Part shown: positions 1 through 52,558 of the stretch, one piece after another
Position numbering within the stretch: position 1 is the stretch's first letter
Layout of the letters: every line of letters starts with the position of its first letter
DNA from: Psammoneis japonica
Lineage: Eukaryota
Reading direction: 5' to 3'
NCBI GenBank assembly: GCA_008632985.1
Contig: QPGO01000337.1
Location: 1-52,558 of the forward strand
Length of the DNA: 52,558 nt
Translations under genes and position numbers: made by a program
The notes under the pieces: generated by a model
The model's database searches: none
What the model was told of the DNA's origin: nothing
What the model saw: the letters and a program-made list of their open reading frames with translations, nothing else

Positions 1-1058
1 TCGAAATGGGTACGGTAGGGTATTTCAACCTTTGCTTCCAAGCAGCAGGATAGATGATTCGCCGCGGTATCCAAGGCACGGTATTCCGATTTTGTTGTGC
101 ACGAGGGTAAGGCAAAAAGATTTAATGGAAGAGAAGTAATCTCACTTGAAGTGTGTGTACGTTATCCTTAGTTGACATAAACGGAAACATGGCTCGCCTT
201 GATTCGCTTTGCAGTGTTGAAAGACGAGGAGAATGACCAGAAAGATGAGGGCAACAACACGATCAAAGAGGATAATGACTTCAACCGAAAACGCAAAGTA
301 AAGAGTGACGAGTCTTCTCAAACTAGCAGTCACGACGATCACGCATCAAAACCTGCGCCAACAGACTGGAAAGAGGGTGCGATATCTCAGTTGACTGAAT
401 GGGCTGGCCAAGACGTTGCTGGAAAGGTTGTTGCAATGCTGCTTTATTGGGACGAGAGTAGTAGCGAGGAACAAGGAAATGGTGGTAAAGTTGTGTATGA
501 ATGGATCCGTTCCTCCTTGACGTGCGCAAGAGCAGAAAGCTCGACAATAAAGAAAAAGAAAATGCCATGGTCAACCGATCGACCCGACTTTTTGAAGTTT
601 GTCCTATACAAAGAAGAGAATGCTGACACGAGCATGGTGATCAAGGAAATCCGCCAGGCCTTGGATCACAACAGGAGGAATCGTGCTCGAATAGGATATG
701 CGGGAATGAAAGATAAACGGGTGGTCGCCTCTCAGTTCTGTACTCTGTATTGCAAGGATGCCTCGGAAGTAGTCAAGATGAATCGATTGTTTGGACGAAA
801 CCATGGAGGAGGCCACTCTTCTCACAAGGGTGTGAGCGTAATGAGGGTAGGAAACTTTGAAAACGTCGAAAAGGAACTCATGTTGGGAATGTTGAAGGGA
901 ATTTTTTTGATGTGGTACTAAGAAAGGTCGAAGTGCCGCAATTGGACTCGAATGATTCTCGTATTCACAAACGAAGCACTGTTTGACAACCGCAGCTACA
1001 AACTTGCGCGACTATGGCTGTATCATTCAATTATTTTGGTATGCAACGATTTGGAAAG
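1..1058 (+). pseudogene. PUS7: TruD/PUS7-family pseudouridine synthase, frameshifted and truncated
   Basis: Family motifs occur in order but in different frames: FAAVSKARYSDFVVHE (58-105) then a GT-AG intron (~107-171); FVLYKE..IGYAGMKDKR..SQF..VGNF..LGMLKG (ORF 199-921); FDVVLR after a frameshift at ~901; FNYFGMQRFGK (~1026-1058). No recognisable C-terminal half. Assembly errors cannot be fully excluded. Confidence 0.75.
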
Positions 1059-2620
1059 TGACGATGAACCATTTTGGTTCACGAAGGCTCGAAAGCAATG
1101 GAAGAATCAATTGACGACACGGAAGAAATCGAAGACGATGAGGAGAAGACGAAAGCAAAGACTATAAATATAAATTTGTCCAAGATGGCCAAGACTGGTA
1201 AGCCTGTGAATATAGAATGGTATTATAAAAACGATACTAGTACCAAGTTAGTTAAAGGAACTAGTCTAAAAGGGCGGTTGCAAAAGTAAGCAACGAAGCT
1301 TTGTCGCCGTGTGCCATTCACCGCCTTACCTACACTCTTACAGCATGTTCGTGCCATCTGCCCAATGGCAAGAATTGAGTTTGAACTTTACGAGCATGAG
1401 CCTCCTCATCAGGAATGTGAAGCATCTTGAAGAACACACCAAGATCCTTGATGCAGTGGGTGTTGTTGTCGCTATGGACTTTGAACCATACTGTAGCGTG
1501 GGTTAAGGAATCGCAGTATCCTACTTGACGCGTATCATGTTGTGAAGGAATTAAAATAGTAGACGCAAACGAGCCAGTGCCTTCAGGGGCACCAATCCCA
1601 AATGGTTGTATCCCTCAATGTTCTTCTCCGTCTCATCTCTCATCACGATCTTCAATGCCGTCCAATCCCAATTCTTCCAGGGTCCCATCTTGATGATAGC
1701 AACAACATATTCATCCTATGAGTCATTATAACTAGGAGTAACTCATTGTTTGATTTCTTCACGAAACAAAGCGTTGTGAGCAATCATGTTGTGATGATCC
1801 AATTTTGCAGCGGGTCAAATTGCTTCAAGTTGTTCTTTTCAGAACTTACCAAATCTTCGTCACAGACATCGGGCCAGTAGCCCATTTTTCCCCTCTCTTA
1901 TATATCGAGAAAAGCCTTTCGATCTTTGTGCTGTAAAAGGCATTCTCAAGAGTCTGCTTCATGTTTTTGGTGTCGCCGCAGCAGTTCGGCTTGTGCAGTT
2001 GCTCGACGATTTGACGGCGCGTTGGCTCTGGCATTTCTATGGCAATGTCCCTCTCGACATCTACTGGTATTACATCACCACTAGCAGCAATAGCAGTGTC
2101 CTCAGCGCTTCTACGGCGAGCGCGTTACAGATCCGCTCATGGTGAATGGTGACGGCGACTGCGAGAAAAAGATTTGGCTTTGACAGGGGAGTTCTAGTAT
2201 GTTTTCTACGTAGTTCTACGTGATTTGCAGCGCGAACGGTGAATGTTGCTTCGGGCGCGATATTCGAGCTTCGGGCACGTGTATCGCGCAATTGTTCAGC
2301 AATTCGTAGTACATTGCCTGGCTTCGCTGATGACATTTTTGCAGCACTTAGTTGTTGGCATGTCAACGAAAGGAAAACCCGCAATCCGCCATGAGCATTG
2401 GGAGTTGTTCCCATGGAGCCTCTCTTCACGATCTTCTGCGGCAACTCTTGTGACATGCGCGCATCATCCAAGCAACATGTTCAAAATGCACCTGCACAGT
2501 GCCTCAAAAAAGGAAGTTCAGCAATGAAAGAAAGTTTGGTGCACTCCTGTCTCCAGCGCGCTGGGGGCCTCATGCGAGCTTGTGCTGCACAATGAGCTCA
2601 ACAATTGCAAATGTGGCTGA

Positions 2621-3659
2621 CTGCTGCACATTCAGGGGCAGCTTGCTGGCTTGATGACTGACAAAAAAATCTGCTGTCTTTTGTGTGTGCATTCTCAATT
2701 TTTGCCAAGCTTCCAGAGGGGGGGAGGCACACACAAAAAAGGCTCATCTCGCTCGTCTCTTCCAAGAAGCAGTGTGGCATCAGGCATGACTGAAATTTTG
2801 CTGCAACAAACGTGTGACAGCCAAGCAAGTCAATTGGGCTCAAGGGTTTGCAATTTGGAAAAAGAAATGACATGTCAGGCTTCTTTTTGGCGTGCTTCTT
2901 GTTTGCCTTTGTTTTGTCAATGCCAACCCTGCTGCAGCACTTGTCCCCACCTTGACTTTGTTTGTGCAGCCTTCTTTGCCCCTTTGTTCAAGCTTTTGCA
3001 CATTTTTTCCCCATGTCTGAGACATTGTCCAGAGGAACTTCCATGCCACTGCTGTTCATGGCCAGCACACCACACTGCCATGCTGCCAACAAACTGTCCC
3101 ACACCCTCTTTGTGGTGGCAGCAGCAAAAGAGATCCTTTTTGAAGGGACAACTGCACAACAGAGATGGGATCATGCATTTTTGTTGTGTCACCTCATTTT
3201 TTCCATTCTGTGGTTGCATTGTTTTGCAGCCTTTGACCAGTGGGTCAAGCTGCTCAGAGCAAATTTTTGCAATGACATCTCTTGCAGAGTGTGGGTCTCT
3301 TTGCCCCCTTTTGGCTCTTGGCTGCTGCACATTTGGGGTTGGCCTGCTGACAACTGGCTTGATGACTGACAGAAATCTGCTGTCTGGTGTGTGTGTGTTG
3401 TCAATCTTTGCCAAGCTGCCAGGGTGGGTGGGCACCCAAAAGGAGAGCACCTCTCTTCCAAGAAGCAGAGTGTGGCATTGGGGGCATGACTGAAATTTTG
3501 CTGCAGCAAATGCACAAAAGCCAAGCAAGTTGGTTGGGCTCAATGGTTTGCAGTTTGGAAAAAGAAATGACATGTCCTCAGGCTTCTTTGGTGCTTCTTG
3601 TTGTCATGTGCACCTTCCTTTTTTTATGACCAGCTTGCTGAACTTGGCAGGAGCTCAGT

Positions 3660-3744
<85 letters not shown>

Positions 3745-4146
3745 GCACTTTGTCAATGCCAACCCTCCAATCTCTGCCTTGGCTTTCTTTGCATTCTTTT
3801 TTCTTGCTTTTGTTGGTCAAGCTTTTGCACTTTTCTTTCCCAGATCAGTGAGACATTGTCCAGAGGGACTTCCATGTGCCATTGCTGTTCATGACTGCTG
3901 CTGCTGCTGCTGCCAACAAACTCTGTCCCACCATCTCTGTGGTGGCAGCAGCAGCAAATGAGATCCTTTTTGAAGGGTCAACTGCACAACAGAGACAGGA
4001 TCATTTTTGTTGTGTCACCTCATTTCTTCCATTCCAGGAGGGTTGCATCATTTTGCAGCCTTGGACTGGGTCAAGCTGCTCACAGCAAAATTCTTTTGTG
4101 ATGACATCTTGCAGAGTGTGAGAGTCTCTTTACCTTTTGGCTCTTG
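2621..4146. repeat. Two diverged tandem copies (~700 bp period) of an unclassified repeat, depleted of TpA and CpG
   Basis: ctgctgcacatt...gatgactgaca...gaaaaagaaatgacatgtc begins at 2621 and again at 3322; the second halves (2915-3320 and 3750-4146) also align. Confidence 0.85.
3665..3742. repeat. (CT)39 microsatellite
   Basis: Uninterrupted CT run of 78 nt. Confidence 0.97.
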
Positions 4147-4450
4147 TCTGTTCATGCTGAGTCAAATGATGCAGGTGAGCTCGTCTCTTGTCCTAAAGGT
4201 CCTCTGATGCCACAGTGCAAAGGAATTGCACTTGAGAATGACTAGAGCGCGGACATCAATTGTCAGCTACCACACGAGTCAGTCGTTCCTTTGGAAAATC
4301 CAGTGTCCAACTGCATCAAAAAGACGACACGATGCACACACGACCCTAGTTGAATACACACTGAGCAAACACGGTCCGTTTCAATCAAAAATGTACAAAC
4401 TTCTGCCCAAAACACACACATCATACACACATTGAGCTACTTGTTCATTA

Positions 4451-6330
4451 CTAATCGTCACTATTAGCCAAATCCCATCCTTCACCGCGATCAATGACAT
4501 CCAATCGGTTGGGTCCAACTCCAATCCACCGCACGGGAACACCCAACAACTCTTGTACCCTCAGTACATATTTTTGAGCATTGGGCGGCAAGTCTTCAAA
4601 ATTCTTGACTGCCGAAATATCTTCGGTCCATCCCGGCAACGTCTCGTACTCGACTTCCAACTCACTCAATTCCTTCAAACACGCCGGCATGGTGGCCAAC
4701 TCCTTTCCCTTGTACTTGTAGGCCTTGCCGAGTTTCACCTGAGGCAACCCGGTCAGGACATCTAATTTGGTCAAATTAATCGCCGTAAAGCCGTTGATGA
4801 GGCACGAAAATTTCATTTGCGGAATATCCAGCCATCCACAACGACGTGCCCGGCCCGTCGTGGTCCCGTACTCGGCACCGACGCGTCCCAAATGATGACC
4901 CACCGTGCCCTCTGCCATGTCCAGCTCCGTCGGAAAGGGTCCCTCCCCGACACGGGTGCAATAGGCCTTGACGGTACCGTAAATGCCACGCAGCTTTTTC
5001 GGAGACACACCCAAACCCGTCAAGACGGAACCCACGGATGGGTTGGATGATGTCACGTACGGGTACGTTCCGAAATCAATATCCAGCATGGTGGCATTGG
5101 CACCCTCCACCAGAATCCGTTTGCCCTGATTGTATTGTTCATTCGTGTATTCAATCGTATCGAGCGTCATTTTCCCAACACGGTCGGCAATGGATTTGTA
5201 GTATTCCAGCTGTTCCTCGACGTTAATGTGCAGTCCGGGAAAGGCCCGTTGGTGATGATCGCAGAGGGAACGGAATCTCCGTTCAAAGGTTTCCCAGTCT
5301 TTCAAATCCCCCACACGAAGACCGTTGCGTTGAATCTTGGACGCATACGCCGGACCGATACCCTTTTTGGTGGTTCCAATCTTGTGCCGCCCGAGCTTGG
5401 CTTCCAATCGCCCATCGACGGTTTGATGAAAATCAAACACCAAGTGCGCGCGATCGGAAATAAAGACGCGGCCCTTGTGATCGATTTCGAGAGAATCCAA
5501 TTCATTCAAAAACGATGGCAAGTGAATCACGACGCCATTGCCAATGACACACGTGGCCTTGGGGTTCAATACGCCACTGGGGAGCAAGTGGAATTTGTAC
5601 TTGACGCCATCCACGACAATGGTGTGGCCCGCGTTGGAACCACCCGCGACGCGAGCGCAAACATCATATTCCTGAAGTAGCAAATTTTTTGAGAGATGAA
5701 TAAAATGAGCGTATAAGTGATGCAATATGATGATTTTTCAATATGAAAATCAAAACAAGTCAATCCATAGAGCTTACCTGACTTAGCATATCCACCAATT
5801 TACCCTTGCCTTCATCACCCCACTGTCCACCCAGAACAACATCGATTCCACTCTTTTTCTTGTACTTTGATGATTGAAAAGATGATACTGGTTTTCCACT
5901 CGCTAATTGCATGGAACCCAAGGTGGTTTCCAGTCGATTGAGCTGTATAAAAACAAAAACGAGCGCAAACGAAACCAAAAAAATGAGGGTTTCGAAATAA
6001 CAACATATTCTCGCACAAAACACGTGCGTTTTCAAGTCCCACGTACCGTCTGTTTCATTTCAATCAGCATGCCCATTATACTAGGTCCCTCACATGATGT
6101 TCTCGTTTCAGCATTGTCCGGTACAAGAGTAGCAGCCGTTCCCTATTTGTGCAATAATAATATGAAAACAAAACACAAAATTTCGTGAGAAATCTCAGAA
6201 TGCCAATGAATTCATTCAAAACTAGTTCAATTCTAATTATTTGGAACTCCATACATACCACTCCCGCAACACTGGCTGCCGCAGCTGCACCAAGAGTCTT
6301 TCCGTGCCGTGATAGGACACCACGAAACAT
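4451..6330 (-). CDS. purA: Adenylosuccinate synthetase, 4 exons (6330-6259, 6142-6047, 5942-5778, 5671-4451), ~517 aa
   Basis: Signature motifs GQWGDEGKGK, GGSNAGHT, IGTTKKGIGPAY, GTYPYVTSS, EYGTTTGR, LTKLDVL. Three GT-AG phase-0 introns give a continuous frame. The two N-terminal exons are less certain than the catalytic exons. Confidence 0.95.
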
Positions 6331-7019
6331 GGTGAACAACACACAACGTTTGCCTTTTATCGCAGTGTCAAGTGTTCGCTCTGTTGTTGATGTTGTTGAT
6401 CGGATACTCTCTTTCGTACGATTCTACGTGGATTGTACGGTGGGTGGCGGGGGTGGGCACGCAAAAAAAAAATGAAGGTTGGAGCACACGTCAGCCCGTG
6501 CGACTTGCAGACCGTTGAGCTTGACGAGTTTACTTGACGAGGCCGCGGAGTTGAGAGACGACGACTCACTCTAGACTACTAGGGCCTAGCCCTAGTAAGC
6601 TTGGGTCCTACCTCTAGCAACTTTGGTTGCAGGTAAGCCAAGATCAAAGAGGGAATAACAGCCTCTAGTCTCTAGTAGTAACAAAATAATGAGCAGATTC
6701 CCCTCTCTCTAGAGTGAGGTTTAGAAAAGGCTACAGTTGCTTGCGAGCACAGTGGTAACCAGATGATTCGTCGAGAACAAGCGGCATGAAAACTCGAAGC
6801 TCGACTTTTTACCTGTTGAAGTTCGCAGAGCCCATCGAGCTTTACACTTCAAACACGACTCGTTTTCCTACTTTAGGACGAAGATACTCACTACCCAACT
6901 CGCATTGCATCAAACAACACACGACAAAAGAATCGTCGCGACGACTCCTAAATATCTTTTAAGGATTTCTAGAACTTAGTACTCGTATTCATTTGCGGTA
7001 ATGATACACAATATACTTT

Positions 7020-7780
7020 TTAAAAGAGAGGATCGCCAGTGACCCAGTTGTGGTGAATCATACCACCAATGGCAAGCATTGCAAGCCGTCCATTCTTGAT
7101 TTCTTGGAGCTGCAATTTTTCCATGTCTTCCTTTGACTTTCCAACACCAAGACCCATGGGATCGAATCCAAGTTCACCAGGAACACGGGATGGATCACTA
7201 AACATGGTTTCCATGGTCACATTGCCCTTGTTGGTCCAGAATTCCAAAACACCCAGCCACAGCACAATCTGAAGCATGGACGAGGCACCGACGACCGACG
7301 GAGCCATGTTGGAATCGGCGACAGGCTCCATACCGGGGAGAGTCACGTACTCTTGAAGGACAAAGCCAAGAACAGCAAGCATGGAAACTCGGCCGTGCTT
7401 GATTTCGGATTCTCGCAACCACTTCATGTCGAAAAAATCCGAAAAGCCCAGCGGATCAAACTCAACGTCACCGACCCATCCAGCCGTGTTCTTGGGAGCT
7501 TCCAAGAATGGAACAGACTTGGACATGGCATTCAACGCAACCGATGGACCAGACTAATATGATTTGCGTGGATAAGGAAACAGCAACAGCAACAACATGA
7601 GCAACAGAAAGCTTTTCTGGGGACCCGGACATTATACCCAAGCTGAGGTGCGTTTTCGTCCAACGATTTGATTCTACTCCGTCTTGTATTTCCGGACAAT
7701 ATCACTTTACTCACCTTGGATGCCGGAACAAAGGCCGAAGCAGAGCCCACGAGGGCGGCAGCGAGAAGTAGCTTCACCAT
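7020..7780 (-). CDS. Light-harvesting chlorophyll a/c-fucoxanthin binding protein (Lhcr-like), 2 exons (7780-7715, 7553-7020), ~199 aa
   Basis: LHC motifs FDPLG, RESEIKHGRVSMLA, GFDPMG, QEIKNGRLAMLA; signal peptide ending ASA-FVP (bipartite plastid targeting); GT-AG intron. Confidence 0.95.
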
Positions 7781-8207
7781 GGTGCTTTCGACGTGATTGT
7801 TGGAATGCGGTCGGGTCGGCTTCGTCGCGGTGCTTCGCGTGGCGAAATTTGAGTTGAAGATTTTGGATCGCGAAGTCTTTCTGTCGACCGCAAACAGTAT
7901 GAGATGATGTAGAAATGTACGTACGTCATTCGACTGTACACACCGGTACAAACGGCATGCAGAATGAACTTTTTACGGTCTGTACGTCGGTACGATTTAT
8001 GCATGCGGTAACCCGGACGTTTTACTTTTCCGCCCGTCTGTACCACGTCAGCTACGTCAGATCAAAATCTGACACGCACTTGGATTTCGAAATCACTGGT
8101 TTGACGTTTCTCCCACCTCAAGAAGTGTTCTTATTTTTTTTCTTTTGGAAGTGCAGAACAAGGAGGCAAGAGCGGATCTTTCAATTAGAAACGGTACTGA
8201 AACCATT

Positions 8208-9680
8208 ATGAAGCTCTCTGTGACTCTGCTCCTTCCCTGCCTTGCGACAGGCTTTGTTTCTCCCGTGCAACGCCGCGCAAATGTTGTGGTCCCTCCGACG
8301 ACGACGGCAGCCGCTTCTTCCAATAATCCATCATCATCACAGCTTTATGCTTTTGTCGATATTAGCGAAAGCACAGGCAGAGACATGGGTGCCATGAACG
8401 AATGGGCCGCCAACTATGGTGTGCAACGAGCCGATGGTTTTGAACTGACCAGTCAAGACGGTTTGGATTGGAGCGTCATGACGACCCAACCCATTGCGCA
8501 GGGTAGTCCGGTCTTGTTTGTTCCGAGCAACATGGTTCTGTCGTCGTCAAGGATTCGTCAAGAATTGAACGAGATTGGCAATGTCCAAGACGCGGTCGAT
8601 CAATTGACGAGATTAGGTGCGGGCGATCAGATTGCTCAATTTTATCTCTTTGTCAAGATTTTGCACGAATACGAAAAGGGTGATCAGTCTCCGTATTTTC
8701 CGTGGTTGAATTCCCTGCCGCGATTGTTTTACAATGCCGCCAGTATGACGGATTTTTGTTATGAATGTCTACCTCCACTCGTATTTTCTCTTGCCAGGGT
8801 GGAACGAGTCAAGTTTGACAATTATTTTGATGTGCTCCAAAAAGTGACGGGTGTGTTGTCGGAACAAACCAAGGCCAACAAGGATTTAGCCAAGTGGGCC
8901 TACAATGTCGTTTGCACGAGATGTTGGGGAGCTGCCGATGAAAAGCAAATCGTTCCCATGGCGGATATGGTACGTAGCGTGTGTTGCTCCAATTTTTGCT
9001 ACTTTTGTCTTGCTTTCGAGTTCTTTCACATCTCAACTATTGCGGACGTGCTTATTGTTCTATAGTTGAACCACGGAACCGAGACAGAGGTGGCCATTAG
9101 TTACGACGAAGAAGGAAATTGCAACGTGTACGCCACAAAGGACGTTCCGGAAGGTTCTCCCTTGCGCATGTCCTATGGCGATCCCACCAACCCCAGCCAG
9201 TTGTTTGCAACCTATGGTTTCTTGGACGAGTCCTCGCCCGCGACATTTTGCAAAATCATGACAATCAAGCCAAACCAGGAATTGAAGGATATTGGTTATG
9301 ACTTTTCCCGAATGCTCTTTTACAGAGATACCGGCGAAATTTCACAAGAAGTGTGGGATTGTTTGCTCTATAATATCCTGGAAAGCAACAAGGAAGTTCA
9401 GCAAGCCTTTTATCAAGCTCACATGTCGGGTGATGCGGAAACCAAGCAAAATATTCATCAGCATTACTTTTTGGAGACATCCACCAAGCTCAAGGAGCAT
9501 GTGGACACCTTTCTCAAGCAGCTTGATGATTTGTCGGGCAAGGCTGTCAACAAGGATATTAATGAACACCCACGCCTCCCACTCATTCTAAAGCACAATG
9601 AATTTGTCAAGAGCACATTTTTGAATGTCAAGGCGCGCCTTGATCCCATGGTGGAACAAGCCGCTGGTCAGCTCGTCTAG
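8208..9680 (+). CDS. SET-domain (Rubisco LSMT-like) lysine methyltransferase, probably plastid-targeted, 2 exons (8208-8969, 9066-9680), ~458 aa
   Basis: Splicing the GT-AG intron 8970-9065 creates the SET motif VPMADMLNHG; also SPYFPWLNSLP and SYG..TNP..L...YGFL; signal peptide followed by ATG-FVSP. Confidence 0.9.
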
Positions 9681-9994
9681 TAGCAGAAACCCTCGTTCGA
9701 TTTGCAATCGACAACGACTGTATTAGTTTTAATGTTAGATATTATAGGTAAGAAGGAACATCTAGATCGTTGTGCCTAGAGTAGGTCTACTCTCTATGAT
9801 AAAGCGAGTGCAGGAACTCTAGCTAGCTAGTAGCAGTTCAGTTGTAAGTCCTCAAGTCTCGCGAGGAAATGCAACGCGACGTATGCCCGCGTGCCCGCCT
9901 CCTGCTCATCAATCAGAGGTTGGCGCCGGTACTTCCGGTAAAAAAAAAATGGGCGATCGCGACAGTGTTGTATTGCTCATTGCACCCATGCATC

Positions 9995-11587
9995 ATGACG
10001 GAGGAGAGCGCTGCGCTTTGTGATACCTGTCAGAAGCGTTTGCAGTTATCCTCTACTCCCTCTTCTCAAAATTGCAGTATCTGTTTGAATGTGTGGACTC
10101 TCCAAGAAAAACAATTCCAGGAGGCGATTCAACAAGCGTGCCAATCCTATGGCGGCGTTGCCGAGAATGAAATTGACTCTGTGACGGTTGCGATTTCGGG
10201 CGATGTGTGTTTTCGATACAGTCTGGCATACGATAACACAGATACTGCCTTGGACTATCTAGGAACGCTCAAGAATCACGTGAAACAATTGATACAGTCA
10301 AATCTGCCGACGTCTAGCAGCAGCAGCAACAAACACGGCAGTATTGGTTTGCACGTCATGATTGCATTTGATGGAGCACCGAGACCCAACAATGTTGTTT
10401 TACCAAAAAGGAAAAAACGCAAACGCTTTCGTGGTGTCAATATTCTGATGGAACCTCTGCAAGGCGGTGATCCGCGTGTAAACTTACAAGAGCGACTCGG
10501 CGATGCCTATTGGAATCCAAACGAAATTGCAACTCTACTGAAAAAGGCACATCCTGCGTTAAAGCAAGAATGGCAAAATTGGTTTCGTCATCAACAACAA
10601 CAACAGACTGATAGTGAAACAGTACGTCCCACCATTCATGTCGCTGCTTGGAGAAATCCCATCTACATCAAGGGCATGTACACCAAGAGTCGTCGGGACG
10701 TGTCTCAAACACCCTTTTACGTGGTACGAGACGGCAAATCGGTGCGTCTCGGCGTGACATCGGTTCAAGAAGAGATTTGCCCGCATATCGAACGAGCGTG
10801 TCGTGGTATTTCGTGTTTCAACAACAATAACGACTCGAATGTCGTATATGGCATGTGCAAATTTCATGCATCGGGACGAGAAGACATGGATGTGCGCATG
10901 ATTTTACCAGATCCACCTCAAGAGGGAGTTGGAGGACGGCCCTTTTGTTGTCAAGTCTTTGATGCACACCATGTTCCATCTCGAGACGAGTTGCAAGAGA
11001 CTACAAACGCAATTAATAATAGTCACATTTCCGGAGAAACGAGTGACGGTGGCACCAACAAGAACGATACAAGTAAAGATATCAAGAGCAATGAGTCTAT
11101 TGTAGACAAACCAGAGCAAAACGAGCATGTGCAAGAGCATCGACGATACGGACAAAATCCATTGGGTGTGGACGTTTCGTCCTTGATACTTGGCACGGCA
11201 AGTGACTTTAGCAATCTTCAAGCAGAAACCGAAGCCAAGGTCAAGCATTACGAGTGTCTCTGTTGGTGCGAAACTTCAGTCAAGGACCAAGATGACTTGG
11301 AAAGACAATTATGCTCTGAAACATTTCCATTGAAACTACAGCAACAAACACCGTTGCGCGTGCTTCATCGTCGTGCCAATGCGACTCGGGTCCGGCATGT
11401 TTTGACGTTACAACCAGTGTTTATTTCGTCAAATTGGTTTCGGCTGCATCTCTCAACAGAGGCTGGAACCTATGTCAAGGAATTTGTGCATGGTGACTTG
11501 GGCCGAACCACACCCAGTGTTGCGAGTTTGTTGCAATGCAAGACGGATATATTAGAGTTGGATTGTGAGGGAATTGCAATGTCGTAG
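9995..11587 (+). CDS. PUS10: tRNA pseudouridine synthase Pus10 (alternative start 9869)
   Basis: Motifs GMYTKSRRDVSQTP, KFHASGREDMDVRM (catalytic Asp), QQQTPLRVLHRR, AGTYVKEFVHGDLGRTTPS; two N-terminal CxxC pairs. Confidence 0.93.
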   Translation: MTEESAALCDTCQKRLQLSSTPSSQNCSICLNVWTLQEKQFQEAIQQACQSYGGVAENEIDSVTVAISGDVCFRYSLAYDNTDTALDYLGTLKNHVKQLIQSNLPTSSSSSNKHGSIGLHVMIAFDGAPRPNNVVLPKRKKRKRFRGVNILMEPLQGGDPRVNLQERLGDAYWNPNEIATLLKKAHPALKQEWQNWFRHQQQQQTDSETVRPTIHVAAWRNPIYIKGMYTKSRRDVSQTPFYVVRDGKSVRLGVTSVQEEICPHIERACRGISCFNNNNDSNVVYGMCKFHASGREDMDVRMILPDPPQEGVGGRPFCCQVFDAHHVPSRDELQETTNAINNSHISGETSDGGTNKNDTSKDIKSNESIVDKPEQNEHVQEHRRYGQNPLGVDVSSLILGTASDFSNLQAETEAKVKHYECLCWCETSVKDQDDLERQLCSETFPLKLQQQTPLRVLHRRANATRVRHVLTLQPVFISSNWFRLHLSTEAGTYVKEFVHGDLGRTTPSVASLLQCKTDILELDCEGIAMS

Positions 11588-12452
11588 TTATAGAAGGAAC
11601 ACTCAAGATGAAGAGGCTTGGTGATTGCCCTGTTGGTTGTCTTAAAATTTTGGTTGACGCCGCAACACTCGAAGAAAATGCCATGTCATTGTAAATGTCG
11701 GATTGAAAAAAATCGCCTTGAGCTTGGAGCAACACCACTGGAATTCACACCAGTGTCTCGAGCAAAGTCGGAATCCAGCACTTGTGTTGGAAACACATGT
11801 CAACGCCTTGCGCAAAACGGACAAGTCTTGACTCAGTTCATGGCACTCTTGTTGTCGAAAGCGTTTGCCACTGTTTACATTATGGTTTGAGATTGTAGCC
11901 TGTGTTGCATCTCGCTCGCTCGACTTTGGAGGCTTGCCTGGACTATGCGGACGAAACGCGAAAAGCTCGAAAACACCGGTGCGATTGCGTGTACTGTATC
12001 CTACATCACCCGAATTGCAATGTCGTAGTTACAGAAGGAACACTCAAGATATTGAAGAGGCTTGGTGATTGCCCTGTTGGTTGTCTTAAAATTTTGGTTG
12101 ACGCCGCAACACTCGAAGAAATTGCCATGTCATTGTAAATGTCGGAATGAAAAAAATCGCCTTGAGCTTGGAGCAACACCACTGGAATTCACACCAGTGT
12201 CTCGAGCAAAGTCGGAATCCAGCACTTGTGTTGGAAACACATGTCAACGCCTTGCGCAAAACGGACAAGTCTTGACTCAGTTCATGGCACTCTTGTTGTC
12301 GAAAGCGTTTGCCACTGTTTACATTATGGTTTGAGATTGTAGCCTGTGTTGCATCTCGCTCGCTCGACTTTGGAGGCTTGCCTGGACTATGTGGACGAAA
12401 CGCGAAAAGCTCGAAAACACCGGTGCGATTGCGTGTACTGTATCCTACATCA
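11571..12452. repeat. Near-identical tandem duplication (~440 bp) of the PUS10 stop and 3' region, followed by a poly-C run
   Basis: gaattgcaatgtcgtagtta...tatcctacatca at 11571-12008 and 12012-12452; about four substitutions and one 3-nt indel. Confidence 0.95.
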
Positions 12453-12893
12453 ACCCCCCCCCCCCCCCCCCTCTTTCTACCGTACAAAGACACAAAACAG
12501 AAATACAGTCGTTTGATGAAAGGCCCAGAGCATTGTTGACATGGTATTGCCCCTCACAACATGTTTCCAAAGTCTCAAACGGTTCTTTTATTAGTCCCTG
12601 CCTGCATCTATCGTGCATAAAAAGATATTTTGGGTTGCTTTTATTCAGGGCCCTAGGCGCCCAATCTTCCATCTTGGTCCCAATTCGAGAGATCGATCTA
12701 GGCCTACACTCTAGTCCCAGTTATACGAGTACTGTAGATCCTCTCTTCATTCCGAACAATAATCCGTAGCTGTGATAAAAAGCACCTTCTTTTGTAACCA
12801 CAAACGAAATATCAATTAACTTTGGCGACTATTTTATGCACATAACATATAATGCCAGGTCACCCCCCTACAAGCCCAAATCCCCGTTTTTGT

Positions 12894-15800
12894 TCATGTG
12901 TTGTTTTTTGACATGGCTATTGCGATATCCAAAGCTTCGGTGGAAGTCACATCTGAGACATCTCGAGGAACCGGCGAATAATCTGAGTCCGAACCGTCAT
13001 CGCCACCCTCGTCTTGCTGCTGCCCATCCAATGCAGCCGCACTTGAAAACTGTGGAGGTTGATCTTCCCATTCTTCCAAGTCTTTTGCGTAGCCTGAATA
13101 CATGATATCTTGAGGATCCTGTTGCTGTGCATCCATATCTTCCAAGGATTCGACATGACTGGTGTAAGGTGCATCGTCCTCCACATACTCAATACTCTCG
13201 TGAAGTTCTTGTTGTTCCTTTTCATAACGTTGTCGTTCTGCGAGATTCTTTTTATGCAGGTGAAAAAGCCCAAAGCCAGCAAGAATAACAACGGCTAGGC
13301 CGGCAAACGTGGCAGACAAAATGACTGCAAGGTTCCTTGAGTTGTCATCCGAGTCATTGTTGTCTGTTTCAGTTGTATTCTCCAGAGTATTAACACCCAA
13401 GATCCTCATTGGAGAATTGGGATTGATTACCCACAGATTTCGTTGCAAATCTCCATTTCGAATAGCCATGTCCATTCTGTTGGTGTACAAAACTCTAGAC
13501 AGGTCGGCGTCTTCACCTTGGTCCAACTCGAATATAAAAGACGCCGAAGCCGATTGACAAAGAAATGATTCTTCTTGCCCGTCTGGGCACTCCTTGTCGC
13601 GAATACCATTGAGTCTCCCACTCTCTTGGATGTAGCTGACCAATCGGCGTTTCACAAGGCGACGGCGTCGACCATCAGCTGTCACAACCTGTTCGGCTGT
13701 TATGTCGTAGGCTTGCTCCAACTGGTTCCAATTCAAACTACCCACGGACAAATCCGCAGCTCGTAATCCAACACTGTTGCCAATGTCAAACTCTGAGGCC
13801 ACCCGGACTTGGTTGGAGGGCAACACGATTGTTGTTGGCATTGGACTAGGCGAGGTGTTTGGAGGGAGCGTAGGAGGTCCAGTGACATTTTCGACAGAGT
13901 AAACCTGTGCCTTGGATTGCTCACAAACAAACTCCAGATTAGCCAATTGCTCCTCGGTGACATTTCGGTGTTGCTGCGGATAGTAGGATCCATATATGTC
14001 AATCTCATCTATGCCGTTGTTTGATGCTGTGGCAAAAAAGGCGTAATTGACACGCAACAGCAGATCCAAGCTTGCAAACTCTACGTCTTTGTAAAAACCG
14101 GTCCACAAGTAAAGAAAGTCAGCATAGTCCTCTCTGCTAAGGAACAAATCGCGGTTACTGTCCGCCAGGGCCAGTGCATACAAGCATTCCAGCCGCTCCT
14201 CCGTTATGGTAATATTTGGTTCTGGAGTAATGGTGGTGCCATTTGTGATGCTAGTCTCGGCCACTTGTTGAGTTTGACTGCAGAATTCAAACAAGTCCTC
14301 CAGCATCATGCCTTGAGGACCGGTCAGTGGATAATAGTTTGCTCCCGAAACGGGCACTTCACCCGATGCAAACGCTTCAAAATTGTCTTTGACTTCGTCG
14401 GGTAAGTCGCCATACTCTTCAATTTTGGAGCTGTCGAGTAGAAAGTTAATATACTTGACGTATTCGTCCTTGTCCAAGCTACCATTGGAATTGGCGTCGG
14501 CCAATGCAAGCCCAAATAAGCACTGCAACTCGACAACCGTATACGTTGCAACGTTGGTCACGGGCGTTGGAGATGAAGTAGGAAACTCCCCAGGCTCCGG
14601 TAACGCCGCCCTTGTTACAAAGCATAAAGATTCCAAGTCTCGAAATTGGTCGAGCGTTGCGTTTTGTCGCGGATAGTAGGAACCAAAAATGTTGATGGCT
14701 CTCGCAAACATGTTTCGTTCCATGGAGAACTTGGTAAACACGGCCTTCAACACGGCCGACAGATTTCCAAAATTTAAATCTTTGGTACGAGACAAGAAGC
14801 CGACAAATGCGGCGAATTCTTGGGAATCCATCCACGAATCCCCATTGTCATCTGCAAACGCCATGCTAAACAAACACTCCAACGTTTCCACCGTGGCTTT
14901 GTATCCAGAGCTTGGTACAGTCGGTTGATTACCCGTCAAGGTAAAGACAGCGTCGGTGGTTTCACTGCAGAAATCCAGCAACAAGGATATCTCTGACTGG
15001 GAGGCGTCATTTGGAAACCTTGCGCTCTGCACGCTTAGTCCATTGTTCGAGTTGTACACAGTCTGGAGAGATACTGGTAGATTTCCAAATGATTCCTCAT
15101 CGATTTCATTATTGGAAATGACACGAACATAATCAAGAAATTCCTGCCGGCTCAACCGTAGATTGAAATCTTCATCTGAAAAGAAGAGTGCAAAGAGGCA
15201 TTCCAGTTGATTCAAAGGAAAGACTGAATAGTTCTGTTGACGAGAAGGTGTAGGGGGTGGAGTGCGGGACGGCGGAGTTGCGGAGGGTGGAATGGGGGAC
15301 GGCCGAGTGGGAGACGGCCGATTGGGGAACGGCGGAGTGGAGGAGGGAGGGGTTGGGGACGGCGGAGTGGAGGAGGGAGCAGTGGGTGACGGTGGAGTGG
15401 GTGACGGTGGAGTGGGAGACGGCGGAGTTGCGGAGGGAGGAGTGAAGGATGGCGGAGTTGCGGAGGGTGGAGTGGGGGACGGCGGAGTTGCGGATGGAGG
15501 AGTGAAGGACGGCGGAGTTGCGGAGGGTGGAGTGGAGGACGGCGGATTTGTGGAGGGTGGAGTGGGGGACGGCGGAGTTGCGGAGGGAGGAGTGGAGGAC
15601 GGCGGAGTTGCGGAGGGTGGAGTGGAGGACGGCGGAGTTGCGGAGGGAGGAGTGAAGGACGGCGGAGTTGCGGAGGGTGGAGTGGAGGACGGCGGAGTTG
15701 CGGAGGGTGGAGTGAAGGACGGTGGAGTTGCGGAGGGTGGAGTGGAGGACGGCGGAGTTGCGGAGGATGGGGTGGAGGAGGAAGTGGCATCTTCAATAGC

Positions 15801-16181
15801 CGCAAGGGTGTCTTCACAAGTCGACACTAAATGAGCTTCGTTGACGTCGTCTCTTGTAATGTTCCAGGCAAACTTGGTTTCATCTGGTGTCCTGTCGAGA
15901 AGAAAGGTCATCACAAAATTGCCTCGCAAGACAACAGGGAGATCGTCCCATGTCCTTGCTTTAGGAAAGGCCTTGTTGGACAGCTGCTGAACAAAACCAA
16001 GGTATTCGGTGCGATCCAAAAACAGATCGCCATTACCATCGTTGGCCAACATGGCCTCGTAACACACATCGGTTGTCGTTTTGAGAGCGCGAGTATCGAT
16101 ACCGGTGAATTCAGATAGCCCATTGCAACAAGCAATTGCATTTGCCGCCAATGCTAGAAACGTTGTTGCATAGCACCTCAT
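12894..16181 (-). CDS. Secreted type I membrane protein with five EF-hand-like modules and a Pro/Ser/Thr-rich repeat, ~1095 aa
   Basis: Single long ORF; signal peptide [21 protein letters not shown]; five modules of the form C..A...D.N.D..L...E; (S-x-T-P-P)n tract; hydrophobic helix [23 protein letters not shown] then an acidic tail. Confidence 0.85.
15250..15780 (-). repeat. Coding 15-bp minisatellite encoding (S-[A/S/F/P]-T-P-P)n
   Basis: Alternating ggcggagttgcggag / ggtggagtggaggac units. Confidence 0.95.
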
Positions 16182-16559
16182 AGTGAGGCTCGAATCTTTG
16201 CTGTTGACCAAATCAAAACGATTTTGTGTAGGTCTGATTTTGCGGGAATTGGAAACGCAAGTTCTGTGCATCAGAATGATGGTCGTCCGAAATTTTCGTT
16301 TCGACAGGACCAAGAGATCCATGGATGATGGACAAAATTGGGACAACAGAACATATTTGAAAATAGCATGAACTTTGAAATCGTGTGAACGTACAGTACA
16401 TGTTTCACAACGGAGACTTTTTCAATGTTTATAATTCATGCATGAAAATATTTATAAAACCTAAGTATTGATTTTTGTGTATTCATAGTTCTCTTGTAGT
16501 TTTTTCCGTTCTGCTGTCGTTCCCCTCCGGCTCACTGCTTGTGTTACTCCCGGGCGATC

Positions 16560-17830
16560 GCTGCAGCAGGGCCCTCTCTATCTCTGTCTGCTCTGCTCTT
16601 AAAGTGCCATGTCCTGGCAGCCAGTGGCCAGCAGCTCTGTGAATCAATCATGAAAATCACACGCGACTCTTTTTACAGCCACTGCCTGGTGGCCATCCAC
16701 GCTGATGAGGGTGGAGGGGTGCATCGTTGCCACCACTTGGCTGAAAACAGCGGGTGTCCAGGCAGAAACCAAGCTCTCTCCACATCAGTGCCACCTGCAG
16801 TTTCTCACACTCACAAAGTGGCATTTCCATCTTGGAATTTTGAGTGTCACTGGTGGGTCATTGAAAAACAAAAAAACCAGCGCAGGCGCACACCCAGAGC
16901 TCTCTCGCATTTGAAAAAATGCAGAGGTGCAGCCAACAAAGGCTGGCGTCTTGGCTTGTGTCAGAGTGCAGGGCATGCTGTGCTGGTTTCTTTGCATCAC
17001 AAACTTTGTTGTTGCTCTGGCACTTGCCTTTGCAATGATTGCAACAGGCATGCCTGCCGCAGCCACCGATGATGCTGCACTTTTCCCGCGTCTGTCAGCT
17101 GCCCACAGCTGGCAGCTGACTGCACAGATGCGCACACTGCAAAATGTTATTCCTCGCACAAGACCTGCAACAGGCTGCAGGAGCACCATGTGACCAAGTT
17201 GTGTGGTGCAACTGGCCATTGTGCAAGTGACTTGCATTGTGCAAAGAGTCTGTGCAGGAGACGCGTTCCAGACGTAGGTGGGAATCCGTGTGACATTGGG
17301 CCCGTAGACTTCTACGTGCGAGCTCCGTAGTAAAATTATACGGTAATTAAAATGTCAATGATCGCCAACAGAAAATGAGGCAATTTTGCGAACGCACAAA
17401 CTCGCACATGATTGAAGTACATCATTTTTTACTTAGACAGTTACATTCTTCAGACATTGAAGAATGTAACTGGCGCATTATTGTTTCTATAAATTTGTTA
17501 TATAAAACGTCTGGGGCTTCGCAAAACAGCGAGTCTGGACAATTTTTTTTTAATATCACACGTAGAAATCTACGTACGAAACATACGACGGATGATAAAA
17601 ATCATTGTTGTCACACGTCAGCACTACGAGCTCCCACCTAGGGCTGGAACGCGTCAGGAGATCTGTGAGGTGCAGCGCCGAGCACGGTTGATTCTGAGCA
17701 TGCAGGAGCTGCAAAACTCCATGTGACATGGTGCAGTTTGAAGTTTCTGGCTGCTCTGCTTCTTGATCACAAAATGAAGGACCTGATGCAATGCAAGGAA
17801 ACCTGCCAAAAATGACAGAACAACAATTTG
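16560..17830. repeat. Partial third copy of the repeat found at 28740-30990 and 49480-51720, interrupted by a MITE
   Basis: gtcctggcagccagtg.ccagcagctct.tgaatcaa.catgaaaatcaca and gcagtttgaagtttc...tgatgcaatgcaaggaaacctgc shared by all three loci. Confidence 0.85.
17260..17655. mobile_element. 396-bp non-autonomous TIR element (MITE) with 4-bp TSD AGGA; essentially unmutated
   Basis: Left end gacgcgttccagacgtaggtggga; right end tcccacctagggctggaacgcgtc; agga at 17256-17259 and 17656-17659. Confidence 0.9.
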
Positions 17831-18545
17831 CAGGATGATTTGCCTCTTTCACAATCTTTTTTGCAGAAGACTTTGCATCTTGAAGAAGAGTGCTGCTGAC
17901 TGCAACAACATGGCCAGCATGCTGAGCCCTCAACAAGGATGAATCATTTGAATCTGACAGCTTCATTGCTCCTCTGGTTGTGCTTCATGGTGTGTTGAAT
18001 TGTCAACATTTTTTCAAACAGTCATTTCAACCTTGTGATGTCAACACAGCGAGAGAACAAGCAACAAAAACAACCACATTTGTTGCCATGACAGCATTGC
18101 AAATGGCCCAAACAGTGGCCCGGCTCTCCAAATTTTCAAAGCTGGCTGTGAACTTACAAGCAGATCAATCAGAGGCACCCAAGCAGCAGTGATCCATTTT
18201 TTTCTGCTGCTCTCTGTGGGGCAGAACTCTCTCCACTGGTGGGGCCCTGCTGCTGCCAGGAGTGGAGAGGCTTTCCACACACACTCCACTGGCTGGAAAG
18301 CAGAGAACAGCAGCAGAAAGCATCGCACACCATTGACGGACCCTCAATCTGAATGGCAAAGCACATTTTTTTTTGCACAATGATGTCACAGGTGGAACTT
18401 CCGGAGACAAAATTGGGCCAGTGCATTTGAAATCGCCAAAAATCAATGACAAAATTGCATGTGCACATGACTCAAAATTTTGAAATCCTGTGAAATGCAC
18501 ATGTTGCACAATGGAGATTTTTTGAATGTTCATCAAATGCCTGTA

Positions 18546-19837
18546 CAGTCATTTTCATCATCCGCGGAAAAATCGCGCGACACCCCCCAAAAATGCAGTG
18601 CCCAAAGCACAACTTTTGACCACACGTTCGCGCAGAACTCGCCAAGTCGAAAAACCATGAAAACACGTAGGTTTCCATGCAAATCCAGCACAAAACGAAT
18701 GGCAAAGCTCCACCTCTTCCTCTTCACACACCGGGAAAAATGCCTGCACATTTGATCACAAGGTCACTGCTGCGTTCTTCTTTTCGTCATTCAACTGAAC
18801 TGTTGTTGCCATGACATCGCAGACCTCCTTGTCATCTGCCGGCACTGAGATTGAGCAGCCGGAAATAATTGAATTTGCAATGGCTGCAGTTCAATGTCCT
18901 CAAGGGGAGGCAATGCCGAGAAAGAAGAATCACCGGGGTTCAACTGTCAGTGTGGCACTGCCGTCACCAGATGAGCGCGACATGATGCCAGTTCGTCTTG
19001 GGGGTGGAAGAGTGGACTCTTGTGAAACAGAAACCGCCAAAAGCTAGATCAGAAAAGAAAAAACAGTTCAGTCAACACGACCACATTGTGGACCGGCCGA
19101 CCAGCAGCAACGGTCACACCAGCTCCTCTCGTCGACCTCGGAGGCTCAATTTATCCTCATCACATTTTCTTCTCAAAAGTGAAATTGAGAGATTGCTGGA
19201 GCTTGAAGAATTTGAGTTTTGTGACAGAGAGAAGAAGAAGCAAATTTGCTGTCGGGAAAAGGCACTCGATAAATTCGACATACGAGAAACGAATCCTGAC
19301 AAGGATCCATTGATGTTTCTCCCTCCCAAGCCGGCACGAGATTGGAGCATTGGCGCCGGCATGCCGCTTGATGGATTCAAGGTTGTTTTGAAGCAGAGGC
19401 CCCCAGAACCAGCTCATCCAGCGTCCCTGCTTTCATCAGACGATGAATTGTCTGTGGATGATGCATCCTGCTGCTTCAACTTGAGGAACAAGCTCCGAGA
19501 AGACAAGGACTGCGACGATCAAGGCAAGAACGACTTCCAGCAATGTCTTTTCGGTTTGCCACAGCTTTTCTTCCAACGTTGCAATGTGGAACAACATGTG
19601 ACGCAACACTGCCATACAACGCGAAACGGTTTGCTGCGTTTGGTTGTAAAGGTTGCAATGAGATGGACCTGCCGCTTGACAAAGGAAAAATGTGCTGGAC
19701 TCACGTAGAATCCTACGTGTTTTTGTCGTTTTTCGACTTGGTGATTTTCGCGGGAGGCTGGCGCAAAAGTTGTGCATTGGGCAACTCTATTTTTGGGGGG
19801 TGTCGCGCGATTTTTCCGCGGATGATGAAAATGACTG
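18546..19837. mobile_element. Tc1/mariner-like non-autonomous element, ~145-bp imperfect TIRs, TA TSD
   Basis: TA|cagtcattttcatcatccgcggaaaaatcgcgcgacacccccc ... ggggggtgtcgcgcgatttttccgcggatgatgaaaatgactg|TA. CAGT termini with TA TSD are typical of Tc1/mariner. No DDE domain recognised in internal ORFs 18811-19708. Confidence 0.85.
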
Positions 19838-20173
19838 TAAATGACAAAGGACAAAGAGTGTTGATTGGTGCACAGCTCTCTTGCATGTTTTGGACTTGAG
19901 TGCAACCTTTTGACAAACAAAAGTTGTGAAACCTTGCCAGTGCAGGAATGGCACTGTGATCTGTGGCAGCACTTGCTTTGCACTTTTGAAGCACAGGAAA
20001 ATTGGCGCACATTGCATTGCCTTTGTCAACAGTGCTGCCAGCAGGAATGTCATCACAGTGCACCATGAGTGGTGATGATGGCAATTGCAACCCATCCAAA
20101 GTCACAACATGCTGTTTGACCAGATGACATGCTTTCTGCTGTCCTGCGCATGATTTAAATTCAACTCTCTGCA

Positions 20174-22886
20174 GACGCGTTCCAGCCCTGGGTGGGACTC
20201 CATGTGACATTGGGCCCGTGGAATTCTGCATGCAAGCTCCGCAGTACGAGAATTCAATTGATGGACACATTTGTCTTCAACATCAAATAAATGGCCAAGT
20301 TTGTGGTGCAATTGTGCCTCTTGCCACTTGACGTTTTTGCAAGTGCGCCTGCCCTGCGCGATTCTTAAGGTGGTGCAGGCACAAAAGTGGGCCAGATTCT
20401 GCGCACGCAGAGCCCAGCATGTTTTCCACACAAATCGCCAAAGTCGGCTCGCCAACTTGAACCCTCTCCAGGATGATGGAAACTTGGACATTTCATTTAA
20501 CAAAGTGTTTGGACCACTTGGTTGCACTTCCCTCGACTTGTTTGTGAAGAGAAGTTACAAGTTTCCATGGGTTTCTCGTTTTGCACTGCTCTTTAAAACT
20601 CGAACGTCGCGATTTCGGCACCTTTCTGATTAGATTCGTCACACATCCTCAGAAACCTGTGAAAACTTGTGACTTCTCTCCCCAAACAAGTCGAGGAGAG
20701 TGTAACCAAGCAGTCGAAACACTTTGTCATGTGAAATGTCCAAGTTTCCATCGTCCTGGAGAGGGTTCAAGTTGGCGAGCCGACTTTGGCGATTTGTGTA
20801 GAAAACATGCTAAGCTCTACGTGCGTAGAATCTGGCCCACTTTTGTGCCTGCACCACCTTAAGACATTGTAGAATCGCGCTGTAACAAAAAATGTAAAAA
20901 GTTGTTGGACGGATCGCTCAACAAGTGTGCCGCAAAATGACACAAAATGTCGAAAAAATCACGTAGAAATCTACGTGCGCGACATGCGACGTGATTCAAA
21001 AAACCATCGATGTCACAGTTCAGCAGGACTCCCAATGCTCGAGTGTGTGTGGGCCCAAGTTATTCTAAAAACCGTCAACGGCCGTCACCATGTAATTTGG
21101 TGGCATTTTGGCACTCTACACATGAGGCATTTATGCAGAAATTACGCGCGCACAATTGACAGGGGAAGCGAGCGTGGAGAAGAGACGACGCGAGCGAAGC
21201 ACGAGCGAAGAGACCGACAATGATGCAAGAGCCGCAGAGAGACGCAAAGACAGCAATCCAACGATGTTGCAAGAGGGCACAAAAGAGAGAAAAGATCTGT
21301 TTGAGTCAGTGCCATGTCTCAAACAAAAAGAACAAAGCAAGACAACATTGGCATGCACAAAAACTTGCACAGAGAAGCACGGCACCAGTGCCTGAAAAAT
21401 GGCCACATCTGCGGTGACATGGAACAACACAAGGAGGTGAGAACATGCTTTTCTACAAATGCAAAGCAACAACGAGCAAACGACCAATGTAAACTCACCA
21501 GCAGGGTCAAAACTTGGGGTGCCTGGATCGTCAACGGCGGGCAGGGAGGACAGATGGAAGAGAGGCAGTCTGGTGGTTCCACGGAGCAGGACGACAAAAG
21601 CAGGCGGCAAGTCGGCATGAGCAATGGCAGAAAGTCGGCGCTTGGGATCGAGTGACTGGCGCGGTCCACACAAATCATGGCAGCAGCTTGGAGAATGGAG
21701 GCAGTGCCATGGTGGTGCGGCACAGACCGGGGAGAGAAGAAGTGCCGCGGCGGAATGGCATGGAACGGTGACGGAGCCAAAAATGGTGACGGCGACGGCG
21801 TAGACCCGTGGACTTAGACATCCCCACACTCGAGTCCTGCACATCAAGGTGCGGGACAAGGAGGTTCAAGGTGAGCGCCACTGCGAACGAGAACGGGGAA
21901 AAAGACGCATGATTCCACGAGAATCAGAACTCGCCACATTTTGAGTCATTCTGACCCATTCCAGAGCCAGGACTCCCTCACATGGCACGAACCAATGGAT
22001 CACAACACTGTCAAGCAGGGCAGGGGTCGGGAGGCGGTGTTGCACCGGTCAAATCGGCCAAAAGCGCCATTGTCGGAGGGAGCGGTGGTTGTCGATCGGC
22101 CGCTCGGAAAAATTGTGAGCCATCAACTCGACCGCGCACCGTTCGGAGTCGCACAGAATTTCTCGGTGCAAAATGCACACAAGTGCACGTCAGCATAAAA
22201 ATCCTGTAGAAGGGGTGCAAGTAGAACCTTCACTGTCTCTCTGCATGCTGCGAGGATTCTGCCGTTAAACCACACCAGCATGTGCAATTCTACGTGGTGG
22301 ATTTGAATCAATCCCACCAACGTTTTTGAATTTCGATCGTAATGATGGTTTTGGGTGCTGAGATGAACACAATGTGTGAGTTTGAATTGAATGTCATGTT
22401 TGGCGTCAACAATTTTGAATGATTGCACGACTGCCAGTCGGCACCAAAAACCATCACCAATGAGCAAACCTGCAGTGCAAAAGCACTCTTTGCAACACTT
22501 TGGCACTTCAGTCTTGCACATGAAAGCGCTCCCCAAGTGGTTGACGGTCGAACCACATGTGTGAAATCCTCACAGCGGGAGACCCTATGTGCGCTCCCGT
22601 GTGCACTCAACGCGCCTCGGTTACGACCTTCTCGTTGGGTTGCACAATGGCGAGAATGACCCACAGCTTGTCGTGTGGCCTTCTCGTTGGGCTAAAGCCC
22701 TCCTCGTCGTCCACCCTCCTCGCTGGGGTCGTTCTCGCCATTGTGCAACCCAATGAGAAGGTCTCCACCTCGTTGCTTGGACCCTTCTCGTCGGGTTTGG
22801 CGGGGCCGAACCCTCCTCGTCGGGCTCCATAAGTGCACAGGGCGCACACCTGCAGTGCAAGGTCCCACCTAGACCTGGAACACGTC
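20174..22886. mobile_element. 2.7-kb TIR element of the same family as 17260-17655, 4-bp TSD TGCA, with a nested insertion
   Basis: tgca|gacgcgttccagccctgggtggga ... tcccacctagacctggaacacgtc|tgca; the first ~75 nt and 20960-21025 align with the MITE at 17260; subterminal ccttctcgt(t/c)ggg repeats at ~22627-22795. Confidence 0.85.
20369..20858. mobile_element. 490-bp MITE with 127-bp TIRs and TTAA TSD (Kolobok-like GG termini)
   Basis: ttaa|ggtggtgcaggcacaaaagtgggccagattct ... agaatctggcccacttttgtgcctgcaccacc|ttaa; arms 20369-20495 and 20732-20858 differ at 6 positions. Superfamily inferred from TSD and termini only. Confidence 0.9.
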
Positions 22887-23439
22887 TGCAACAAAAATGG
22901 GCCAAACTCTGAAATTTGGGGAAGCAAAAAGCACTGCTCAAGGGCATGATGCTGTCATTGAGATCATTGGTTGATGCCATGAAAGGCCCCACTTTGGTGG
23001 AGACTGCTTGGGAGCATGCAATGGGTGACTGTGTGACCACCCTTCTTGTGGTGCAATGGCTTGTGGATTGTCCAATTCCTTGATTTTGAAAGGGCAATGC
23101 TGTGGAGCCTTCTGCCAACCTGCAACAATGCTCCATGACAATGTTGTGGCTTGGGTGCTTTGGAAAAATAAAAAAACTTAAGTGCCACTTTCCCCAGTCT
23201 GAGGAGTTGGGAAGAGAGCTGTCTCTTGGTGTGCAGACATGTCATGCAATTTTTTGAAGGACAAGTTCAATTGCCAGCTGTTTCACAGGGCAGAAAAGCA
23301 CAGTGATGAACTCAACTGGTCTCTGGTCAAGTTGAGCTGATGCAGTGTCATCTTGGGAGCTTGTGACCCAGCAATGAACCACTGGCTTGCAGAGAGAGAC
23401 CCAGAGATGATGTGCAGGAACATGTGCATGGCAGCAAAA

Positions 23440-24400
23440 TCAGCTGGCAAGCTGTCTTGTCTCATGAGCAAGAGGCAACTCCGGTTGACTCTTTTGCACT
23501 GTGCAGTGGCCAGGGTGGTGAGGTGAAGTTCCAACAATGGCGCAGCAAGTTGTTTTGGATCCCTGGTCTTGAATTTGTTGATGTGACCTGCCAGGAGCTC
23601 AAGTCCACCAAGCAATGTGCAGCACACAAGTCGCGGACCATGATTGCTGTGTGTTTGTGATTTTCATCATGCACTTGGCAGCTTCGTGGCTGTTGAGAAG
23701 AATGGACTCTTTCACAGCACCAGCAACAAGAACACTGAACAGTTTGTGTTTCCTGACCTTCACAGTGCGAAAGATGGGTGTCCGTGGCAAGGCTGATGAC
23801 AGACACACACCAGCAAAAGTTCCACTCTGTCTGTCAAGTCAATTTGCAAGGGTCACTTGCACTCCAGAGCTTGAAGCTTGCCCTGCACAAGGACTTTGGA
23901 CCATGCAAGTCTCGTGGCCATGCAGAACAGGATGTGACATTGGCACCTCTTAAGACAGTTGCTTTGATTGGTTGTCAGTGGTGTGCAGCTTGCCTGGTGG
24001 GTGAGTGCCAGTGGGGTGGACAGAAGCATGCTGATCTGGGTGTGCATCCTCCTCAACTCAAGTGTCTCCGGAGTTGGTGCAAGAATGCTGAGCAGCTTGA
24101 AAAGTTTGTGGGTTCACTCTGCATCATTTCACTCATTGACTTTCTTTGTGAAGGCCATCTGCGCCCCATTCTTTGGACTGCTGCCACATCTTTGACAATG
24201 CATCACCCAAAAATGATGGCTGAATGTGGCAACCACAATGTTGTTGTCAACAAGCTGCACCTGGTGGTGAACAAAATTGGCCTCAGCAATGTGGAGTTCC
24301 CAGAGGACTGTCCTGTTGCAGTGCTGTTGCGCTGGTCTGAGCAAGCCCATGTGTTGACTTCTGCCATCACAATGTTGAGATTGCTCCAGCAACATCGGCC
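23440..24400 (+). pseudogene. Probable decayed tyrosine recombinase (Crypton-like)
   Basis: Across frames: GQGGEVKF at 23508 (GRGGE with CGG->CAG), FHHALGSF.AVE..GL, FVFPDLH, RTGCDIGTS*DSCFD..SLPGG*V..GW (23924-24015). Recognised by motif resemblance only. Confidence 0.45.
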
Positions 24401-25174
24401 CACATGACATGGTCAGTCTCATCAACGCCATCCAGCAACAGTCAGAACTCATTGCAACATGCAGGCAACAATCAGCTGGAAGACAGAGGCTTTGACATCA
24501 CTGCAAGGTGCCCCATCTGTTCCCAGCTGATCAAGATTGTAAATCTTGGCAAGCACCATGTGTCAACAAACCAAGCTTTGCCGCTGGCATTGGGCAAACT
24601 GTCCAAGATGCAGCGAAAATTGGCTGAAGGTGTTCTGCACACCTCCAGGATCACATGCAAAGCAATGAGCCAAGCTGCCCCATGGTGGGCCACCTGCAAA
24701 GCACTCTGCACTTGACCTCATCATCCAAGACACAAAGCTGCCATCACCCAAGAAGAACAAGCCACCGCCACCCAAGAAGCAGCCACCCTGGAGAAGCTGC
24801 TTTGGGCATCATGCTGGTTGGAGCCAGAGCTCCTCCAGCCAAAGTGAGTGACTTGTTCCATTTTGGCACTGAGGCTGAATGTGTGGCCAGCAGCAAGCAA
24901 GACAGAACCAAAGACATGAAAGTGAGCATGTTCGTTTGTGACACCCGTGCAATGCCGGCCATTTCTTCATGCAGGCAGGCACTCTTGACTTGAGCAAAAT
25001 CATCCATTGCCTTGCATTGATTCAAAGGAAGGGTCAACCTTCAGGGCCTGCATGGAGCTGGTGGAGCAGGTGATGATGGATGAGCAGCACACTGATCTGA
25101 AAAAGAAGGAGACCTCGATCGACCCCGTCTGTTGCAAGTTGGGGACGCTGTGGACAACAAATGCAGCATGTTCA

Positions 25175-25635
25175 CTTGAAATGTTTGAGTGGAGCATGGG
25201 ACCCCAGTGACTCCAAATCCTGAGCGAAATCAACCTGTCTTGCATTGGGAAAGAGGGTGGCAGACAGAGCACAAGACCAAGAAAGGCAATGGCAAGCTTG
25301 TGCACCCTTTGGAAGCAAAGAAACAAATGCTTGAAATGTTTGAGTGGAGCAGGGGACCCCAGCAACTCCAAATCCTGAGCAAAACCAACCTGTCTTGCAT
25401 TGGGAAAGAGGGCGGCAGAGCACAACACCAAGAAAGGCAATGGCAAGCTTGTGCGCCCCCTTCGGAAGCAAAGAAACAAATGCTTGAAATGTTTGAGTGG
25501 AGCAGGGGACCCCAGCAACTCCAAATCCTGAGCAAAACCAACCTGTCTTGCATTGGGAAAGAGGGTGGCAGAGCACAAGACCAAGAAAGGCAGTGGCAAG
25601 CTTGCGCACACCCTTTCGGAAGCAAAGAAACAAAC
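25175..25635. repeat. Three tandem ~153-bp units
   Basis: cttgaaatgtttgagtggagca starts at 25175, 25330 and 25483. Confidence 0.92.
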
Positions 25636-25855
25636 AAAACCACAGCAGGATTTTTTGGAAAAGGCCAAGAAACAACTTGGCTTTAAAAGGCACCAGTTGT
25701 CATTAAAAGGCATCAGTGATTGGGAGCACATGGTTGGCAACAGTGCTTGAAAGCTTTGGAAAAGGGCAACTTTCGCCACATGTCGGCAACGATTCCTTGA
25801 CTCTGCACGCCGCCGCGGCTCAGCTGCGTTCCGTTTGACGTGGCTTGCAGTCTCC

Positions 25856-26862
25856 ATCGTGAGTCTTTGCGTCGACCATTCTTCGAGACTCACGATGGAG
25901 CGGAGAGCGGAGAGTGGTTTGACTTTCAAGGACTGAGATGAGCGCGCGGATGCAGGAAGTGGTCAGTCTTGCCTGCTCGTGACTCAGTGCTTTTCTGCGG
26001 TGAAAATTGCGTGGAGATCTGAAGATGACAAAAACGGCCCGATGACTTCCGCTGACAACAACATCAACTGCATGCAATGTGCATTCGATGTTCTGCAATG
26101 CATGAATTAACAACTTCAAGCATTGGATGCAGTTGCTTTGATGAATTTCGCCAAAATGACGCTGAGCCCTGCATTGCGTGCAAATCCATGGCACTCCGCA
26201 TGATTCGTGTTTCGTTTCGGACAACTTCCAATTCGTCAAAGCAACTGCATCTAATGCCCAAAATGGTTTGTTCAAGCATTGACGAACACAGAATGCATGT
26301 TGCATGCAATTGACATTGTTGTCAGTGGAAGTTATCTGACCGTTTTTGTCATCATTGGATTCCTGCGCAATTTTCACTGTGGGGAAGCACTGAGTCACGA
26401 GCAGGCGGGACTGACCACTTCCTGCATCCGCGCGCTTGCCTCAGCCCTTAAAAGTCAAACCACTCTCCGCTCTCCACTCCATCGTGAGTCTCGAAGAACG
26501 GTCAACGCAAAGACTCACGATGAATTAACACCTTTGAGCGTTAGATGCAGTTGCTTTGATGAATTTCGCCAAAATGACGCCAAGCCCTGTGTTGCGCACA
26601 AATCCACGGCACTCCGCACGACTCGTGTTTTGTTTCGGATGACTTCCAATTCGTCAAAGTAACTGCATGCAATGCCCAAAATAGCCAACTCAACTGTCAA
26701 CGAACACAGAATGCACATTAGGTGCAGTTCATGTTGCAGTTGGCGGAAGTCATCTGACCGTTTTTGTCATCATCGGATTCCTGCGCAATTTTCACCGCAG
26801 AAATGCACTGAGTCACGAGCAGGCGGGACTGACCACTTCCTGCATCCGCGCGCTCGCCTCAG
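25856..26862. repeat. Fold-back structure: ~240-bp inverted repeat plus partial tandem duplication
   Basis: 25856-26093 is the reverse complement of ~26283-26522; ~26101-26445 recurs at ~26519-26862; related sequence at ~47510-47572. Confidence 0.85.
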
Positions 26863-26865
26863 TCC

Positions 26866-29800
26866 TTGGCACATTCTCGCGTGAAAAAAAAATGCGCGCA
26901 GCAATCATTCTTGGCCGTTCAGATTAGAAGCCTGCACGTGCAATCGATCCTCCTTGCTTTGCTGTGTGTTGCATGTGAACATGCACTTCTAATTCACATG
27001 CCCCCATGCCCTGAGGTGTCAAAGGATTTTCTGTCAACGGAACAACAATCAAAGGAGCTTTGGAAAACAGTGGTGGTGTTTGGGATTGGATTGCCATGTC
27101 TTTGCCGGTGGTCACACCCACAATGGCTCTCGCACAACTCGGAAATCAGGTCCCTTTTGACTCTTTGCTTTTGACACCACTTCAACAGAAACGAGAAGCC
27201 GAGCTCATTTTCCACATCAAGAATGCGGCAAAACCAAGCAGACAACATCATTCGGACCGTCGTTGTCACTGAAACAATTGAGGCCACCACACCGTGCTTG
27301 CAGCATGACAATTGCAGTGCTTGAGCAGCAAACATGAACAACCAGGGGGCAAACGACAGAGGTGGACAGGATGACAGTGAAGGAAAGTCGCAGAGGAGGT
27401 TGCAGTCATGGACAGCCATTTGCACAATCGCAAGTGGCGTGGCTGCTGTCATTGCATTGCTTGTCACACTGGGTGATGAAGAAGATGACCCTTCACCATC
27501 AGACCCTGCGCCGACGCCACCCGAGGCCCGAGCCTCCGTCTACATTTTGTGTGAGGGCGATCCGCACGGGTGCCAACTGCATTGTCCATGCAGATTGGTG
27601 ACCGAATGTTTGCACCTGCCGGCAATGAAAATCCATTCCGTGTTGACAATGTCCCACTGGGCAATCAGGCACATTCCATGGACGGCCAAATGGCCTGCAG
27701 TGCTGTTGCTTCTTCTTGCTCTGCCTCTGGTGATGGCGAGGTTGACATCGCCAACGGGAAATCTTTCTCACTCTTTTGGCAGCAAGAGCCAGGAAGTGCT
27801 GTTTGCTCTGTTTGGCTTGGCTGGTTCTCTTCCTTCTTACTTGTTCACATGGCAAAGAACACACCTTGTCATCAAAGTCAGACATGTCGATTTATGTCGT
27901 AAAAACACTCCGTACAATGTACAAACTACAAGTGGTTTGCCATTGTGTCATTCTTTCAAATGCTGCTCAATTTTTCATTCTGTCTCTGCCTGATCAACAT
28001 GCAACAGATGCGTGCAATTACCTTTCTGAAAGCATCTACCTCATGAACCATTTGTGGGCTTTTTCTTTTTGATTTCCTCTGTCGATTCAAAATGTGAATG
28101 GAAATTTTGATTCCTTTGCCTTGCATGCTTTTGTGTTGCCATGCAGGTAGAGTGAGAGTGCCGTCGTAAAACCGCAGACGTCTTTGTCGATCTTGTTGTC
28201 ACAAATGACGTCGTCGACATGCCAACATTACATTGCTGTCCCTGATCCTAATTCGAAATGTGTCGGGTTCCCTCTTGGCACCTTGTGCCTCACACTGCAC
28301 AGTCACCATGACATGTGATCAACAGAATCGCCGTCAATTGTGCCAAAGCTGTCGAACTTGGAAACGGTCATAAACTCACAAGGCAGTCAGCAAATGTGGC
28401 AATTGCTTCAGGCGGTCTCCCAGAAACGCGTCATCAGTGACACATTGGTTCTTCGTCCAGTGATTTGGCCACCTTGTGGGTGCACGACATGTGCAACACA
28501 TTGCTGTGTCAGATGCACCGAAGAAAGAAGCTCATGTGCAAACCAACCCAACTGTTGGTGTGCTGACGTGAATCACCTGATGTTGCAATCGGTCCATCAG
28601 TGTTGCCATCGCCGCCATTCGATGCTCACTGCACTGCATTTCAAAATGGACTGAAAATAATGCGCAATTGCAAGAATGAAGTTCTCTTGCAGTTTTGTTT
28701 TTCTGTGCGACTTCTCGCTCCCCTCTCACTCGAATGCACAGCAGGCCCCTCTCTGTCTCTCTGCTCTACTCTCCAGTGGCAGAGAGTGCCGTGTCCTGGC
28801 AGCCAGTGACCAGCAGCTCTATGAATCAAACATGAAAATCACATGCAACTCTTTTTAGAGCCACAGGTGCCTGGTGGCCATTCGTGCTGATGAGGGGTGT
28901 GTCATTGTCCCACTCAGCAGAAAACAGCCAATGTCTCCAGGCAGAGACCAAACTCATGCCATGGCCACCTGCGGTCTCTCGTGGCATGCTGCTTGGAGTT
29001 TTGCCGCTGCACCTGACTCACAAAGTGGCACTTCCATCCTGGGATTTTGAGAGTGACTTGTGGGTCATTGAAAAACATGAAACTGGCGCTGAGTGCACAC
29101 ACCCAGAGCTCTGATGTTTGAGGAAAAATGCAGAGATTCAGCGGACAAGGCTGACGTCTTGGCTTGTGTCAGAGTGCGGGACACACTGTGCTGGTCTCTT
29201 CACCTTGCAACTTTTGTTGATGCTCTGGCACTTGCCTTTGCAGTTGCAGCAGGCATTGCTGCCACAGCTGCCGATGATGATGCTTTTCTGTGTTTGCAGG
29301 CTGCCCACAGTTGACAACTGATTGTGCAAAAGGGCACATTGAAAAAAGCAACTTCTTTTGTCACAAGAAGACCTGTGACAGGCTGCAAAAGTTCCATGAG
29401 ACCAAGTTGCAGCCATCGTGCAAGTGACTCACATTGTGTGAAGGGTCTGTGCTGCAAGATCTGCATGGGGTGCCGCACACAGAGTGCGGTCATTGACTCC
29501 ATGTGAGGACTCAAGCTCCACATGTTTTGCCATTGCACACACATGTGCTCTGCATGAAAAAGTTTTGCAATTTTGCACAACACAGAAAATCTCTGCCGGA
29601 GCACTTTGGTGTCATTCTTGCACAGGTTGCAGCGACACGTCTCAGATGCTTCTGTGAGTGCTGTGAGGCTGACACACAGCAATTCCCAGTGGCCGGCTCC
29701 CAATCAAGTCAGGGGGCTTCAAGATTTCCTGTGCATGCTGGTGCAGGCTAGATGACACCAATCATGGATGCTGGCACACTGACAAATTTGCCAGTGTGAG

Positions 29801-31838
29801 TCACACCAATGGCATGTCATCTGGAGGAGTGTAAAAAGCACAGCAAGCATTGTTTGTGGCAAACACTGGACCTGTCATGAGCTTCCCCACTGTTTTCTGT
29901 TGCAACCCAATTTTGCATTTGGCAACTCAGCAACCTGGTCTACCTTTTCTTGCTCTTGCACCCATTCTGAGCAGAAATTGTGGCTTTTTTGCCAATCAAA
30001 AGGGACCAGTCATTTTGCACTTGTTTCACTCTTTGAAGCCAAGCTTGGTTGCTCTGCTGTTGCCATTTGTGTTCATGTTGGCTGGCGTCAATTCCACAAC
30101 AGTCAATTTTCTGCCCTTTGGAGCACTTTTCAGGAGCCAAATCTTCAAGAGTCAGGCCTGCTTGAGCAGTGTCAAAAGGAAAACTGTCCTCCTCCAGCTT
30201 GGCCAGGCAGCACAGATTGGATCACACATTTGGACCTCCCAGAGTGGGAGTTGGTTGTGGGAAGCACATGACAAGACAGCACATGATGAGGAGGATGCTG
30301 ACTCATGGAAATCATCTCAACATCAGCAGGCAGAAGCTGAGCTTGCAGCTGTGTGTGACAAATGCCAGCAGGAGCACCTTGCCAAAAGAAACAGAGAGGT
30401 TCTGATGGACACTCCATGCACAAAAGATCACATGTTGCATTCCACCACTTCCAGAATTCAGCTCAGAGTTGTGTTGCTGAGGTCAAACCATGTCCAAAGG
30501 AGAACATCAACAAAGCAAAGGGCCAAGTGCTTTGTGGCACTTGCACCATTGCCAGCTGCTTCAGTGGGGTGTCACCTTGTTCAGGTGTTTCGCCAGTGCT
30601 GGCACAGCTGGCAAAGGAGCAACAGCACTTAAAACTAAGATTTGATTTTTTGGCTTTTTGTGTTGTTCAAAATGTGATCACTCTCACACAAGTGCAACTT
30701 TAAGGCAGTGTGGCATGACTGGAGTGCTGCCTGTGGTCTTTTTGGCTCAGCAACAATTCACCACTTCACATGGGTGGATGCAGCACAACATTCCAGCCCA
30801 GGTTTGTTGAAGAATGTGCAAAAGCAACCCGAGCAAGATTGCTGCCAAGTCAACCCAACATGTCAAAGCCACAAAGCTGCACATGATGCTGCACAGTTTG
30901 AAGTTTCCAGTTGCTCCAGCTCTTGATCACAGGATGAAGGAACTGATGCAATGCAAGGAAACCTGCAAAAAATGACAGAACCTGTTTGATGGTGCTTTTG
31001 CATTTGTTGTTCAAAGTGAGCAACTCCACAGTCAAACAAGTCAATCTTTTGGCACACACAGTTGATCCACTGTGCCTGAGGTTCCTTGGTTGCATGTGGC
31101 ATCACTCTGCAAATGGCATCTGCAATGCATTCTGTGCAACAACTTTTTCCTCACAGCATGCCAGCTGTCTTGATGATGTTTCTCTTCCACAGAAGAAAGA
31201 AGTGTTGAGATGTGTGCACAATGAAGGCTCATCCACCTTGCAAAGTTGCTGAAGTTGTTTGAAGTTGTCAGCGGGAATGCACGGGCAAGCATCCAGCATG
31301 TCAATCGCCTCTGCCAGCAAGCATGTGTTCAGGGCATCCAACATGACAGAGGCATCATGCTGGTTTCAGTCAGAAGTGGAGGTTCAAGTTGAAGCCTGCT
31401 TGGTGCATTTGCAACTGACTTTTTGTGTTTCTTTGCACAGCGCAATTCATGGCCACATTCTGCACCTTGTGCAAGCCCCCATCTGACATTGTGCTGCATG
31501 TTGAATGCCCCATTTGTCAAATTTTTGTGGTCAATGCATGCAACTGTCTGGTGACCAAGGAGCGCACCTCAAAACTCCTCAAGTGACCATGTTTCCATGA
31601 TTTTCAAGCAACTCACATCCGCTGTGGGTGCAGACAAGCTGAGTGCATCACTCAGCTTGCAGCTGCAAAATGCCACTGGCTTGTTTTCATGAGATGTTGC
31701 TGCTCCCAGCTGAAACTTGTCTGAAGCATCAGCGTGTGTGTCTCAACGCAAAAAAAAGTGTCTGGGTGAGTCAGGAGGGCCAACACCTTTTTTCATGGAC
31801 AACTGTGTGATGACATGGCGTTGGTGGCTGTGCATGTG
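26866..31838. repeat. ~5-kb direct repeat, copy A (copy B at 47581-52558)
   Basis: Colinear from ttggcacattctcgcgtgaaaa to ggacaactgtgtgatgaca; paired, near-identical ORF translations in the track. Confidence 0.95.
27334..27825 (+). pseudogene. Frameshifted copy of a small single-pass membrane protein gene carried in the 5-kb repeat
   Basis: WTAICTIASGVAAVIALLVTL helix, Pro/Asp linker, then the same domain as 48053-48559 continuing in ORF 27570 after a frameshift. Confidence 0.5.
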
Positions 31839-32016
31839 TGCATGTGTGTGGGGATGGGGAGGGGAGTGACCACAAGAAACAATTTGATGCCCAATGCAAG
31901 AACACCCCAATCTCTCAAAAGCCTGAGACAGGTGACAAAGATCTTCCTCTGACTTCACAAGAACCTCTGTTTTGTTTTTCCAGCATGCACCTGTGTGCAA
32001 AGACAGCCAAGCATCA

Positions 32017-32097
32017 NNNNNNNNNNNNNNNNNNNNNNNNNNNNNNNNNNNNNNNNNNNNNNNNNNNNNNNNNNNNNNNNNNNNNNNNNNNNNNNNN
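32017..32097. other. Assembly gap (81 N)
   Basis: Run of n. Confidence 0.99.
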
Positions 32098-32827
32098 TTG
32101 TCCAACTGTTTCAGCAAATGGCAGGCACAACAATGTTGGCTGAAGTCAGAAGAACAAGACTTTGCAGTGGCTTCATCAGTGGCTGGCTGCTGTTGTTTGC
32201 GTGGTGGGAGCTGCTGCACTAAAAAGATCCAAAGGAGGGTGGATGAGTTGATTCAAATGATTTGATTCAAGTTGCACCATCTCTCTGTCTCTCTCCCTCT
32301 TTCTCAATGGCCTTTGTGCTCACAATCTGGCAGAATGAAACTGGGGGGCCAGTGCAGCCAATTCTCCATCAAGTGCAACAAACAAGCAAGGTGGCCAATG
32401 CAGGGCCACTCAATGGGACTTTGCCCATGCTGCAAGGTCAACAGCAAGGCACAACAGCATTGGCCAAAGTCAGAAGTGAGGCTTCTCTGTGGTGGCTTCG
32501 TCATCAGCCAGCAGGTGTTGCTGATGTGGTGGAACAAGCTGTTGTGTTAAAAAGATCCAGGTGGGAGGGGACTGGTTCTTGTGCCATCTTGTTCCCTCTC
32601 TCTTGTGCTCTCTCTCCAGCTTTCTCTCTCTCTGTCTCTGTCTCTCTCATCAGGCTTTCCACTTGCATTCCAGCAGGACAAAGCAGGGGGGGCTGTTGGC
32701 AGTGTGGAGGACATGGCAGGAAAAAAACAGCCAAGGCTTTGCAAGCTCTCTCTCTCTCTCTTTGTGGCCAACATGTGAGTGACAGGCAAGCCTCCCAGGG
32801 ATGCCGTTTGGCATGCCCACCTTGATG

Positions 32828-32996
32828 TGACAGACATCCGAGATGGGGAGCACACTCCCTTCTGTCGGACAGACTGGCACAGACAGCATGGAGAGATCCG
32901 ATGATCTCTCCTTTGCTCACTTTCTTTCTCATCTAGTGCATGATTGTCATCTGTCCTAGACATCCGTTAGATTGTCCCGACACCACCAGTCTGTGA
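32828..32996 (+). repeat. 5' LTR
   Basis: tgacagacatccgagatgggg...ccagtctgtga; aligns without gaps to the 3' LTR once the MITE is removed. Confidence 0.93.
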
Positions 32997-33006
32997 GGTC
33001 ATGAGC
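32997..33006 (+). other. Putative primer-binding site ggtcatgagc (ggttatgagc-type half-tRNA-Met PBS with TA->CA)
   Basis: Directly abuts the 5' LTR; resembles the GGTTATG(G/A)GC PBS of Copia elements. Confidence 0.6.
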
Positions 33007-33197
33007 AGCAGTGCACTGTTCCTCTTCCTCTGTGCTCCTCTGTTGCAATGCCAGCTGTGTGATTTGGCAACTTTTTCTTCGTTGAAATCGTCGTCATTGT
33101 CACAGCTGTTTTTTCACCTCTCGATTTGTGATCGGACAGCCACTGCAGAACACATGCCAGAGCTCTGCGCAGAAATTTGATTTTTTCCCACGCAACC

Positions 33198-35289
33198 ATG
33201 GTGAACAAAAATCAAAACGCCGTCGATTTGACCATGATCAAGTCAGTGCTGGTTGTCTTCAACCCTCAGCATCACTTGCCTGATGCCCATCATCACCTGA
33301 ACGTCCTTCATTCTGATGAGATGCCTGCTCCTGAAGAACTTCTGGATGGATTTGCTTCTCAAGGCCTCAAGAGCAATGCTGTTGCCACTCTCCATCACAA
33401 GATCGTTCATGACCTTGTCATCCCCAAGGCCACGCTAACTGAAGATCTTGCGCAGATTGGCCCAATTGTGGACAAAGCTCCTCTCTTTGCAGCTGCTCCT
33501 GAAGCTCCTCCGGTTTGTCTGAACCTTGCCAATCTCAAGAACACTGTGATCAAGGCAATTTCAGATGGTCAAGATGCCATGACGATCTGTGTTGAGACTG
33601 TGTTTCTCTTCTTCCGCCCTGATTTCCCGTCCTTTGCATGTTGGGATGACATGTCTGACACTCCTTGTGCACAGTCATCCCAAACCTCAAGCTCTGCATC
33701 CCTGCCAGTTGCCACCACAGGTCCTGCTCCTGAAGACTTTGCTGAGGCCTTAGCTGCTCATTTGCCTGGTCCAAAACAGTTTGAGCAAGCCCTGACAAAT
33801 GCATTGAAGACATCTGCTCTTTGCAGCAGCATCTCCTGCACCATCTGTCATGACCACTGCTGGCGTGGCTTCTTCCTCAACTGCTGCCAGTGCTTCACAC
33901 ACCTTTGATCCAAAAGGACTTCCAAAGGATGCACTGGCCCACTGTCAACACAAGGAAGCCAGGAAAGCAGTGCCAGGGAAATCACTGGCACCCTGCAAGT
34001 CTGGAAACCTTTGTTGCGAAGATGGCGCTGAGCATCTAATCCTCACTGATGGTTCTCTCTTTGTTCATTGCATTGACTGGGATGCAAAGTCTTTCCTTTG
34101 TGATCCTCTCACTTGTGACGACATCTCTCCTCAAGGAATCCATGCGTGGCACACCACTGCAACCCAACAGGCCTCGGCTTGTGGCATGTGTGTGCACCCT
34201 CTGTGGTGTTTTGTCAAGGATGGTGGAAACTGGGGTTTCACATGTGGCAATGATTCAACCGATGATCTCCCTCTCTGGATGACCGCACCACTTGACAGAA
34301 TGAAGCTGACTGTCTTCCAGTGCATTCAGAAAGTTGGAATCTTTCCAGCAGACTCCAAGTGCCCTGACATCATTTGTCAATGCCATGGTGATGGACATGC
34401 TGCCATCAAGATGATCCTCTTTGACATCTTGACGATGTGGACAAAGTGTCCATGTGAGTTGATCAAGAGCCATCCACACCAAAACAATCTTACAATCCTC
34501 AGCTGCTGTGCTCTGTTCAGAGACTGTCTCCAGCTGCAAGCTGTCATCTCCAATGTTGATGCTTCTCTTGATGACCCTGGTGAGCCAGACATTTTTCTAA
34601 GCAATGCTCGCCATGGCAAGCGCCTTCACCGTAAAACAGTGGATGCCTGGGAAGACAAGAACAAACAACACAAGTTCACACAGAAGAAGATTGTTGAAAC
34701 TGTCAGTGCGATTCTCAAGGAACCGGACAGCCCTGCTCTTTGCATCAAGGACCCTCCAAAACATCCTCCACGTCATCTCCACAACTCGCCTGCCCCTTCT
34801 CTCACAGCTCCCGTTCAAGGTCTTGACTTGCTTCCCAAAGATGAAGTCTCTGCTCTGCCTCCAGTGATTGAGGAGACTCCAAAGGAAACTGAGCCTCCTG
34901 CTGCAGAAGAACCTGTGGACACTGTGGAGTGCTTTGTGAATGAACTTGCCACTGTGGATGTTCCCACAGATGATGATGCACAGGCCCTCCATGGCATCTA
35001 CAAGGCCTGCATCTACAGGATCAAGTCCTCTCCTGCAATTGCACAGACCCGTCCATGTGTTGTTTGTGGTGACAGCCACTTGTTCCATGAGTGTCCTGCA
35101 TTGAACAATGCTGAGCACCTGCGCACCCATCTCATTCGATTCTCCCAGTTCCTCCAACGTGATCAGCATGCTCGTGATGCACTCAAGTCTGTCACGGCCA
35201 AGAAAGATTTTTCCTGGGGCCATTGTTGTGTTTGGATGAACAATGCCGCCCATCTCCCTCTAATCCGAAAATTCCTGCAAGCGGGGTAA
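33198..35289 (+). pseudogene. gag: Copia gag, frameshifted
   Basis: ORFs 33177-33908 and 33850-35289; zinc-knuckle-like CVVCGDSHLFHEC near 35056-35095. Confidence 0.75.
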
Positions 35290-35480
35290 CTGTGAAAGAG
35301 GGTCCAACCAACTTGTTGCCTGCCGCTGATGTTCCTCTTTCACGTGTGTCATTTGCTGACCTCCTTTCAGGCTCGATGAAGGCTGGCACTCCGGATCCCT
35401 AGACGATTCCAGATGATGACCCTGACAATCCCAATCAGGGGAGGGAACTAGACCCTTCTACACAAGATGCTGATGTCCCT

Positions 35481-38400
35481 TTGCCCGCTGATCAAGACCA
35501 AGAATTTGAGTGCCTTGATGTGACCAGCACCCAGCATTTGTCACCCCTGTGCCATGCGCATCTCTCTCTGATTTTTTCTCCCCCGGAGTCACCTGCAACC
35601 TTTGCATCCTCAGCCACTCCAGTCATCCCCATCAATCATGTGCTTCATGATTCAATGATGTGTCATGCACAGATTGATGCTGGTGCTTGGGCATCCTGCA
35701 CAGGGGACAAGAACCTTCTTCATGCCTGTGCTCCATTTGGACCGGATGACCCTTGTCCTTTGAAGATGCTTCCTGCTGCTGAAGGCTCTGATGCGGTCCC
35801 TCATGGCTTTGGTTGTTTGCAAGTGCCTGCACACAATCCTGAAGGTTTCCTTCTTGCACGTGCCTTTTGCCATCCCAGCCTGCGTTCCACTTTGATTGAT
35901 GAACGTGATTTTGCACGGGCTTCTGGGTTTAAACCTCAGGCCATTCGATGCGAGCTCCTTGAGAAGACACGTGCTCATGGCACTTGCACTTGCACCGCTT
36001 CAACTGACACTCAAGAAGCAGTTGTCCATGGCATCCTCTGACATGGCAAGGCATTTGCACAACCCCTGGTTCCCCCGTCTGTGCCTCACATCTCTTTGCC
36101 ATCAATGACCCCTGACCTGTCCTTGGTTGATGACATTGATGATGCATGTCAACGTGCAGTTTTTTGTGTCAATGTTCAACAAAGTCCATCTGACCCCTTG
36201 CTGATGGATGCTGAGTTGTTCTTGATGCAGTGTGATTCGACTGCCCACATCTTGCCACCGCCATCTGCCCCTGCTCCGGTCCGCTCTCTCAAGGTTGAGA
36301 CTGAACGTCTTCCATGGCACCAATGACTTGGACATCCCAGCGACCACTGCTTGTGCAATGCTCACAAGCACATCAAGGGCATCCCGAAGTTCCAACATGC
36401 CAATCCCGTCCTTGACATTTGTCCTGCATGTGTCCAAGCCAAGCAAGTCAAGACTCCTGCTGGACCAAACACGACTCGAAAGGCAACCCAGCCACACCAA
36501 GGCCTCACTGTGGATTTTGCTTTTGCTGGCCAAGCTTCCAAGAATGAAGATCGCAAGTCTGGTTGTCTTGGACACAATGGCGAAACGTGTTGGATCACTG
36601 TCTGCGATCACCACACACGGATGCTCCATGGAGTGGCAAGGGTTTCCAAAGCCAGTCCTCTCAAGTGGCTCCACCGATTCTTGGATCGACATTCACCAAA
36701 TTGTCATGACAAATGTGTGTTTGTGGACCAAGGTGGGGAATTGAACAAAAATCTCAAAGTTCGTGACCTCTTTGAATGAGAATTTCAGTGTGACATCTGT
36801 CCTTCTGGCACTGGCACATCCAACCAATGTGGACCTGTTGAACACTCACATTTGGCTGTTGAAAACGCGATTCGTGCGATTTTAATTGGCGCCAACCTTC
36901 TGATTCGATTCTGGCCCCATGCTTTTTACCATTGCCTCCATGTCAAGAATGCTGCTCCTGCAAAAGATCAAGATGCAGCACCCATCACTCTTGCTGCTGG
37001 AAAGGTTGAAGATTTCACTGCTCTGAAGACTTTTGGATGTCGAGCATGGTCCAAACGGTCCGCTGCCCGTTCTGCTGCTTTCCGGACCAATTCCAAGAAG
37101 GGCGCATTCCTTGGCTGTCTCCCAAACACCCTGAAAAATGTCATGTGGTGGGATCCTGAGACTGACAAAGTCAAGATGGCCAAACATGTGCACTGCGATG
37201 AAGGTGTGAATGATCTGTTTTTTGATCAACTTCCTCCCAATGCCATCCATTTGCAATTTGCAACATGTGGAAAATGGACAACCTTTTCCAGCTGAAACAC
37301 AGGACACAACCGCTCCTGTGTTTGCCTCTTTGTTGAATCCTTTTGCTGCGACTGTTGCATGCACCATGAAACATCCCCCAAAGGATCCCACCTGTGGTTT
37401 TGGATTTTCCCAGTGTGCGCCAATGGACCATGTCTGTGCATCAGAAATCAAGCAGTGCAGTCCTGCGGCCTCTTTGTTGTCCTCCCTCCATGCTGCTTGC
37501 AACAAGATTGTGGGTGCATGCATTGTTTCTGTCAACAAGCGTGAAGTCTTTGCTCCAATGGATGCTGAAGAGGCTTTGTCTCAGGTCTTCCATGACGAAA
37601 TTCCGACCTTCGAGAGATTGCTTTTGCACCAGAACAATGGTTGGATTCTTGCACCCTTGATGAAGCATTTGAGGAAGCGGAGTTGTTTGAACCTGACTCC
37701 ATGGAGGATGACTCCCATGTTCCTGAACTCACCTTGGAGGATGTGCAATCTGTCACAGCCCTGCTCTGTCCTGATGATGATTTCTCAGATGAGGCTGTCC
37801 CAATGGATGTTTTCCATGCTCACCTCAATGCGATTAGCTCCCGCTCTCTCACTCTGGAGGAGGCTGCTCTTGACCGCCTCACTCGTGCCAAGCTTCATAA
37901 ACTTGACACATGGCCTGAATGGGAAGAAGGTGAGCAGCGTCAATTGGAGCAATTTTGTGCTCTTGGCATGTGTGGCCCTCCCCAACCACGTCCCCCTGGA
38001 GCAAATGTCGTGCATCTGCATTGGGATTGCATGGTGAAGCCAGATGGACAACGTCGTTCTCGGCAATGTGGAGATGGTTCCAAGTCGGCAATGCCGGCCT
38101 TGCATGAGCTGACTTCCACCTGTTTGTCATGTGTGGAACGTTCCATCGAAAAGATGTTCTCTTTGCTCTCAGCGCAGCTGTGTTGCATCATGTCTTTGGA
38201 GGTGATGCTCGGGATGCCTGTGCTCATTCTCCTGGCCCTTCACAGCCGGTTTTCATTGCTGTTGATGACGCATGTGCTGCCTGGTGTGAAAAGAGATTTG
38301 GCAAGAAAGTGCCCCACCACTGTGTTCTCCCGCTCAAGCATGCTCTTCAAGGCCACCCTGAAGCTGGTGTCCTCTGGGAAAAGCACATCAATTTGATTGC

Positions 38401-39603
38401 AACAGGTGCAAAACTTCTTTTCCGCAATGCCGCTCATGACAAGTGCATCTGCTCTGGTGAATGTGATGGTGTCAAGGTCCTTCTGCTCCATCAGGTCGAT
38501 GATTTTGCACTTGCTTGTCCCTCCAAAAAGATTGCAAAAGACATCTGCAACCACATTGGCAAGGCTCTCCAGATGGAAAATGAAGACACTCCTCCGTTCA
38601 AGCATTTGGGCTTGGTTGCTGAATTCAATGGCATTGGCATAATCCAAAATGATGGCTCGATTGCTGTCAATGTTGCCAGTTGCCTTGATCGTGTTTTCAA
38701 GACCCATGGCTGGGATGCTCCCACTGCAAATGAATCTGAGTCTGATTTCAAAGCTGCACCTGTGCCAGTTGATTGCATCCCTGACCTGTGTGCCGCTGAA
38801 GGTCCTGCAGAGGGTGCTCCTGAGTGTGATGTTCTCTCCGAGTCCCAGGGTTTCTCTTGCCGATCTGTCCTGGGTGAGTTGGTCTTTGCTCGCTCGTGTT
38901 GTCGTTTGGATGTTGGTTGTCCCATTGTTGCCTTGTCCAAGTTTTCCAAGGTTCCAGCTGAGATTCATTGTGATTCACTCAAGTGTGTGGCCAAGCATTT
39001 GCGGTGCACCAAACATTGGGGGCTGATGCGCAAGAAGTCCAAGTGTGATCCTGGTCTGCCTCCTCGCGATTTTGAATGGCTTGAGGATGATCCATCTCTT
39101 CCGGACTTCCCTCATGCTGATGACCTCTTCCAACTCCTTGGCTTCATTGATGCAGCACATGCCAGTGAACTGTGGCATTGCCGCTCCACTGCCAGATGTG
39201 CGCATGTCCTTGCTGGCGCTGCAATTGATTGTCATTGCCGTGCACAAATGATTGCAGCTGCCAGCTCCACAGAAGCTGAATTTCTCGCAGCTGTCACTGG
39301 TGCAAAACAGACCCTGCACTTCCGCATGGTTCTGGAAGAATTGGGCTTTCCTCAATGTGATCCTGCTCCCTTGCACATTGACAACTCCTCTGCCACCCAG
39401 ATGATCAATGACAAGGTGCCTGCGGAGCAATCCCGCCATGTTGACATTCAACATTTTGCTGTCCAAGACTGGCATGACACAGGCAAGACATTGTCACTCA
39501 ACATGTCCTGGGTGTCATTGACCCTGCTGATGTGCTGACCAAGGCTGTGGGCTGGGTGCTTCATTCCCACCATGCCCGCCATTTGATGGGACACTGCTGT
39601 TGA
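35481..39603 (+). pseudogene. pol: Copia pol (protease, integrase, RT, RNase H) with stops and frameshifts
   Basis: PR QIDAGA; IN WHQ*LGHPS, CPACVQAK, VDFAF, VDQGGEL; RT ALQGHPEAG, QVDDF; RNase H DAAHA, STEAEF, IDNS, RHVDI, LTKAVGW. Confidence 0.93.
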
Positions 39604-39733
39604 TTGTCATCGGGTTTTGTGGATTGAGTCTTGGGTGTGTCTCTCTTTTCTTTGTTTTGTTCTTTGCCATTCTGGTCCTCTCTTTTTATTCGGATCGTCT
39701 CTTTCTTTCTTGTTGAGCATTGCATTGCTCATC

Positions 39734-39742
39734 AGGGGAGGG
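39734..39742 (+). other. Polypurine tract aggggaggg
   Basis: Immediately precedes the tgaca start of the 3' LTR. Confidence 0.85.
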
Positions 39743-40175
39743 TGACAGGCCTGTTCCAGCTCCTGGTGCTCCGAGCGGGTTCCATTCCCATCATTTGGCA
39801 GTTTGTGCATTTGGTGCAATTGGCTTTTTCCAAACCCGTTTTTTGCCAAATCGAGTGGCAAGTGTGCACTTTACATGCATTTTTGGGTGTACACTCACCT
39901 TTCGATTTTCGAAACGATCAAAATTGAAGGAGTTGATTGCGCCAAACTGCGCAGAAAATCGGCCTCTCGCGTGATAAAAAGCAGATCACCTGGAGCTGGA
40001 ACAGGCCGACAGACATCTGAGATGGGGAGCACACTCCCTTCTGTCGGACAGACTGGCATGGACAGCATGGAGAGATCTGATGATCTCTCCTTTGCTCACT
40101 TTCTTTCTCATCTGGCACACGATTGTCATCTGTCCCAGACATCCGTTAGATTGTCCCGATGCCACTGGTCTGCAA
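39743..40175 (+). repeat. 3' LTR, interrupted after its fifth base by a MITE
   Basis: tgaca [MITE] gaca gacatctgagatgggg...ctggtctgcaa. Confidence 0.9.
39748..40007. mobile_element. 260-bp MITE with 4-bp TSD GACA, TIR related to the elements at 17260 and 20174
   Basis: gaca|ggcctgttccagctcctggtg ... cacctggagctggaacaggcc|gaca; the 5' LTR supplies the empty site. Confidence 0.92.
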
Positions 40176-41893
40176 TGATGCCGGCATCCGGCATTCAAAC
40201 AAGCACATGACAAAACACAACCTGGTCATTCTGCTGGAAAGCAGCCCCCAACCGAGTGCCATCAGGACATGCTCCTCCAACTCCCACCCCATGCAAATGA
40301 GTGTCCTCAAGTTGTCTCTGTTTGGCATCATCAAACAAGGAGGTCTTGAAACACACATGCAGAGCTTTGGACATTTCAGCAGCAAGTGGCTTCATGATGG
40401 GAAGCACCGCTCTTTTGAGGAGAAAGCAGCAAGGCTGACAAGTGTGTCTTGTGCCGTTGCTTTGTGACTAAAGTTGCTCTGCTGTCATCACAATTCTCAC
40501 AAGGAAGGCATTTCATGTTTGCACATCATGCAATTGGAGCTTTGTGCTCACTTGTTGTCAACATGAGCTGCACTTGACTGCTTGTTGTCAATGTGTGCCA
40601 CACCTTCTGTTTTGGCTCTTTTTCAATTTTTCATTGTCACATCTGTTGTCAAATGCAGTGGTTGTGAATGGCTGTCAGCTGACAATCAAAACATGAAATT
40701 TCATGTCCTGACATTGCTGCTGTGGGTGTTTTGGCCCCATGGAGCTGGCCACAATTCACAGAAAACATGCCACCTGCACAAACTCCACGCATTTTCTGCG
40801 TGACCTTCACACAACCCATCTTCTCTGAGGTGAAGAAGCCAACAATCAGATTTTTGGCAATGACTTGACAACCACTTTTTGTTGCTGTGGGCACATTTGT
40901 TTTGTTGTTGAAGCGACAGCCTTGGGGCATGTGTGTTGCATGGGGCTTTGAGAAGACAGGCAGCAGGAGCATTCTTCTGAGAGCTTGTTTGAATTTTTTG
41001 CAGGTGTGCTGAAGAGCTGATGATGCCTCCTTTGATTTCTTGACTTCAAATGGTCCACCCCTTGCTCGCAGTGTTTGAAGTTGAGTTGCCAACTGTGAGT
41101 GAACTGCAAGCAGAGAGCCAGGCCTCATCACATTCATGCCAAAGCACAGCACCAAGAGAACACAGGAGAGCAGCTTGGGGTGGGTTGAGTTTGAAAAACT
41201 GAGCTCAGGATTGACTCATTTGAAGAAGCCATTGAAAGCAGTGGTCATGAAGAGAAAGTGGCTGGTCTGTGTGTGTTGGTTGTTTTGGAAAGGAGCAGAT
41301 TTGGCTGCTTTGGACACCAAGGCTTTGCATTCAATGCCTTTGCCTGGGTCTCTCCACTTGCCCCCCAAAGACAACAACATGTGCAGCCACAAATGTGCTC
41401 TTTTGACAAATGAAATGTGTTGCAGAAACAAACCATGGCTGCCATTGACCTGTGCCATCATGCATTTAGATGAGGGTTTGCAGATGCCATGAATGAGAAG
41501 AAGGCATCTCAAAAGAAGCAGACATCATCTTGTTCATTGTGGGTGTGAGTGTCTTTGTTGAGCGAGGCAAGATTGGTTTGTTTGGCAACAAAGCAATCAT
41601 TTTCAACCATGAGTTCTTCAGGGCATGAAATTTTTGTTGTTGTTTAAAGTGATGTCTTGGAAGTGCTTTAGATGGGAGACAACAACTGAAGTGTCGGCAT
41701 TGGCTCATTGTGGAATTCGCTCCTGCCGGGGGCAATCATTTGCGGATGGGGGGCTGCAGATTTTTGATGAGATTCCTTTTTTCTGCCGGTGTTGCCATGA
41801 GAAATTCGGACTCCTGTCCCAGCACAAAAACTCAGTGTTTTTCTACATGCACAGCTTCTGCGAGGTCCTGTGGTGGTTTAGAATGAAATTTGA

Positions 41894-44800
41894 GACGAGT
41901 TTGGAGAATCCAATCTCTGTCCCGGTTGTGGCCAAAGTTTTTTGCGAACAGCCTGCCATTGGAGACACTCACCGACGTGTTGCTCAGTTGCCCAAGAGTT
42001 GCAAACCCAAGATCTAATCCCAGATCAAAGCGACATTCCTGCCACAATGGAGGGGCCACCCAAAGAAAGCAGCAGTTCTTCCTCTTTGTCCTCTGATGAT
42101 GACGAATCCCATCCGAGGCGATCTGCTTGCAGCAGATTCCCAAGATCTTCAACGAGTGATCCAAGCAGCAGCCCCTTGTTCCCCTCCCAGGATGACGCAC
42201 CGCACGGAATGGATGACATGTCCTCCATTTCATCAAACCACAGCATGCACAGAGTTGAACTTTGAGCAATGAACGATTTGGATGTTGGCGGTGGTCAATC
42301 CTTTGCTGCAGTGTTGGACGTGACAATGGAGGAGGAAGAGGACATTCACGATGAGGATCAATGTTTGGGGATCAGGTGTGACGCTCCTGCAGAAGAGGCC
42401 TTGGCTTCTGCTCCCTCTTTGACAAATCTTGATGGAGCTTGCGCAGAGTTGTGCAAGAAGATCATGGACACATGTGGTGCTCCCCTGGAATTGTGCGATT
42501 GCATTGTTGATTTCATTGAGAGGCACACTGGCAACAGCAACATTGAGCTTGGTGCAGTTCTGCCAAGGAGAAAAGAGTTGATGCGCACCTTAACTGATCA
42601 TTTCCCTCTTCCACCCAGCGAGTCTGTTCCTGTCACTCTAGAAACCAAAAATTTCAAAACCGGTTTGCCAAAACGAATGTCAGTGCCAAGATGGGATTTC
42701 ACAAAGGTTTGGGAACAGTTTTTGCTCGATCCTCACCTGTGGTGCAGCAGAGAGAACATGGCCAATCCAGACAATCCTTTTGGGAAGTGCAAAGCAAAGG
42801 GGCCGGATGACAAGTGCCTTTTGGCGGGTGAGTGGTGCAGGCGCAGTCACGAAGAATGGACAACTGACCTGGAGAAACAATTTCTCGAGTGCAATGTCAT
42901 TTGCCTCGACAAGACTGGCAGGACACAAGGGATGGGATCATGTTGCGGAGAACCAGTGATCATGACCTCTGCGCATGTTGCCTTCAACAAATGGTCAGAC
43001 AAGAGTGTCTGGAAACCAATTGGTTGTCTCCCGGATTTGGAAAAGATGTCATCATCTGCGGCAAAGAATCTCTCAAACAATCGCAAGGCAGAGAAGGGAC
43101 GCTCGTCAAGAGACTGCCACACTTGCTTGCGTGTTGTTTTGGAGCCACTTTTGGAAGTCATGAGAAAAGGAGGCATGAAAACATGTGTGCGACGGGGGGA
43201 TGAGATGCGACACCTCCACGTAATCCCACTGATCGTTCTGATCACAGGAGACACAAAAAGCGGCGACTGTCTCGTCAGACGATGCGGAGGTCACAACTGT
43301 CGTCAACATTGCTGTCGTTTCTGCCTCACTGGCTTCAACAAACTGGATGACCCATGGATTGAATGCAAGTTTGTCTGAGGACTGGATCTCCACCAAGTGC
43401 AAACTAAGGCCAACGACGACAACAGATCAGACCAAGAAAGGAAGCACTGGTTGGGCATCTTGCATTGCCTCAAGCAACACAACGCACCTGCCAACTGTCT
43501 TTTTGAGGCAGACTTTGGCGCACAACCATGCGGTGTTGCCCTTGTGACAGCAAGTGACATGATGCATCTCTTTGAAAATGGCACCTTGAAAAGGGCAATC
43601 AATTCATTTGTAGACAGCATGACACCTGTGGTTGCAAGTGAGGTGGACAGCACAGTGGAAAGGATTTTCAGCAATCACCGGTCAATTTGCAAAGCATCCT
43701 TTTTGTGAACAAACTTCAAAGGAGGAGCAACGTCGCTTGCCTTCCTCAACTCTCACCACTGGGCTGGAATGGCTTTTGTTTTCTACCTTCTCCTGTCAAC
43801 CAGCGAGGGACGAAACGCATGTGAGTCATGCTTCCTTGACAAGGACGCAGATGAACCCATTGTTCCAGAGAATCGCAAGATGCCCAAAGCAAACTTTGAG
43901 AGTTGCTGCCAACCCAGTGAGCACTTGGACTCTGACAATGAAAGGTCGGAGGAGTCTGAAGAGGGTGACTGGGACGAAAATGAGGATGAGAAAGAGGAGA
44001 GTGAGGCTGAGGATGGTGATGACAACCAAAAAAAGAAAAAACACAAGGGAAAAAGACTCAACTGCAGCGTCCGGCAATTCATTCAATTGCTCGAGGACCT
44101 TCTTGTCTTCCACGCATGGCACAGGCTGGGCGATCCACCCATCACAAGCGCAACTCCCAGTTCATCTGTTCAGAAAACAAACAAGAAAATCCGTCTCCTC
44201 ATTGACTGGACAGTGCAACTCGTCCCGCGAACAGAAGGATGCAGGTGGAAGCTTCAAAAGCTTCATGAAACACTCCATCTCCCAGTGTTTCTTTGTTGTT
44301 GCCGACATGCGATGAACTTTGACGCAGGGTTGGGGGAATGTCTCTTGAAAGACTTTTTCAAGCTGCCATCATCTGCCGCACAACAATGCAACCTTGACAG
44401 TTTTCTGAAGCAGGTCGTGTCGCGCATGGAGGACCAAATGAGGCTCAACGCCGCAATTTCAGCTGACAGTTGGATTTTGCCAACTGGGAAAAAGGAATCA
44501 TCAAGAGTCAGGACAGACAATCACACGCTGGGAGGAAGCACGTTCACTCTCACCTGCAACCAAGGGATTGGTGCTGTGACGTTTGAGTGGAGCAGCTTGC
44601 ATGCTCGTTGCCAAGTTCATCCTGTGTCACCAAACTTCATGTCGGAAAAGTGGGAGGATTGTGTTGGTGAAGACAGTGAAAACACACACCTGACTTGCAA
44701 GACAGAGTTTTGCAATGCAAGCGGGAGGGATGCGCACCGTGCGCACCCCAATTGCAAAAGTGAAGGACCATGGCATGACTTTGCCCATGTGACCTTTGGC

Positions 44801-45277
44801 ACACGAAAGGGCGATCAACAGCTTCCCTCCCGTTTGCTGTGTTTCTTCGAACAGGAAGACACAGGATCGATTTTTGCAGTGGTCCATCCAACTGCTCATC
44901 AAGCTGACCAGAGAACTGTGAGGCAACGGTGTCAGCACACAGACTTGGTCAGTTGCTGGCAGCTTGATCACAAACGAAACAACTGGCTTTCAACGCCTGA
45001 GAAGACTCAGCACTCACCTGAGTTACGTGTTGTCCCCATCGAAGCAATTGGGGACAATGTTTTGGTTTATGAAGAATGTCCAGGAGCAGCAGAAGCGCAA
45101 GAAAAGGCCCCATTTGTTTGGGCTGCACAGGACAGAAGGAAGTGTTGGTCAGATTTGTTTCTAAAACAGGATGCGCGTGTCAATCTGTCATTCACTCACA
45201 GTGATTTCCCAACTCTTCTTGCAAACATGATGAATTTGATCCTTTCAGAATTGGCAAAGTCATTGTGGTGCATGTGA
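41894..45277 (+). pseudogene. Plavaka-type (EnSpm/CACTA-related) transposase; one reading frame broken by three TGA codons
   Basis: ORFs 41942, 42269, 43397 and 43769 share one frame. Motifs ICLDKT, EPVIMT, WKPIGCLP, RDCHTCL..VLEPL, ITGDTKSGD, DMMHLFENG, *TNFKGG, QKLHETLH, HRAHPNCKSEGPWHDF. Element ends not found. Confidence 0.8.
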
Positions 45278-45472
45278 AGCAGTGCGGTGCAAGCACCTTC
45301 CATTGCTTTCATTCTGATGTCTTCTTCTGAAACTCCAAGACAAGCTTCTTCCTGATCGGAAGGCTTTCCCAACCACTGACACGACAGGAAACTCTCGATG
45401 CATCAGATGTGTGCAGTTTTAGAGCAATTGCTTCCTCACAGATTCTATGCAGTGTCCACTTGCACGGTCCAT

Positions 45473-46384
45473 TCAGTCATCCTGTGCCATGAAATGTTCC
45501 CTGGCAGCCACAATCGCCTGCTGAAAGTCGGCGCTGTGGTCAGGCTGGTTGACAGCCACCAATTGTGCCTCGATTTGCAATGCCAACTGCAGGACCCTTT
45601 CTCTTGCCATGGCTTCTTCGTCCATGGCCCGGATCGCGGTCCACATCCCTCCATGCATTTGATCTGTGCCTGGCCTCAGATCATACAAAGCTTGCCACTG
45701 TCGCTGCAAGGCAACATCTTTCCTTCTCAAATCGTCAAGGGCCTTGGGGAGCAACGTGATTGCACCCTTCAGGACGCGCAGCGGCTGTGTTAGATGTCAC
45801 CTTCGAAGGAGTGGCACGGCATGGCGGTGGATGGATTTGTCAATGCTGTCAATCGCAGATTGCTCCCTCTCCACTCTTGTGGCATCTGTGTCAGAATTTG
45901 CCCTGAGGCTTCTCAGAAGCAACGTCGAGTCACAGCTGTGCAGCATGTGCAGCCTCAATTCTGATTTTTGATGTCCCGCAACGGAGATTGGGAGCCCCAG
46001 TTCTTTTGTGTCAAATGCGTTGCCGTGAAGAAAGCGTTGGAAACTCATTTCCGCTTCGCTGTAATTTTCCACTGCAACAACACAGTCGTTGTCTGAACAG
46101 TGTGTCTCGATCGACGACTTAATGCACTGTGCACAGATGTGCTTAAATTCGCGAGTGGTTGTTGCTTGATTCAACAAAGCAATCTCAAGTGCGGTCATTG
46201 CAGCCACAATGGCATGACGGGCTTCTGCCATTGCTTCTGTCGATCTTGACACAGCAGCCTTTGCATCCTTTGCTGTCTGTTCCTCCGAACAACGAGCAGC
46301 GTCAGCGTGAACAATGCCACCAACTGTCTCCATCATGCAGCGACGGAAATCCTCATCAGCAGACAGACGGAGTTCATCTGACAT
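45473..46384 (-). pseudogene. Possible decayed helical/coiled-coil accessory ORF convergent with the transposase
   Basis: ORFs 45797-46384 and 45473-45754 read as Ala/Glu/Arg-rich natural-looking protein; no family recognised. Confidence 0.3.
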
Positions 46385-47580
46385 GGTTTTCTTCTAATGC
46401 TCTGATTGTTGTGGTCGTGGGTCCGCCATTGCATTCACCAGATTGGTCATGTGTCAGTCACAAAATTCTGGTTTCTGTGGAAATGCACCAGAGTGGTGCG
46501 TGGGAGAAGTCACATGCGCGCCTGGCAGGATTTGGAGTTTTAAACACAAAAACCCACCAGACGCACATGCAACTTCTCCCAGGGAAATCCCACGTGAGAT
46601 TGTGCCGGGAAAGGGCAATGTGGAGTGTAGAATTGATGGAAGAAAACATTGTGCAAACATGCATCAGGAGAAAGGGTGTGTGTGCTGGAAAGAACATGGA
46701 TTTCTACATGCGCGTTAAGGTGCGTGAAGAACACGTGGGTGCCTTCAAGTGAAGCATGCGAACAATCACAAAGAAACATTGGGAAATGGAGACAGCATGG
46801 AGAGAAGTCAGAAACATGGATCCAAAACAAAGTGACACACGATGAAGGCGACGGCGATGGGATTTGATGAAAAAGAAGGATTTGGATGGAAAGACACCGG
46901 AGACGGTGAAAACAGGCGGCGCCAAGAGGAAGAAGGGAGAGAAAAACAGGACGGGCAAAATGAAGAAAGAGAAAAAGAAGCAGACAACACGACGTCAAGA
47001 GGGGAGCAGCAACGCGATTCTGCATTTCGAGGGACCTCTTCCTCTCGATGATGTTTGCCCAAATGCAAGAAATGCAGTGTGGCTTTTTTGGAATGGTGAC
47101 GAGGAAACATCCAACGCGGCAGCAGCACATTTGAAATTCTTGCAAGAGAGTGGACAAGACATGTGGAATGAAGAGGACGATGCGGACGAATGGGCCAATT
47201 GGAGCACAGTTGTTGATCAAACAATTGGTGCGCACTTTGCATGATGAAAATTTCATCATGTGCAACTGCAATGTTTGGCTTGTTGTTAAAGATCGTCAGT
47301 TGTTGTGAAAAAGGCAGAGCACAAAAATTAAAAAGCATCTGTGTTCAAACATGAAGAACAGCAGGAGATCAACAATTGACCAAATGACAAAAACCGTCAT
47401 GTGCAGACAAGTAAATTTTATGACACAGCAACACAATTTTGTCATGCATGCAGGTGTTGCAATGTCGTGCACTCTGATGAAAGCTTTGGAAACGGGCAAC
47501 TTTCACCACACGTTGACTGTTCTTTGAGACTCACGATGATGGAGCGGATGGAGAGTGGAGAGTGGTTCGACTTGTCGCTT

Positions 47581-50500
47581 TTGGCACATTCTCGCGTGAA
47601 AAAAAAAAATGCACGCAGCAAAGAATCATTCTTGGCCGTTCAGATTAGAAGCCTGCAAATGCAATCGATCCTCCTTGCTTTGTGTGTGCAGCACTGCATG
47701 TGATGATGTTCTTCTAATTCATGTGCCCCCATGCCCTGAGGTGTCAGAGGATTTTCCATCAACGGAATGACAGTTGAGGAGCTTTGGAAAATGGTGGTGG
47801 CATTTGGGATTGGATTGCCATGTGCAGTGTGTCTTTAGTCACACACAACAGCTCTCGCATGACTTGGAAATCAGGTCCCTTTTGACTTTACTTTTCACCA
47901 CTTCAACAGAAACGAGAAGCCGAATTCATTTTCCACATCAAGAACACGGCAACACCAAGTGGACAATGTCTTCGGACCGTCATTGTCGCTGAACCAATTG
48001 AGGCCACCACACCATGCTTGTGGCACAACAACGCAGTGCTTGAGCAGCAAACATGAAACAATCAGGGGGCANAGGTGGACAGGACAATGGTGAAGGAAAG
48101 TCGTGGAGGAGGTTGCAGTCATGGACGGCCATTTGCACAATCGCAAGTGGCGCGGCTGCTGTCACTGCATTGCTTGTCACACTGGGTGATGAAGATGACC
48201 CTTCACCATCAGACCCTGCACCGATGCCACCCGAGGCCCCTGCGCCAACGCCACCCAATGCCCGAGCCTCCGTCCACATTGTGCATGGAGGCGATTCGCA
48301 CGGGTGCCCACCGGCACTGGATTTGTCCATGCAGATTGGTGACCGAGTGTTTGGACCTTGTGAAAATCCATTCCGTGTTGACAATGTCCCGCTGGGCAAT
48401 CAGGCATGTTCCACAGATGGCCAAACAACCTGCAACGCCATTGACTTTTCTTGCTCTGCTTTCAGTTGTGGCAAGGTTGACATTGCCAATGGGAAATCTT
48501 TCTCACTCTTTTGGCAGCAAGAGACAGGAAGTGTTGTTTGCTCCATTTGGCTCAACTGATTCTCTTCCTTCTTGCTTGTTCACCAATGTGCATGAGAAGA
48601 TTGCTGCAGGAAAGAACACACCTTGTCATCAAAGTCATGTCGACATGTGTCCGAAAAAAAAAAGACACACACCGCACAACATGCAAACTGCAAGCAGTTC
48701 ACAGTTGCACCATCCTTTCAAATGCTGCTCAATCATTCATTCCATCTCTGCCTGATCAACATGCGCAATTGCCTTTCTGAAAGCATCCACCTTGTTGACC
48801 ATTTGGGGGCTTTTCCTTTTTGATTCCTCTGTCGATTCAAAATGCGAATGGAAATTTTGATTCCTCCGCCTTGCACACTTTTGTGTTGCCACTTAGAGCA
48901 TGGGTGCCATCGTAAAACCGTTGACGTCTTTGTTGATCTTGTTGTCGTAAATGACGTCATCAACATGCCACCATTGCGTTGCTGTCCCTGATCCCAACTC
49001 GAAATGCATCGGGTTCCCTCTTGGCACCTTGTGCCTTTCATCCTGCACAGTCACCATGACATGTGATCAACAGAATTGCCATCAATTGTGCCAAAGCTGT
49101 CGAACTTGGAAACGGTCATAAACTCACAAGGCAGTCAGCAAATGTGGCAATTGCTTCAGGCGGTCTCCCAGAAACGCGTCATCAGTGACACATTGGTTCT
49201 TCGTCCAGCAATTTGGCCACCTTGCATGGGCACACGACATGCGCAACACATGCACCAAAGACTGAAATCATGTGCAAACCAACCCAACTGTTGGCGCGCT
49301 AATGTGGAATCACCCAATGTTGCAACTGGTCCATCAGTGTTGCCATCATCGCCATTCGATGCTCACTGCACTGCATTTCAAAATGGGCTGAAAATGCGCA
49401 ATTGCAAGAATGAAGTTCTCTTGCAGTTTCATTTTTCCCGTGTGACTTCTTGTTCCTCTCTCACTCGAATGAACAGCAGGCCCCCTCTCTGTCTCTCTGC
49501 TCTGCTCTCCAGTGGCAGAGAGTGCCGTGTCCTGGCAGCCAGTGACCAGCAGCTCTGTGAATCAATCATGAAAATCACACACAACTCTTTTTAGAGCCAC
49601 AGGTGCCTGGTGGCCATCCGTGCTGATGAGGGGTGTGTCATTGTCCCACTCAGCGGAAAACAGCCAATGTCTCCAGGCAGAGACCAAACTCATGCCATGG
49701 CCACCTGCGGTCTCTCCTGGCATGCTGCTTGGAGTTTTGCCACTGCAGCTGACTCACAAAGTGGCACTTCCATCCTGGGATTTTGAGAGTGACTTGTGGG
49801 TCATTGAAAAACATGAAACTGGTGCTGAGTGCACACACCCAGAGCTCTGATGTTTGAGGAAAAATGCAGAGATTCAGCGGACAAGGCTGACGTCTTGGCT
49901 TGTGTCAGAGTGCGGGACACACTGTGCTGGTCTCTTCACCTTGCAACTTTTGTTGATGCTCTGGCACTTGCCTTTGCAGTTGCAGCAGGCATTGCTGCCA
50001 CAGCTGCCGATGATGATGCTTTTCTGTGTTTGCAGGCTGCCCACAGTTGACAACTGATTGTGCAAAAGGGCACATTGAAAAAAGCAACTTCTTTTGTCAC
50101 AAGAAGACCTGTGACAGGCTGCAAAAGTTCCATGAGACCAAGTTGCAGCCATCGTGCAAGTGACTCACATTGTGTGAAGGGTCTGTGCTGCAAGATCTGC
50201 ATGGGGTGCCGCACACAGAGTGCGGTCATTGACTCCATGTGAGGACTCAAGCTCCACATGTTTTGCCATTGCACACACATGTGCTCTGCATGAAAAAGTT
50301 TTGCAATTTTGCACAACACAGAAAATCTCTGCCGGAGCACTTTGGTGTCATTCTTGCACAGGTTGCAGCGACACGTCTCAGATGCTTCTGTGAGTGCTGT
50401 GAGGCTGACACACAGCAATTCCCAGTGGCCGGCTCCCAATCAAGTCAGGGGGCTTCAAGATTTCCTGTGCATGCTGGTGCAGGCTAGATGACACCAATCA

Positions 50501-52558
50501 TGGATGCTGGCACACTGACAAATTTGCCAGTGTGAGTCACACCAATGGCATGTCATCTGGAGGAGTGTAAAAAGCACAGCAAGCATTGTTTGTGGCAAAC
50601 ACTGGACCTGTCATGAGCTTCCCCACTGTTTTCTGTTACAACCCAATTTTGCATTTGGCAACTCAGCAACCTGGTCTGCCTTTTCTTGCTCTTGCACCCA
50701 TTTTGAGCAGAAATTGTGGCTTTTTTGCCAATCAAAAGGGACCAGTCATTTTGCACTTGTTTCACTCTTTGAAGCCAAGCTTGGTTGCTCTGCTGTTGCC
50801 ATTTGTGTTCATGTTGGCTGGTGCCAATTCCACAACAGTCAATTTTCTGCCCTTTGGAGCACTTTTCAGGAGCCAAATCTTCAAGAGTCAGGCCTGCTTG
50901 AGCAGTGTCAAAAGGAAAACTGTCCTCCTCCAGCTTGGCCAGGCAGCACAGATTGGATCACACATTTGGACCTCCCAGAGTGGGAGTTGGTTGTGGGAAG
51001 CACACGACAATGCAGCACATGATGAGGAGGATGCTGACTCATGGAAATCATCTCAACATCAGCAGGCAGAAGCTGAGCTTGCAGCTGTGTGTGACAAATG
51101 CCAGGAGGAGCACCTTGCCAAAAGAAACAGAGAGGTTCTGATGGACACTCCATGCACAAAAGATCACATGTTACATTCCACCACTTCCAGAATTCAGCTC
51201 AGAGTTGTGTTGCTGAGGTCAAACCATGTCCAAAGGAGAACATCAACAAAGCAAAGGGCCAAGTGCTTTGTGGCACTTGCACCATTGCCAGCTGCTTCAG
51301 TGGGGTGTCACCTTGTTCAGGTGTTTCGCCAGTGCTGGCACAGCTGGCAAAGGAGCAACAGCACTTGAAACTCAGATTTGATTTTTTGGCTTTTTGTGTT
51401 GTTCAAAATGTGATCACTCTCACACAAGTGCAACTTTAAGGCAGTGTGGCATGACTGGAGTGCTGCCTGTGGTCTCTTTGGCTCAGCAACAATTCACCAC
51501 TTCACATGGGTGGATGCAGCACAACATTCCACAGGTTTGTTGAAGAATGTGCAAAAGCAACCCGAGCAAGATTGCTGCCAAGTCAACCAACATGTCAAAG
51601 CACAAAGCTGCACATGCTGCATGCTGCAGCAGTTTGAAGTTTCCAGTTGCTCCAGCTTCTTGATCACAGGATGAAGGAACTGATGCAATGCAAGGAAACC
51701 TGCAAAAAATGACAGAACCTGTTTGATGGTGCTTTTTGCATTTGTTGTTCAAGTGAGCAACTCCACAGTCAAACAAGTCAATCTTTTTGGCACACAGTTG
51801 ATCCACTGTGCCTGGGTTCCTTGGTTGCATGTGGCATCACTCTGCAAATGGCATTGCAATGCATTTGGGCAACACCTTTTTCCTCAGCATGCCAGCTGTT
51901 TGATGATGTTTCTCTCCACAGAAGAAAGAAGTGTTGAGATGTTGTGCAATGAAGGCTATCACACTTGCAAAGTTTCTGAAGTTGTTGAAGTTGTCAGCAG
52001 GAATGCATGGGCAAGCATCCATGTCAATTGCCTCTGCCAGCAAGCATGTGTTCAGGGCATCTAACATGACAGAGGCATCATGCTGGTTTCAGCCAGAAGT
52101 GGAGGTTCAACAAGTTGAAGCCTGCTTGGGTGTGCATTTGCAACTGACTTTTTGTGTTCCTTTGCACAGTGAATTCATGGCACATTCTGCACCTTGTGCA
52201 AGCCCCATCTGACATTGGCTGGCATGTTGAATGCCCCATTTTGTCAAGTTTTGTGGTCAGTGCATGCAACTGTCTGGTGACAAGGAGTGCACTTCAAACT
52301 CTCAGTGACCATGGTTTCATGATTTTCAAGCAACTCACATTGCTGTGGGTGCAGACAAGCTGAGTGCATCACTCAGCTTGCAGCTGCAAAATGCCGCTGG
52401 CTTGTTTTTCATGAGATGTTGCTGCTCTCAGCTGAAACTTGTCTGAAGCATCAGTGTGTGTGTCTCAAAGCAAAAAGAGTGTCTGGGTGAGTCAGGAGGG
52501 CCAACACCTTTTTTCATGGACAACTGTGTGATGACAGGTGTTGGCAGCCGCGCATGTG
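47581..52558. repeat. ~5-kb direct repeat, copy B (runs to the window end)
   Basis: Colinear with 26866-31838. Confidence 0.95.
48053..48559 (+). pseudogene. Open but TpA-mutated copy of the small membrane protein gene (168 aa)
   Basis: TM helix, PSPSDPAPMPPEAPAPTPP linker, ~95-aa Gly-rich domain with no Tyr; one n at 48072. Confidence 0.5.

Follow-up and report, generated by a model that had tools for sequence, protein, structure and literature searches.

Near-complete loss of TpA from mobile and repeated DNA of the diatom Psammoneis japonica suggests a TpA-restricted transition mutator

The DNA analysed here, referred to as the window, is a stretch of 52,558 nucleotides of Psammoneis japonica (contig QPGO01000337.1, positions 1 to 52,558). 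Its gene-bearing part at 4131–16563, used as control DNA, carries genes for adenylosuccinate synthetase and a Pus10-like protein recognised by Pfam matches, a repeat-rich open reading frame of 1175 codons and intergenic DNA. Between genes, at 2350–4130, lies a non-coding tandem repeat with units of about 700 bp and a (CT)n microsatellite. A repeat fragment at 16601–17259, 73% identical to both 28739–29452 and 49474–50188, is followed by a MITE-like element (17260–17655) with 24-nt terminal inverted repeats (TIRs) that are 92% complementary. The main block, at 17656–52558, consists of mobile and repeated sequences that have degraded. It contains two TIR-bounded structures, one at 18544–19839 with 150-bp arms that are 84% alike and one at 25927–26868 with arms that are 82% alike and an internal tandem repeat (26102–26449/26520–26867). 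An unclassified 5-kb repeat is present in two forward-strand copies, copy A (26866–31838) and copy B (47581–52558, extending to the window end), which are 91% identical over 5073 columns. The forward strand also carries a dead Copia-type pol region (36327–39535) with Pfam matches to gag-pre-integrase, the SH3-like integrase domain SH3_retrovirus and RVT_2, and a dead Plavaka/KDZ-type DNA transposase frame (42266–45274), recognised by translation and a weak Pfam Plavaka match, whose 1003 codons are interrupted by just two TGA.

In the main block, TpA is lost almost completely (173 seen, 1299 expected at the frequency of the gene part; the binomial p value was printed as 0) and CpG partially (913 seen, 1918 expected). 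Observed/expected (O/E) dinucleotide counts per kb, taken in 35 intervals from 18001 to the end, were 0.00–0.27 for TpA, with 27 of the 35 intervals at 0.00–0.12, 0.05–0.99 for CpG and on average 1.38–2.09 for TG/CA, while ApA/TpT showed no depletion (1.01–1.47). These values agree with the preliminary description, which had reported nearly TpA-free unrelated repeats together with a less complete decay of CpG, and our recount of 38101–39600 gave exactly its manual result of one TA and 33 CG. As it had stated for Copia, Plavaka, TIR elements and unclassified repeats, the depletion extends to unrelated types of repeat, namely the Copia element, the Plavaka/KDZ-type frame, the two TIR-bounded structures and the unclassified repeats; tandem repeats are affected as well. 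The TpA that survives is mostly part of TTAA or CTAA/TTAG, whereas none is left in RTAY. Over the 35 intervals of the block, TpA O/E and CpG O/E are correlated (Spearman 0.66, p 2e-5), yet in several intervals TpA is almost absent and CpG near normal, for example at 26001–27000 with 0.16 and 0.99, respectively. The GC content is 0.45–0.53 in the depleted part and the gene part alike, in accordance with the earlier proposal that both decays roughly offset each other.

The borders of the depletion can be placed to within tens of bases and coincide with repeat edges (2350/4130, 16601 and 17259/17656); within the window the change is restricted to mobile and repeated DNA. Its start had been placed at 16550; depletion indeed begins nearby, with the fragment at 16601–17259, but it is interrupted at 17260–17655, resumes at 17656 and has a separate island at 2350–4130. 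This island holds a single TA (at 3625) in 1.8 kb, with normal density on either side, and CG is absent from 2892–4181; the fragment at 16601–17259 holds two TA, compared with dense TA directly upstream. Adjacent genes are normal (TpA O/E 0.29–0.75 and CpG O/E 0.77–1.14 at 1–2000 and 4001–16000), and the unique non-coding DNA adjoining the block is richest in TA (O/E 0.61–0.75 at 1001–2000, 6001–7000 and 12001–13000). A coding tandem repeat within a gene (15248–15779) shows no CA/TG double among 61 differences. The 396-bp MITE-like element retains 29 TA as well as numerous CpG, as counted by hand from position lists, and the sequences on its two sides both match a single element of the 5-kb repeat family; it is probably a young insertion nested in a depleted repeat and serves as an internal control. 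As neither this element nor a tandem duplication at 11571–12455 (444 bp, 98% identical) is depleted, repetition alone is insufficient, unless the process works slowly or in episodes.

Comparison of the Copia pol region with 58 homologues revealed that all 13 conserved tyrosines are lost (8 to Cys, 2 to His, 2 to Phe and 1 to Arg), and 10 of these codons now read TGY or CAY. Among 35 inferred single-step transitions, 21 are of the TpA type and 8 of the CpG type. T precedes the changed base in 18 of 21 inferred A>G changes and A in one. The region has 265 homologues, every named one from a diatom, and the median tyrosine content of 120 homologous Copia proteins is 3.56%. On the sense strand of 36301–39600, 410 TG were counted compared with 293 CA. 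Two 165-bp direct repeats on the forward strand (32829–32993 and 40008–40172, 92% identical), one on either side of the Copia coding region, are candidate 5′ and 3′ LTRs, around which neither a target-site duplication nor a primer-binding site was recognised. All of their 13 mismatched positions lie within the TA/CG/TG/CA system (4 CA/TG doubles, 3 CG vs TG and 2 TA vs TG/CA). Contig joints and loose ends from a public run (X1) coincide at 40007/40008, which therefore represents an element border.

The KDZ frame, which has homologues down to E 7e-232, one of them carrying PF18759, provided a similar picture. Compared with 8 homologues it has lost all 14 conserved tyrosines, nine of them to TGC or CAY, and its tyrosine content is 0.2% as against 2.4–3.7% in 9 homologues. 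The 36 inferred single-step transitions include 15 of the TpA type and 9 of the CpG type; T precedes 8 of 11 inferred A>G changes and A precedes three. As the tyrosine content of their homologues is normal, the Copia and KDZ families are not intrinsically TA-free. The complete loss of conserved tyrosines from both frames and the predominance of A>G after T, or of T>C before A, bear out the direction from TpA to TpG or CpA that had been deduced earlier from tyrosine codons read as TGY or CAY. The change is as strong in a DNA transposon, which passes through no RNA stage, as in a retrotransposon, and this indicates action at the level of DNA.

The two copies of the 5-kb repeat differ by 219 transitions and 59 transversions, comprising 40 CA-vs-TG doubles, 52 CG-vs-TG/CA sites and 21 TA-vs-TG/CA sites; the last class had been noticed before as TA/TG and TA/CA differences between paired copies. 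By a hand estimate, about 14 of these 21 sites are back-mutations from about 1000 TG/CA sites, and substitution-rate estimates from this pair are unreliable. A decay model with a single rate gave about 12 CA/TG doubles as against the 40 seen, for which both ancestral CG and ancestral TA can be the source. Eighteen such doubles distinguish the tandem units of the island at 2350–4130, and the tandem units 26102–26449 and 26520–26867 differ by 11, along with 8 CG-type and 6 TA-type differences. Between inverted arms, we counted 5 doubles at 25927–26868 and, at 18544–19839, 2 doubles with 3 CG-type and 2 TA-type differences. This richness of repeat pairs and tandem repeats in CA-vs-TG doubles indicates that the change arose in place and on either DNA strand; action on both strands had been proposed before.

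A related Copia family from metagenomes, whose host is presumably a diatom, was aligned in 27 rows representing 26 distinct sequences, and 57 ancestral TA columns were defined by the majority of 22 little-affected copies. Of these 57 TA, copy L054 kept 2, L044 10, L035 11, L027 20 and L029 32, and at 28 of the columns both TG and CA are present among these five copies. L054 carries 30 TG, 21 CA, 3 CG and 1 TC at the ancestral TA columns. Its transition fraction is 0.49 at T[A] strand-sites as compared with 0.02–0.08 in all other contexts (CpG 0.084); relative to other A:T contexts the fraction is raised about 6- to 20-fold, and the rate by still more. For the family, the context excess is 35-fold, sister copies of similar divergence retain TA, and TG was gained about 1.5 times as often as CA. 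TpA loss is independent of CpG decay; in this family it is graded, and CpG loss is not raised alongside.

The preliminary description knew of no account of such a process, which is now superseded by one preprint on an unrelated alga, the chlorarachniophyte Bigelowiella natans, where integrated viral DNA undergoes TpA-restricted A:T>G:C hypermutation (Mettrop et al., bioRxiv 10.64898/2026.01.13.699255, version 2026-04-14). According to this preprint, two viral regions of mutation-accumulation lines acquired 231 new mutations, of which 230 were A>G or T>C, all 230 at TpA; the mutation rate there was about 1000-fold over background, and the excess was limited to these two regions. The genome contains 124 clusters that are poor in TpA and rich in CpA+TpG. 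Four Pfam domains are enriched in a subset of TpA-poor coding sequences, and three of them are reverse-transcriptase or DDE-endonuclease domains. Both systems bear an identical signature of A:T>G:C changes solely at TpA, giving TpG or CpA by strand, and they share the confinement to foreign or mobile DNA, the type of cluster left behind and, as to those enriched domains in B. natans, the kind of coding sequence concerned. In B. natans the process was seen live, whereas in P. japonica it is deduced from accumulated differences. The rhizarian targets are an NCLDV region of 186 kb and a virophage region of 25 kb, both inserted as single copies and still containing many TpA (Rho 0.45); those of the stramenopile are both transposon classes and tandem repeats, near saturation (O/E about 0.05) and with CpG decay in addition. 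The accessible text of the preprint mentions neither diatoms nor CpG, and in the literature searched we found no report of TpA-erasing hypermutation in diatoms.

The change in the window runs from TpA to TpG or CpA, is restricted to this dinucleotide and to local stretches, and affects both strands, in elements of classes I and II as well as in tandem repeats. We consider it likely that the block is a diatom mobile-element graveyard, mutated in place by a TpA-restricted transition mutator with CpG decay superposed. Modified bases cause systematic miscalls on some sequencing platforms, and no platform is recorded for run X1; nevertheless, an artefact of this type, or families that never had TpA, is largely refuted and barely credible. 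For 32100–52000, this run yielded 7456 contig pieces, which shows most of this stretch to be repeated in the genome; 1287 of them are at least 99% alike to the window, an agreement of high-depth k-mer contigs that is not an independent confirmation, as run and window may go back to one and the same sample. Contigs of 351–467 bp align to copy B with 1–10 differences. The same change is present in short-read metagenome assemblies, homologues have normal tyrosine contents, and the proteins are broken at conserved residues (72 of 216 conserved columns changed in Copia, 124 of 359 in KDZ); the depletion is not a base-calling artefact. A genome-wide, untargeted TpA mutation bias would be visible only in unconstrained dead DNA if selection held genes and short intergenic DNA. 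The gene part is indeed mildly TpA-poor (O/E 0.29–0.75), the short intergenic DNA of diatoms may be under constraint, and the correlation of TpA and CpG O/E is expected if both track age. This explanation is nevertheless quite improbable in view of the TA-richness of the adjoining unique non-coding DNA, the 29 TA kept by the nested element, the sharp borders, the 35-fold context excess in a Copia family with similarly diverged TA-retaining sister copies, and the restriction of the B. natans excess to two regions.

The sense-strand excess in Copia (TG over CA, and Cys over His at former tyrosines), the corresponding excess of TG gains in the metagenome family and the varying degree of change among its copies would be accounted for by an ADAR-like or other deaminase acting on retrotransposon RNA or minus-strand cDNA, so that copies are born mutated like APOBEC-edited retroelements. 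Such editing before integration is very improbable, because the KDZ DNA transposon is hit equally and symmetrically (8 A>G vs 7 T>C at TpA), CA/TG doubles occur in tandem repeats formed in place, the non-coding island is depleted too and both strands are affected throughout; to our knowledge, ADARs are metazoan. In every copy comparison most differences are transitions (219 of 278 in the 5-kb pair, and likewise in the variant classes of run X1), and heterochromatin commonly shows altered repair. These points would suit error-prone patch repair or poorly repaired replication errors in heterochromatin without a dedicated editor, including Pol eta-type WA>WG synthesis or absent mismatch repair. 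We give this reading very little probability, and the Pol eta-like candidate named earlier is disfavoured, as ApA/TpT is undepleted and A>G rarely follows A (1 of 21 and 3 of 11 cases); the 6- to 20-fold excess and the conversion of more than 95% of sites are more extreme than the repair-defect spectra known to us. A further alternative keeps the targeted process and lets a TET/JBP-type dioxygenase, or a different enzyme that modifies thymine, mark the T of TpA in silenced repeats, mispairing with G or mis-repair then giving T>C. TpA is self-complementary, A>G on one strand being T>C on the other, so the sequence does not tell which base is attacked, and T>C fits all data equally well. SAR unites dinoflagellates, diatoms and chlorarachniophytes, a point in its favour; against it, 5-hydroxymethyluracil (5hmU) pairs with A and we know of no strong mutagenicity. 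In dinoflagellates, 5hmU is made by a TET/JBP homologue and located mostly in repeats, where it contributes to transposon silencing; according to older work, T is replaced preferentially in TA and TC (PMC11572971, accessible part). The alternative would share with this system the SAR lineage, thymine marking in transposons, the dinucleotide preference and the use in silencing; however, the 5hmU is an epigenetic mark whose mutagenicity is not shown there (PMC11572971). Attack on T is on balance unlikely and, with a TC preference, would deplete TpC as well.

For the proposed TpA-restricted mutator, a nucleic-acid adenine deaminase acting on DNA is our tentative first choice, the TadA/ADAT2 lineage having a preference for a 5′-U/T neighbour. 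A>G with such a neighbour is the product of TadA/ADAT2 deaminases and ADARs, which are tRNA and RNA A-to-I editors, and of TadA-derived DNA base editors. ADAT2 is, as far as we know, universal and essential, and its presence is therefore uninformative. ADARs prefer a 3′-G, in mismatch with the surviving TTAA and CTAA/TTAG and the wiped-out RTAY. A thymine-modifying enzyme at TpA is a doubtful second choice. The B. natans preprint suggests an ADAT2-like protein, citing DNA editing by amphioxus ADAT2 (bioRxiv 10.64898/2026.01.13.699255, accessible text).

Known processes resemble the signature in part. RIP of ascomycete fungi is likewise a genome defence with context-specific transitions on both strands of repeated or mobile DNA, sharp borders and destroyed frames. 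It turns C:G into T:A, predominantly at CpA, with TpA and stop codons as products, whereas in P. japonica A:T becomes G:C, TpA is destroyed and two of three stop codons vanish; the contrast drawn in the preliminary description thus stands. RIP moreover requires duplication and a premeiotic stage, unlike the single-copy target in B. natans and the untouched 98% duplication of 444 bp described here. Diatoms methylate transposon CpGs, and decay of such sites resembles the CpG component of the block (O/E, R>H/C/Q changes and the 52 CG-vs-TG/CA sites) but is unable to remove TpA. RIP, RNA-only editing, Pol eta-type WA mutagenesis and artefact are disfavoured.

In the favoured scheme, a Copia LTR retrotransposon, a Plavaka/KDZ DNA transposon, TIR elements and unclassified and tandem repeats would have inserted and then mutated in place as DNA. 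Every TpA would become TpG or CpA depending on the strand attacked, almost to saturation, and a slower CpG to TpG/CpA decay, as expected from cytosine methylation, would be superposed. The mutator would aim at silenced mobile and repeated DNA and spare nearby genes, intergenic DNA and the nested young TIR element; we infer that it may act as an active defence for which the silencing machinery provides the guidance. Loss of TAY codons would wreck the proteins, and loss of TAA and TAG stops would leave misleadingly long open frames. TpA loss in transposons looks like a genome-defence mutation process that leaves the neighbouring genes untouched.

Counting dinucleotides per kilobase revealed observed/expected (O/E) ratios of 0.29–0.75 for TpA and 0.77–1.14 for CpG in the gene part of the window (1–2000 and 4001–16000), whereas from 18001 to the window end TpA O/E was 0.00–0.27, CpG O/E was 0.05–0.99 and the mean O/E of TG and CA went up to 1.38–2.09. 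The block of degraded mobile and repeated DNA (17656–52558) contains 173 TpA against 1299 predicted from the gene-part frequency, a depletion of about 7-fold, and 913 CpG against 1918 predicted in the same way. ApT (O/E 0.65–1.14) and ApA/TpT (1.01–1.47) were not depleted in the block. These counts confirm the TpA depletion of repeats beside normal genes put forward in the preliminary description, whose manual count for 38101–39600 (1 TA, 33 CG) was reproduced exactly. TpA and CpG O/E were correlated across the block (Spearman 0.66), with TpA loss being the more complete of the two, as in 26001–27000 (TpA O/E 0.16, CpG O/E 0.99). GC content stays at 0.45–0.53 across the whole window, in agreement with the earlier proposal that the two decays cancel in GC content, and for this reason RIP indices and GC scans miss the TpA loss.

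Within the window, the block and two islands were depleted, and genes, intergenic DNA and a nested element with terminal inverted repeats (TIRs) were not. The first island, a non-coding tandem repeat at 2350–4130, has a single TA (at 3625) with TA dense on either side and hence sharp borders; within it, the dinucleotide CT is repeated about 44 times as a microsatellite (3656–3743). The second is a repeat fragment at 16601–17259 of the same family as 28739–29452 and 49474–50188. Nested within this depleted repeat lies an undepleted MITE-like element (17260–17655; 396 bp, 29 TA, many CpG) with 24-nt TIRs that are 92% complementary, and depletion restarts at 17656. Either the element inserted recently or the mutator does not see its sequence. 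As TAA (148) and TAG (92) are nearly gone relative to TGA (1667; both strands, 18001–52558), the dead DNA carries long stop-free frames, 125 of at least 100 codons in 16500–52558, often overlapping on both strands, and dead elements retain frames of 500–1000 codons. Gene finders would predict spurious Cys/His-rich, Tyr-free proteins there.

The first 16.5 kb encode a TruD-like fragment, an adenylosuccinate synthetase, a Pus10-like gene and a repeat-rich ORF of 1175 codons. The adenylosuccinate synthetase shares 83% identity with its best matches and 77–80% with proteins of the named diatoms Epithemia, Amphora, Seminavis and Mayamaea, which identifies the window as diatom DNA. An exact look-up of two proteins of the window gave no match in the protein collection. 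Two genes of the pseudouridine-synthase type, the TruD-like fragment (181–921) and the Pus10-like gene (9848–11587), are located within 10 kb, probably by coincidence.

Inside the block, a degraded Copia element on the forward strand (36327–39535) matches PF13976 (E 0.04), PF25597 (E 1.3e-9) and PF07727 (E 7.8e-5) in this order, the matches being weak because the element is degraded. The order gag-pre-integrase, integrase, RVT_2 is present, and the homologues (265, E down to 6e-137; the named ones from Nitzschia, Cylindrotheca, Fistulifera and Fragilaria) carry the same three domains. Its coding region is flanked by direct repeats of 165 bp on the forward strand (32829–32993 and 40008–40172). 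These are the only LTR candidates; no other direct repeats were found around 32829–40172, and neither a target-site duplication nor a primer-binding site was recognised for them. A forward-strand frame of 1003 codons at 42266–45274, interrupted by two TGA only, scored 21.7 bits against PF18759, under the curated cut-off of 26.3, and its homologue P0123 (E 9e-178) carries this domain. By homology, the frame is classified as a degraded Plavaka/KDZ-type element. The block also holds two TIR-bounded structures, tandem repeats and an unclassified 5-kb repeat present twice (copy A, 26866–31838; copy B, 47581–52558; 91% identity). An assembly gap of 81 N lies at 32017–32097 and a single N at 48072 in copy B. 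Contigs of the public sequencing run X1 matched 32100–52000 with 7456 pieces, 1287 of them at least 99% alike, and their summed depth of about 80–17000, against about 55–115 for single contigs, together with the number of pieces, indicates that most of the block is repeated in the genome. As X1 is possibly the window's own source, it serves as a check of base calling and not as independent replication; its k-mer contigs reproduce the assembled sequence.

The direction of change was read from protein conservation. The Copia pol ORF (38108–39535) was aligned with 58 homologues, and 72 of the 216 conserved columns (at least 80% agreement) are altered in the window. All 13 conserved tyrosines are gone, replaced by cysteine (TGY, 8), histidine (CAY, 2), phenylalanine (2) and arginine (1), and the ORF has no tyrosine at all, compared with a median of 3.56% among 120 homologues. 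Comparison of the KDZ frame with 8 homologues gave a similar result: 124 of 359 conserved columns are altered and 14 of 14 conserved tyrosines are lost (6 to cysteine, 3 to histidine, 5 to others). Its tyrosine content is 0.2% against 2.4–3.7%, and its cysteine content 5.3% against 2.2–3.1%, in 9 homologues, the closest of which (60% identity) retains tyrosine at four of the lost positions. Both frames together have thus lost 27 of 27 conserved tyrosines, 19 of them to TGY or CAY. Among 35 single-step transitions in Copia, 21 fall at TpA (18 A>G after T, 3 T>C before A), 8 at CpG and 6 elsewhere; the 36 in the KDZ frame divide into 15 at TpA (8 A>G after T, 7 T>C before A), 9 at CpG and 12 others. 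TpA therefore accounts for 36 and CpG-type change for 17 of the 71 inferred transitions. The tyrosine losses and single-step changes indicate that TA was ancestral and TG or CA derived; as judged from their homologues, the Copia and KDZ families do not lack TA intrinsically. These data support the core of the preliminary description, a directed mutator that changes TpA to TpG/CpA.

Differences between repeat copies indicate where this process takes place. When a TA or CG is hit on different strands after duplication, CA in one copy faces TG in the other; counts of these double differences pool TA and CG ancestors, and their occurrence by chance is almost impossible. The 5-kb pair shows 40 doubles among 278 mismatched positions, besides 52 CG-versus-TG/CA and 21 TA-versus-TG/CA sites. 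Tandem repeats derived from local DNA duplication have 18 (island, 2600–4160) and 11 (26102–26867), the TIR arms of the two structures have 2 and 5, and all 13 differing positions of the 165-bp repeats flanking Copia belong to the TA/CG/TG/CA system. A coding tandem repeat within a gene (15248–15779) has no doubles in 61 differences. The doubles and the equal damage in a DNA transposon demonstrate a process acting on chromosomal DNA, in place and on either strand. A 444-bp tandem duplication at 11571–12455 (98% identity), beginning at the 3′ terminus of the Pus10-like ORF, has normal TA content and composition, and its units differ at a single TA/CA and a single CG/TG site; the duplication may be very recent and too young to show change, or it may be an assembly duplication. 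Single-rate decay of the 5-kb pair predicted about 12 doubles against the 40 observed, and its TA-polymorphic sites are confounded by back-mutation, so that a rate estimate from this pair was dropped. The fragment at 16.6 kb was rejected as an outgroup for three-way polarisation because it is itself depleted.

A metagenome scan with the Copia alignment, whose patterns favour intact copies, yielded 80 loci, most of them with TpA O/E of 0.46–0.83. Depleted loci were L054 (0.05), L044 (0.23), L027 (0.37), L067 (0.39), L014 (0.40) and the single sequence met twice as L033 and L035 (0.29 and 0.32). One family, 79–90% alike over 1.6 kb and presumed to have a diatom host, comprises 27 of the loci (26 distinct sequences). 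The majority of 22 little-affected copies was taken as the earlier state, which gave 57 ancestral TA columns. Of these, L054 retains 2, L044 10, L035 11, L027 20 and L029 32. In L054, TA has become TG (30) or CA (21) at 51 of the 57 columns, CG at 3 and TC at 1; 28 of these columns hold TG as well as CA across the five copies. In columns with confident flanks, the transition fraction of L054 at T[A] strand-sites was 0.49, corresponding to 37 events at 38 dinucleotides, against 0.02–0.08 in every other context (CpG, 0.084), and three control copies showed 3 transitions at 76 such sites. TA counts over 1.6 kb were 4 in L054, 20 in L044, 27 in L033/L035, 33 in L027 and 61 in L029, compared with 56–84 in the other copies, while CpG was unchanged. 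These spectra indicate that TpA loss is a separate process, graded among sister copies and uncoupled from CpG loss.

One of 120 Copia homologues from a word search is Tyr-poor (P0102; 1.0% Tyr, 4.1% Cys), and the best 150 representative homologues from a library of 1.84 billion proteins include six with less than 1% Tyr, five of which exceed 3.5% Cys; all six are fragments of 196–345 residues. P0368, P0324, P0320, P0379, P0345, P0347 and P0102 are Copia pol sequences with 0–1% Tyr and mostly raised Cys and His. These compositions suggest that further data sets contain copies mutated in a similar way, from which such proteins are probably translated.

TpA survival in the block relative to the gene part depended on flanking bases, being 0 for ATAT, 0.01 for ATAC/GTAT, 0.03 for GTAC and 0.04 for ATAG/CTAT, but 0.40 for CTAA/TTAG and 0.65 for TTAA. 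An additive rate model calculated by hand fits roughly, with rates falling in the order T > C > G >> A for the base 3′ of the hit A; an equivalent form uses the second base 5′ of it (A > G > C >> T). Survivor counts cannot separate the two sides, and polarised metagenome sites are few and non-independent. Mean TA retention in the metagenome family follows the same trend, on small numbers (RTAY 0.60, YTAY 0.72, YTAR 0.85). Among NTGN words, NTGC rises most in the block relative to genes, a comparison confounded by ancestral composition. The sense strand of the Copia region 36301–39600 contains 410 TG against 293 CA, with 8 Tyr→Cys against 2 Tyr→His changes, whereas the KDZ frame is symmetric without strand excess. 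The metagenome family has gained about 1.5 TG for each CA, from a TG/CA baseline of 0.8–1.0. Local TG-versus-CA skews of 0.17–0.26 (absolute) were observed at 36301–39600 (forward strand), 18001–19000, 21001–22000 and 41001–42000. The skew may reflect a transcription-linked strand bias of the mutator.

The best-supported explanation is a DNA-level transition mutator confined to TpA and probably directed at silenced mobile or repeated DNA, with ordinary CpG decay overlaid. Decay of the 5-methylcytosine type (CpG>TpG/CpA) is present, as seen in the CpG counts and the CpG-type transitions, and covers only part of the signal. An untargeted genome-wide bias against TpA is contradicted by adjoining unique non-coding DNA that is TA-rich and by sister copies that retain their TA. 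Hyperediting of retroelements from A to I at the RNA stage, as by an ADAR-like enzyme, would agree with the sense-strand excess of Copia; however, TG and CA products are both found everywhere, and this process cannot explain the damage in the KDZ DNA transposon or in tandem repeats altered in place. Mutagenesis of the Pol eta type (WA>WG), a candidate in the preliminary description, is disfavoured because A after A is spared: AA/TT is undepleted in the block, A>G after A accounts for only 1 of 21 changes in Copia and 3 of 11 in KDZ, and in L054 transitions affect a fraction of 0.04 of the A[A] sites but 0.49 of the T[A] sites. GC-biased gene conversion was also considered and rejected, as it would not be dinucleotide-specific and CpG decay goes the opposite way.

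As TpA is self-complementary, A>G and T>C cannot be distinguished. Thus, the directed TpA→TpG/CpA change proposed earlier stands, and in place of A alone either A or T may be the base hit, T>C fitting equally well. For the TpA-confined mutator, we rank a DNA-acting adenine deaminase first. The TadA/ADAT2 lineage prefers a 5′-U/T neighbour, and the sense-strand excess in Copia would fit a deaminase acting on the displaced non-template strand. An ADAT2-like candidate has been put forward for the chlorarachniophyte Bigelowiella natans in the available text of a preprint (Mettrop et al., bioRxiv 10.64898/2026.01.13.699255). A thymine modifier, ranked second, is conceivable by analogy with 5hmU, which occurs in dinoflagellate repeats with a preference for TA/TC, according to the text available (PMC11572971).

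The preliminary description knew of no account of such a process, but the same signature is described in the B. natans preprint, and the window is a further case of this very recently described kind of TpA hypermutation. According to the accessible part of that source, mutation-accumulation lines acquired 231 new mutations in two regions of integrated viral DNA, of which 230 were A>G or T>C and every one of these lay at TpA, at about 1000 times the background rate and in 11 of 15 lines; the genome has 124 TpA-poor, CpA+TpG-rich clusters, and the main target is single-copy (bioRxiv 10.64898/2026.01.13.699255). The change from A:T to G:C at TpA, giving TpG/CpA, is shared with the window, here in a stramenopile and known from accumulated differences. 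Unlike what this part of the preprint reports, the window is near saturation, involves both transposon classes and tandem repeats with CpG decay alongside, and has changes that depend on flanking bases and are biased by strand. Fungal RIP changes C:G to T:A at CpA and enriches TpA, whereas in the window TpA is depleted, TG/CA is enriched and A:T becomes G:C. The process is therefore chemically the opposite of RIP, as proposed earlier, and resembles it in logic. RIP is triggered by duplications of at least a few hundred bases; the 444-bp duplication of the window has only the two differences and may be too young. Since this duplication and the nested TIR element are untouched and the main target in B. 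natans is single-copy, the targeting agent is probably not simply duplication. Full-text literature searches, with most subscription journals outside their coverage, turned up nothing on TpA loss in diatom transposons, and the text of Maumus et al. 2009 (PMC2806351), searched by terms, gave no relevant mention. A mutation-accumulation study of Phaeodactylum, as far as its accessible text goes, gives CG, CC and TG, without TA, as the contexts prone to mutation and left out high-coverage sites against false positives from repeats (PMC6604790).

One can speculate, tentatively and with the balance of probability against it, that an ancient chromatin-guided natural DNA base editor, common to diatoms and chlorarachniophytes, edits the TpA sites of silenced transposons and integrated viruses. 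It would be a RIP-like defence of opposite chemistry, acting on DNA strands that transcription lays open and in this way accounting for the Copia sense-strand excess, with RTAY most and TTAA least sensitive, and widespread enough to appear in environmental metagenomes. The flanking preference could then be the enzyme's fingerprint, and an enzyme of natural origin that turns A:T into G:C in chromosomal DNA, with a specificity of two bases, would be of direct interest to base-editing technology. The graded metagenome copies are a ready data set for the mutator spectrum, and the genetic tractability of some diatoms makes the enzyme question testable. In diatoms, TpA loss biases the dating and annotation of repeats as well as gene prediction. 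The signature occurs in a second, ecologically dominant lineage and is detectable in metagenomes. Should diatoms possess a dedicated TpA editor, they would be a second major eukaryotic lineage with a mutational genome defence besides fungal RIP, in the opposite direction, and together with B. natans this would suggest a trait that is old or widely distributed across the SAR supergroup.

Follow-up and report, generated by a model that had tools for sequence, protein, structure and literature searches.

Introduction

The closest precedent for the mutations described here is a 2026 preprint on viruses integrated in the genome of the chlorarachniophyte alga Bigelowiella natans. According to the portions of that preprint available, integrated viral DNA in mutation-accumulation lines of this alga undergoes A-to-G and T-to-C hypermutation at TpA only, with a rate of about 6e-7 per site per generation; reverse transcriptase (RT) and DDE domains are enriched among those coding sequences of B. 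natans that are depleted in TpA (Mettrop et al., bioRxiv 10.64898/2026.01.13.699255). A literature search returned no report of such TpA hypermutation in diatoms.

Fungal RIP proceeds in the other direction with respect to TpA, as it changes C to T, typically CpA to TpA, and raises TpA. In diatoms, CG methylation has transposons as its main targets, as stated in the accessible part of the source (PMC9998398).

This report examines a locus of the diatom Psammoneis japonica within a window of 52,558 nucleotides (contig QPGO01000337.1, forward strand), together with an unrelated copia family from metagenomes. Emphasis is placed on the two long terminal repeats (LTRs) of a retrotransposon, on the dinucleotide composition of the surrounding DNA and on the direction of change at conserved protein positions.

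Anatomy of the Element

The features of the window are collected in Table 1. Direct LTRs with a short target duplication and an integrase placed ahead of an RVT_2-type RT are those of Ty1/copia elements, the SH3-like integrase domain upstream of the RT reproducing the domain order of that group. The RVT_2 match (38324-38704, E 7.8e-5) scores 22.8 bits, below the 31.6-bit cut-off; the RT region has 307 homologs, most of them with PF07727, with E-values down to 1e-137 and a best identity of 51%, and its closest proteins come from Nitzschia, Cylindrotheca and Fragilaria. No Pfam family was found in the two frames that precede the integrase, and the sequence downstream of 32996 offers no convincing primer-binding site complementary to a tRNA. 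The element is probably a dead Ty1/copia LTR retrotransposon of the diatom CoDi-like type.

Table 1. Features of the window, with coordinates counted from its first letter.
Feature	Coordinates	Strand	Basis or remarks
Small intergenic non-coding island, 1.7 kb, sharp edges, old tandem repeats inside	2350..4130	.	TA/CG counts
TE-rich domain, TpA and CpG depleted, TpG/CpA enriched	16500..52558 (window end)	.	dinucleotide o/e
5-kb dispersed repeat, copy 1	26866..31838	+	91% identity to copy 2
Target-site duplication TGATG, 5 bp, left copy	32823..32827	+	identical 5-mer at 40176-40180
5' LTR	32828..32996	+	169 nt; direct repeat, alignment
Two overlapping open frames before integrase, hypermutated; presumed gag and upstream region	33132..35289	+	presumed placement in a copia-type layout
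Integrase C-terminal SH3-like domain (PF25597, SH3_retrovirus)	36999..37205	+	E 1.3e-9, above curated cut-off
RT and RNase H region	37617..39592	+	three frames (two frame shifts); RVT_2 weak, homologs
Polypurine tract AGGGGAGGG, adjoins 3' LTR	39734..39742	+	read from sequence; putative function, from position
3' LTR, split by MITE	39743..39747 (first 5 nt, TGACA) and 40012..40175 (164 nt)	+	alignment
MITE, 260 bp, in 3' LTR after its 5th base	39748..40007	.	inverted repeats, target duplication
Target-site duplication TGATG, right copy	40176..40180	+	identical 5-mer at 32823-32827
Plavaka/KDZ-like DNA transposase gene remnant	42266..45274	+	Plavaka E 1.3e-4, below cut-off
5-kb dispersed repeat, copy 2, cut by window end	47581..52558		91% identity to copy 1

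The MITE that interrupts the 3' LTR has terminal inverted repeats of 16 nt, inverted arms (39749-39771 and 39984-40006) that are 91% complementary, and a 4-bp target duplication, GACA, at 39744-39747 and 40008-40011. Contigs of sequencing run X1 end at 39748 and at 40007, and the MITE itself is covered by many contigs.

Differences between the LTRs

With the MITE excised, the LTRs align over 169 of 169 nt without gaps and differ at 15 nt arranged in ten dinucleotides: three CG/TG, five CA/TG, one TA/TG and one TA/CA (LTR positions 12, 53-54, 72, 108, 110-111, 114, 130, 154-155, 160-161 and 167-168). Over the full 169-nt alignment there is no transversion and, besides the MITE, no indel, which reproduces exactly the count made earlier in a sequence-only reading of this DNA. 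All 15 differing nucleotides are transitions inside YpR dinucleotides and none lies outside them. YpR dinucleotides cover 46% of LTR positions. Of 200,000 random placements, 2 put all 15 positions in YpR, and 0.3% gave at least five adjacent pairs; chance does not explain this spectrum.

The termini also read as they had before, the 5' LTR being TG...GA and the 3' LTR TG...AA instead of TG...CA, and the subterminal dinucleotide is one of the reciprocal TG/CA sites. Three CpGs are common to both LTRs. The three surviving TAs stand in the contexts CTAG, CTAG and TTAG, all of the slow class defined below.

The 15 transitions amount to a Kimura two-parameter (K2P) distance of 0.098, yet non-YpR differences are absent, in agreement with the earlier proposal of an elevated rate under which LTR dating overestimates age. 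The accompanying claim of zero background change holds for the LTRs only: among the 23 private differences with the best support in the interior of this copy, 18 are not of the YpR type.

Regional Depletion of TpA and CpG

Both processes are restricted to regions of the window. In depleted DNA (the TE-rich domain and the small island) most TpA o/e values lie at 0.02-0.15 and most CpG o/e values at 0.1-0.8, compared with about 0.5 and about 1.0, respectively, in the neighbouring genic DNA at 4-16 kb. The boundary of the TE-rich domain is ragged to about 18 kb, with normal TA density at 17.15-17.65 kb, and beyond 18 kb TpG/CpA o/e reaches 1.5-2.0. The island, whose borders each resolve to one 500-nt window, has no TA between 2349 and 3625 and a single one (at 3625) until 4131, and no CG from 2891 to 4182; the interval 3001-3500 has neither. 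Inside the element, 23 TAs remain where base composition predicts 430 (o/e 0.05), and 164 CGs where it predicts 436 (o/e 0.38).

A 444-bp tandem duplication among the genes, 98% identical, is spared. The MITE lacks CpG decay, with 12 CpGs and a CpG o/e of 0.79 (TpA o/e 0.18). Since the MITE keeps its CpGs and the 444-bp duplicate is untouched, the processes are not simply triggered by repeats, nor are they clearly ongoing at the locus.

Direction of Change at Conserved Residues

Polarity in the copia element was scored at 404 consensus positions of 60 homologs, which are at most 51% identical to it. None of 22 conserved tyrosines is kept (14 became Cys, 4 His, 2 Arg and 2 Phe). Threonine became alanine at 11 of 23 positions, 10 of these preceded by T, and isoleucine became valine at 7 of 23, all seven preceded by T, while among the 19 retained Thr and Ile residues none is T-preceded. 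Arginine is kept at 13 of 30 positions and was lost at 10 to 6 His, 2 Gln, 1 Trp and 1 Cys. The controls are largely retained (His 17/19, Trp 9/9, Gln 9/12, Cys 4/6). Because of these losses at conserved residues, the direction of change is shown, as judged against homologs, to be TA to TG or CA, near saturation, and CG to TG or CA, in part.

The Plavaka-like remnant, among whose long homologs three of five tested pass the Plavaka cut-off, shows the same pattern: tyrosine is kept at 0 of 6 positions (4 Cys, 2 His), and Asp (11/11), Phe (13/13) and His (8/8) are all kept. Against its closest homolog, Tyr became Cys or His at 14 of 18 positions.

These data bear on ordinary decay by methyl-CpG deamination alone, in which all ten LTR sites would be former CpGs and low TpA a matter of family composition. 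Such decay would account for the three CG/TG sites and the three CpGs shared by the LTRs, and diatom transposons are CG-methylated according to the available text of PMC9998398. It is nevertheless very improbable: neither composition nor CpG decay explains the total loss of tyrosine together with the T-preceded Thr-to-Ala and Ile-to-Val changes, the LTRs do contain TA/TG and TA/CA differences, and a model limited to CpG, with p = 1/3, yields about 0.4 reciprocal LTR pairs against the five seen.

Reciprocal sites are not peculiar to the LTRs. YpR exchanges dominate the differences between the copies of the 5-kb repeat, 41 of them reciprocal CA/TG, and other repeat pairs of the window show the same excess. 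The earlier suggestion that reciprocal pairs record independent hits on opposite strands gains support from the conserved protein positions, where TA and CG give TG or CA and never the reverse. A homogeneous model of independent hits, fitted to surviving CG and TA, predicts about 0.9 reciprocal LTR pairs (five seen) and 11.6 for the 5-kb repeat (41 seen), so that rate classes must be invoked; for these the sequence context described below gives a reason, not a proof. Kinetics favour TA ancestry for most of the five reciprocal LTR sites. In a three-way repeat comparison two sites read TG, TA and TG, and some TA/TG differences may thus be new TAs that arose by ordinary G-to-A change.

Sequence Context and Possible Editing during Retrotransposition

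Context dependence was measured as the density of surviving TA in depleted DNA relative to genic DNA. Survival is 0.016 at RTAY, 0.134 at one-sided sites and 0.35 at YTAR; ATAT occurs 49 times in genic DNA and never in depleted DNA. By the base 3' of the A, survival is 0.038 (T), 0.092 (C), 0.162 (G) and 0.279 (A). These densities show that the TA process, to judge from what it left behind, favours 5'-TAY. CpG survival is flat by context (0.35-0.6, with the exception of GCGC at 1.23), and no preferential loss of TCG was seen in depleted DNA.

The rule bears on the possibility that the element was edited within its retrotransposition cycle, by A-to-I change in RNA or deamination of cDNA before integration, with LTRs already unequal at insertion. 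Vertebrate host deaminases edit LTR retroelements, as the accessible part of PMC4866542 describes, and the outcome expected from the sense strand leads in the tyrosine codons of this element (Cys 14 : His 4) and of six other low-Tyr homologs (Cys 46 : His 16). The bias vanishes, however, under the 3'-neighbour rule, codons with TAY on both strands having given 4 Cys and 4 His and those with TAY on the sense strand only 10 Cys and no His; in the metagenome family, moreover, each context has the same rate on either strand. RNA editing is unable to make two LTRs differ, and the signature also marks the DNA transposon remnant, local palindromes and the non-coding island. Editing within the cycle is consequently quite unlikely as a general account. 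The same places, with tandem copies of DNA, indirectly support the proposal of the sequence-only reading that the changes arose in place and not at reverse transcription; for this one LTR pair, the differences may still stem from editing of unintegrated cDNA.

A Metagenome Family in Graded Stages

The second data set comprises 35 metagenome loci of an unrelated copia family, compared with a reference derived from those copies that had changed least. TpA o/e falls from 0.83 down to 0.0, whereas CpG o/e stays at 0.54-0.95, and G+C climbs with the degree of mutation (Spearman rho of TA with G+C -0.84, n 30; TA with CG 0.18, p 0.35). Changes affect 774 of 1615 TA site-copies, which became TG (424), CA (340) or CG (10). 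Hit rates by 3' neighbour are 0.29 (T), 0.32 (C), 0.15 (G) and 0.105 (A), alike on both strands. The graded loci show TA loss to run, as far as their composition tells, independently of CpG loss.

A single RIP-analogous, repeat-induced machinery that acts in duplicated DNA on CG and TA alike, the two palindromic YpR dinucleotides, would account for the domains and sharp edges shared by the two depletions (as in 3001-3500, with neither dinucleotide), and A and C in DNA can both be substrates of an ADAT2, according to the part of PMC10354150 available. This reading is unlikely in view of metagenome loci that lost TA and kept CpG (L008, with 4 TAs in 5.5 kb and a CpG o/e of 0.5-0.94; L029, with TA at 0.0 and CG at 0.95), of the lack of correlation between TA and CG in that family, of a strong context dependence of TA survival beside flat CG survival, and of the unaffected 444-bp tandem duplicate and many-copy MITE.

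The metagenome assemblies, produced by other projects, also bear on an artefact of assembly or base calling at modified bases. At several YpR sites in the flank the window departs from run X1 contigs, and run X1 contains only 59% of sampled 31-mers, as such an artefact might have it. It is nonetheless hardly credible, as those assemblies show TA-specific loss in graded form, the genes next door on the same contig are normal, and the changes fit coding-level substitutions over whole genes.

Proposed Mechanism

The likely explanation, drawn from sequence comparisons, is that two dinucleotide-specific mutation processes have acted on the chromosomal DNA of TE-rich domains, far faster than ordinary substitution. 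The setting would be a TE-rich, presumably silenced domain of a diatom chromosome. The first process would convert TpA to TpG or CpA, that is, A to G on either strand, with a preference for 5'-TAY and almost to completion. The second would convert CpG to TpG or CpA, partially and nearly free of context, probably by deamination of 5-methylcytosine at methylated CpGs in silenced transposons, a dependence on methylation suggested by other diatoms. The LTRs, identical when made, would later have been struck independently: hits on opposite strands of one site would leave CA in one LTR and TG in the other, a hit in one LTR only would leave CG/TG, TA/TG or TA/CA, and a site struck alike in both would be invisible.

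The TA process can be tentatively attributed to an ADAT2/TadA-like enzyme that would act in genome defence by deaminating adenine in DNA to inosine (read as G), as proposed for B. natans; this attribution falls somewhat short of an even chance. The only ADAT2 for which DNA editing has been shown has TCG and GAA, rather than TAY, as its preferred sites in the available part of its description (PMC10354150). Its TCG preference is at odds with the depleted DNA, where TCG is not lost preferentially. A further proposal, more speculative again, is a diatom DNA-editing defence, homologous to chlorarachniophyte TpA hypermutation, that would deaminate adenine at 5'-TAY in silenced mobile DNA copy by copy, to complete erasure of TpA, which removes all tyrosine codons and both TA-containing stop codons. 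If this proposal is true, an immunity based on adenine deaminase would go back at least to the ancestor of the stramenopile-rhizarian part of the SAR supergroup; it would run beside CpG methylation, independently of it.

Implications

Hypermutation of this kind wrecks mobile elements and skews their usual dating. LTR-divergence dating is invalid here, and it and Kimura-type repeat landscapes are invalid in such genomes: a K2P of 0.098 arises in this LTR pair without any ordinary substitution. TA-free DNA is poor in stop codons (TAA and TAG together 7.0 per kb in TA-depleted DNA against 29.1 per kb in genic DNA) and hence holds long spurious open frames on both strands, liable to annotation as orphan genes or Cys/His-rich 'proteins' in diatoms and metagenomes; public protein sets already include several such products. 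Graded families such as the metagenome copia elements offer a non-experimental way of measuring the kinetics and context of the process, and TAY provides a sharper signature and a handle for finding the enzyme. A mutational defence known since 2026 from a single rhizarian alga would extend to diatoms, a group of major ecological importance.

Comparison with Known Systems

Diatom CoDi copia-like elements share with this one the Ty1/copia domain order, short LTRs and a 5-bp target duplication, as given in the accessible text of Maumus et al. (2009; PMC2806351). Identity to any named protein is at most 51%, and the element is provisionally CoDi-like, by its features. A term search of the available text met CpG once, in passing, in connection with methylation at the Blackbeard locus, and returned nothing on degenerate copies or on mutation as sequence change (PMC2806351).

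Fungal RIP likewise hypermutates by dinucleotide-specific transitions, disables mobile DNA in place and leaves composition islands with sharp borders, as far as the available part of PMC7296669 describes it. At this locus, in contrast, TpA is destroyed, and the 444-bp tandem repeat in genic DNA and the MITE are spared; G+C rises as TpA is lost in the metagenome family (rho -0.84). APOBEC- or ADAR-type editing is strand-asymmetric and confined to RNA or cDNA elements, whereas the changes here are symmetric by context and affect a DNA transposon.

Decay of methylated CpG in silenced transposons resembles the second process: CG gives TG or CA with little context dependence, and the CpG deficit is limited to affected DNA, transposon DNA having a CpG o/e of 0.1-0.5 and genes standing at about 1.0. 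Its ratio to background is high here, the LTR pair having no change outside YpR.

The likeness is closest to B. natans, where, in the available text, changes confined to TpA give TpG or CpA according to strand in foreign or mobile DNA only (giant-virus and virophage sequences), and a long-term, episodic TpA depletion with CpA and TpG enrichment affects RT and DDE genes (10.64898/2026.01.13.699255). A-to-G and T-to-C change confined to TpA is likewise what the conserved residues record at this locus, with tyrosine kept at 0 of 22 and 0 of 6 positions and T preceding 17 of 18 Thr and Ile changes. The evidence in B. natans is experimental, from mutation-accumulation lines, and in the diatom comparative only. 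The available B. natans text mentions no trinucleotide context and does not contain the term CpG, whereas here TAY is favoured over TAR and CpG decay is superimposed; TpA o/e is 0.05, near saturation, against 0.45 in the viral region of B. natans (10.64898/2026.01.13.699255). The DNA affected here belongs to a copia retrotransposon, to the remnant of a DNA transposon and to non-coding repeats, and the host is a diatom, from another branch of SAR (Stramenopila, Alveolata, Rhizaria) than the chlorarachniophyte.

Dinucleotide Changes in the LTR Pair

The LTR pair of the Ty1/copia element cleanly records two dinucleotide-specific processes at work on silenced diatom mobile DNA. Once the MITE is set aside, comparison of the 169-nt LTRs shows 15 differing nt, which fall in 10 dinucleotides (three CG/TG, five CA/TG, one TA/TG and one TA/CA), with transitions only and no gaps, exactly as counted in the sequence-only reading. 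The dinucleotides TA, CG, TG and CA (YpR) cover 46% of LTR positions; fifteen random positions all fell within them in 2 of 200,000 draws, and five or more adjacent pairs turned up in 0.3%. This is the youngest and cleanest repeat pair of the window, with 15 YpR changes and no others. The MITE recognized in that reading is likewise real, as indicated by its inverted ends and GACA duplication, and contigs of X1, the DNA sequencing run compared with the window, break exactly at both its ends; they also pile up far more on the MITE than on the element.

Features of the window

Feature	Position	Strand	Description
Adenylosuccinate synthetase	4451–5737	minus	Best named relatives are diatoms (76–83% identity)
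Tandem duplication	11571–12455		444-bp unit, 98% identical, genic part
15-bp repeat array	15186–15839	minus	Codes a Pro/Ser/Thr-rich stretch within a 1175-codon open frame (12894–16421); causes strong local GC skew
Transposon-rich domain	~16.5 kb to window end
Hairpin palindromes	20363–20864 and 25855–26522		Near-perfect; arms 214 nt and 293 nt, spacers 74–82 nt; within depleted domain
5-kb dispersed direct repeat	26866–31838 and 47581–52558		91% identical, 20.7 kb apart; second copy cut by window end
Third copy of 5-kb repeat	16564–17255		Partial
Assembly gaps	32017–32097 and 48072		81 N and 1 N
Ty1/copia element	32828–40175		7.35 kb
Target duplication			TGATG, 5 bp, flanks element
5' LTR	32828–32996
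Integrase SH3-like domain			Upstream of RVT_2-type reverse transcriptase
Polypurine tract	39734–39742		Followed by 3' LTR
MITE	39748–40007		260 bp, inverted ends ~16 nt, 4-bp GACA duplication; after fifth base of 3' LTR
Plavaka/KDZ-like DNA transposase remnant	42266–45274	+	Own Pfam match below cut-off; 3 of 5 long homologs tested pass

Compact genes of the diatom type, including a fucoxanthin-chlorophyll protein and a SET-domain gene, occupy 1–16 kb of the window. The coding region of the element is split over several frames and its protein has 307 homologs (top identity 51%), the named ones belonging to Nitzschia, Cylindrotheca and Fragilaria. No primer-binding site was recognized in the element, and an exact search of metagenome contigs with a 27-nt LTR word gave no matches. 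Run X1 contains 59% of the window words tested and two more runs derive from the same sample; no RNA run occurs among the listed runs sharing window words.

The X1 contigs comprise many related pieces (4082 placed). In the low-depth flanks (40225–40293, 40409–40799 and 32500) the sole X1 contig and the window disagree at no fewer than 17 sites, mostly by CG/CA, CG/TG or reciprocal CA/TG exchanges, which could represent alleles or strains hit independently, or paralogues. The element interior also shows some ordinary change: among its 23 best-supported private differences, a list biased against variable sites, 18 do not belong to the YpR type.

Regional Depletion of TpA and CpG

The interior of the element holds 23 TA and 164 CG dinucleotides, against 430 and 436 expected from base composition, and depletion extends over the windows past 18 kb.

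Observed/expected dinucleotide ratios

Region	TpA	CpG	TpG and CpA
Element	0.06	0.38	1.80 and 1.53
2-kb windows past 18 kb	0.02–0.24	0.10–0.82	~1.5–2.0
Genes, 4–16 kb	~0.5	~1.0	1.1–1.4

A 1.7-kb island between two genes lacks TA from 2349 to 3625 and CG from 2891 to 4182, and density is back to normal within a few hundred bases on both sides. Conversely placed is a patch (17148–17639) of normal TA density with the depleted domain all around it.

The frequency of TAA plus TAG on both strands drops from 29.1 to 7.0 per kb, which accounts for the numerous long open frames in either orientation; these triplets are nearly absent from 18001–52558, where such frames abound. Gene callers would therefore report Cys/His-rich, Tyr-free orphan proteins in this region, and products of this kind are already present in public protein sets (e.g., the protein P0089, with zero Tyr). 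When 75 open frames from the depleted domain were searched against Pfam, only the weak Plavaka match and three chance-level matches emerged.

Direction of Change and Substrate

Polarity was taken from conserved protein positions of the copia element (404 sites with at least 60% agreement of the aligned homologs, best 60 of 307). None of 22 conserved Tyr is kept, these being now 14 Cys (TGY), four His (CAY), two Arg and two Phe. Thr is replaced by Ala at 11 of 23 positions, T preceding the codon in 10 of the 11, and Ile by Val at 7 of 23, with T preceding in all seven; the 19 Thr and Ile that remain all lack a preceding T. Of 30 conserved Arg, 13 persist, the replacements including six His, two Gln, one Trp and one Cys. 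His (17/19), Trp (9/9), Cys (4/6) and Gln (9/12), by contrast, are largely preserved, which marks TG and CA as products of the change rather than its sources. As read from these alignments, the conversion of TA to TG or CA is virtually complete and that of CG to TG or CA partial.

The same signature occurs in the Plavaka-like remnant. Over 174 consensus positions none of six Tyr is kept (four are Cys and two His) and CpG-type changes affect 4 of 15 Arg, with no loss of Asp (11/11), Phe (13/13) or His (8/8) and a single loss of Trp (8/9). Relative to its nearest relative, the environmental protein P0121 (60% identity), Tyr is changed to Cys or His at 14 of 18 positions. Elements of the Plavaka/KDZ type are little described in diatoms. 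Taken alone, the LTR pair is also compatible with editing of free cDNA; however, the occurrence of the changes in the Plavaka-like remnant, the non-coding island and local duplications argues that the process acts on chromosomal DNA. The sequence-only interpretation, that the LTR pair reads out in-place change at TA and CG, was essentially right.

Sequence Context

Surviving TA density relative to genic DNA is 0.016 at RTAY, in which T-A-pyrimidine is offered on both strands, 0.134 at one-sided sites and 0.35 at YTAR. According to the base 3' of the A, survival is 0.038 for T, 0.092 for C, 0.162 for G and 0.279 for A, and ATAT occurs 0 times in the depleted part vs. 49 in the genic part, though the latter is shorter. 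The only TAs left in the LTRs are CTAG, CTAG and TTAG, all of the slow class and two of them half-mutated (TA/TG and TA/CA), which fits this rule.

Tyr codons whose antisense context is TAR, as set by the preceding base, became 10 Cys vs. 0 His, and those with TAY on both strands four Cys vs. four His. The apparent sense-strand bias is therefore a consequence of the TAY context rule, and a transcription-linked bias is ruled out by this analysis together with the metagenome family described below.

CpG survival is comparatively flat (0.35–0.6, with the exception of GCGC at 1.23). A preference for TCG, as in basidiomycete RIP-like mutation or for BjADAT2, is not seen: NCG survival is 0.39–0.63, with TCG at 0.41.

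Reciprocal Pairs and Other Repeats

A homogeneous two-parameter independent-hit model fitted to surviving sites (p(CG) = 1/3, q(TA) = 1/2) predicts ~0.9 reciprocal pairs in the LTRs vs. five seen, and 11.6 vs. 41 in the 5-kb repeat, and was rejected; this shortfall calls for a fast, saturating site class, a role for which TA sites in fast contexts are the natural candidates. Among the five reciprocal LTR sites, three carry flanks that would give ATAG, GTAC or ATAC. As a set rather than site by site, the reciprocal LTR pairs are presumably mostly former TAs. A three-way comparison suggests that two sites may be newly made TAs.

The 293 differences between the 5-kb repeat copies include 41 reciprocal CA/TG, 53 CG vs. 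TG/CA and 20 TA vs. TG/CA exchanges, as well as 72 other transitions and 66 transversions. This repeat, without a Pfam match, brackets the copia element and the Plavaka-like remnant. Similar behavior is seen in two palindromes, a tandem array and several smaller repeat pairs of the window.

The MITE keeps 12 CpG (o/e 0.79 vs. 0.30 in the adjoining 340 nt), indicating that at least most of the CpG decay predates its insertion; its TpA o/e is already low (0.18) and hence it cannot time the TA process. The 444-bp-unit duplication is untouched, with normal TpA and CpG. Given that this duplication and the MITE CpGs were spared, repetition by itself does not set off either process.

An Independent Copia Family from Metagenomes

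In six other copia homologs from public protein sets, some of which may be copies of one family, most conserved Tyr are gone and Arg is kept (pooled Tyr positions: 46 Cys, 16 His, 17 Tyr). The family of one homolog, P0011, was compared at the DNA level through 35 microbial-mat metagenome loci of 69–100% identity, some being one sequence from different assemblies. Across this family TpA o/e is graded from 0.83 to 0.0 and CpG o/e is steady at 0.54–0.95; the Spearman correlation of TpA is 0.18 with CpG (p 0.35) and -0.84 with G+C (n = 30, five duplicates dropped).

With the eight least-changed copies serving as reference, 774 of 1615 TA site-copies (48%) are changed (424 TG, 340 CA, 10 CG), as are 329 of 1753 CG site-copies (19%) and, as derived from totals, about 9% of the remaining positions. 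Other A-to-G/T-to-C changes are in excess (1005 against 658), which may reflect TA sites absent from the reference. Split by the base 3' of the A, per-strand hit rates are 0.29 for T, 0.32 for C, 0.15 for G and 0.105 for A, the strands being alike.

One 5.5-kb contig contains four TAs in total with CpG o/e of 0.5–0.94, and in another the depletion ceases no more than ~500 nt from where the coding region stops. None of these loci is a hypermutated copy that is full-length and has both its LTRs. At one metagenome locus (L033) an LTR-like direct repeat (2312–2494 and 7785–7968, spacing 5.47 kb) adjoins a partly TA-depleted copia copy; TpA is normal between the repeats, which differ chiefly by CpG-type changes.

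Comparison with Known Systems

A full-text literature search found no report of TpA/CpG hypermutation of diatom transposons, nor did a term search of the available text of three papers on diatom transposons and methylation (PMC2806351, PMC9998398, PMC4504042) find it described. Transposons are the main targets of diatom CG methylation (PMC9998398), and amphioxus ADAT2 deaminates both A and C in DNA, at GAA and TCG (PMC10354150).

In mutation-accumulation lines of Bigelowiella natans, hypermutation at ~6e-7 per site per generation consists entirely of A-to-G/T-to-C changes at TpA within integrated giant-virus and virophage DNA; RT and DDE domains are overrepresented among TpA-depleted coding sequences, and an ADAT2-like adenine deaminase has been proposed (10.64898/2026.01.13.699255, 2026 preprint). 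The accessible portions of the preprint text deal with neither diatoms, CpG nor trinucleotide context. The TA process, the enzyme and trigger of which we infer, matches this phenomenon, described only once so far and in another lineage, and beyond the B. natans case the window shows a context rule, saturation and an effect on transposons of both classes.

Follow-up and report, generated by a model that had tools for sequence, protein, structure and literature searches.

Near-complete loss of TpA from transposons and repeats of the diatom Psammoneis japonica points to targeted DNA-level hypermutation

Repeated and transposon-derived DNA of the diatom Psammoneis japonica has lost nearly all of its TpA dinucleotides to TpG and CpA, whereas genes only a few hundred bases away from the depleted blocks retain a normal composition. 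The window in which this was found, that is, the whole stretch of DNA analyzed, comprises 52,558 nucleotides of nuclear DNA (assembly GCA_008632985.1, contig QPGO01000337.1, positions 1 to 52,558 of the forward strand). We consider it likely that its repeats were subject to targeted TpA to TpG/CpA hypermutation at the DNA level, probably through adenine deamination, beside ordinary CpG decay. The analysis followed up an earlier note on a retrotransposon reading frame devoid of tyrosine codons.

RESULTS

TpA is depleted in sharply bounded repeat blocks

Regions of the window almost free of TA include the following:
23001-52558 (to the window end), no strand assigned: TpA-depleted repeat domain with 119 TA
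2350-4130, no strand assigned: isolated TA-free block with 1 TA per 1.78 kb, without CG at 2892-4181, holding internal repeats and lying between normal genic sequence
16675-17274, no strand assigned: TA-free block with 1 TA, matching a third copy of a repeat described below and having TA-rich DNA on both sides

Within the large domain, the observed/expected ratio is 0.06 for TA and 0.38 for CG, but 1.74 for TG and 1.69 for CA; TpG and CpA are therefore enriched approximately 1.7-fold where TpA is nearly absent. Ratios for AT (0.88), AA (1.23), and TT (1.17) are normal, and GC-biased gene conversion was discarded as an explanation, as it does not fit with untouched AT, AA, and TT. In the genic stretch at 4001-15000, the TA ratio is 0.53. 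With the median of 72 Copia loci that are not depleted taken as the reference, the domain has lost about 1,098 TA and 682 CG and gained about 1,604 TG and CA. The loss extends over all codon positions, non-coding DNA, both long terminal repeats (LTRs) of a Copia element, a Plavaka-type relic, and unclassified repeats, and in consequence TAA and TAG are rare in TA-free DNA (3.8 and 2.2 per kb versus 15.2 and 15.6 in the genic region), 6 kb of which contain 41 open reading frames of at least 80 amino acids.

The depleted blocks are sharply bounded. The limits of one of them (16675-17274) match those of a repeat copy (16564-17255), and composition is normal in the adenylosuccinate synthetase gene, which lies about 300 bp away from another (2350-4130). 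Wherever the depleted blocks of this one window of the genome could be classified, they were repeats. UV-induced TpA photoproducts were rejected as a cause, since TA-rich intergenic DNA directly adjoins the blocks. An artefact of sequencing or assembly merits almost no credence: an 81-N gap (32017-32097) does lie in the window, but its genic parts are normal, independent contigs from a sequencing run reproduce the sequence with 1 to 6 differences per 350 to 470 bases, and the same signature occurs in unrelated metagenome assemblies.

Over 20 kb, 6,112 sequencing-run contigs match the window, and many diverged copies of these families exist. Summed contig depth is about 100 at 27.3-29.3 kb, 1,000 to 2,500 over most of the Copia element, and 4,700 to 9,200 at 42-46 kb; this depth is not a copy number and serves only as a hint of multi-copy families.

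A dead Copia element has lost its conserved tyrosines

The reading frame that drew attention to this region belongs to a degenerate retrotransposon:
35577-39603, plus strand: protease-integrase-RT-RNase H remnant, colinear in tblastn with intact polyproteins of 1,421 to 1,429 amino acids (P0001, P0002)
38108-39538, plus strand: Tyr-free RT/RNase H open reading frame of this dead Copia element, 476 amino acids from stop to stop, 0 Tyr

Judged by its domain order (integrase before RT/RNase H) and its Copia-type RT, the element is a Ty1/Copia retrotransposon of the diatom CoDi-like kind. An SH3_retrovirus domain was detected at 36780-37292 (Pfam, E 1.3e-9), and the matching proteins of 1,421 to 1,429 amino acids carry PF13976, PF25597, and PF07727. 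According to tblastn, the remnant is interrupted by three in-frame stops and four frame changes and does not constitute an intact, potentially active element. The Tyr-free reading frame is about 50% identical to diatom Copia polyproteins, and its match to Pfam RVT_2 (E 7.8e-5) remains under the gathering score because of the mutations.

As the earlier note had claimed, this frame encodes no tyrosine at all. Sixty relatives contain 3.66% Tyr on average (2.36 to 4.50%), which corresponds to about 17 expected residues in 476, and at the relatives' frequency the probability of finding none is 2e-8. The motifs quoted in that note are present in the translation; MGHC belongs to the frame piece that follows (39487-39603), and the consensus of relatives there is MGHY. 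Alignment included the 58 of these 60 relatives whose BLASTP matches extended over more than 380 residues of the query. At the 22 columns with Tyr in at least half of these 58, the window has Cys at 12 (TGT or TGC), His at five (CAT or CAC), Phe at three (TTT), Arg at two (CGC), and Tyr at none. The possibility that active relatives likewise carry Cys or His at such positions did not materialize, with Tyr present in all 58 at several replaced columns, including those of codons 38123, 38450, 38996, and 39230. Among columns conserved in at least 80% of relatives, the window keeps 146 of 218 residues overall versus 0 of 13 tyrosines. The proposed direction, TAY to TGY or CAY, was borne out at 21 codons with Tyr conserved among 97 intact relatives, where the window shows TGY 14 times, CAY four times, TTT twice, CGC once, and TAY never.

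Tyrosine is nevertheless not what is targeted. Tabulating TpA at other codon positions along with the fate of Tyr codons against intact relatives, as had been suggested, showed TpA to be lost at every position. Six of seven Thr-to-Ala replacements at conserved columns represent T|ACN to T|GCN changes across a codon boundary, all four Ile-to-Val replacements are likewise T|A to T|G changes at a codon boundary, and conserved Ile codons have also turned into ACA and ATG. A single TA is left in 37980-39603, at 38640 within an ATA codon (observed/expected 0.01). The Tyr-centered reading of the earlier note thus holds insofar as conserved tyrosines became Cys or His, whereas the target is the TpA dinucleotide and not the Tyr codon, as codon boundaries, Ile codons, LTRs, and about 30 kb of non-coding and repeat DNA attest. 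Tyr loss, which that note called an efficient way to inactivate a protein, is accordingly a by-product of a DNA mutation process and not aimed at the protein, in an element that is dead for other reasons as well. Selection on expressed RNA was also dismissed, as it does not fit dead elements.

Polarized changes in metagenome loci separate TpA loss from CpG decay

TpA loss of this kind is found in six related metagenomic Copia loci and, more generally, in other diatom-type copies of Copia and Plavaka among public sequences. Changes in the six loci were polarized against up to eight non-depleted relatives each. From 262 ancestral TA, 63 were kept, 129 became TG, 66 CA, one CG, and three something else, while other dinucleotides were kept at 75 to 94%. 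In six normal control loci, 254 of 307 TA were kept, giving a TA retention of 0.24 in depleted loci versus 0.83 in controls. Survival of TA varied with context (YTAR 13/27, YTAY 32/127, RTAY 7/52, RTAR 2/15), although these counts are small. Double hits from TA to CG, which the earlier note had invoked for a CGC codon at a Tyr position, are not needed: they account for just the one of 262 polarized sites, background conversion amounts to about 3.5% each for TG to CG (16/451) and CA to CG (18/508), and with about 20 Tyr codons converted, ordinary transitions at a later time would be expected to yield one or two CGC.

These data also bear on the question of whether one machinery could have acted on both self-complementary pyrimidine-purine (YR) steps, TpA loss being a side activity of the cytosine methylation and deamination that erode CpG in silenced repeats. 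Both losses end as TG or CA, and TA and CG are depleted in shared blocks, with both essentially zero at 2892-4130. However, the stretch at 21501-22750 has lost TA but has normal CG (0 to 3 TA versus 9 to 19 CG per 250 bp), the depleted metagenome loci keep CG at 0.69 to 0.79 of expectation, and polarized CG retention is 0.76 versus 0.77 in controls, in contrast to the divergent TA retention. We therefore regard a single machinery as improbable; TpA loss is separable from CpG decay.

LTRs and other repeats changed at the DNA level

The Copia remnant is framed by two LTRs:
32828-32995, plus strand: 5' LTR of 168 bp, possibly 169, with the target-site duplication TGATG upstream at 32823-32827
40007-40174, plus strand: 3' LTR of 168 or possibly 169 bp, with one A between its end and TGATG at 40176-40180

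The 5-bp duplication TGATG flanks the LTR pair on both sides. The two LTRs differ at 16 positions, all of them transitions and all within YR dinucleotides, which cover only 78 of the 168 LTR positions. The differences include five discordant TG/CA pairs, two of TA versus TG or CA, and four of CG versus TG. As all differences lie at YR dinucleotides, some of the mutation, at least, took place in the chromosome after insertion.

Further depleted repeats surround the element:
42266-43375, plus strand: probable relic of a Plavaka-type DNA-transposon transposase, 370 amino acids with 0 Tyr and 26 Cys
26866-31838, plus strand: copy 1 of an approximately 5-kb repeat
47581-52558, plus strand: copy 2 of this repeat, continuing past the window end
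16564-17255: third copy of the part of this repeat at 28739-29452 and 49474-50188, 73% identical

The relic has 449 homologs (best phmmer E 5e-62), and its match to Pfam Plavaka (PF18759) reaches an E value of 1.3e-4 and 21.7 bits versus a gathering cut-off of 26.3, which three of four scanned homologs exceeded (P0361, 28.4 bits; P0365, 29.6 bits; P0370, 33.7 bits). Its relatives have a median of 3.3% Tyr versus none in the relic, in which each of the three columns with strongly conserved Tyr reads TGC. A Pfam scan of 102 open reading frames of at least 110 amino acids from the depleted parts returned nothing but the Copia domains and this weak Plavaka match, besides chance-level matches to UL128, GlgX_C, and CD20 (E 4e-4 to 8e-3), which were disregarded.

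Comparison of the 5-kb copies revealed 41 sites with TG in one and CA in the other, 20 sites of TA versus TG or CA, and nine shared TA. YR dinucleotides hold 155 of the 293 differences, only modestly more than expected given that nearly half of all positions lie there, and we therefore base our conclusions on the LTRs and on the 41 sites at which two neighboring positions differ together. A homogeneous-rate model yields only about 12 of the 41 discordant sites; to account for the rest, one has to suppose that rates vary between sites or that the first 2 kb split earlier. In both the LTRs and the repeat pair, such discordant sites could derive from CpG as well as from TpA, and strictly TA-involving differences that arose after insertion are few (two in the LTRs, 20 in the repeat pair). 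The third copy was tried as an outgroup but is TA-free as well and cannot polarize the changes. At 28866-31366, the copies hardly differ and TA is already absent, showing that this part was copied after TA loss and that not all of the loss is private to a copy.

These repeats and the LTRs weigh on the possibility that ADAR-like editing of A after U in the genomic RNA of retrotransposons, fixed by reverse transcription, caused the loss. ADAR prefers a 5' U, and A to G after T corresponds to this classical neighbor preference; on the sense strand, moreover, TG exceeds CA approximately 2:1 (129:66 among polarized sites, TGY 14 versus CAY 4). Yet CA outcomes, which require T to C on the sense strand, are frequent (66 of 262 sites, 4 of 21 Tyr codons), the relic of a DNA transposon without an RNA intermediate is depleted equally, as are unclassified repeats and non-coding DNA over 30 kb, and LTRs, identical at integration, differ at YR dinucleotides only. 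As the sole cause, such editing is largely refuted, and we consider this explanation quite improbable. The loss depends neither on reverse transcription nor on coding, because the Plavaka-type relic and T|A at codon boundaries were converted too.

Still less probable, in our view, is an inherited or selected composition, in which active lineages had evolved TA avoidance, with evasion of a TA-reading nuclease or freedom from stop codons as conceivable benefits. One stretch of the 5-kb repeat was indeed TA-free when it was copied, many diverged family copies are represented in the matching contigs, and TAA and TAG are rare without TA. Against this stand the dead state of the Copia element with its stops and frame changes, the replacement of tyrosines that all 58 or all 97 relatives retain, and the post-insertion divergence of the LTRs at TA and CG sites. 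In addition, TA is normal in relatives that share 85 to 89% identity with the depleted metagenome loci, and depletion is thus specific to copies and not to families.

DISCUSSION

The TpA loss described here has a defined direction, is specific to one dinucleotide, and is restricted with sharp edges to repeat blocks, and some of it, at least, affected chromosomal DNA after insertion. We propose that TpA in repeated or transposon-derived DNA is converted to TpG or CpA, which would amount to an A:T to G:C transition on either strand, and that this conversion has come near completion in repeats while neighboring genes keep normal TpA. Loss of tyrosine from the RT would then be a by-product, with T|A boundaries, ATA codons, LTRs, and non-coding DNA changed alike. 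Chemically, an enzyme probably deaminates adenine to hypoxanthine within DNA at 5'-TA. YTAR sites would be partly protected, as the small context counts suggest, and a preference either for a 3' pyrimidine or for the sense strand may result in the roughly two TG per CA on the coding strand. CpG loss in the TA-free blocks would most simply reflect the usual decay of methylated cytosine, and the process as a whole may serve genome defense by disabling repeats permanently, as in fungal repeat-induced point mutation (RIP) but with the opposite polarity.

To our knowledge, targeted hypermutation as a means of genome defense is textbook material only for fungi, in the form of RIP, and for animal deaminases acting on retroelements. 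RIP, which needs the cytosine methyltransferase homolog RID and the sexual cycle, resembles the footprint in P. japonica in being a DNA-level process of ascomycetes that is limited to repeats with fairly sharp edges, depends on dinucleotide context, produces transitions only, and permanently disables transposons. However, RIP turns CpA into TpA and thereby creates TA and stop codons, whereas here TA is destroyed, TAA and TAG vanish, and long spurious reading frames appear; with TpA at 0.06 and CpA at 1.69, the TpA excess typical of RIP is absent. Decay of CpG through deamination of 5-methylcytosine has TG and CA as products and acts in these blocks too, but cannot remove TA. The animal ADAR and APOBEC enzymes likewise hypermutate mobile elements by a deamination-type process whose changes are fixed in the genome, but they act on RNA or reverse-transcription intermediates and leave single-strand signatures, in contrast to the changes seen here on both strands, in a DNA transposon, and in integrated LTRs.

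Our literature searches, which mostly stopped short of full text, found no paper on TpA loss in diatom transposons, and among the sources they reached, the sole described counterpart concerns the chlorarachniophyte Bigelowiella natans, in a preprint of 2026 (Mettrop et al., bioRxiv 10.64898/2026.01.13.699255). According to the main text of this preprint, mutation-accumulation lines allowed de novo hypermutation of TpA to TpG/CpA to be measured in integrated viral DNA; the changes were solely these transitions and affected only foreign DNA, the remaining genome being normal. The same text describes TpA depletion with a gain of CpA and TpG as the long-term footprint, and TpA-depleted coding sequences were enriched for reverse-transcriptase and DDE endonuclease domains. 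An ADAT2/TadA-like DNA adenine deaminase is put forward there as the agent, as a hypothesis only, and the preprint's Discussion states both the preference of ADAR for A after U or T and the conversion of CpA to TpA by RIP (bioRxiv 10.64898/2026.01.13.699255).

As far as that main text goes, the two cases share A:T to G:C transitions confined to TpA with both TpG and CpA as products, a sparing of neighboring host sequence, with only foreign or repeated DNA hit (here in one window), and alteration of chromosomal DNA in place. They differ in host, a diatom and hence a stramenopile here versus a rhizarian there, and in extent, with a ratio of 0.06 over 30 kb, near saturation, here versus 0.45 for the giant-virus region there. 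In P. japonica, the process hit an LTR retrotransposon along with a DNA transposon and further repeats, and CpG decay alongside, an effect of flanking bases, and a bias of TG over CA were seen; the main text of the preprint makes no mention of diatoms, stramenopiles, retrotransposons, or CpG. Conversely, a de novo rate was measured in B. natans, while the evidence in P. japonica is a sequence footprint.

As a more tentative extension, which we find conceivable though not probable, diatoms and perhaps the SAR group more widely might possess a dedicated defense in which a putative DNA adenine deaminase, acting at 5'-TA and preferably at TAY, erases TpA to saturation in every repeated or silenced element. 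Such a system would be a mirror image of fungal RIP, and its approximately 2:1 sense bias could arise if transcription of the target guided the enzyme or was required for its action.

Within the literature covered here, the one preprint, on a single rhizarian alga, is the only report so far of a TpA-specific A:T to G:C process. That retrotransposons, DNA transposons, and other repeats of a diatom bear its footprint at saturation, and that environmental diatom-type elements bear it too, suggests that the process is widespread in one of the major groups of marine primary producers. As TA-free DNA lacks TAA and TAG, it gives rise to long false reading frames, and mutated transposon proteins fall below Pfam thresholds, so that such repeats are likely to be misannotated. 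The signature of vanished TA, doubled TG and CA, and conserved Tyr changed to Cys or His provides a simple marker for genome surveys. It also offers an entry point to the putative enzyme, a potentially interesting natural editor of adenine in DNA.

Tyrosine loss follows from loss of TpA

The Copia pol remnant is colinear with intact polyproteins, interrupted by three in-frame stops and four frame changes. The earlier note had described its RT/RNase H part as devoid of tyrosine, and this holds far beyond chance: the stop-to-stop ORF 38108-39538 (plus strand, 476 aa) contains no Tyr, with about 17 expected from the mean of 3.66% in 60 relatives (probability of zero, 2e-8). Fifty-eight of these relatives had a long match and entered the alignment, in which Tyr is the residue in half or more of the sequences at 22 columns. 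In the window these columns hold Cys (12), His (5), Phe (3), or Arg encoded by CGC (2), and never Tyr; since the relatives keep Tyr there, Cys and His are not a shared trait of active elements. For the whole pol remnant, compared with 97 intact relatives out of 120 (at least 1,250 aa and more than 2% Tyr), 21 conserved-Tyr codons now read TGY (14), CAY (4), TTT (2), or CGC (1), and none TAY, in agreement with the proposed direction from TAY to TGY/CAY.

At 218 columns with a residue conserved in 80% or more of relatives (the cut-off being at least 80%), the window keeps 146 residues overall, but no Tyr out of 13. Thr was replaced by Ala in 7 of 12 and Ile by Val in 4 of 14 such columns, and the preceding codon ends in T at six of the seven Thr and all four Ile sites, so that each reads as T|A turned into T|G where two codons meet. 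Two further conserved Ile are now ACA and ATG, matching the expectation from ATA, and the interval 37980-39603 retains a single TA (observed/expected 0.01, the measure used hereafter). Looking at other codon positions, as the earlier note had proposed, thus revealed TA loss across codon boundaries and in ATA codons as well. A process aimed at tyrosine does not fit, with Thr and Ile codons hit too; judged from this one window, the phenomenon is an erasure of the dinucleotide TpA targeted to repeats.

Depleted blocks beside ordinary diatom genes

Features of the window
2350-4130: TA-free block (1 TA; CG absent from 2892-4181), with TA-normal DNA on one side and the unaffected synthetase gene on the other
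4451-5737, minus strand: uninterrupted adenylosuccinate synthetase ORF
16675-17274: TA-free block (1 TA), coinciding with the third repeat copy, 16564-17255
32828-32995 and 40007-40174: Copia LTRs, 168 bp each, with a TGATG target-site duplication
42266-43375: Plavaka-type transposase relic, unrelated to Copia (Pfam E 1.3e-4, below the gathering score)

Ordinary genes occupy the first 16 kb. The top matches of the adenylosuccinate synthetase are diatom proteins and transcripts with at most 83% identity (named ones from Epithemia, Amphora, Seminavis, Mayamaea, and Cyclotella), and those of ORF 38108-39538 are diatom Copia polyproteins (Nitzschia inconspicua, Cylindrotheca, Fistulifera, and Fragilaria; about 50% identity), on the strength of which we take the window to be nuclear DNA of a diatom. 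The translation of ORF 7020-7553 (minus strand), read by eye, resembles a fucoxanthin-chlorophyll a/c light-harvesting protein, which fits a diatom origin. A 1,175-aa ORF at 12894-16421 (minus strand) combines a long Pro/Ser/Thr repeat (a typical unit has 13 letters, not shown) with a hydrophobic stretch at its C terminus; GC skew spikes locally at 15-16 kb because of the repeat, which also produces overlapping ORFs on both strands. Spanning the end of ORF 9848-11587 and the DNA just past it, a tandem duplication of about 440 bp (11571-12011 and 12012-12455; 98% identical), evidently young, lies within TA-normal DNA and shows no TA loss.

The genic stretch 4001-15000 has TA at 0.53 and CG at 0.98, versus 119 TA (0.06), CG at 0.38, TG at 1.74, and CA at 1.69 in 23001-52558, where AT, AA, and TT are normal. 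Relative to the median of 72 non-depleted related Copia loci, a shortfall of about 1,098 TA and 682 CG stands against a surplus of about 1,604 TG+CA, so that losses and gains roughly balance. TAA and TAG, at about 15/kb each in the genic region, fall to 3.8/kb and 2.2/kb in depleted DNA, which explains the many long spurious ORFs.

Depletion comes in blocks with sharp edges. Block 16675-17274 is flanked by 18 TA in 370 bp on the left and 29 TA in 365 bp on the right, and its repeat has further copies at 28739-29452 and 49474-50188. TA is lost from 21501-22750 at normal CG density; hence, TA and CG loss are separable. Two short islands between TA-free blocks, 17275-17639 (the 29 TA in 365 bp) and 20751-21250, have normal or high TA and might represent host DNA or more recent insertions that the process spared.

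The Plavaka-type relic has 449 homologs, and three of the four scanned passed the Pfam cut-off. It contains no Tyr in 370 aa, versus a median of 3.3% in 108 homologs aligned out of 150 listed, and all three strongly conserved Tyr columns are TGC. The other depleted DNA, which includes repeats, gave no domain matches; at 25144-25604, TA-free DNA carries three 153-bp units in tandem (63-96% alike). Over 20 kb of the window, sequencing run X1 yields 6,112 contigs with a similarity of 85% or more; they differ from the window by 1,194 transitions and 246 transversions. An assembly gap of 81 N (32017-32097) precedes the Copia 5' LTR by about 730 bp, and at about 32100-32540 the X1 contigs have loose ends and join in several alternative ways.

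Mutation of integrated DNA

The two LTRs of an element are identical at integration. Here they differ at 16 positions, all transitions and all within pyrimidine-purine dinucleotides, which cover only 78 of 168 positions: five adjacent TG/CA double differences, two TA versus TG/CA, four CG versus TG, and no other substitutions. The 5-kb repeat pair (26866-31838 and 47581-52558, the latter running off the window end) is 94.0% identical over 4,880 comparable columns, with 41 TG/CA double differences. TA in one copy faces TG/CA in the other at 20 sites and is shared at 9; for CG, the corresponding counts are 53 and 59. Each double difference implies that an ancestral TA or CG changed separately in the two copies, and some may be of CpG origin. 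These comparisons indicate that, at least in part, the DNA itself was hit after insertion. Thirty-nine of the 41 double differences fall in the first 2 kb; segment 28866-31366, being near-identical in both copies and already TA-free, was copied after depletion. The pair is thus mosaic: an older 2-kb portion has diverged and a 2.5-kb portion is nearly identical, which suggests either gene conversion or a composite origin from elements that differ in age.

The same signature in other loci

Seven of 240 retrieved Copia relatives are Tyr-poor with Cys or His at conserved Tyr columns, and Cys or His replaces Tyr in 3 of 108 Plavaka homologs as well. Among 80 related metagenome-contig loci, TA is below 0.2 in four and below 0.3 in six, and 0.37-0.91 in the others; CG is 0.69-0.79 in the depleted ones. 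Changes could be polarized because relatives 85-89% identical to the depleted loci have normal TA. With ancestral TA defined by its presence in at least 75% of up to eight non-depleted relatives, 262 sites in the six depleted loci became TG (129), CA (66), CG (1), or other (3), with 63 kept; other dinucleotides were kept at 75-94% (CG, 0.76). In six non-depleted control loci, the same procedure found 254 of 307 TA kept and CG kept at 0.77. Two metagenome loci, L044 and L064 (99.4% mutually identical), are mosaics with 2-7 TA/250 bp in the first 3.5 kb or so (Copia pol) and 9-20 in the remainder, which may reflect depletion caught midway or an abrupt block boundary in a different organism.

RNA editing before reverse transcription is contradicted by the CA outcomes, by the affected DNA transposon, and by the LTR differences, which arose after integration.

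Possible mechanism and relation to known systems

In the six depleted loci, the fate of TA varied with its flanking bases: it survived at 13 of 27 YTAR, 32 of 127 YTAY, 7 of 52 RTAY, and 2 of 15 RTAR sites. Surviving TA in the window is enriched in TTAA and CTAA/TTAG; ATAT occurs 0 times in depleted versus 40 in genic DNA, and ATAC/GTAT once versus 64 times. On the coding strand, TG:CA is 129:66 in the six polarized loci and 14:4 at the window's conserved-Tyr codons. This pattern would fit either a preference for adenine before pyrimidine (5'-TAY) or a sense-strand bias, and the symmetric class RTAY (28:16) is compatible with both. Adenine deamination in DNA would yield exactly TpA to TpG/CpA, a hypothesis also put forward for Bigelowiella natans (Mettrop et al., bioRxiv 10.64898/2026.01.13.699255).

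According to that preprint, two viral regions integrated in the genome of B. natans mutation-accumulation lines acquired TpA to TpG/CpA changes at about 1,000 times the background rate; diatoms, stramenopiles, retrotransposons, and CpG are absent from its main text. It was the only report found in our literature search for TpA-specific hypermutation, and the diatom-directed searches yielded no pertinent paper. In function, fungal RIP comes closest, but its polarity is the opposite; CpG decay runs alongside in these blocks but is unable to remove TA. The window is a new instance of a hypermutation type first reported very recently, extending what is known from B. natans to diatoms, where it has here reached saturation.
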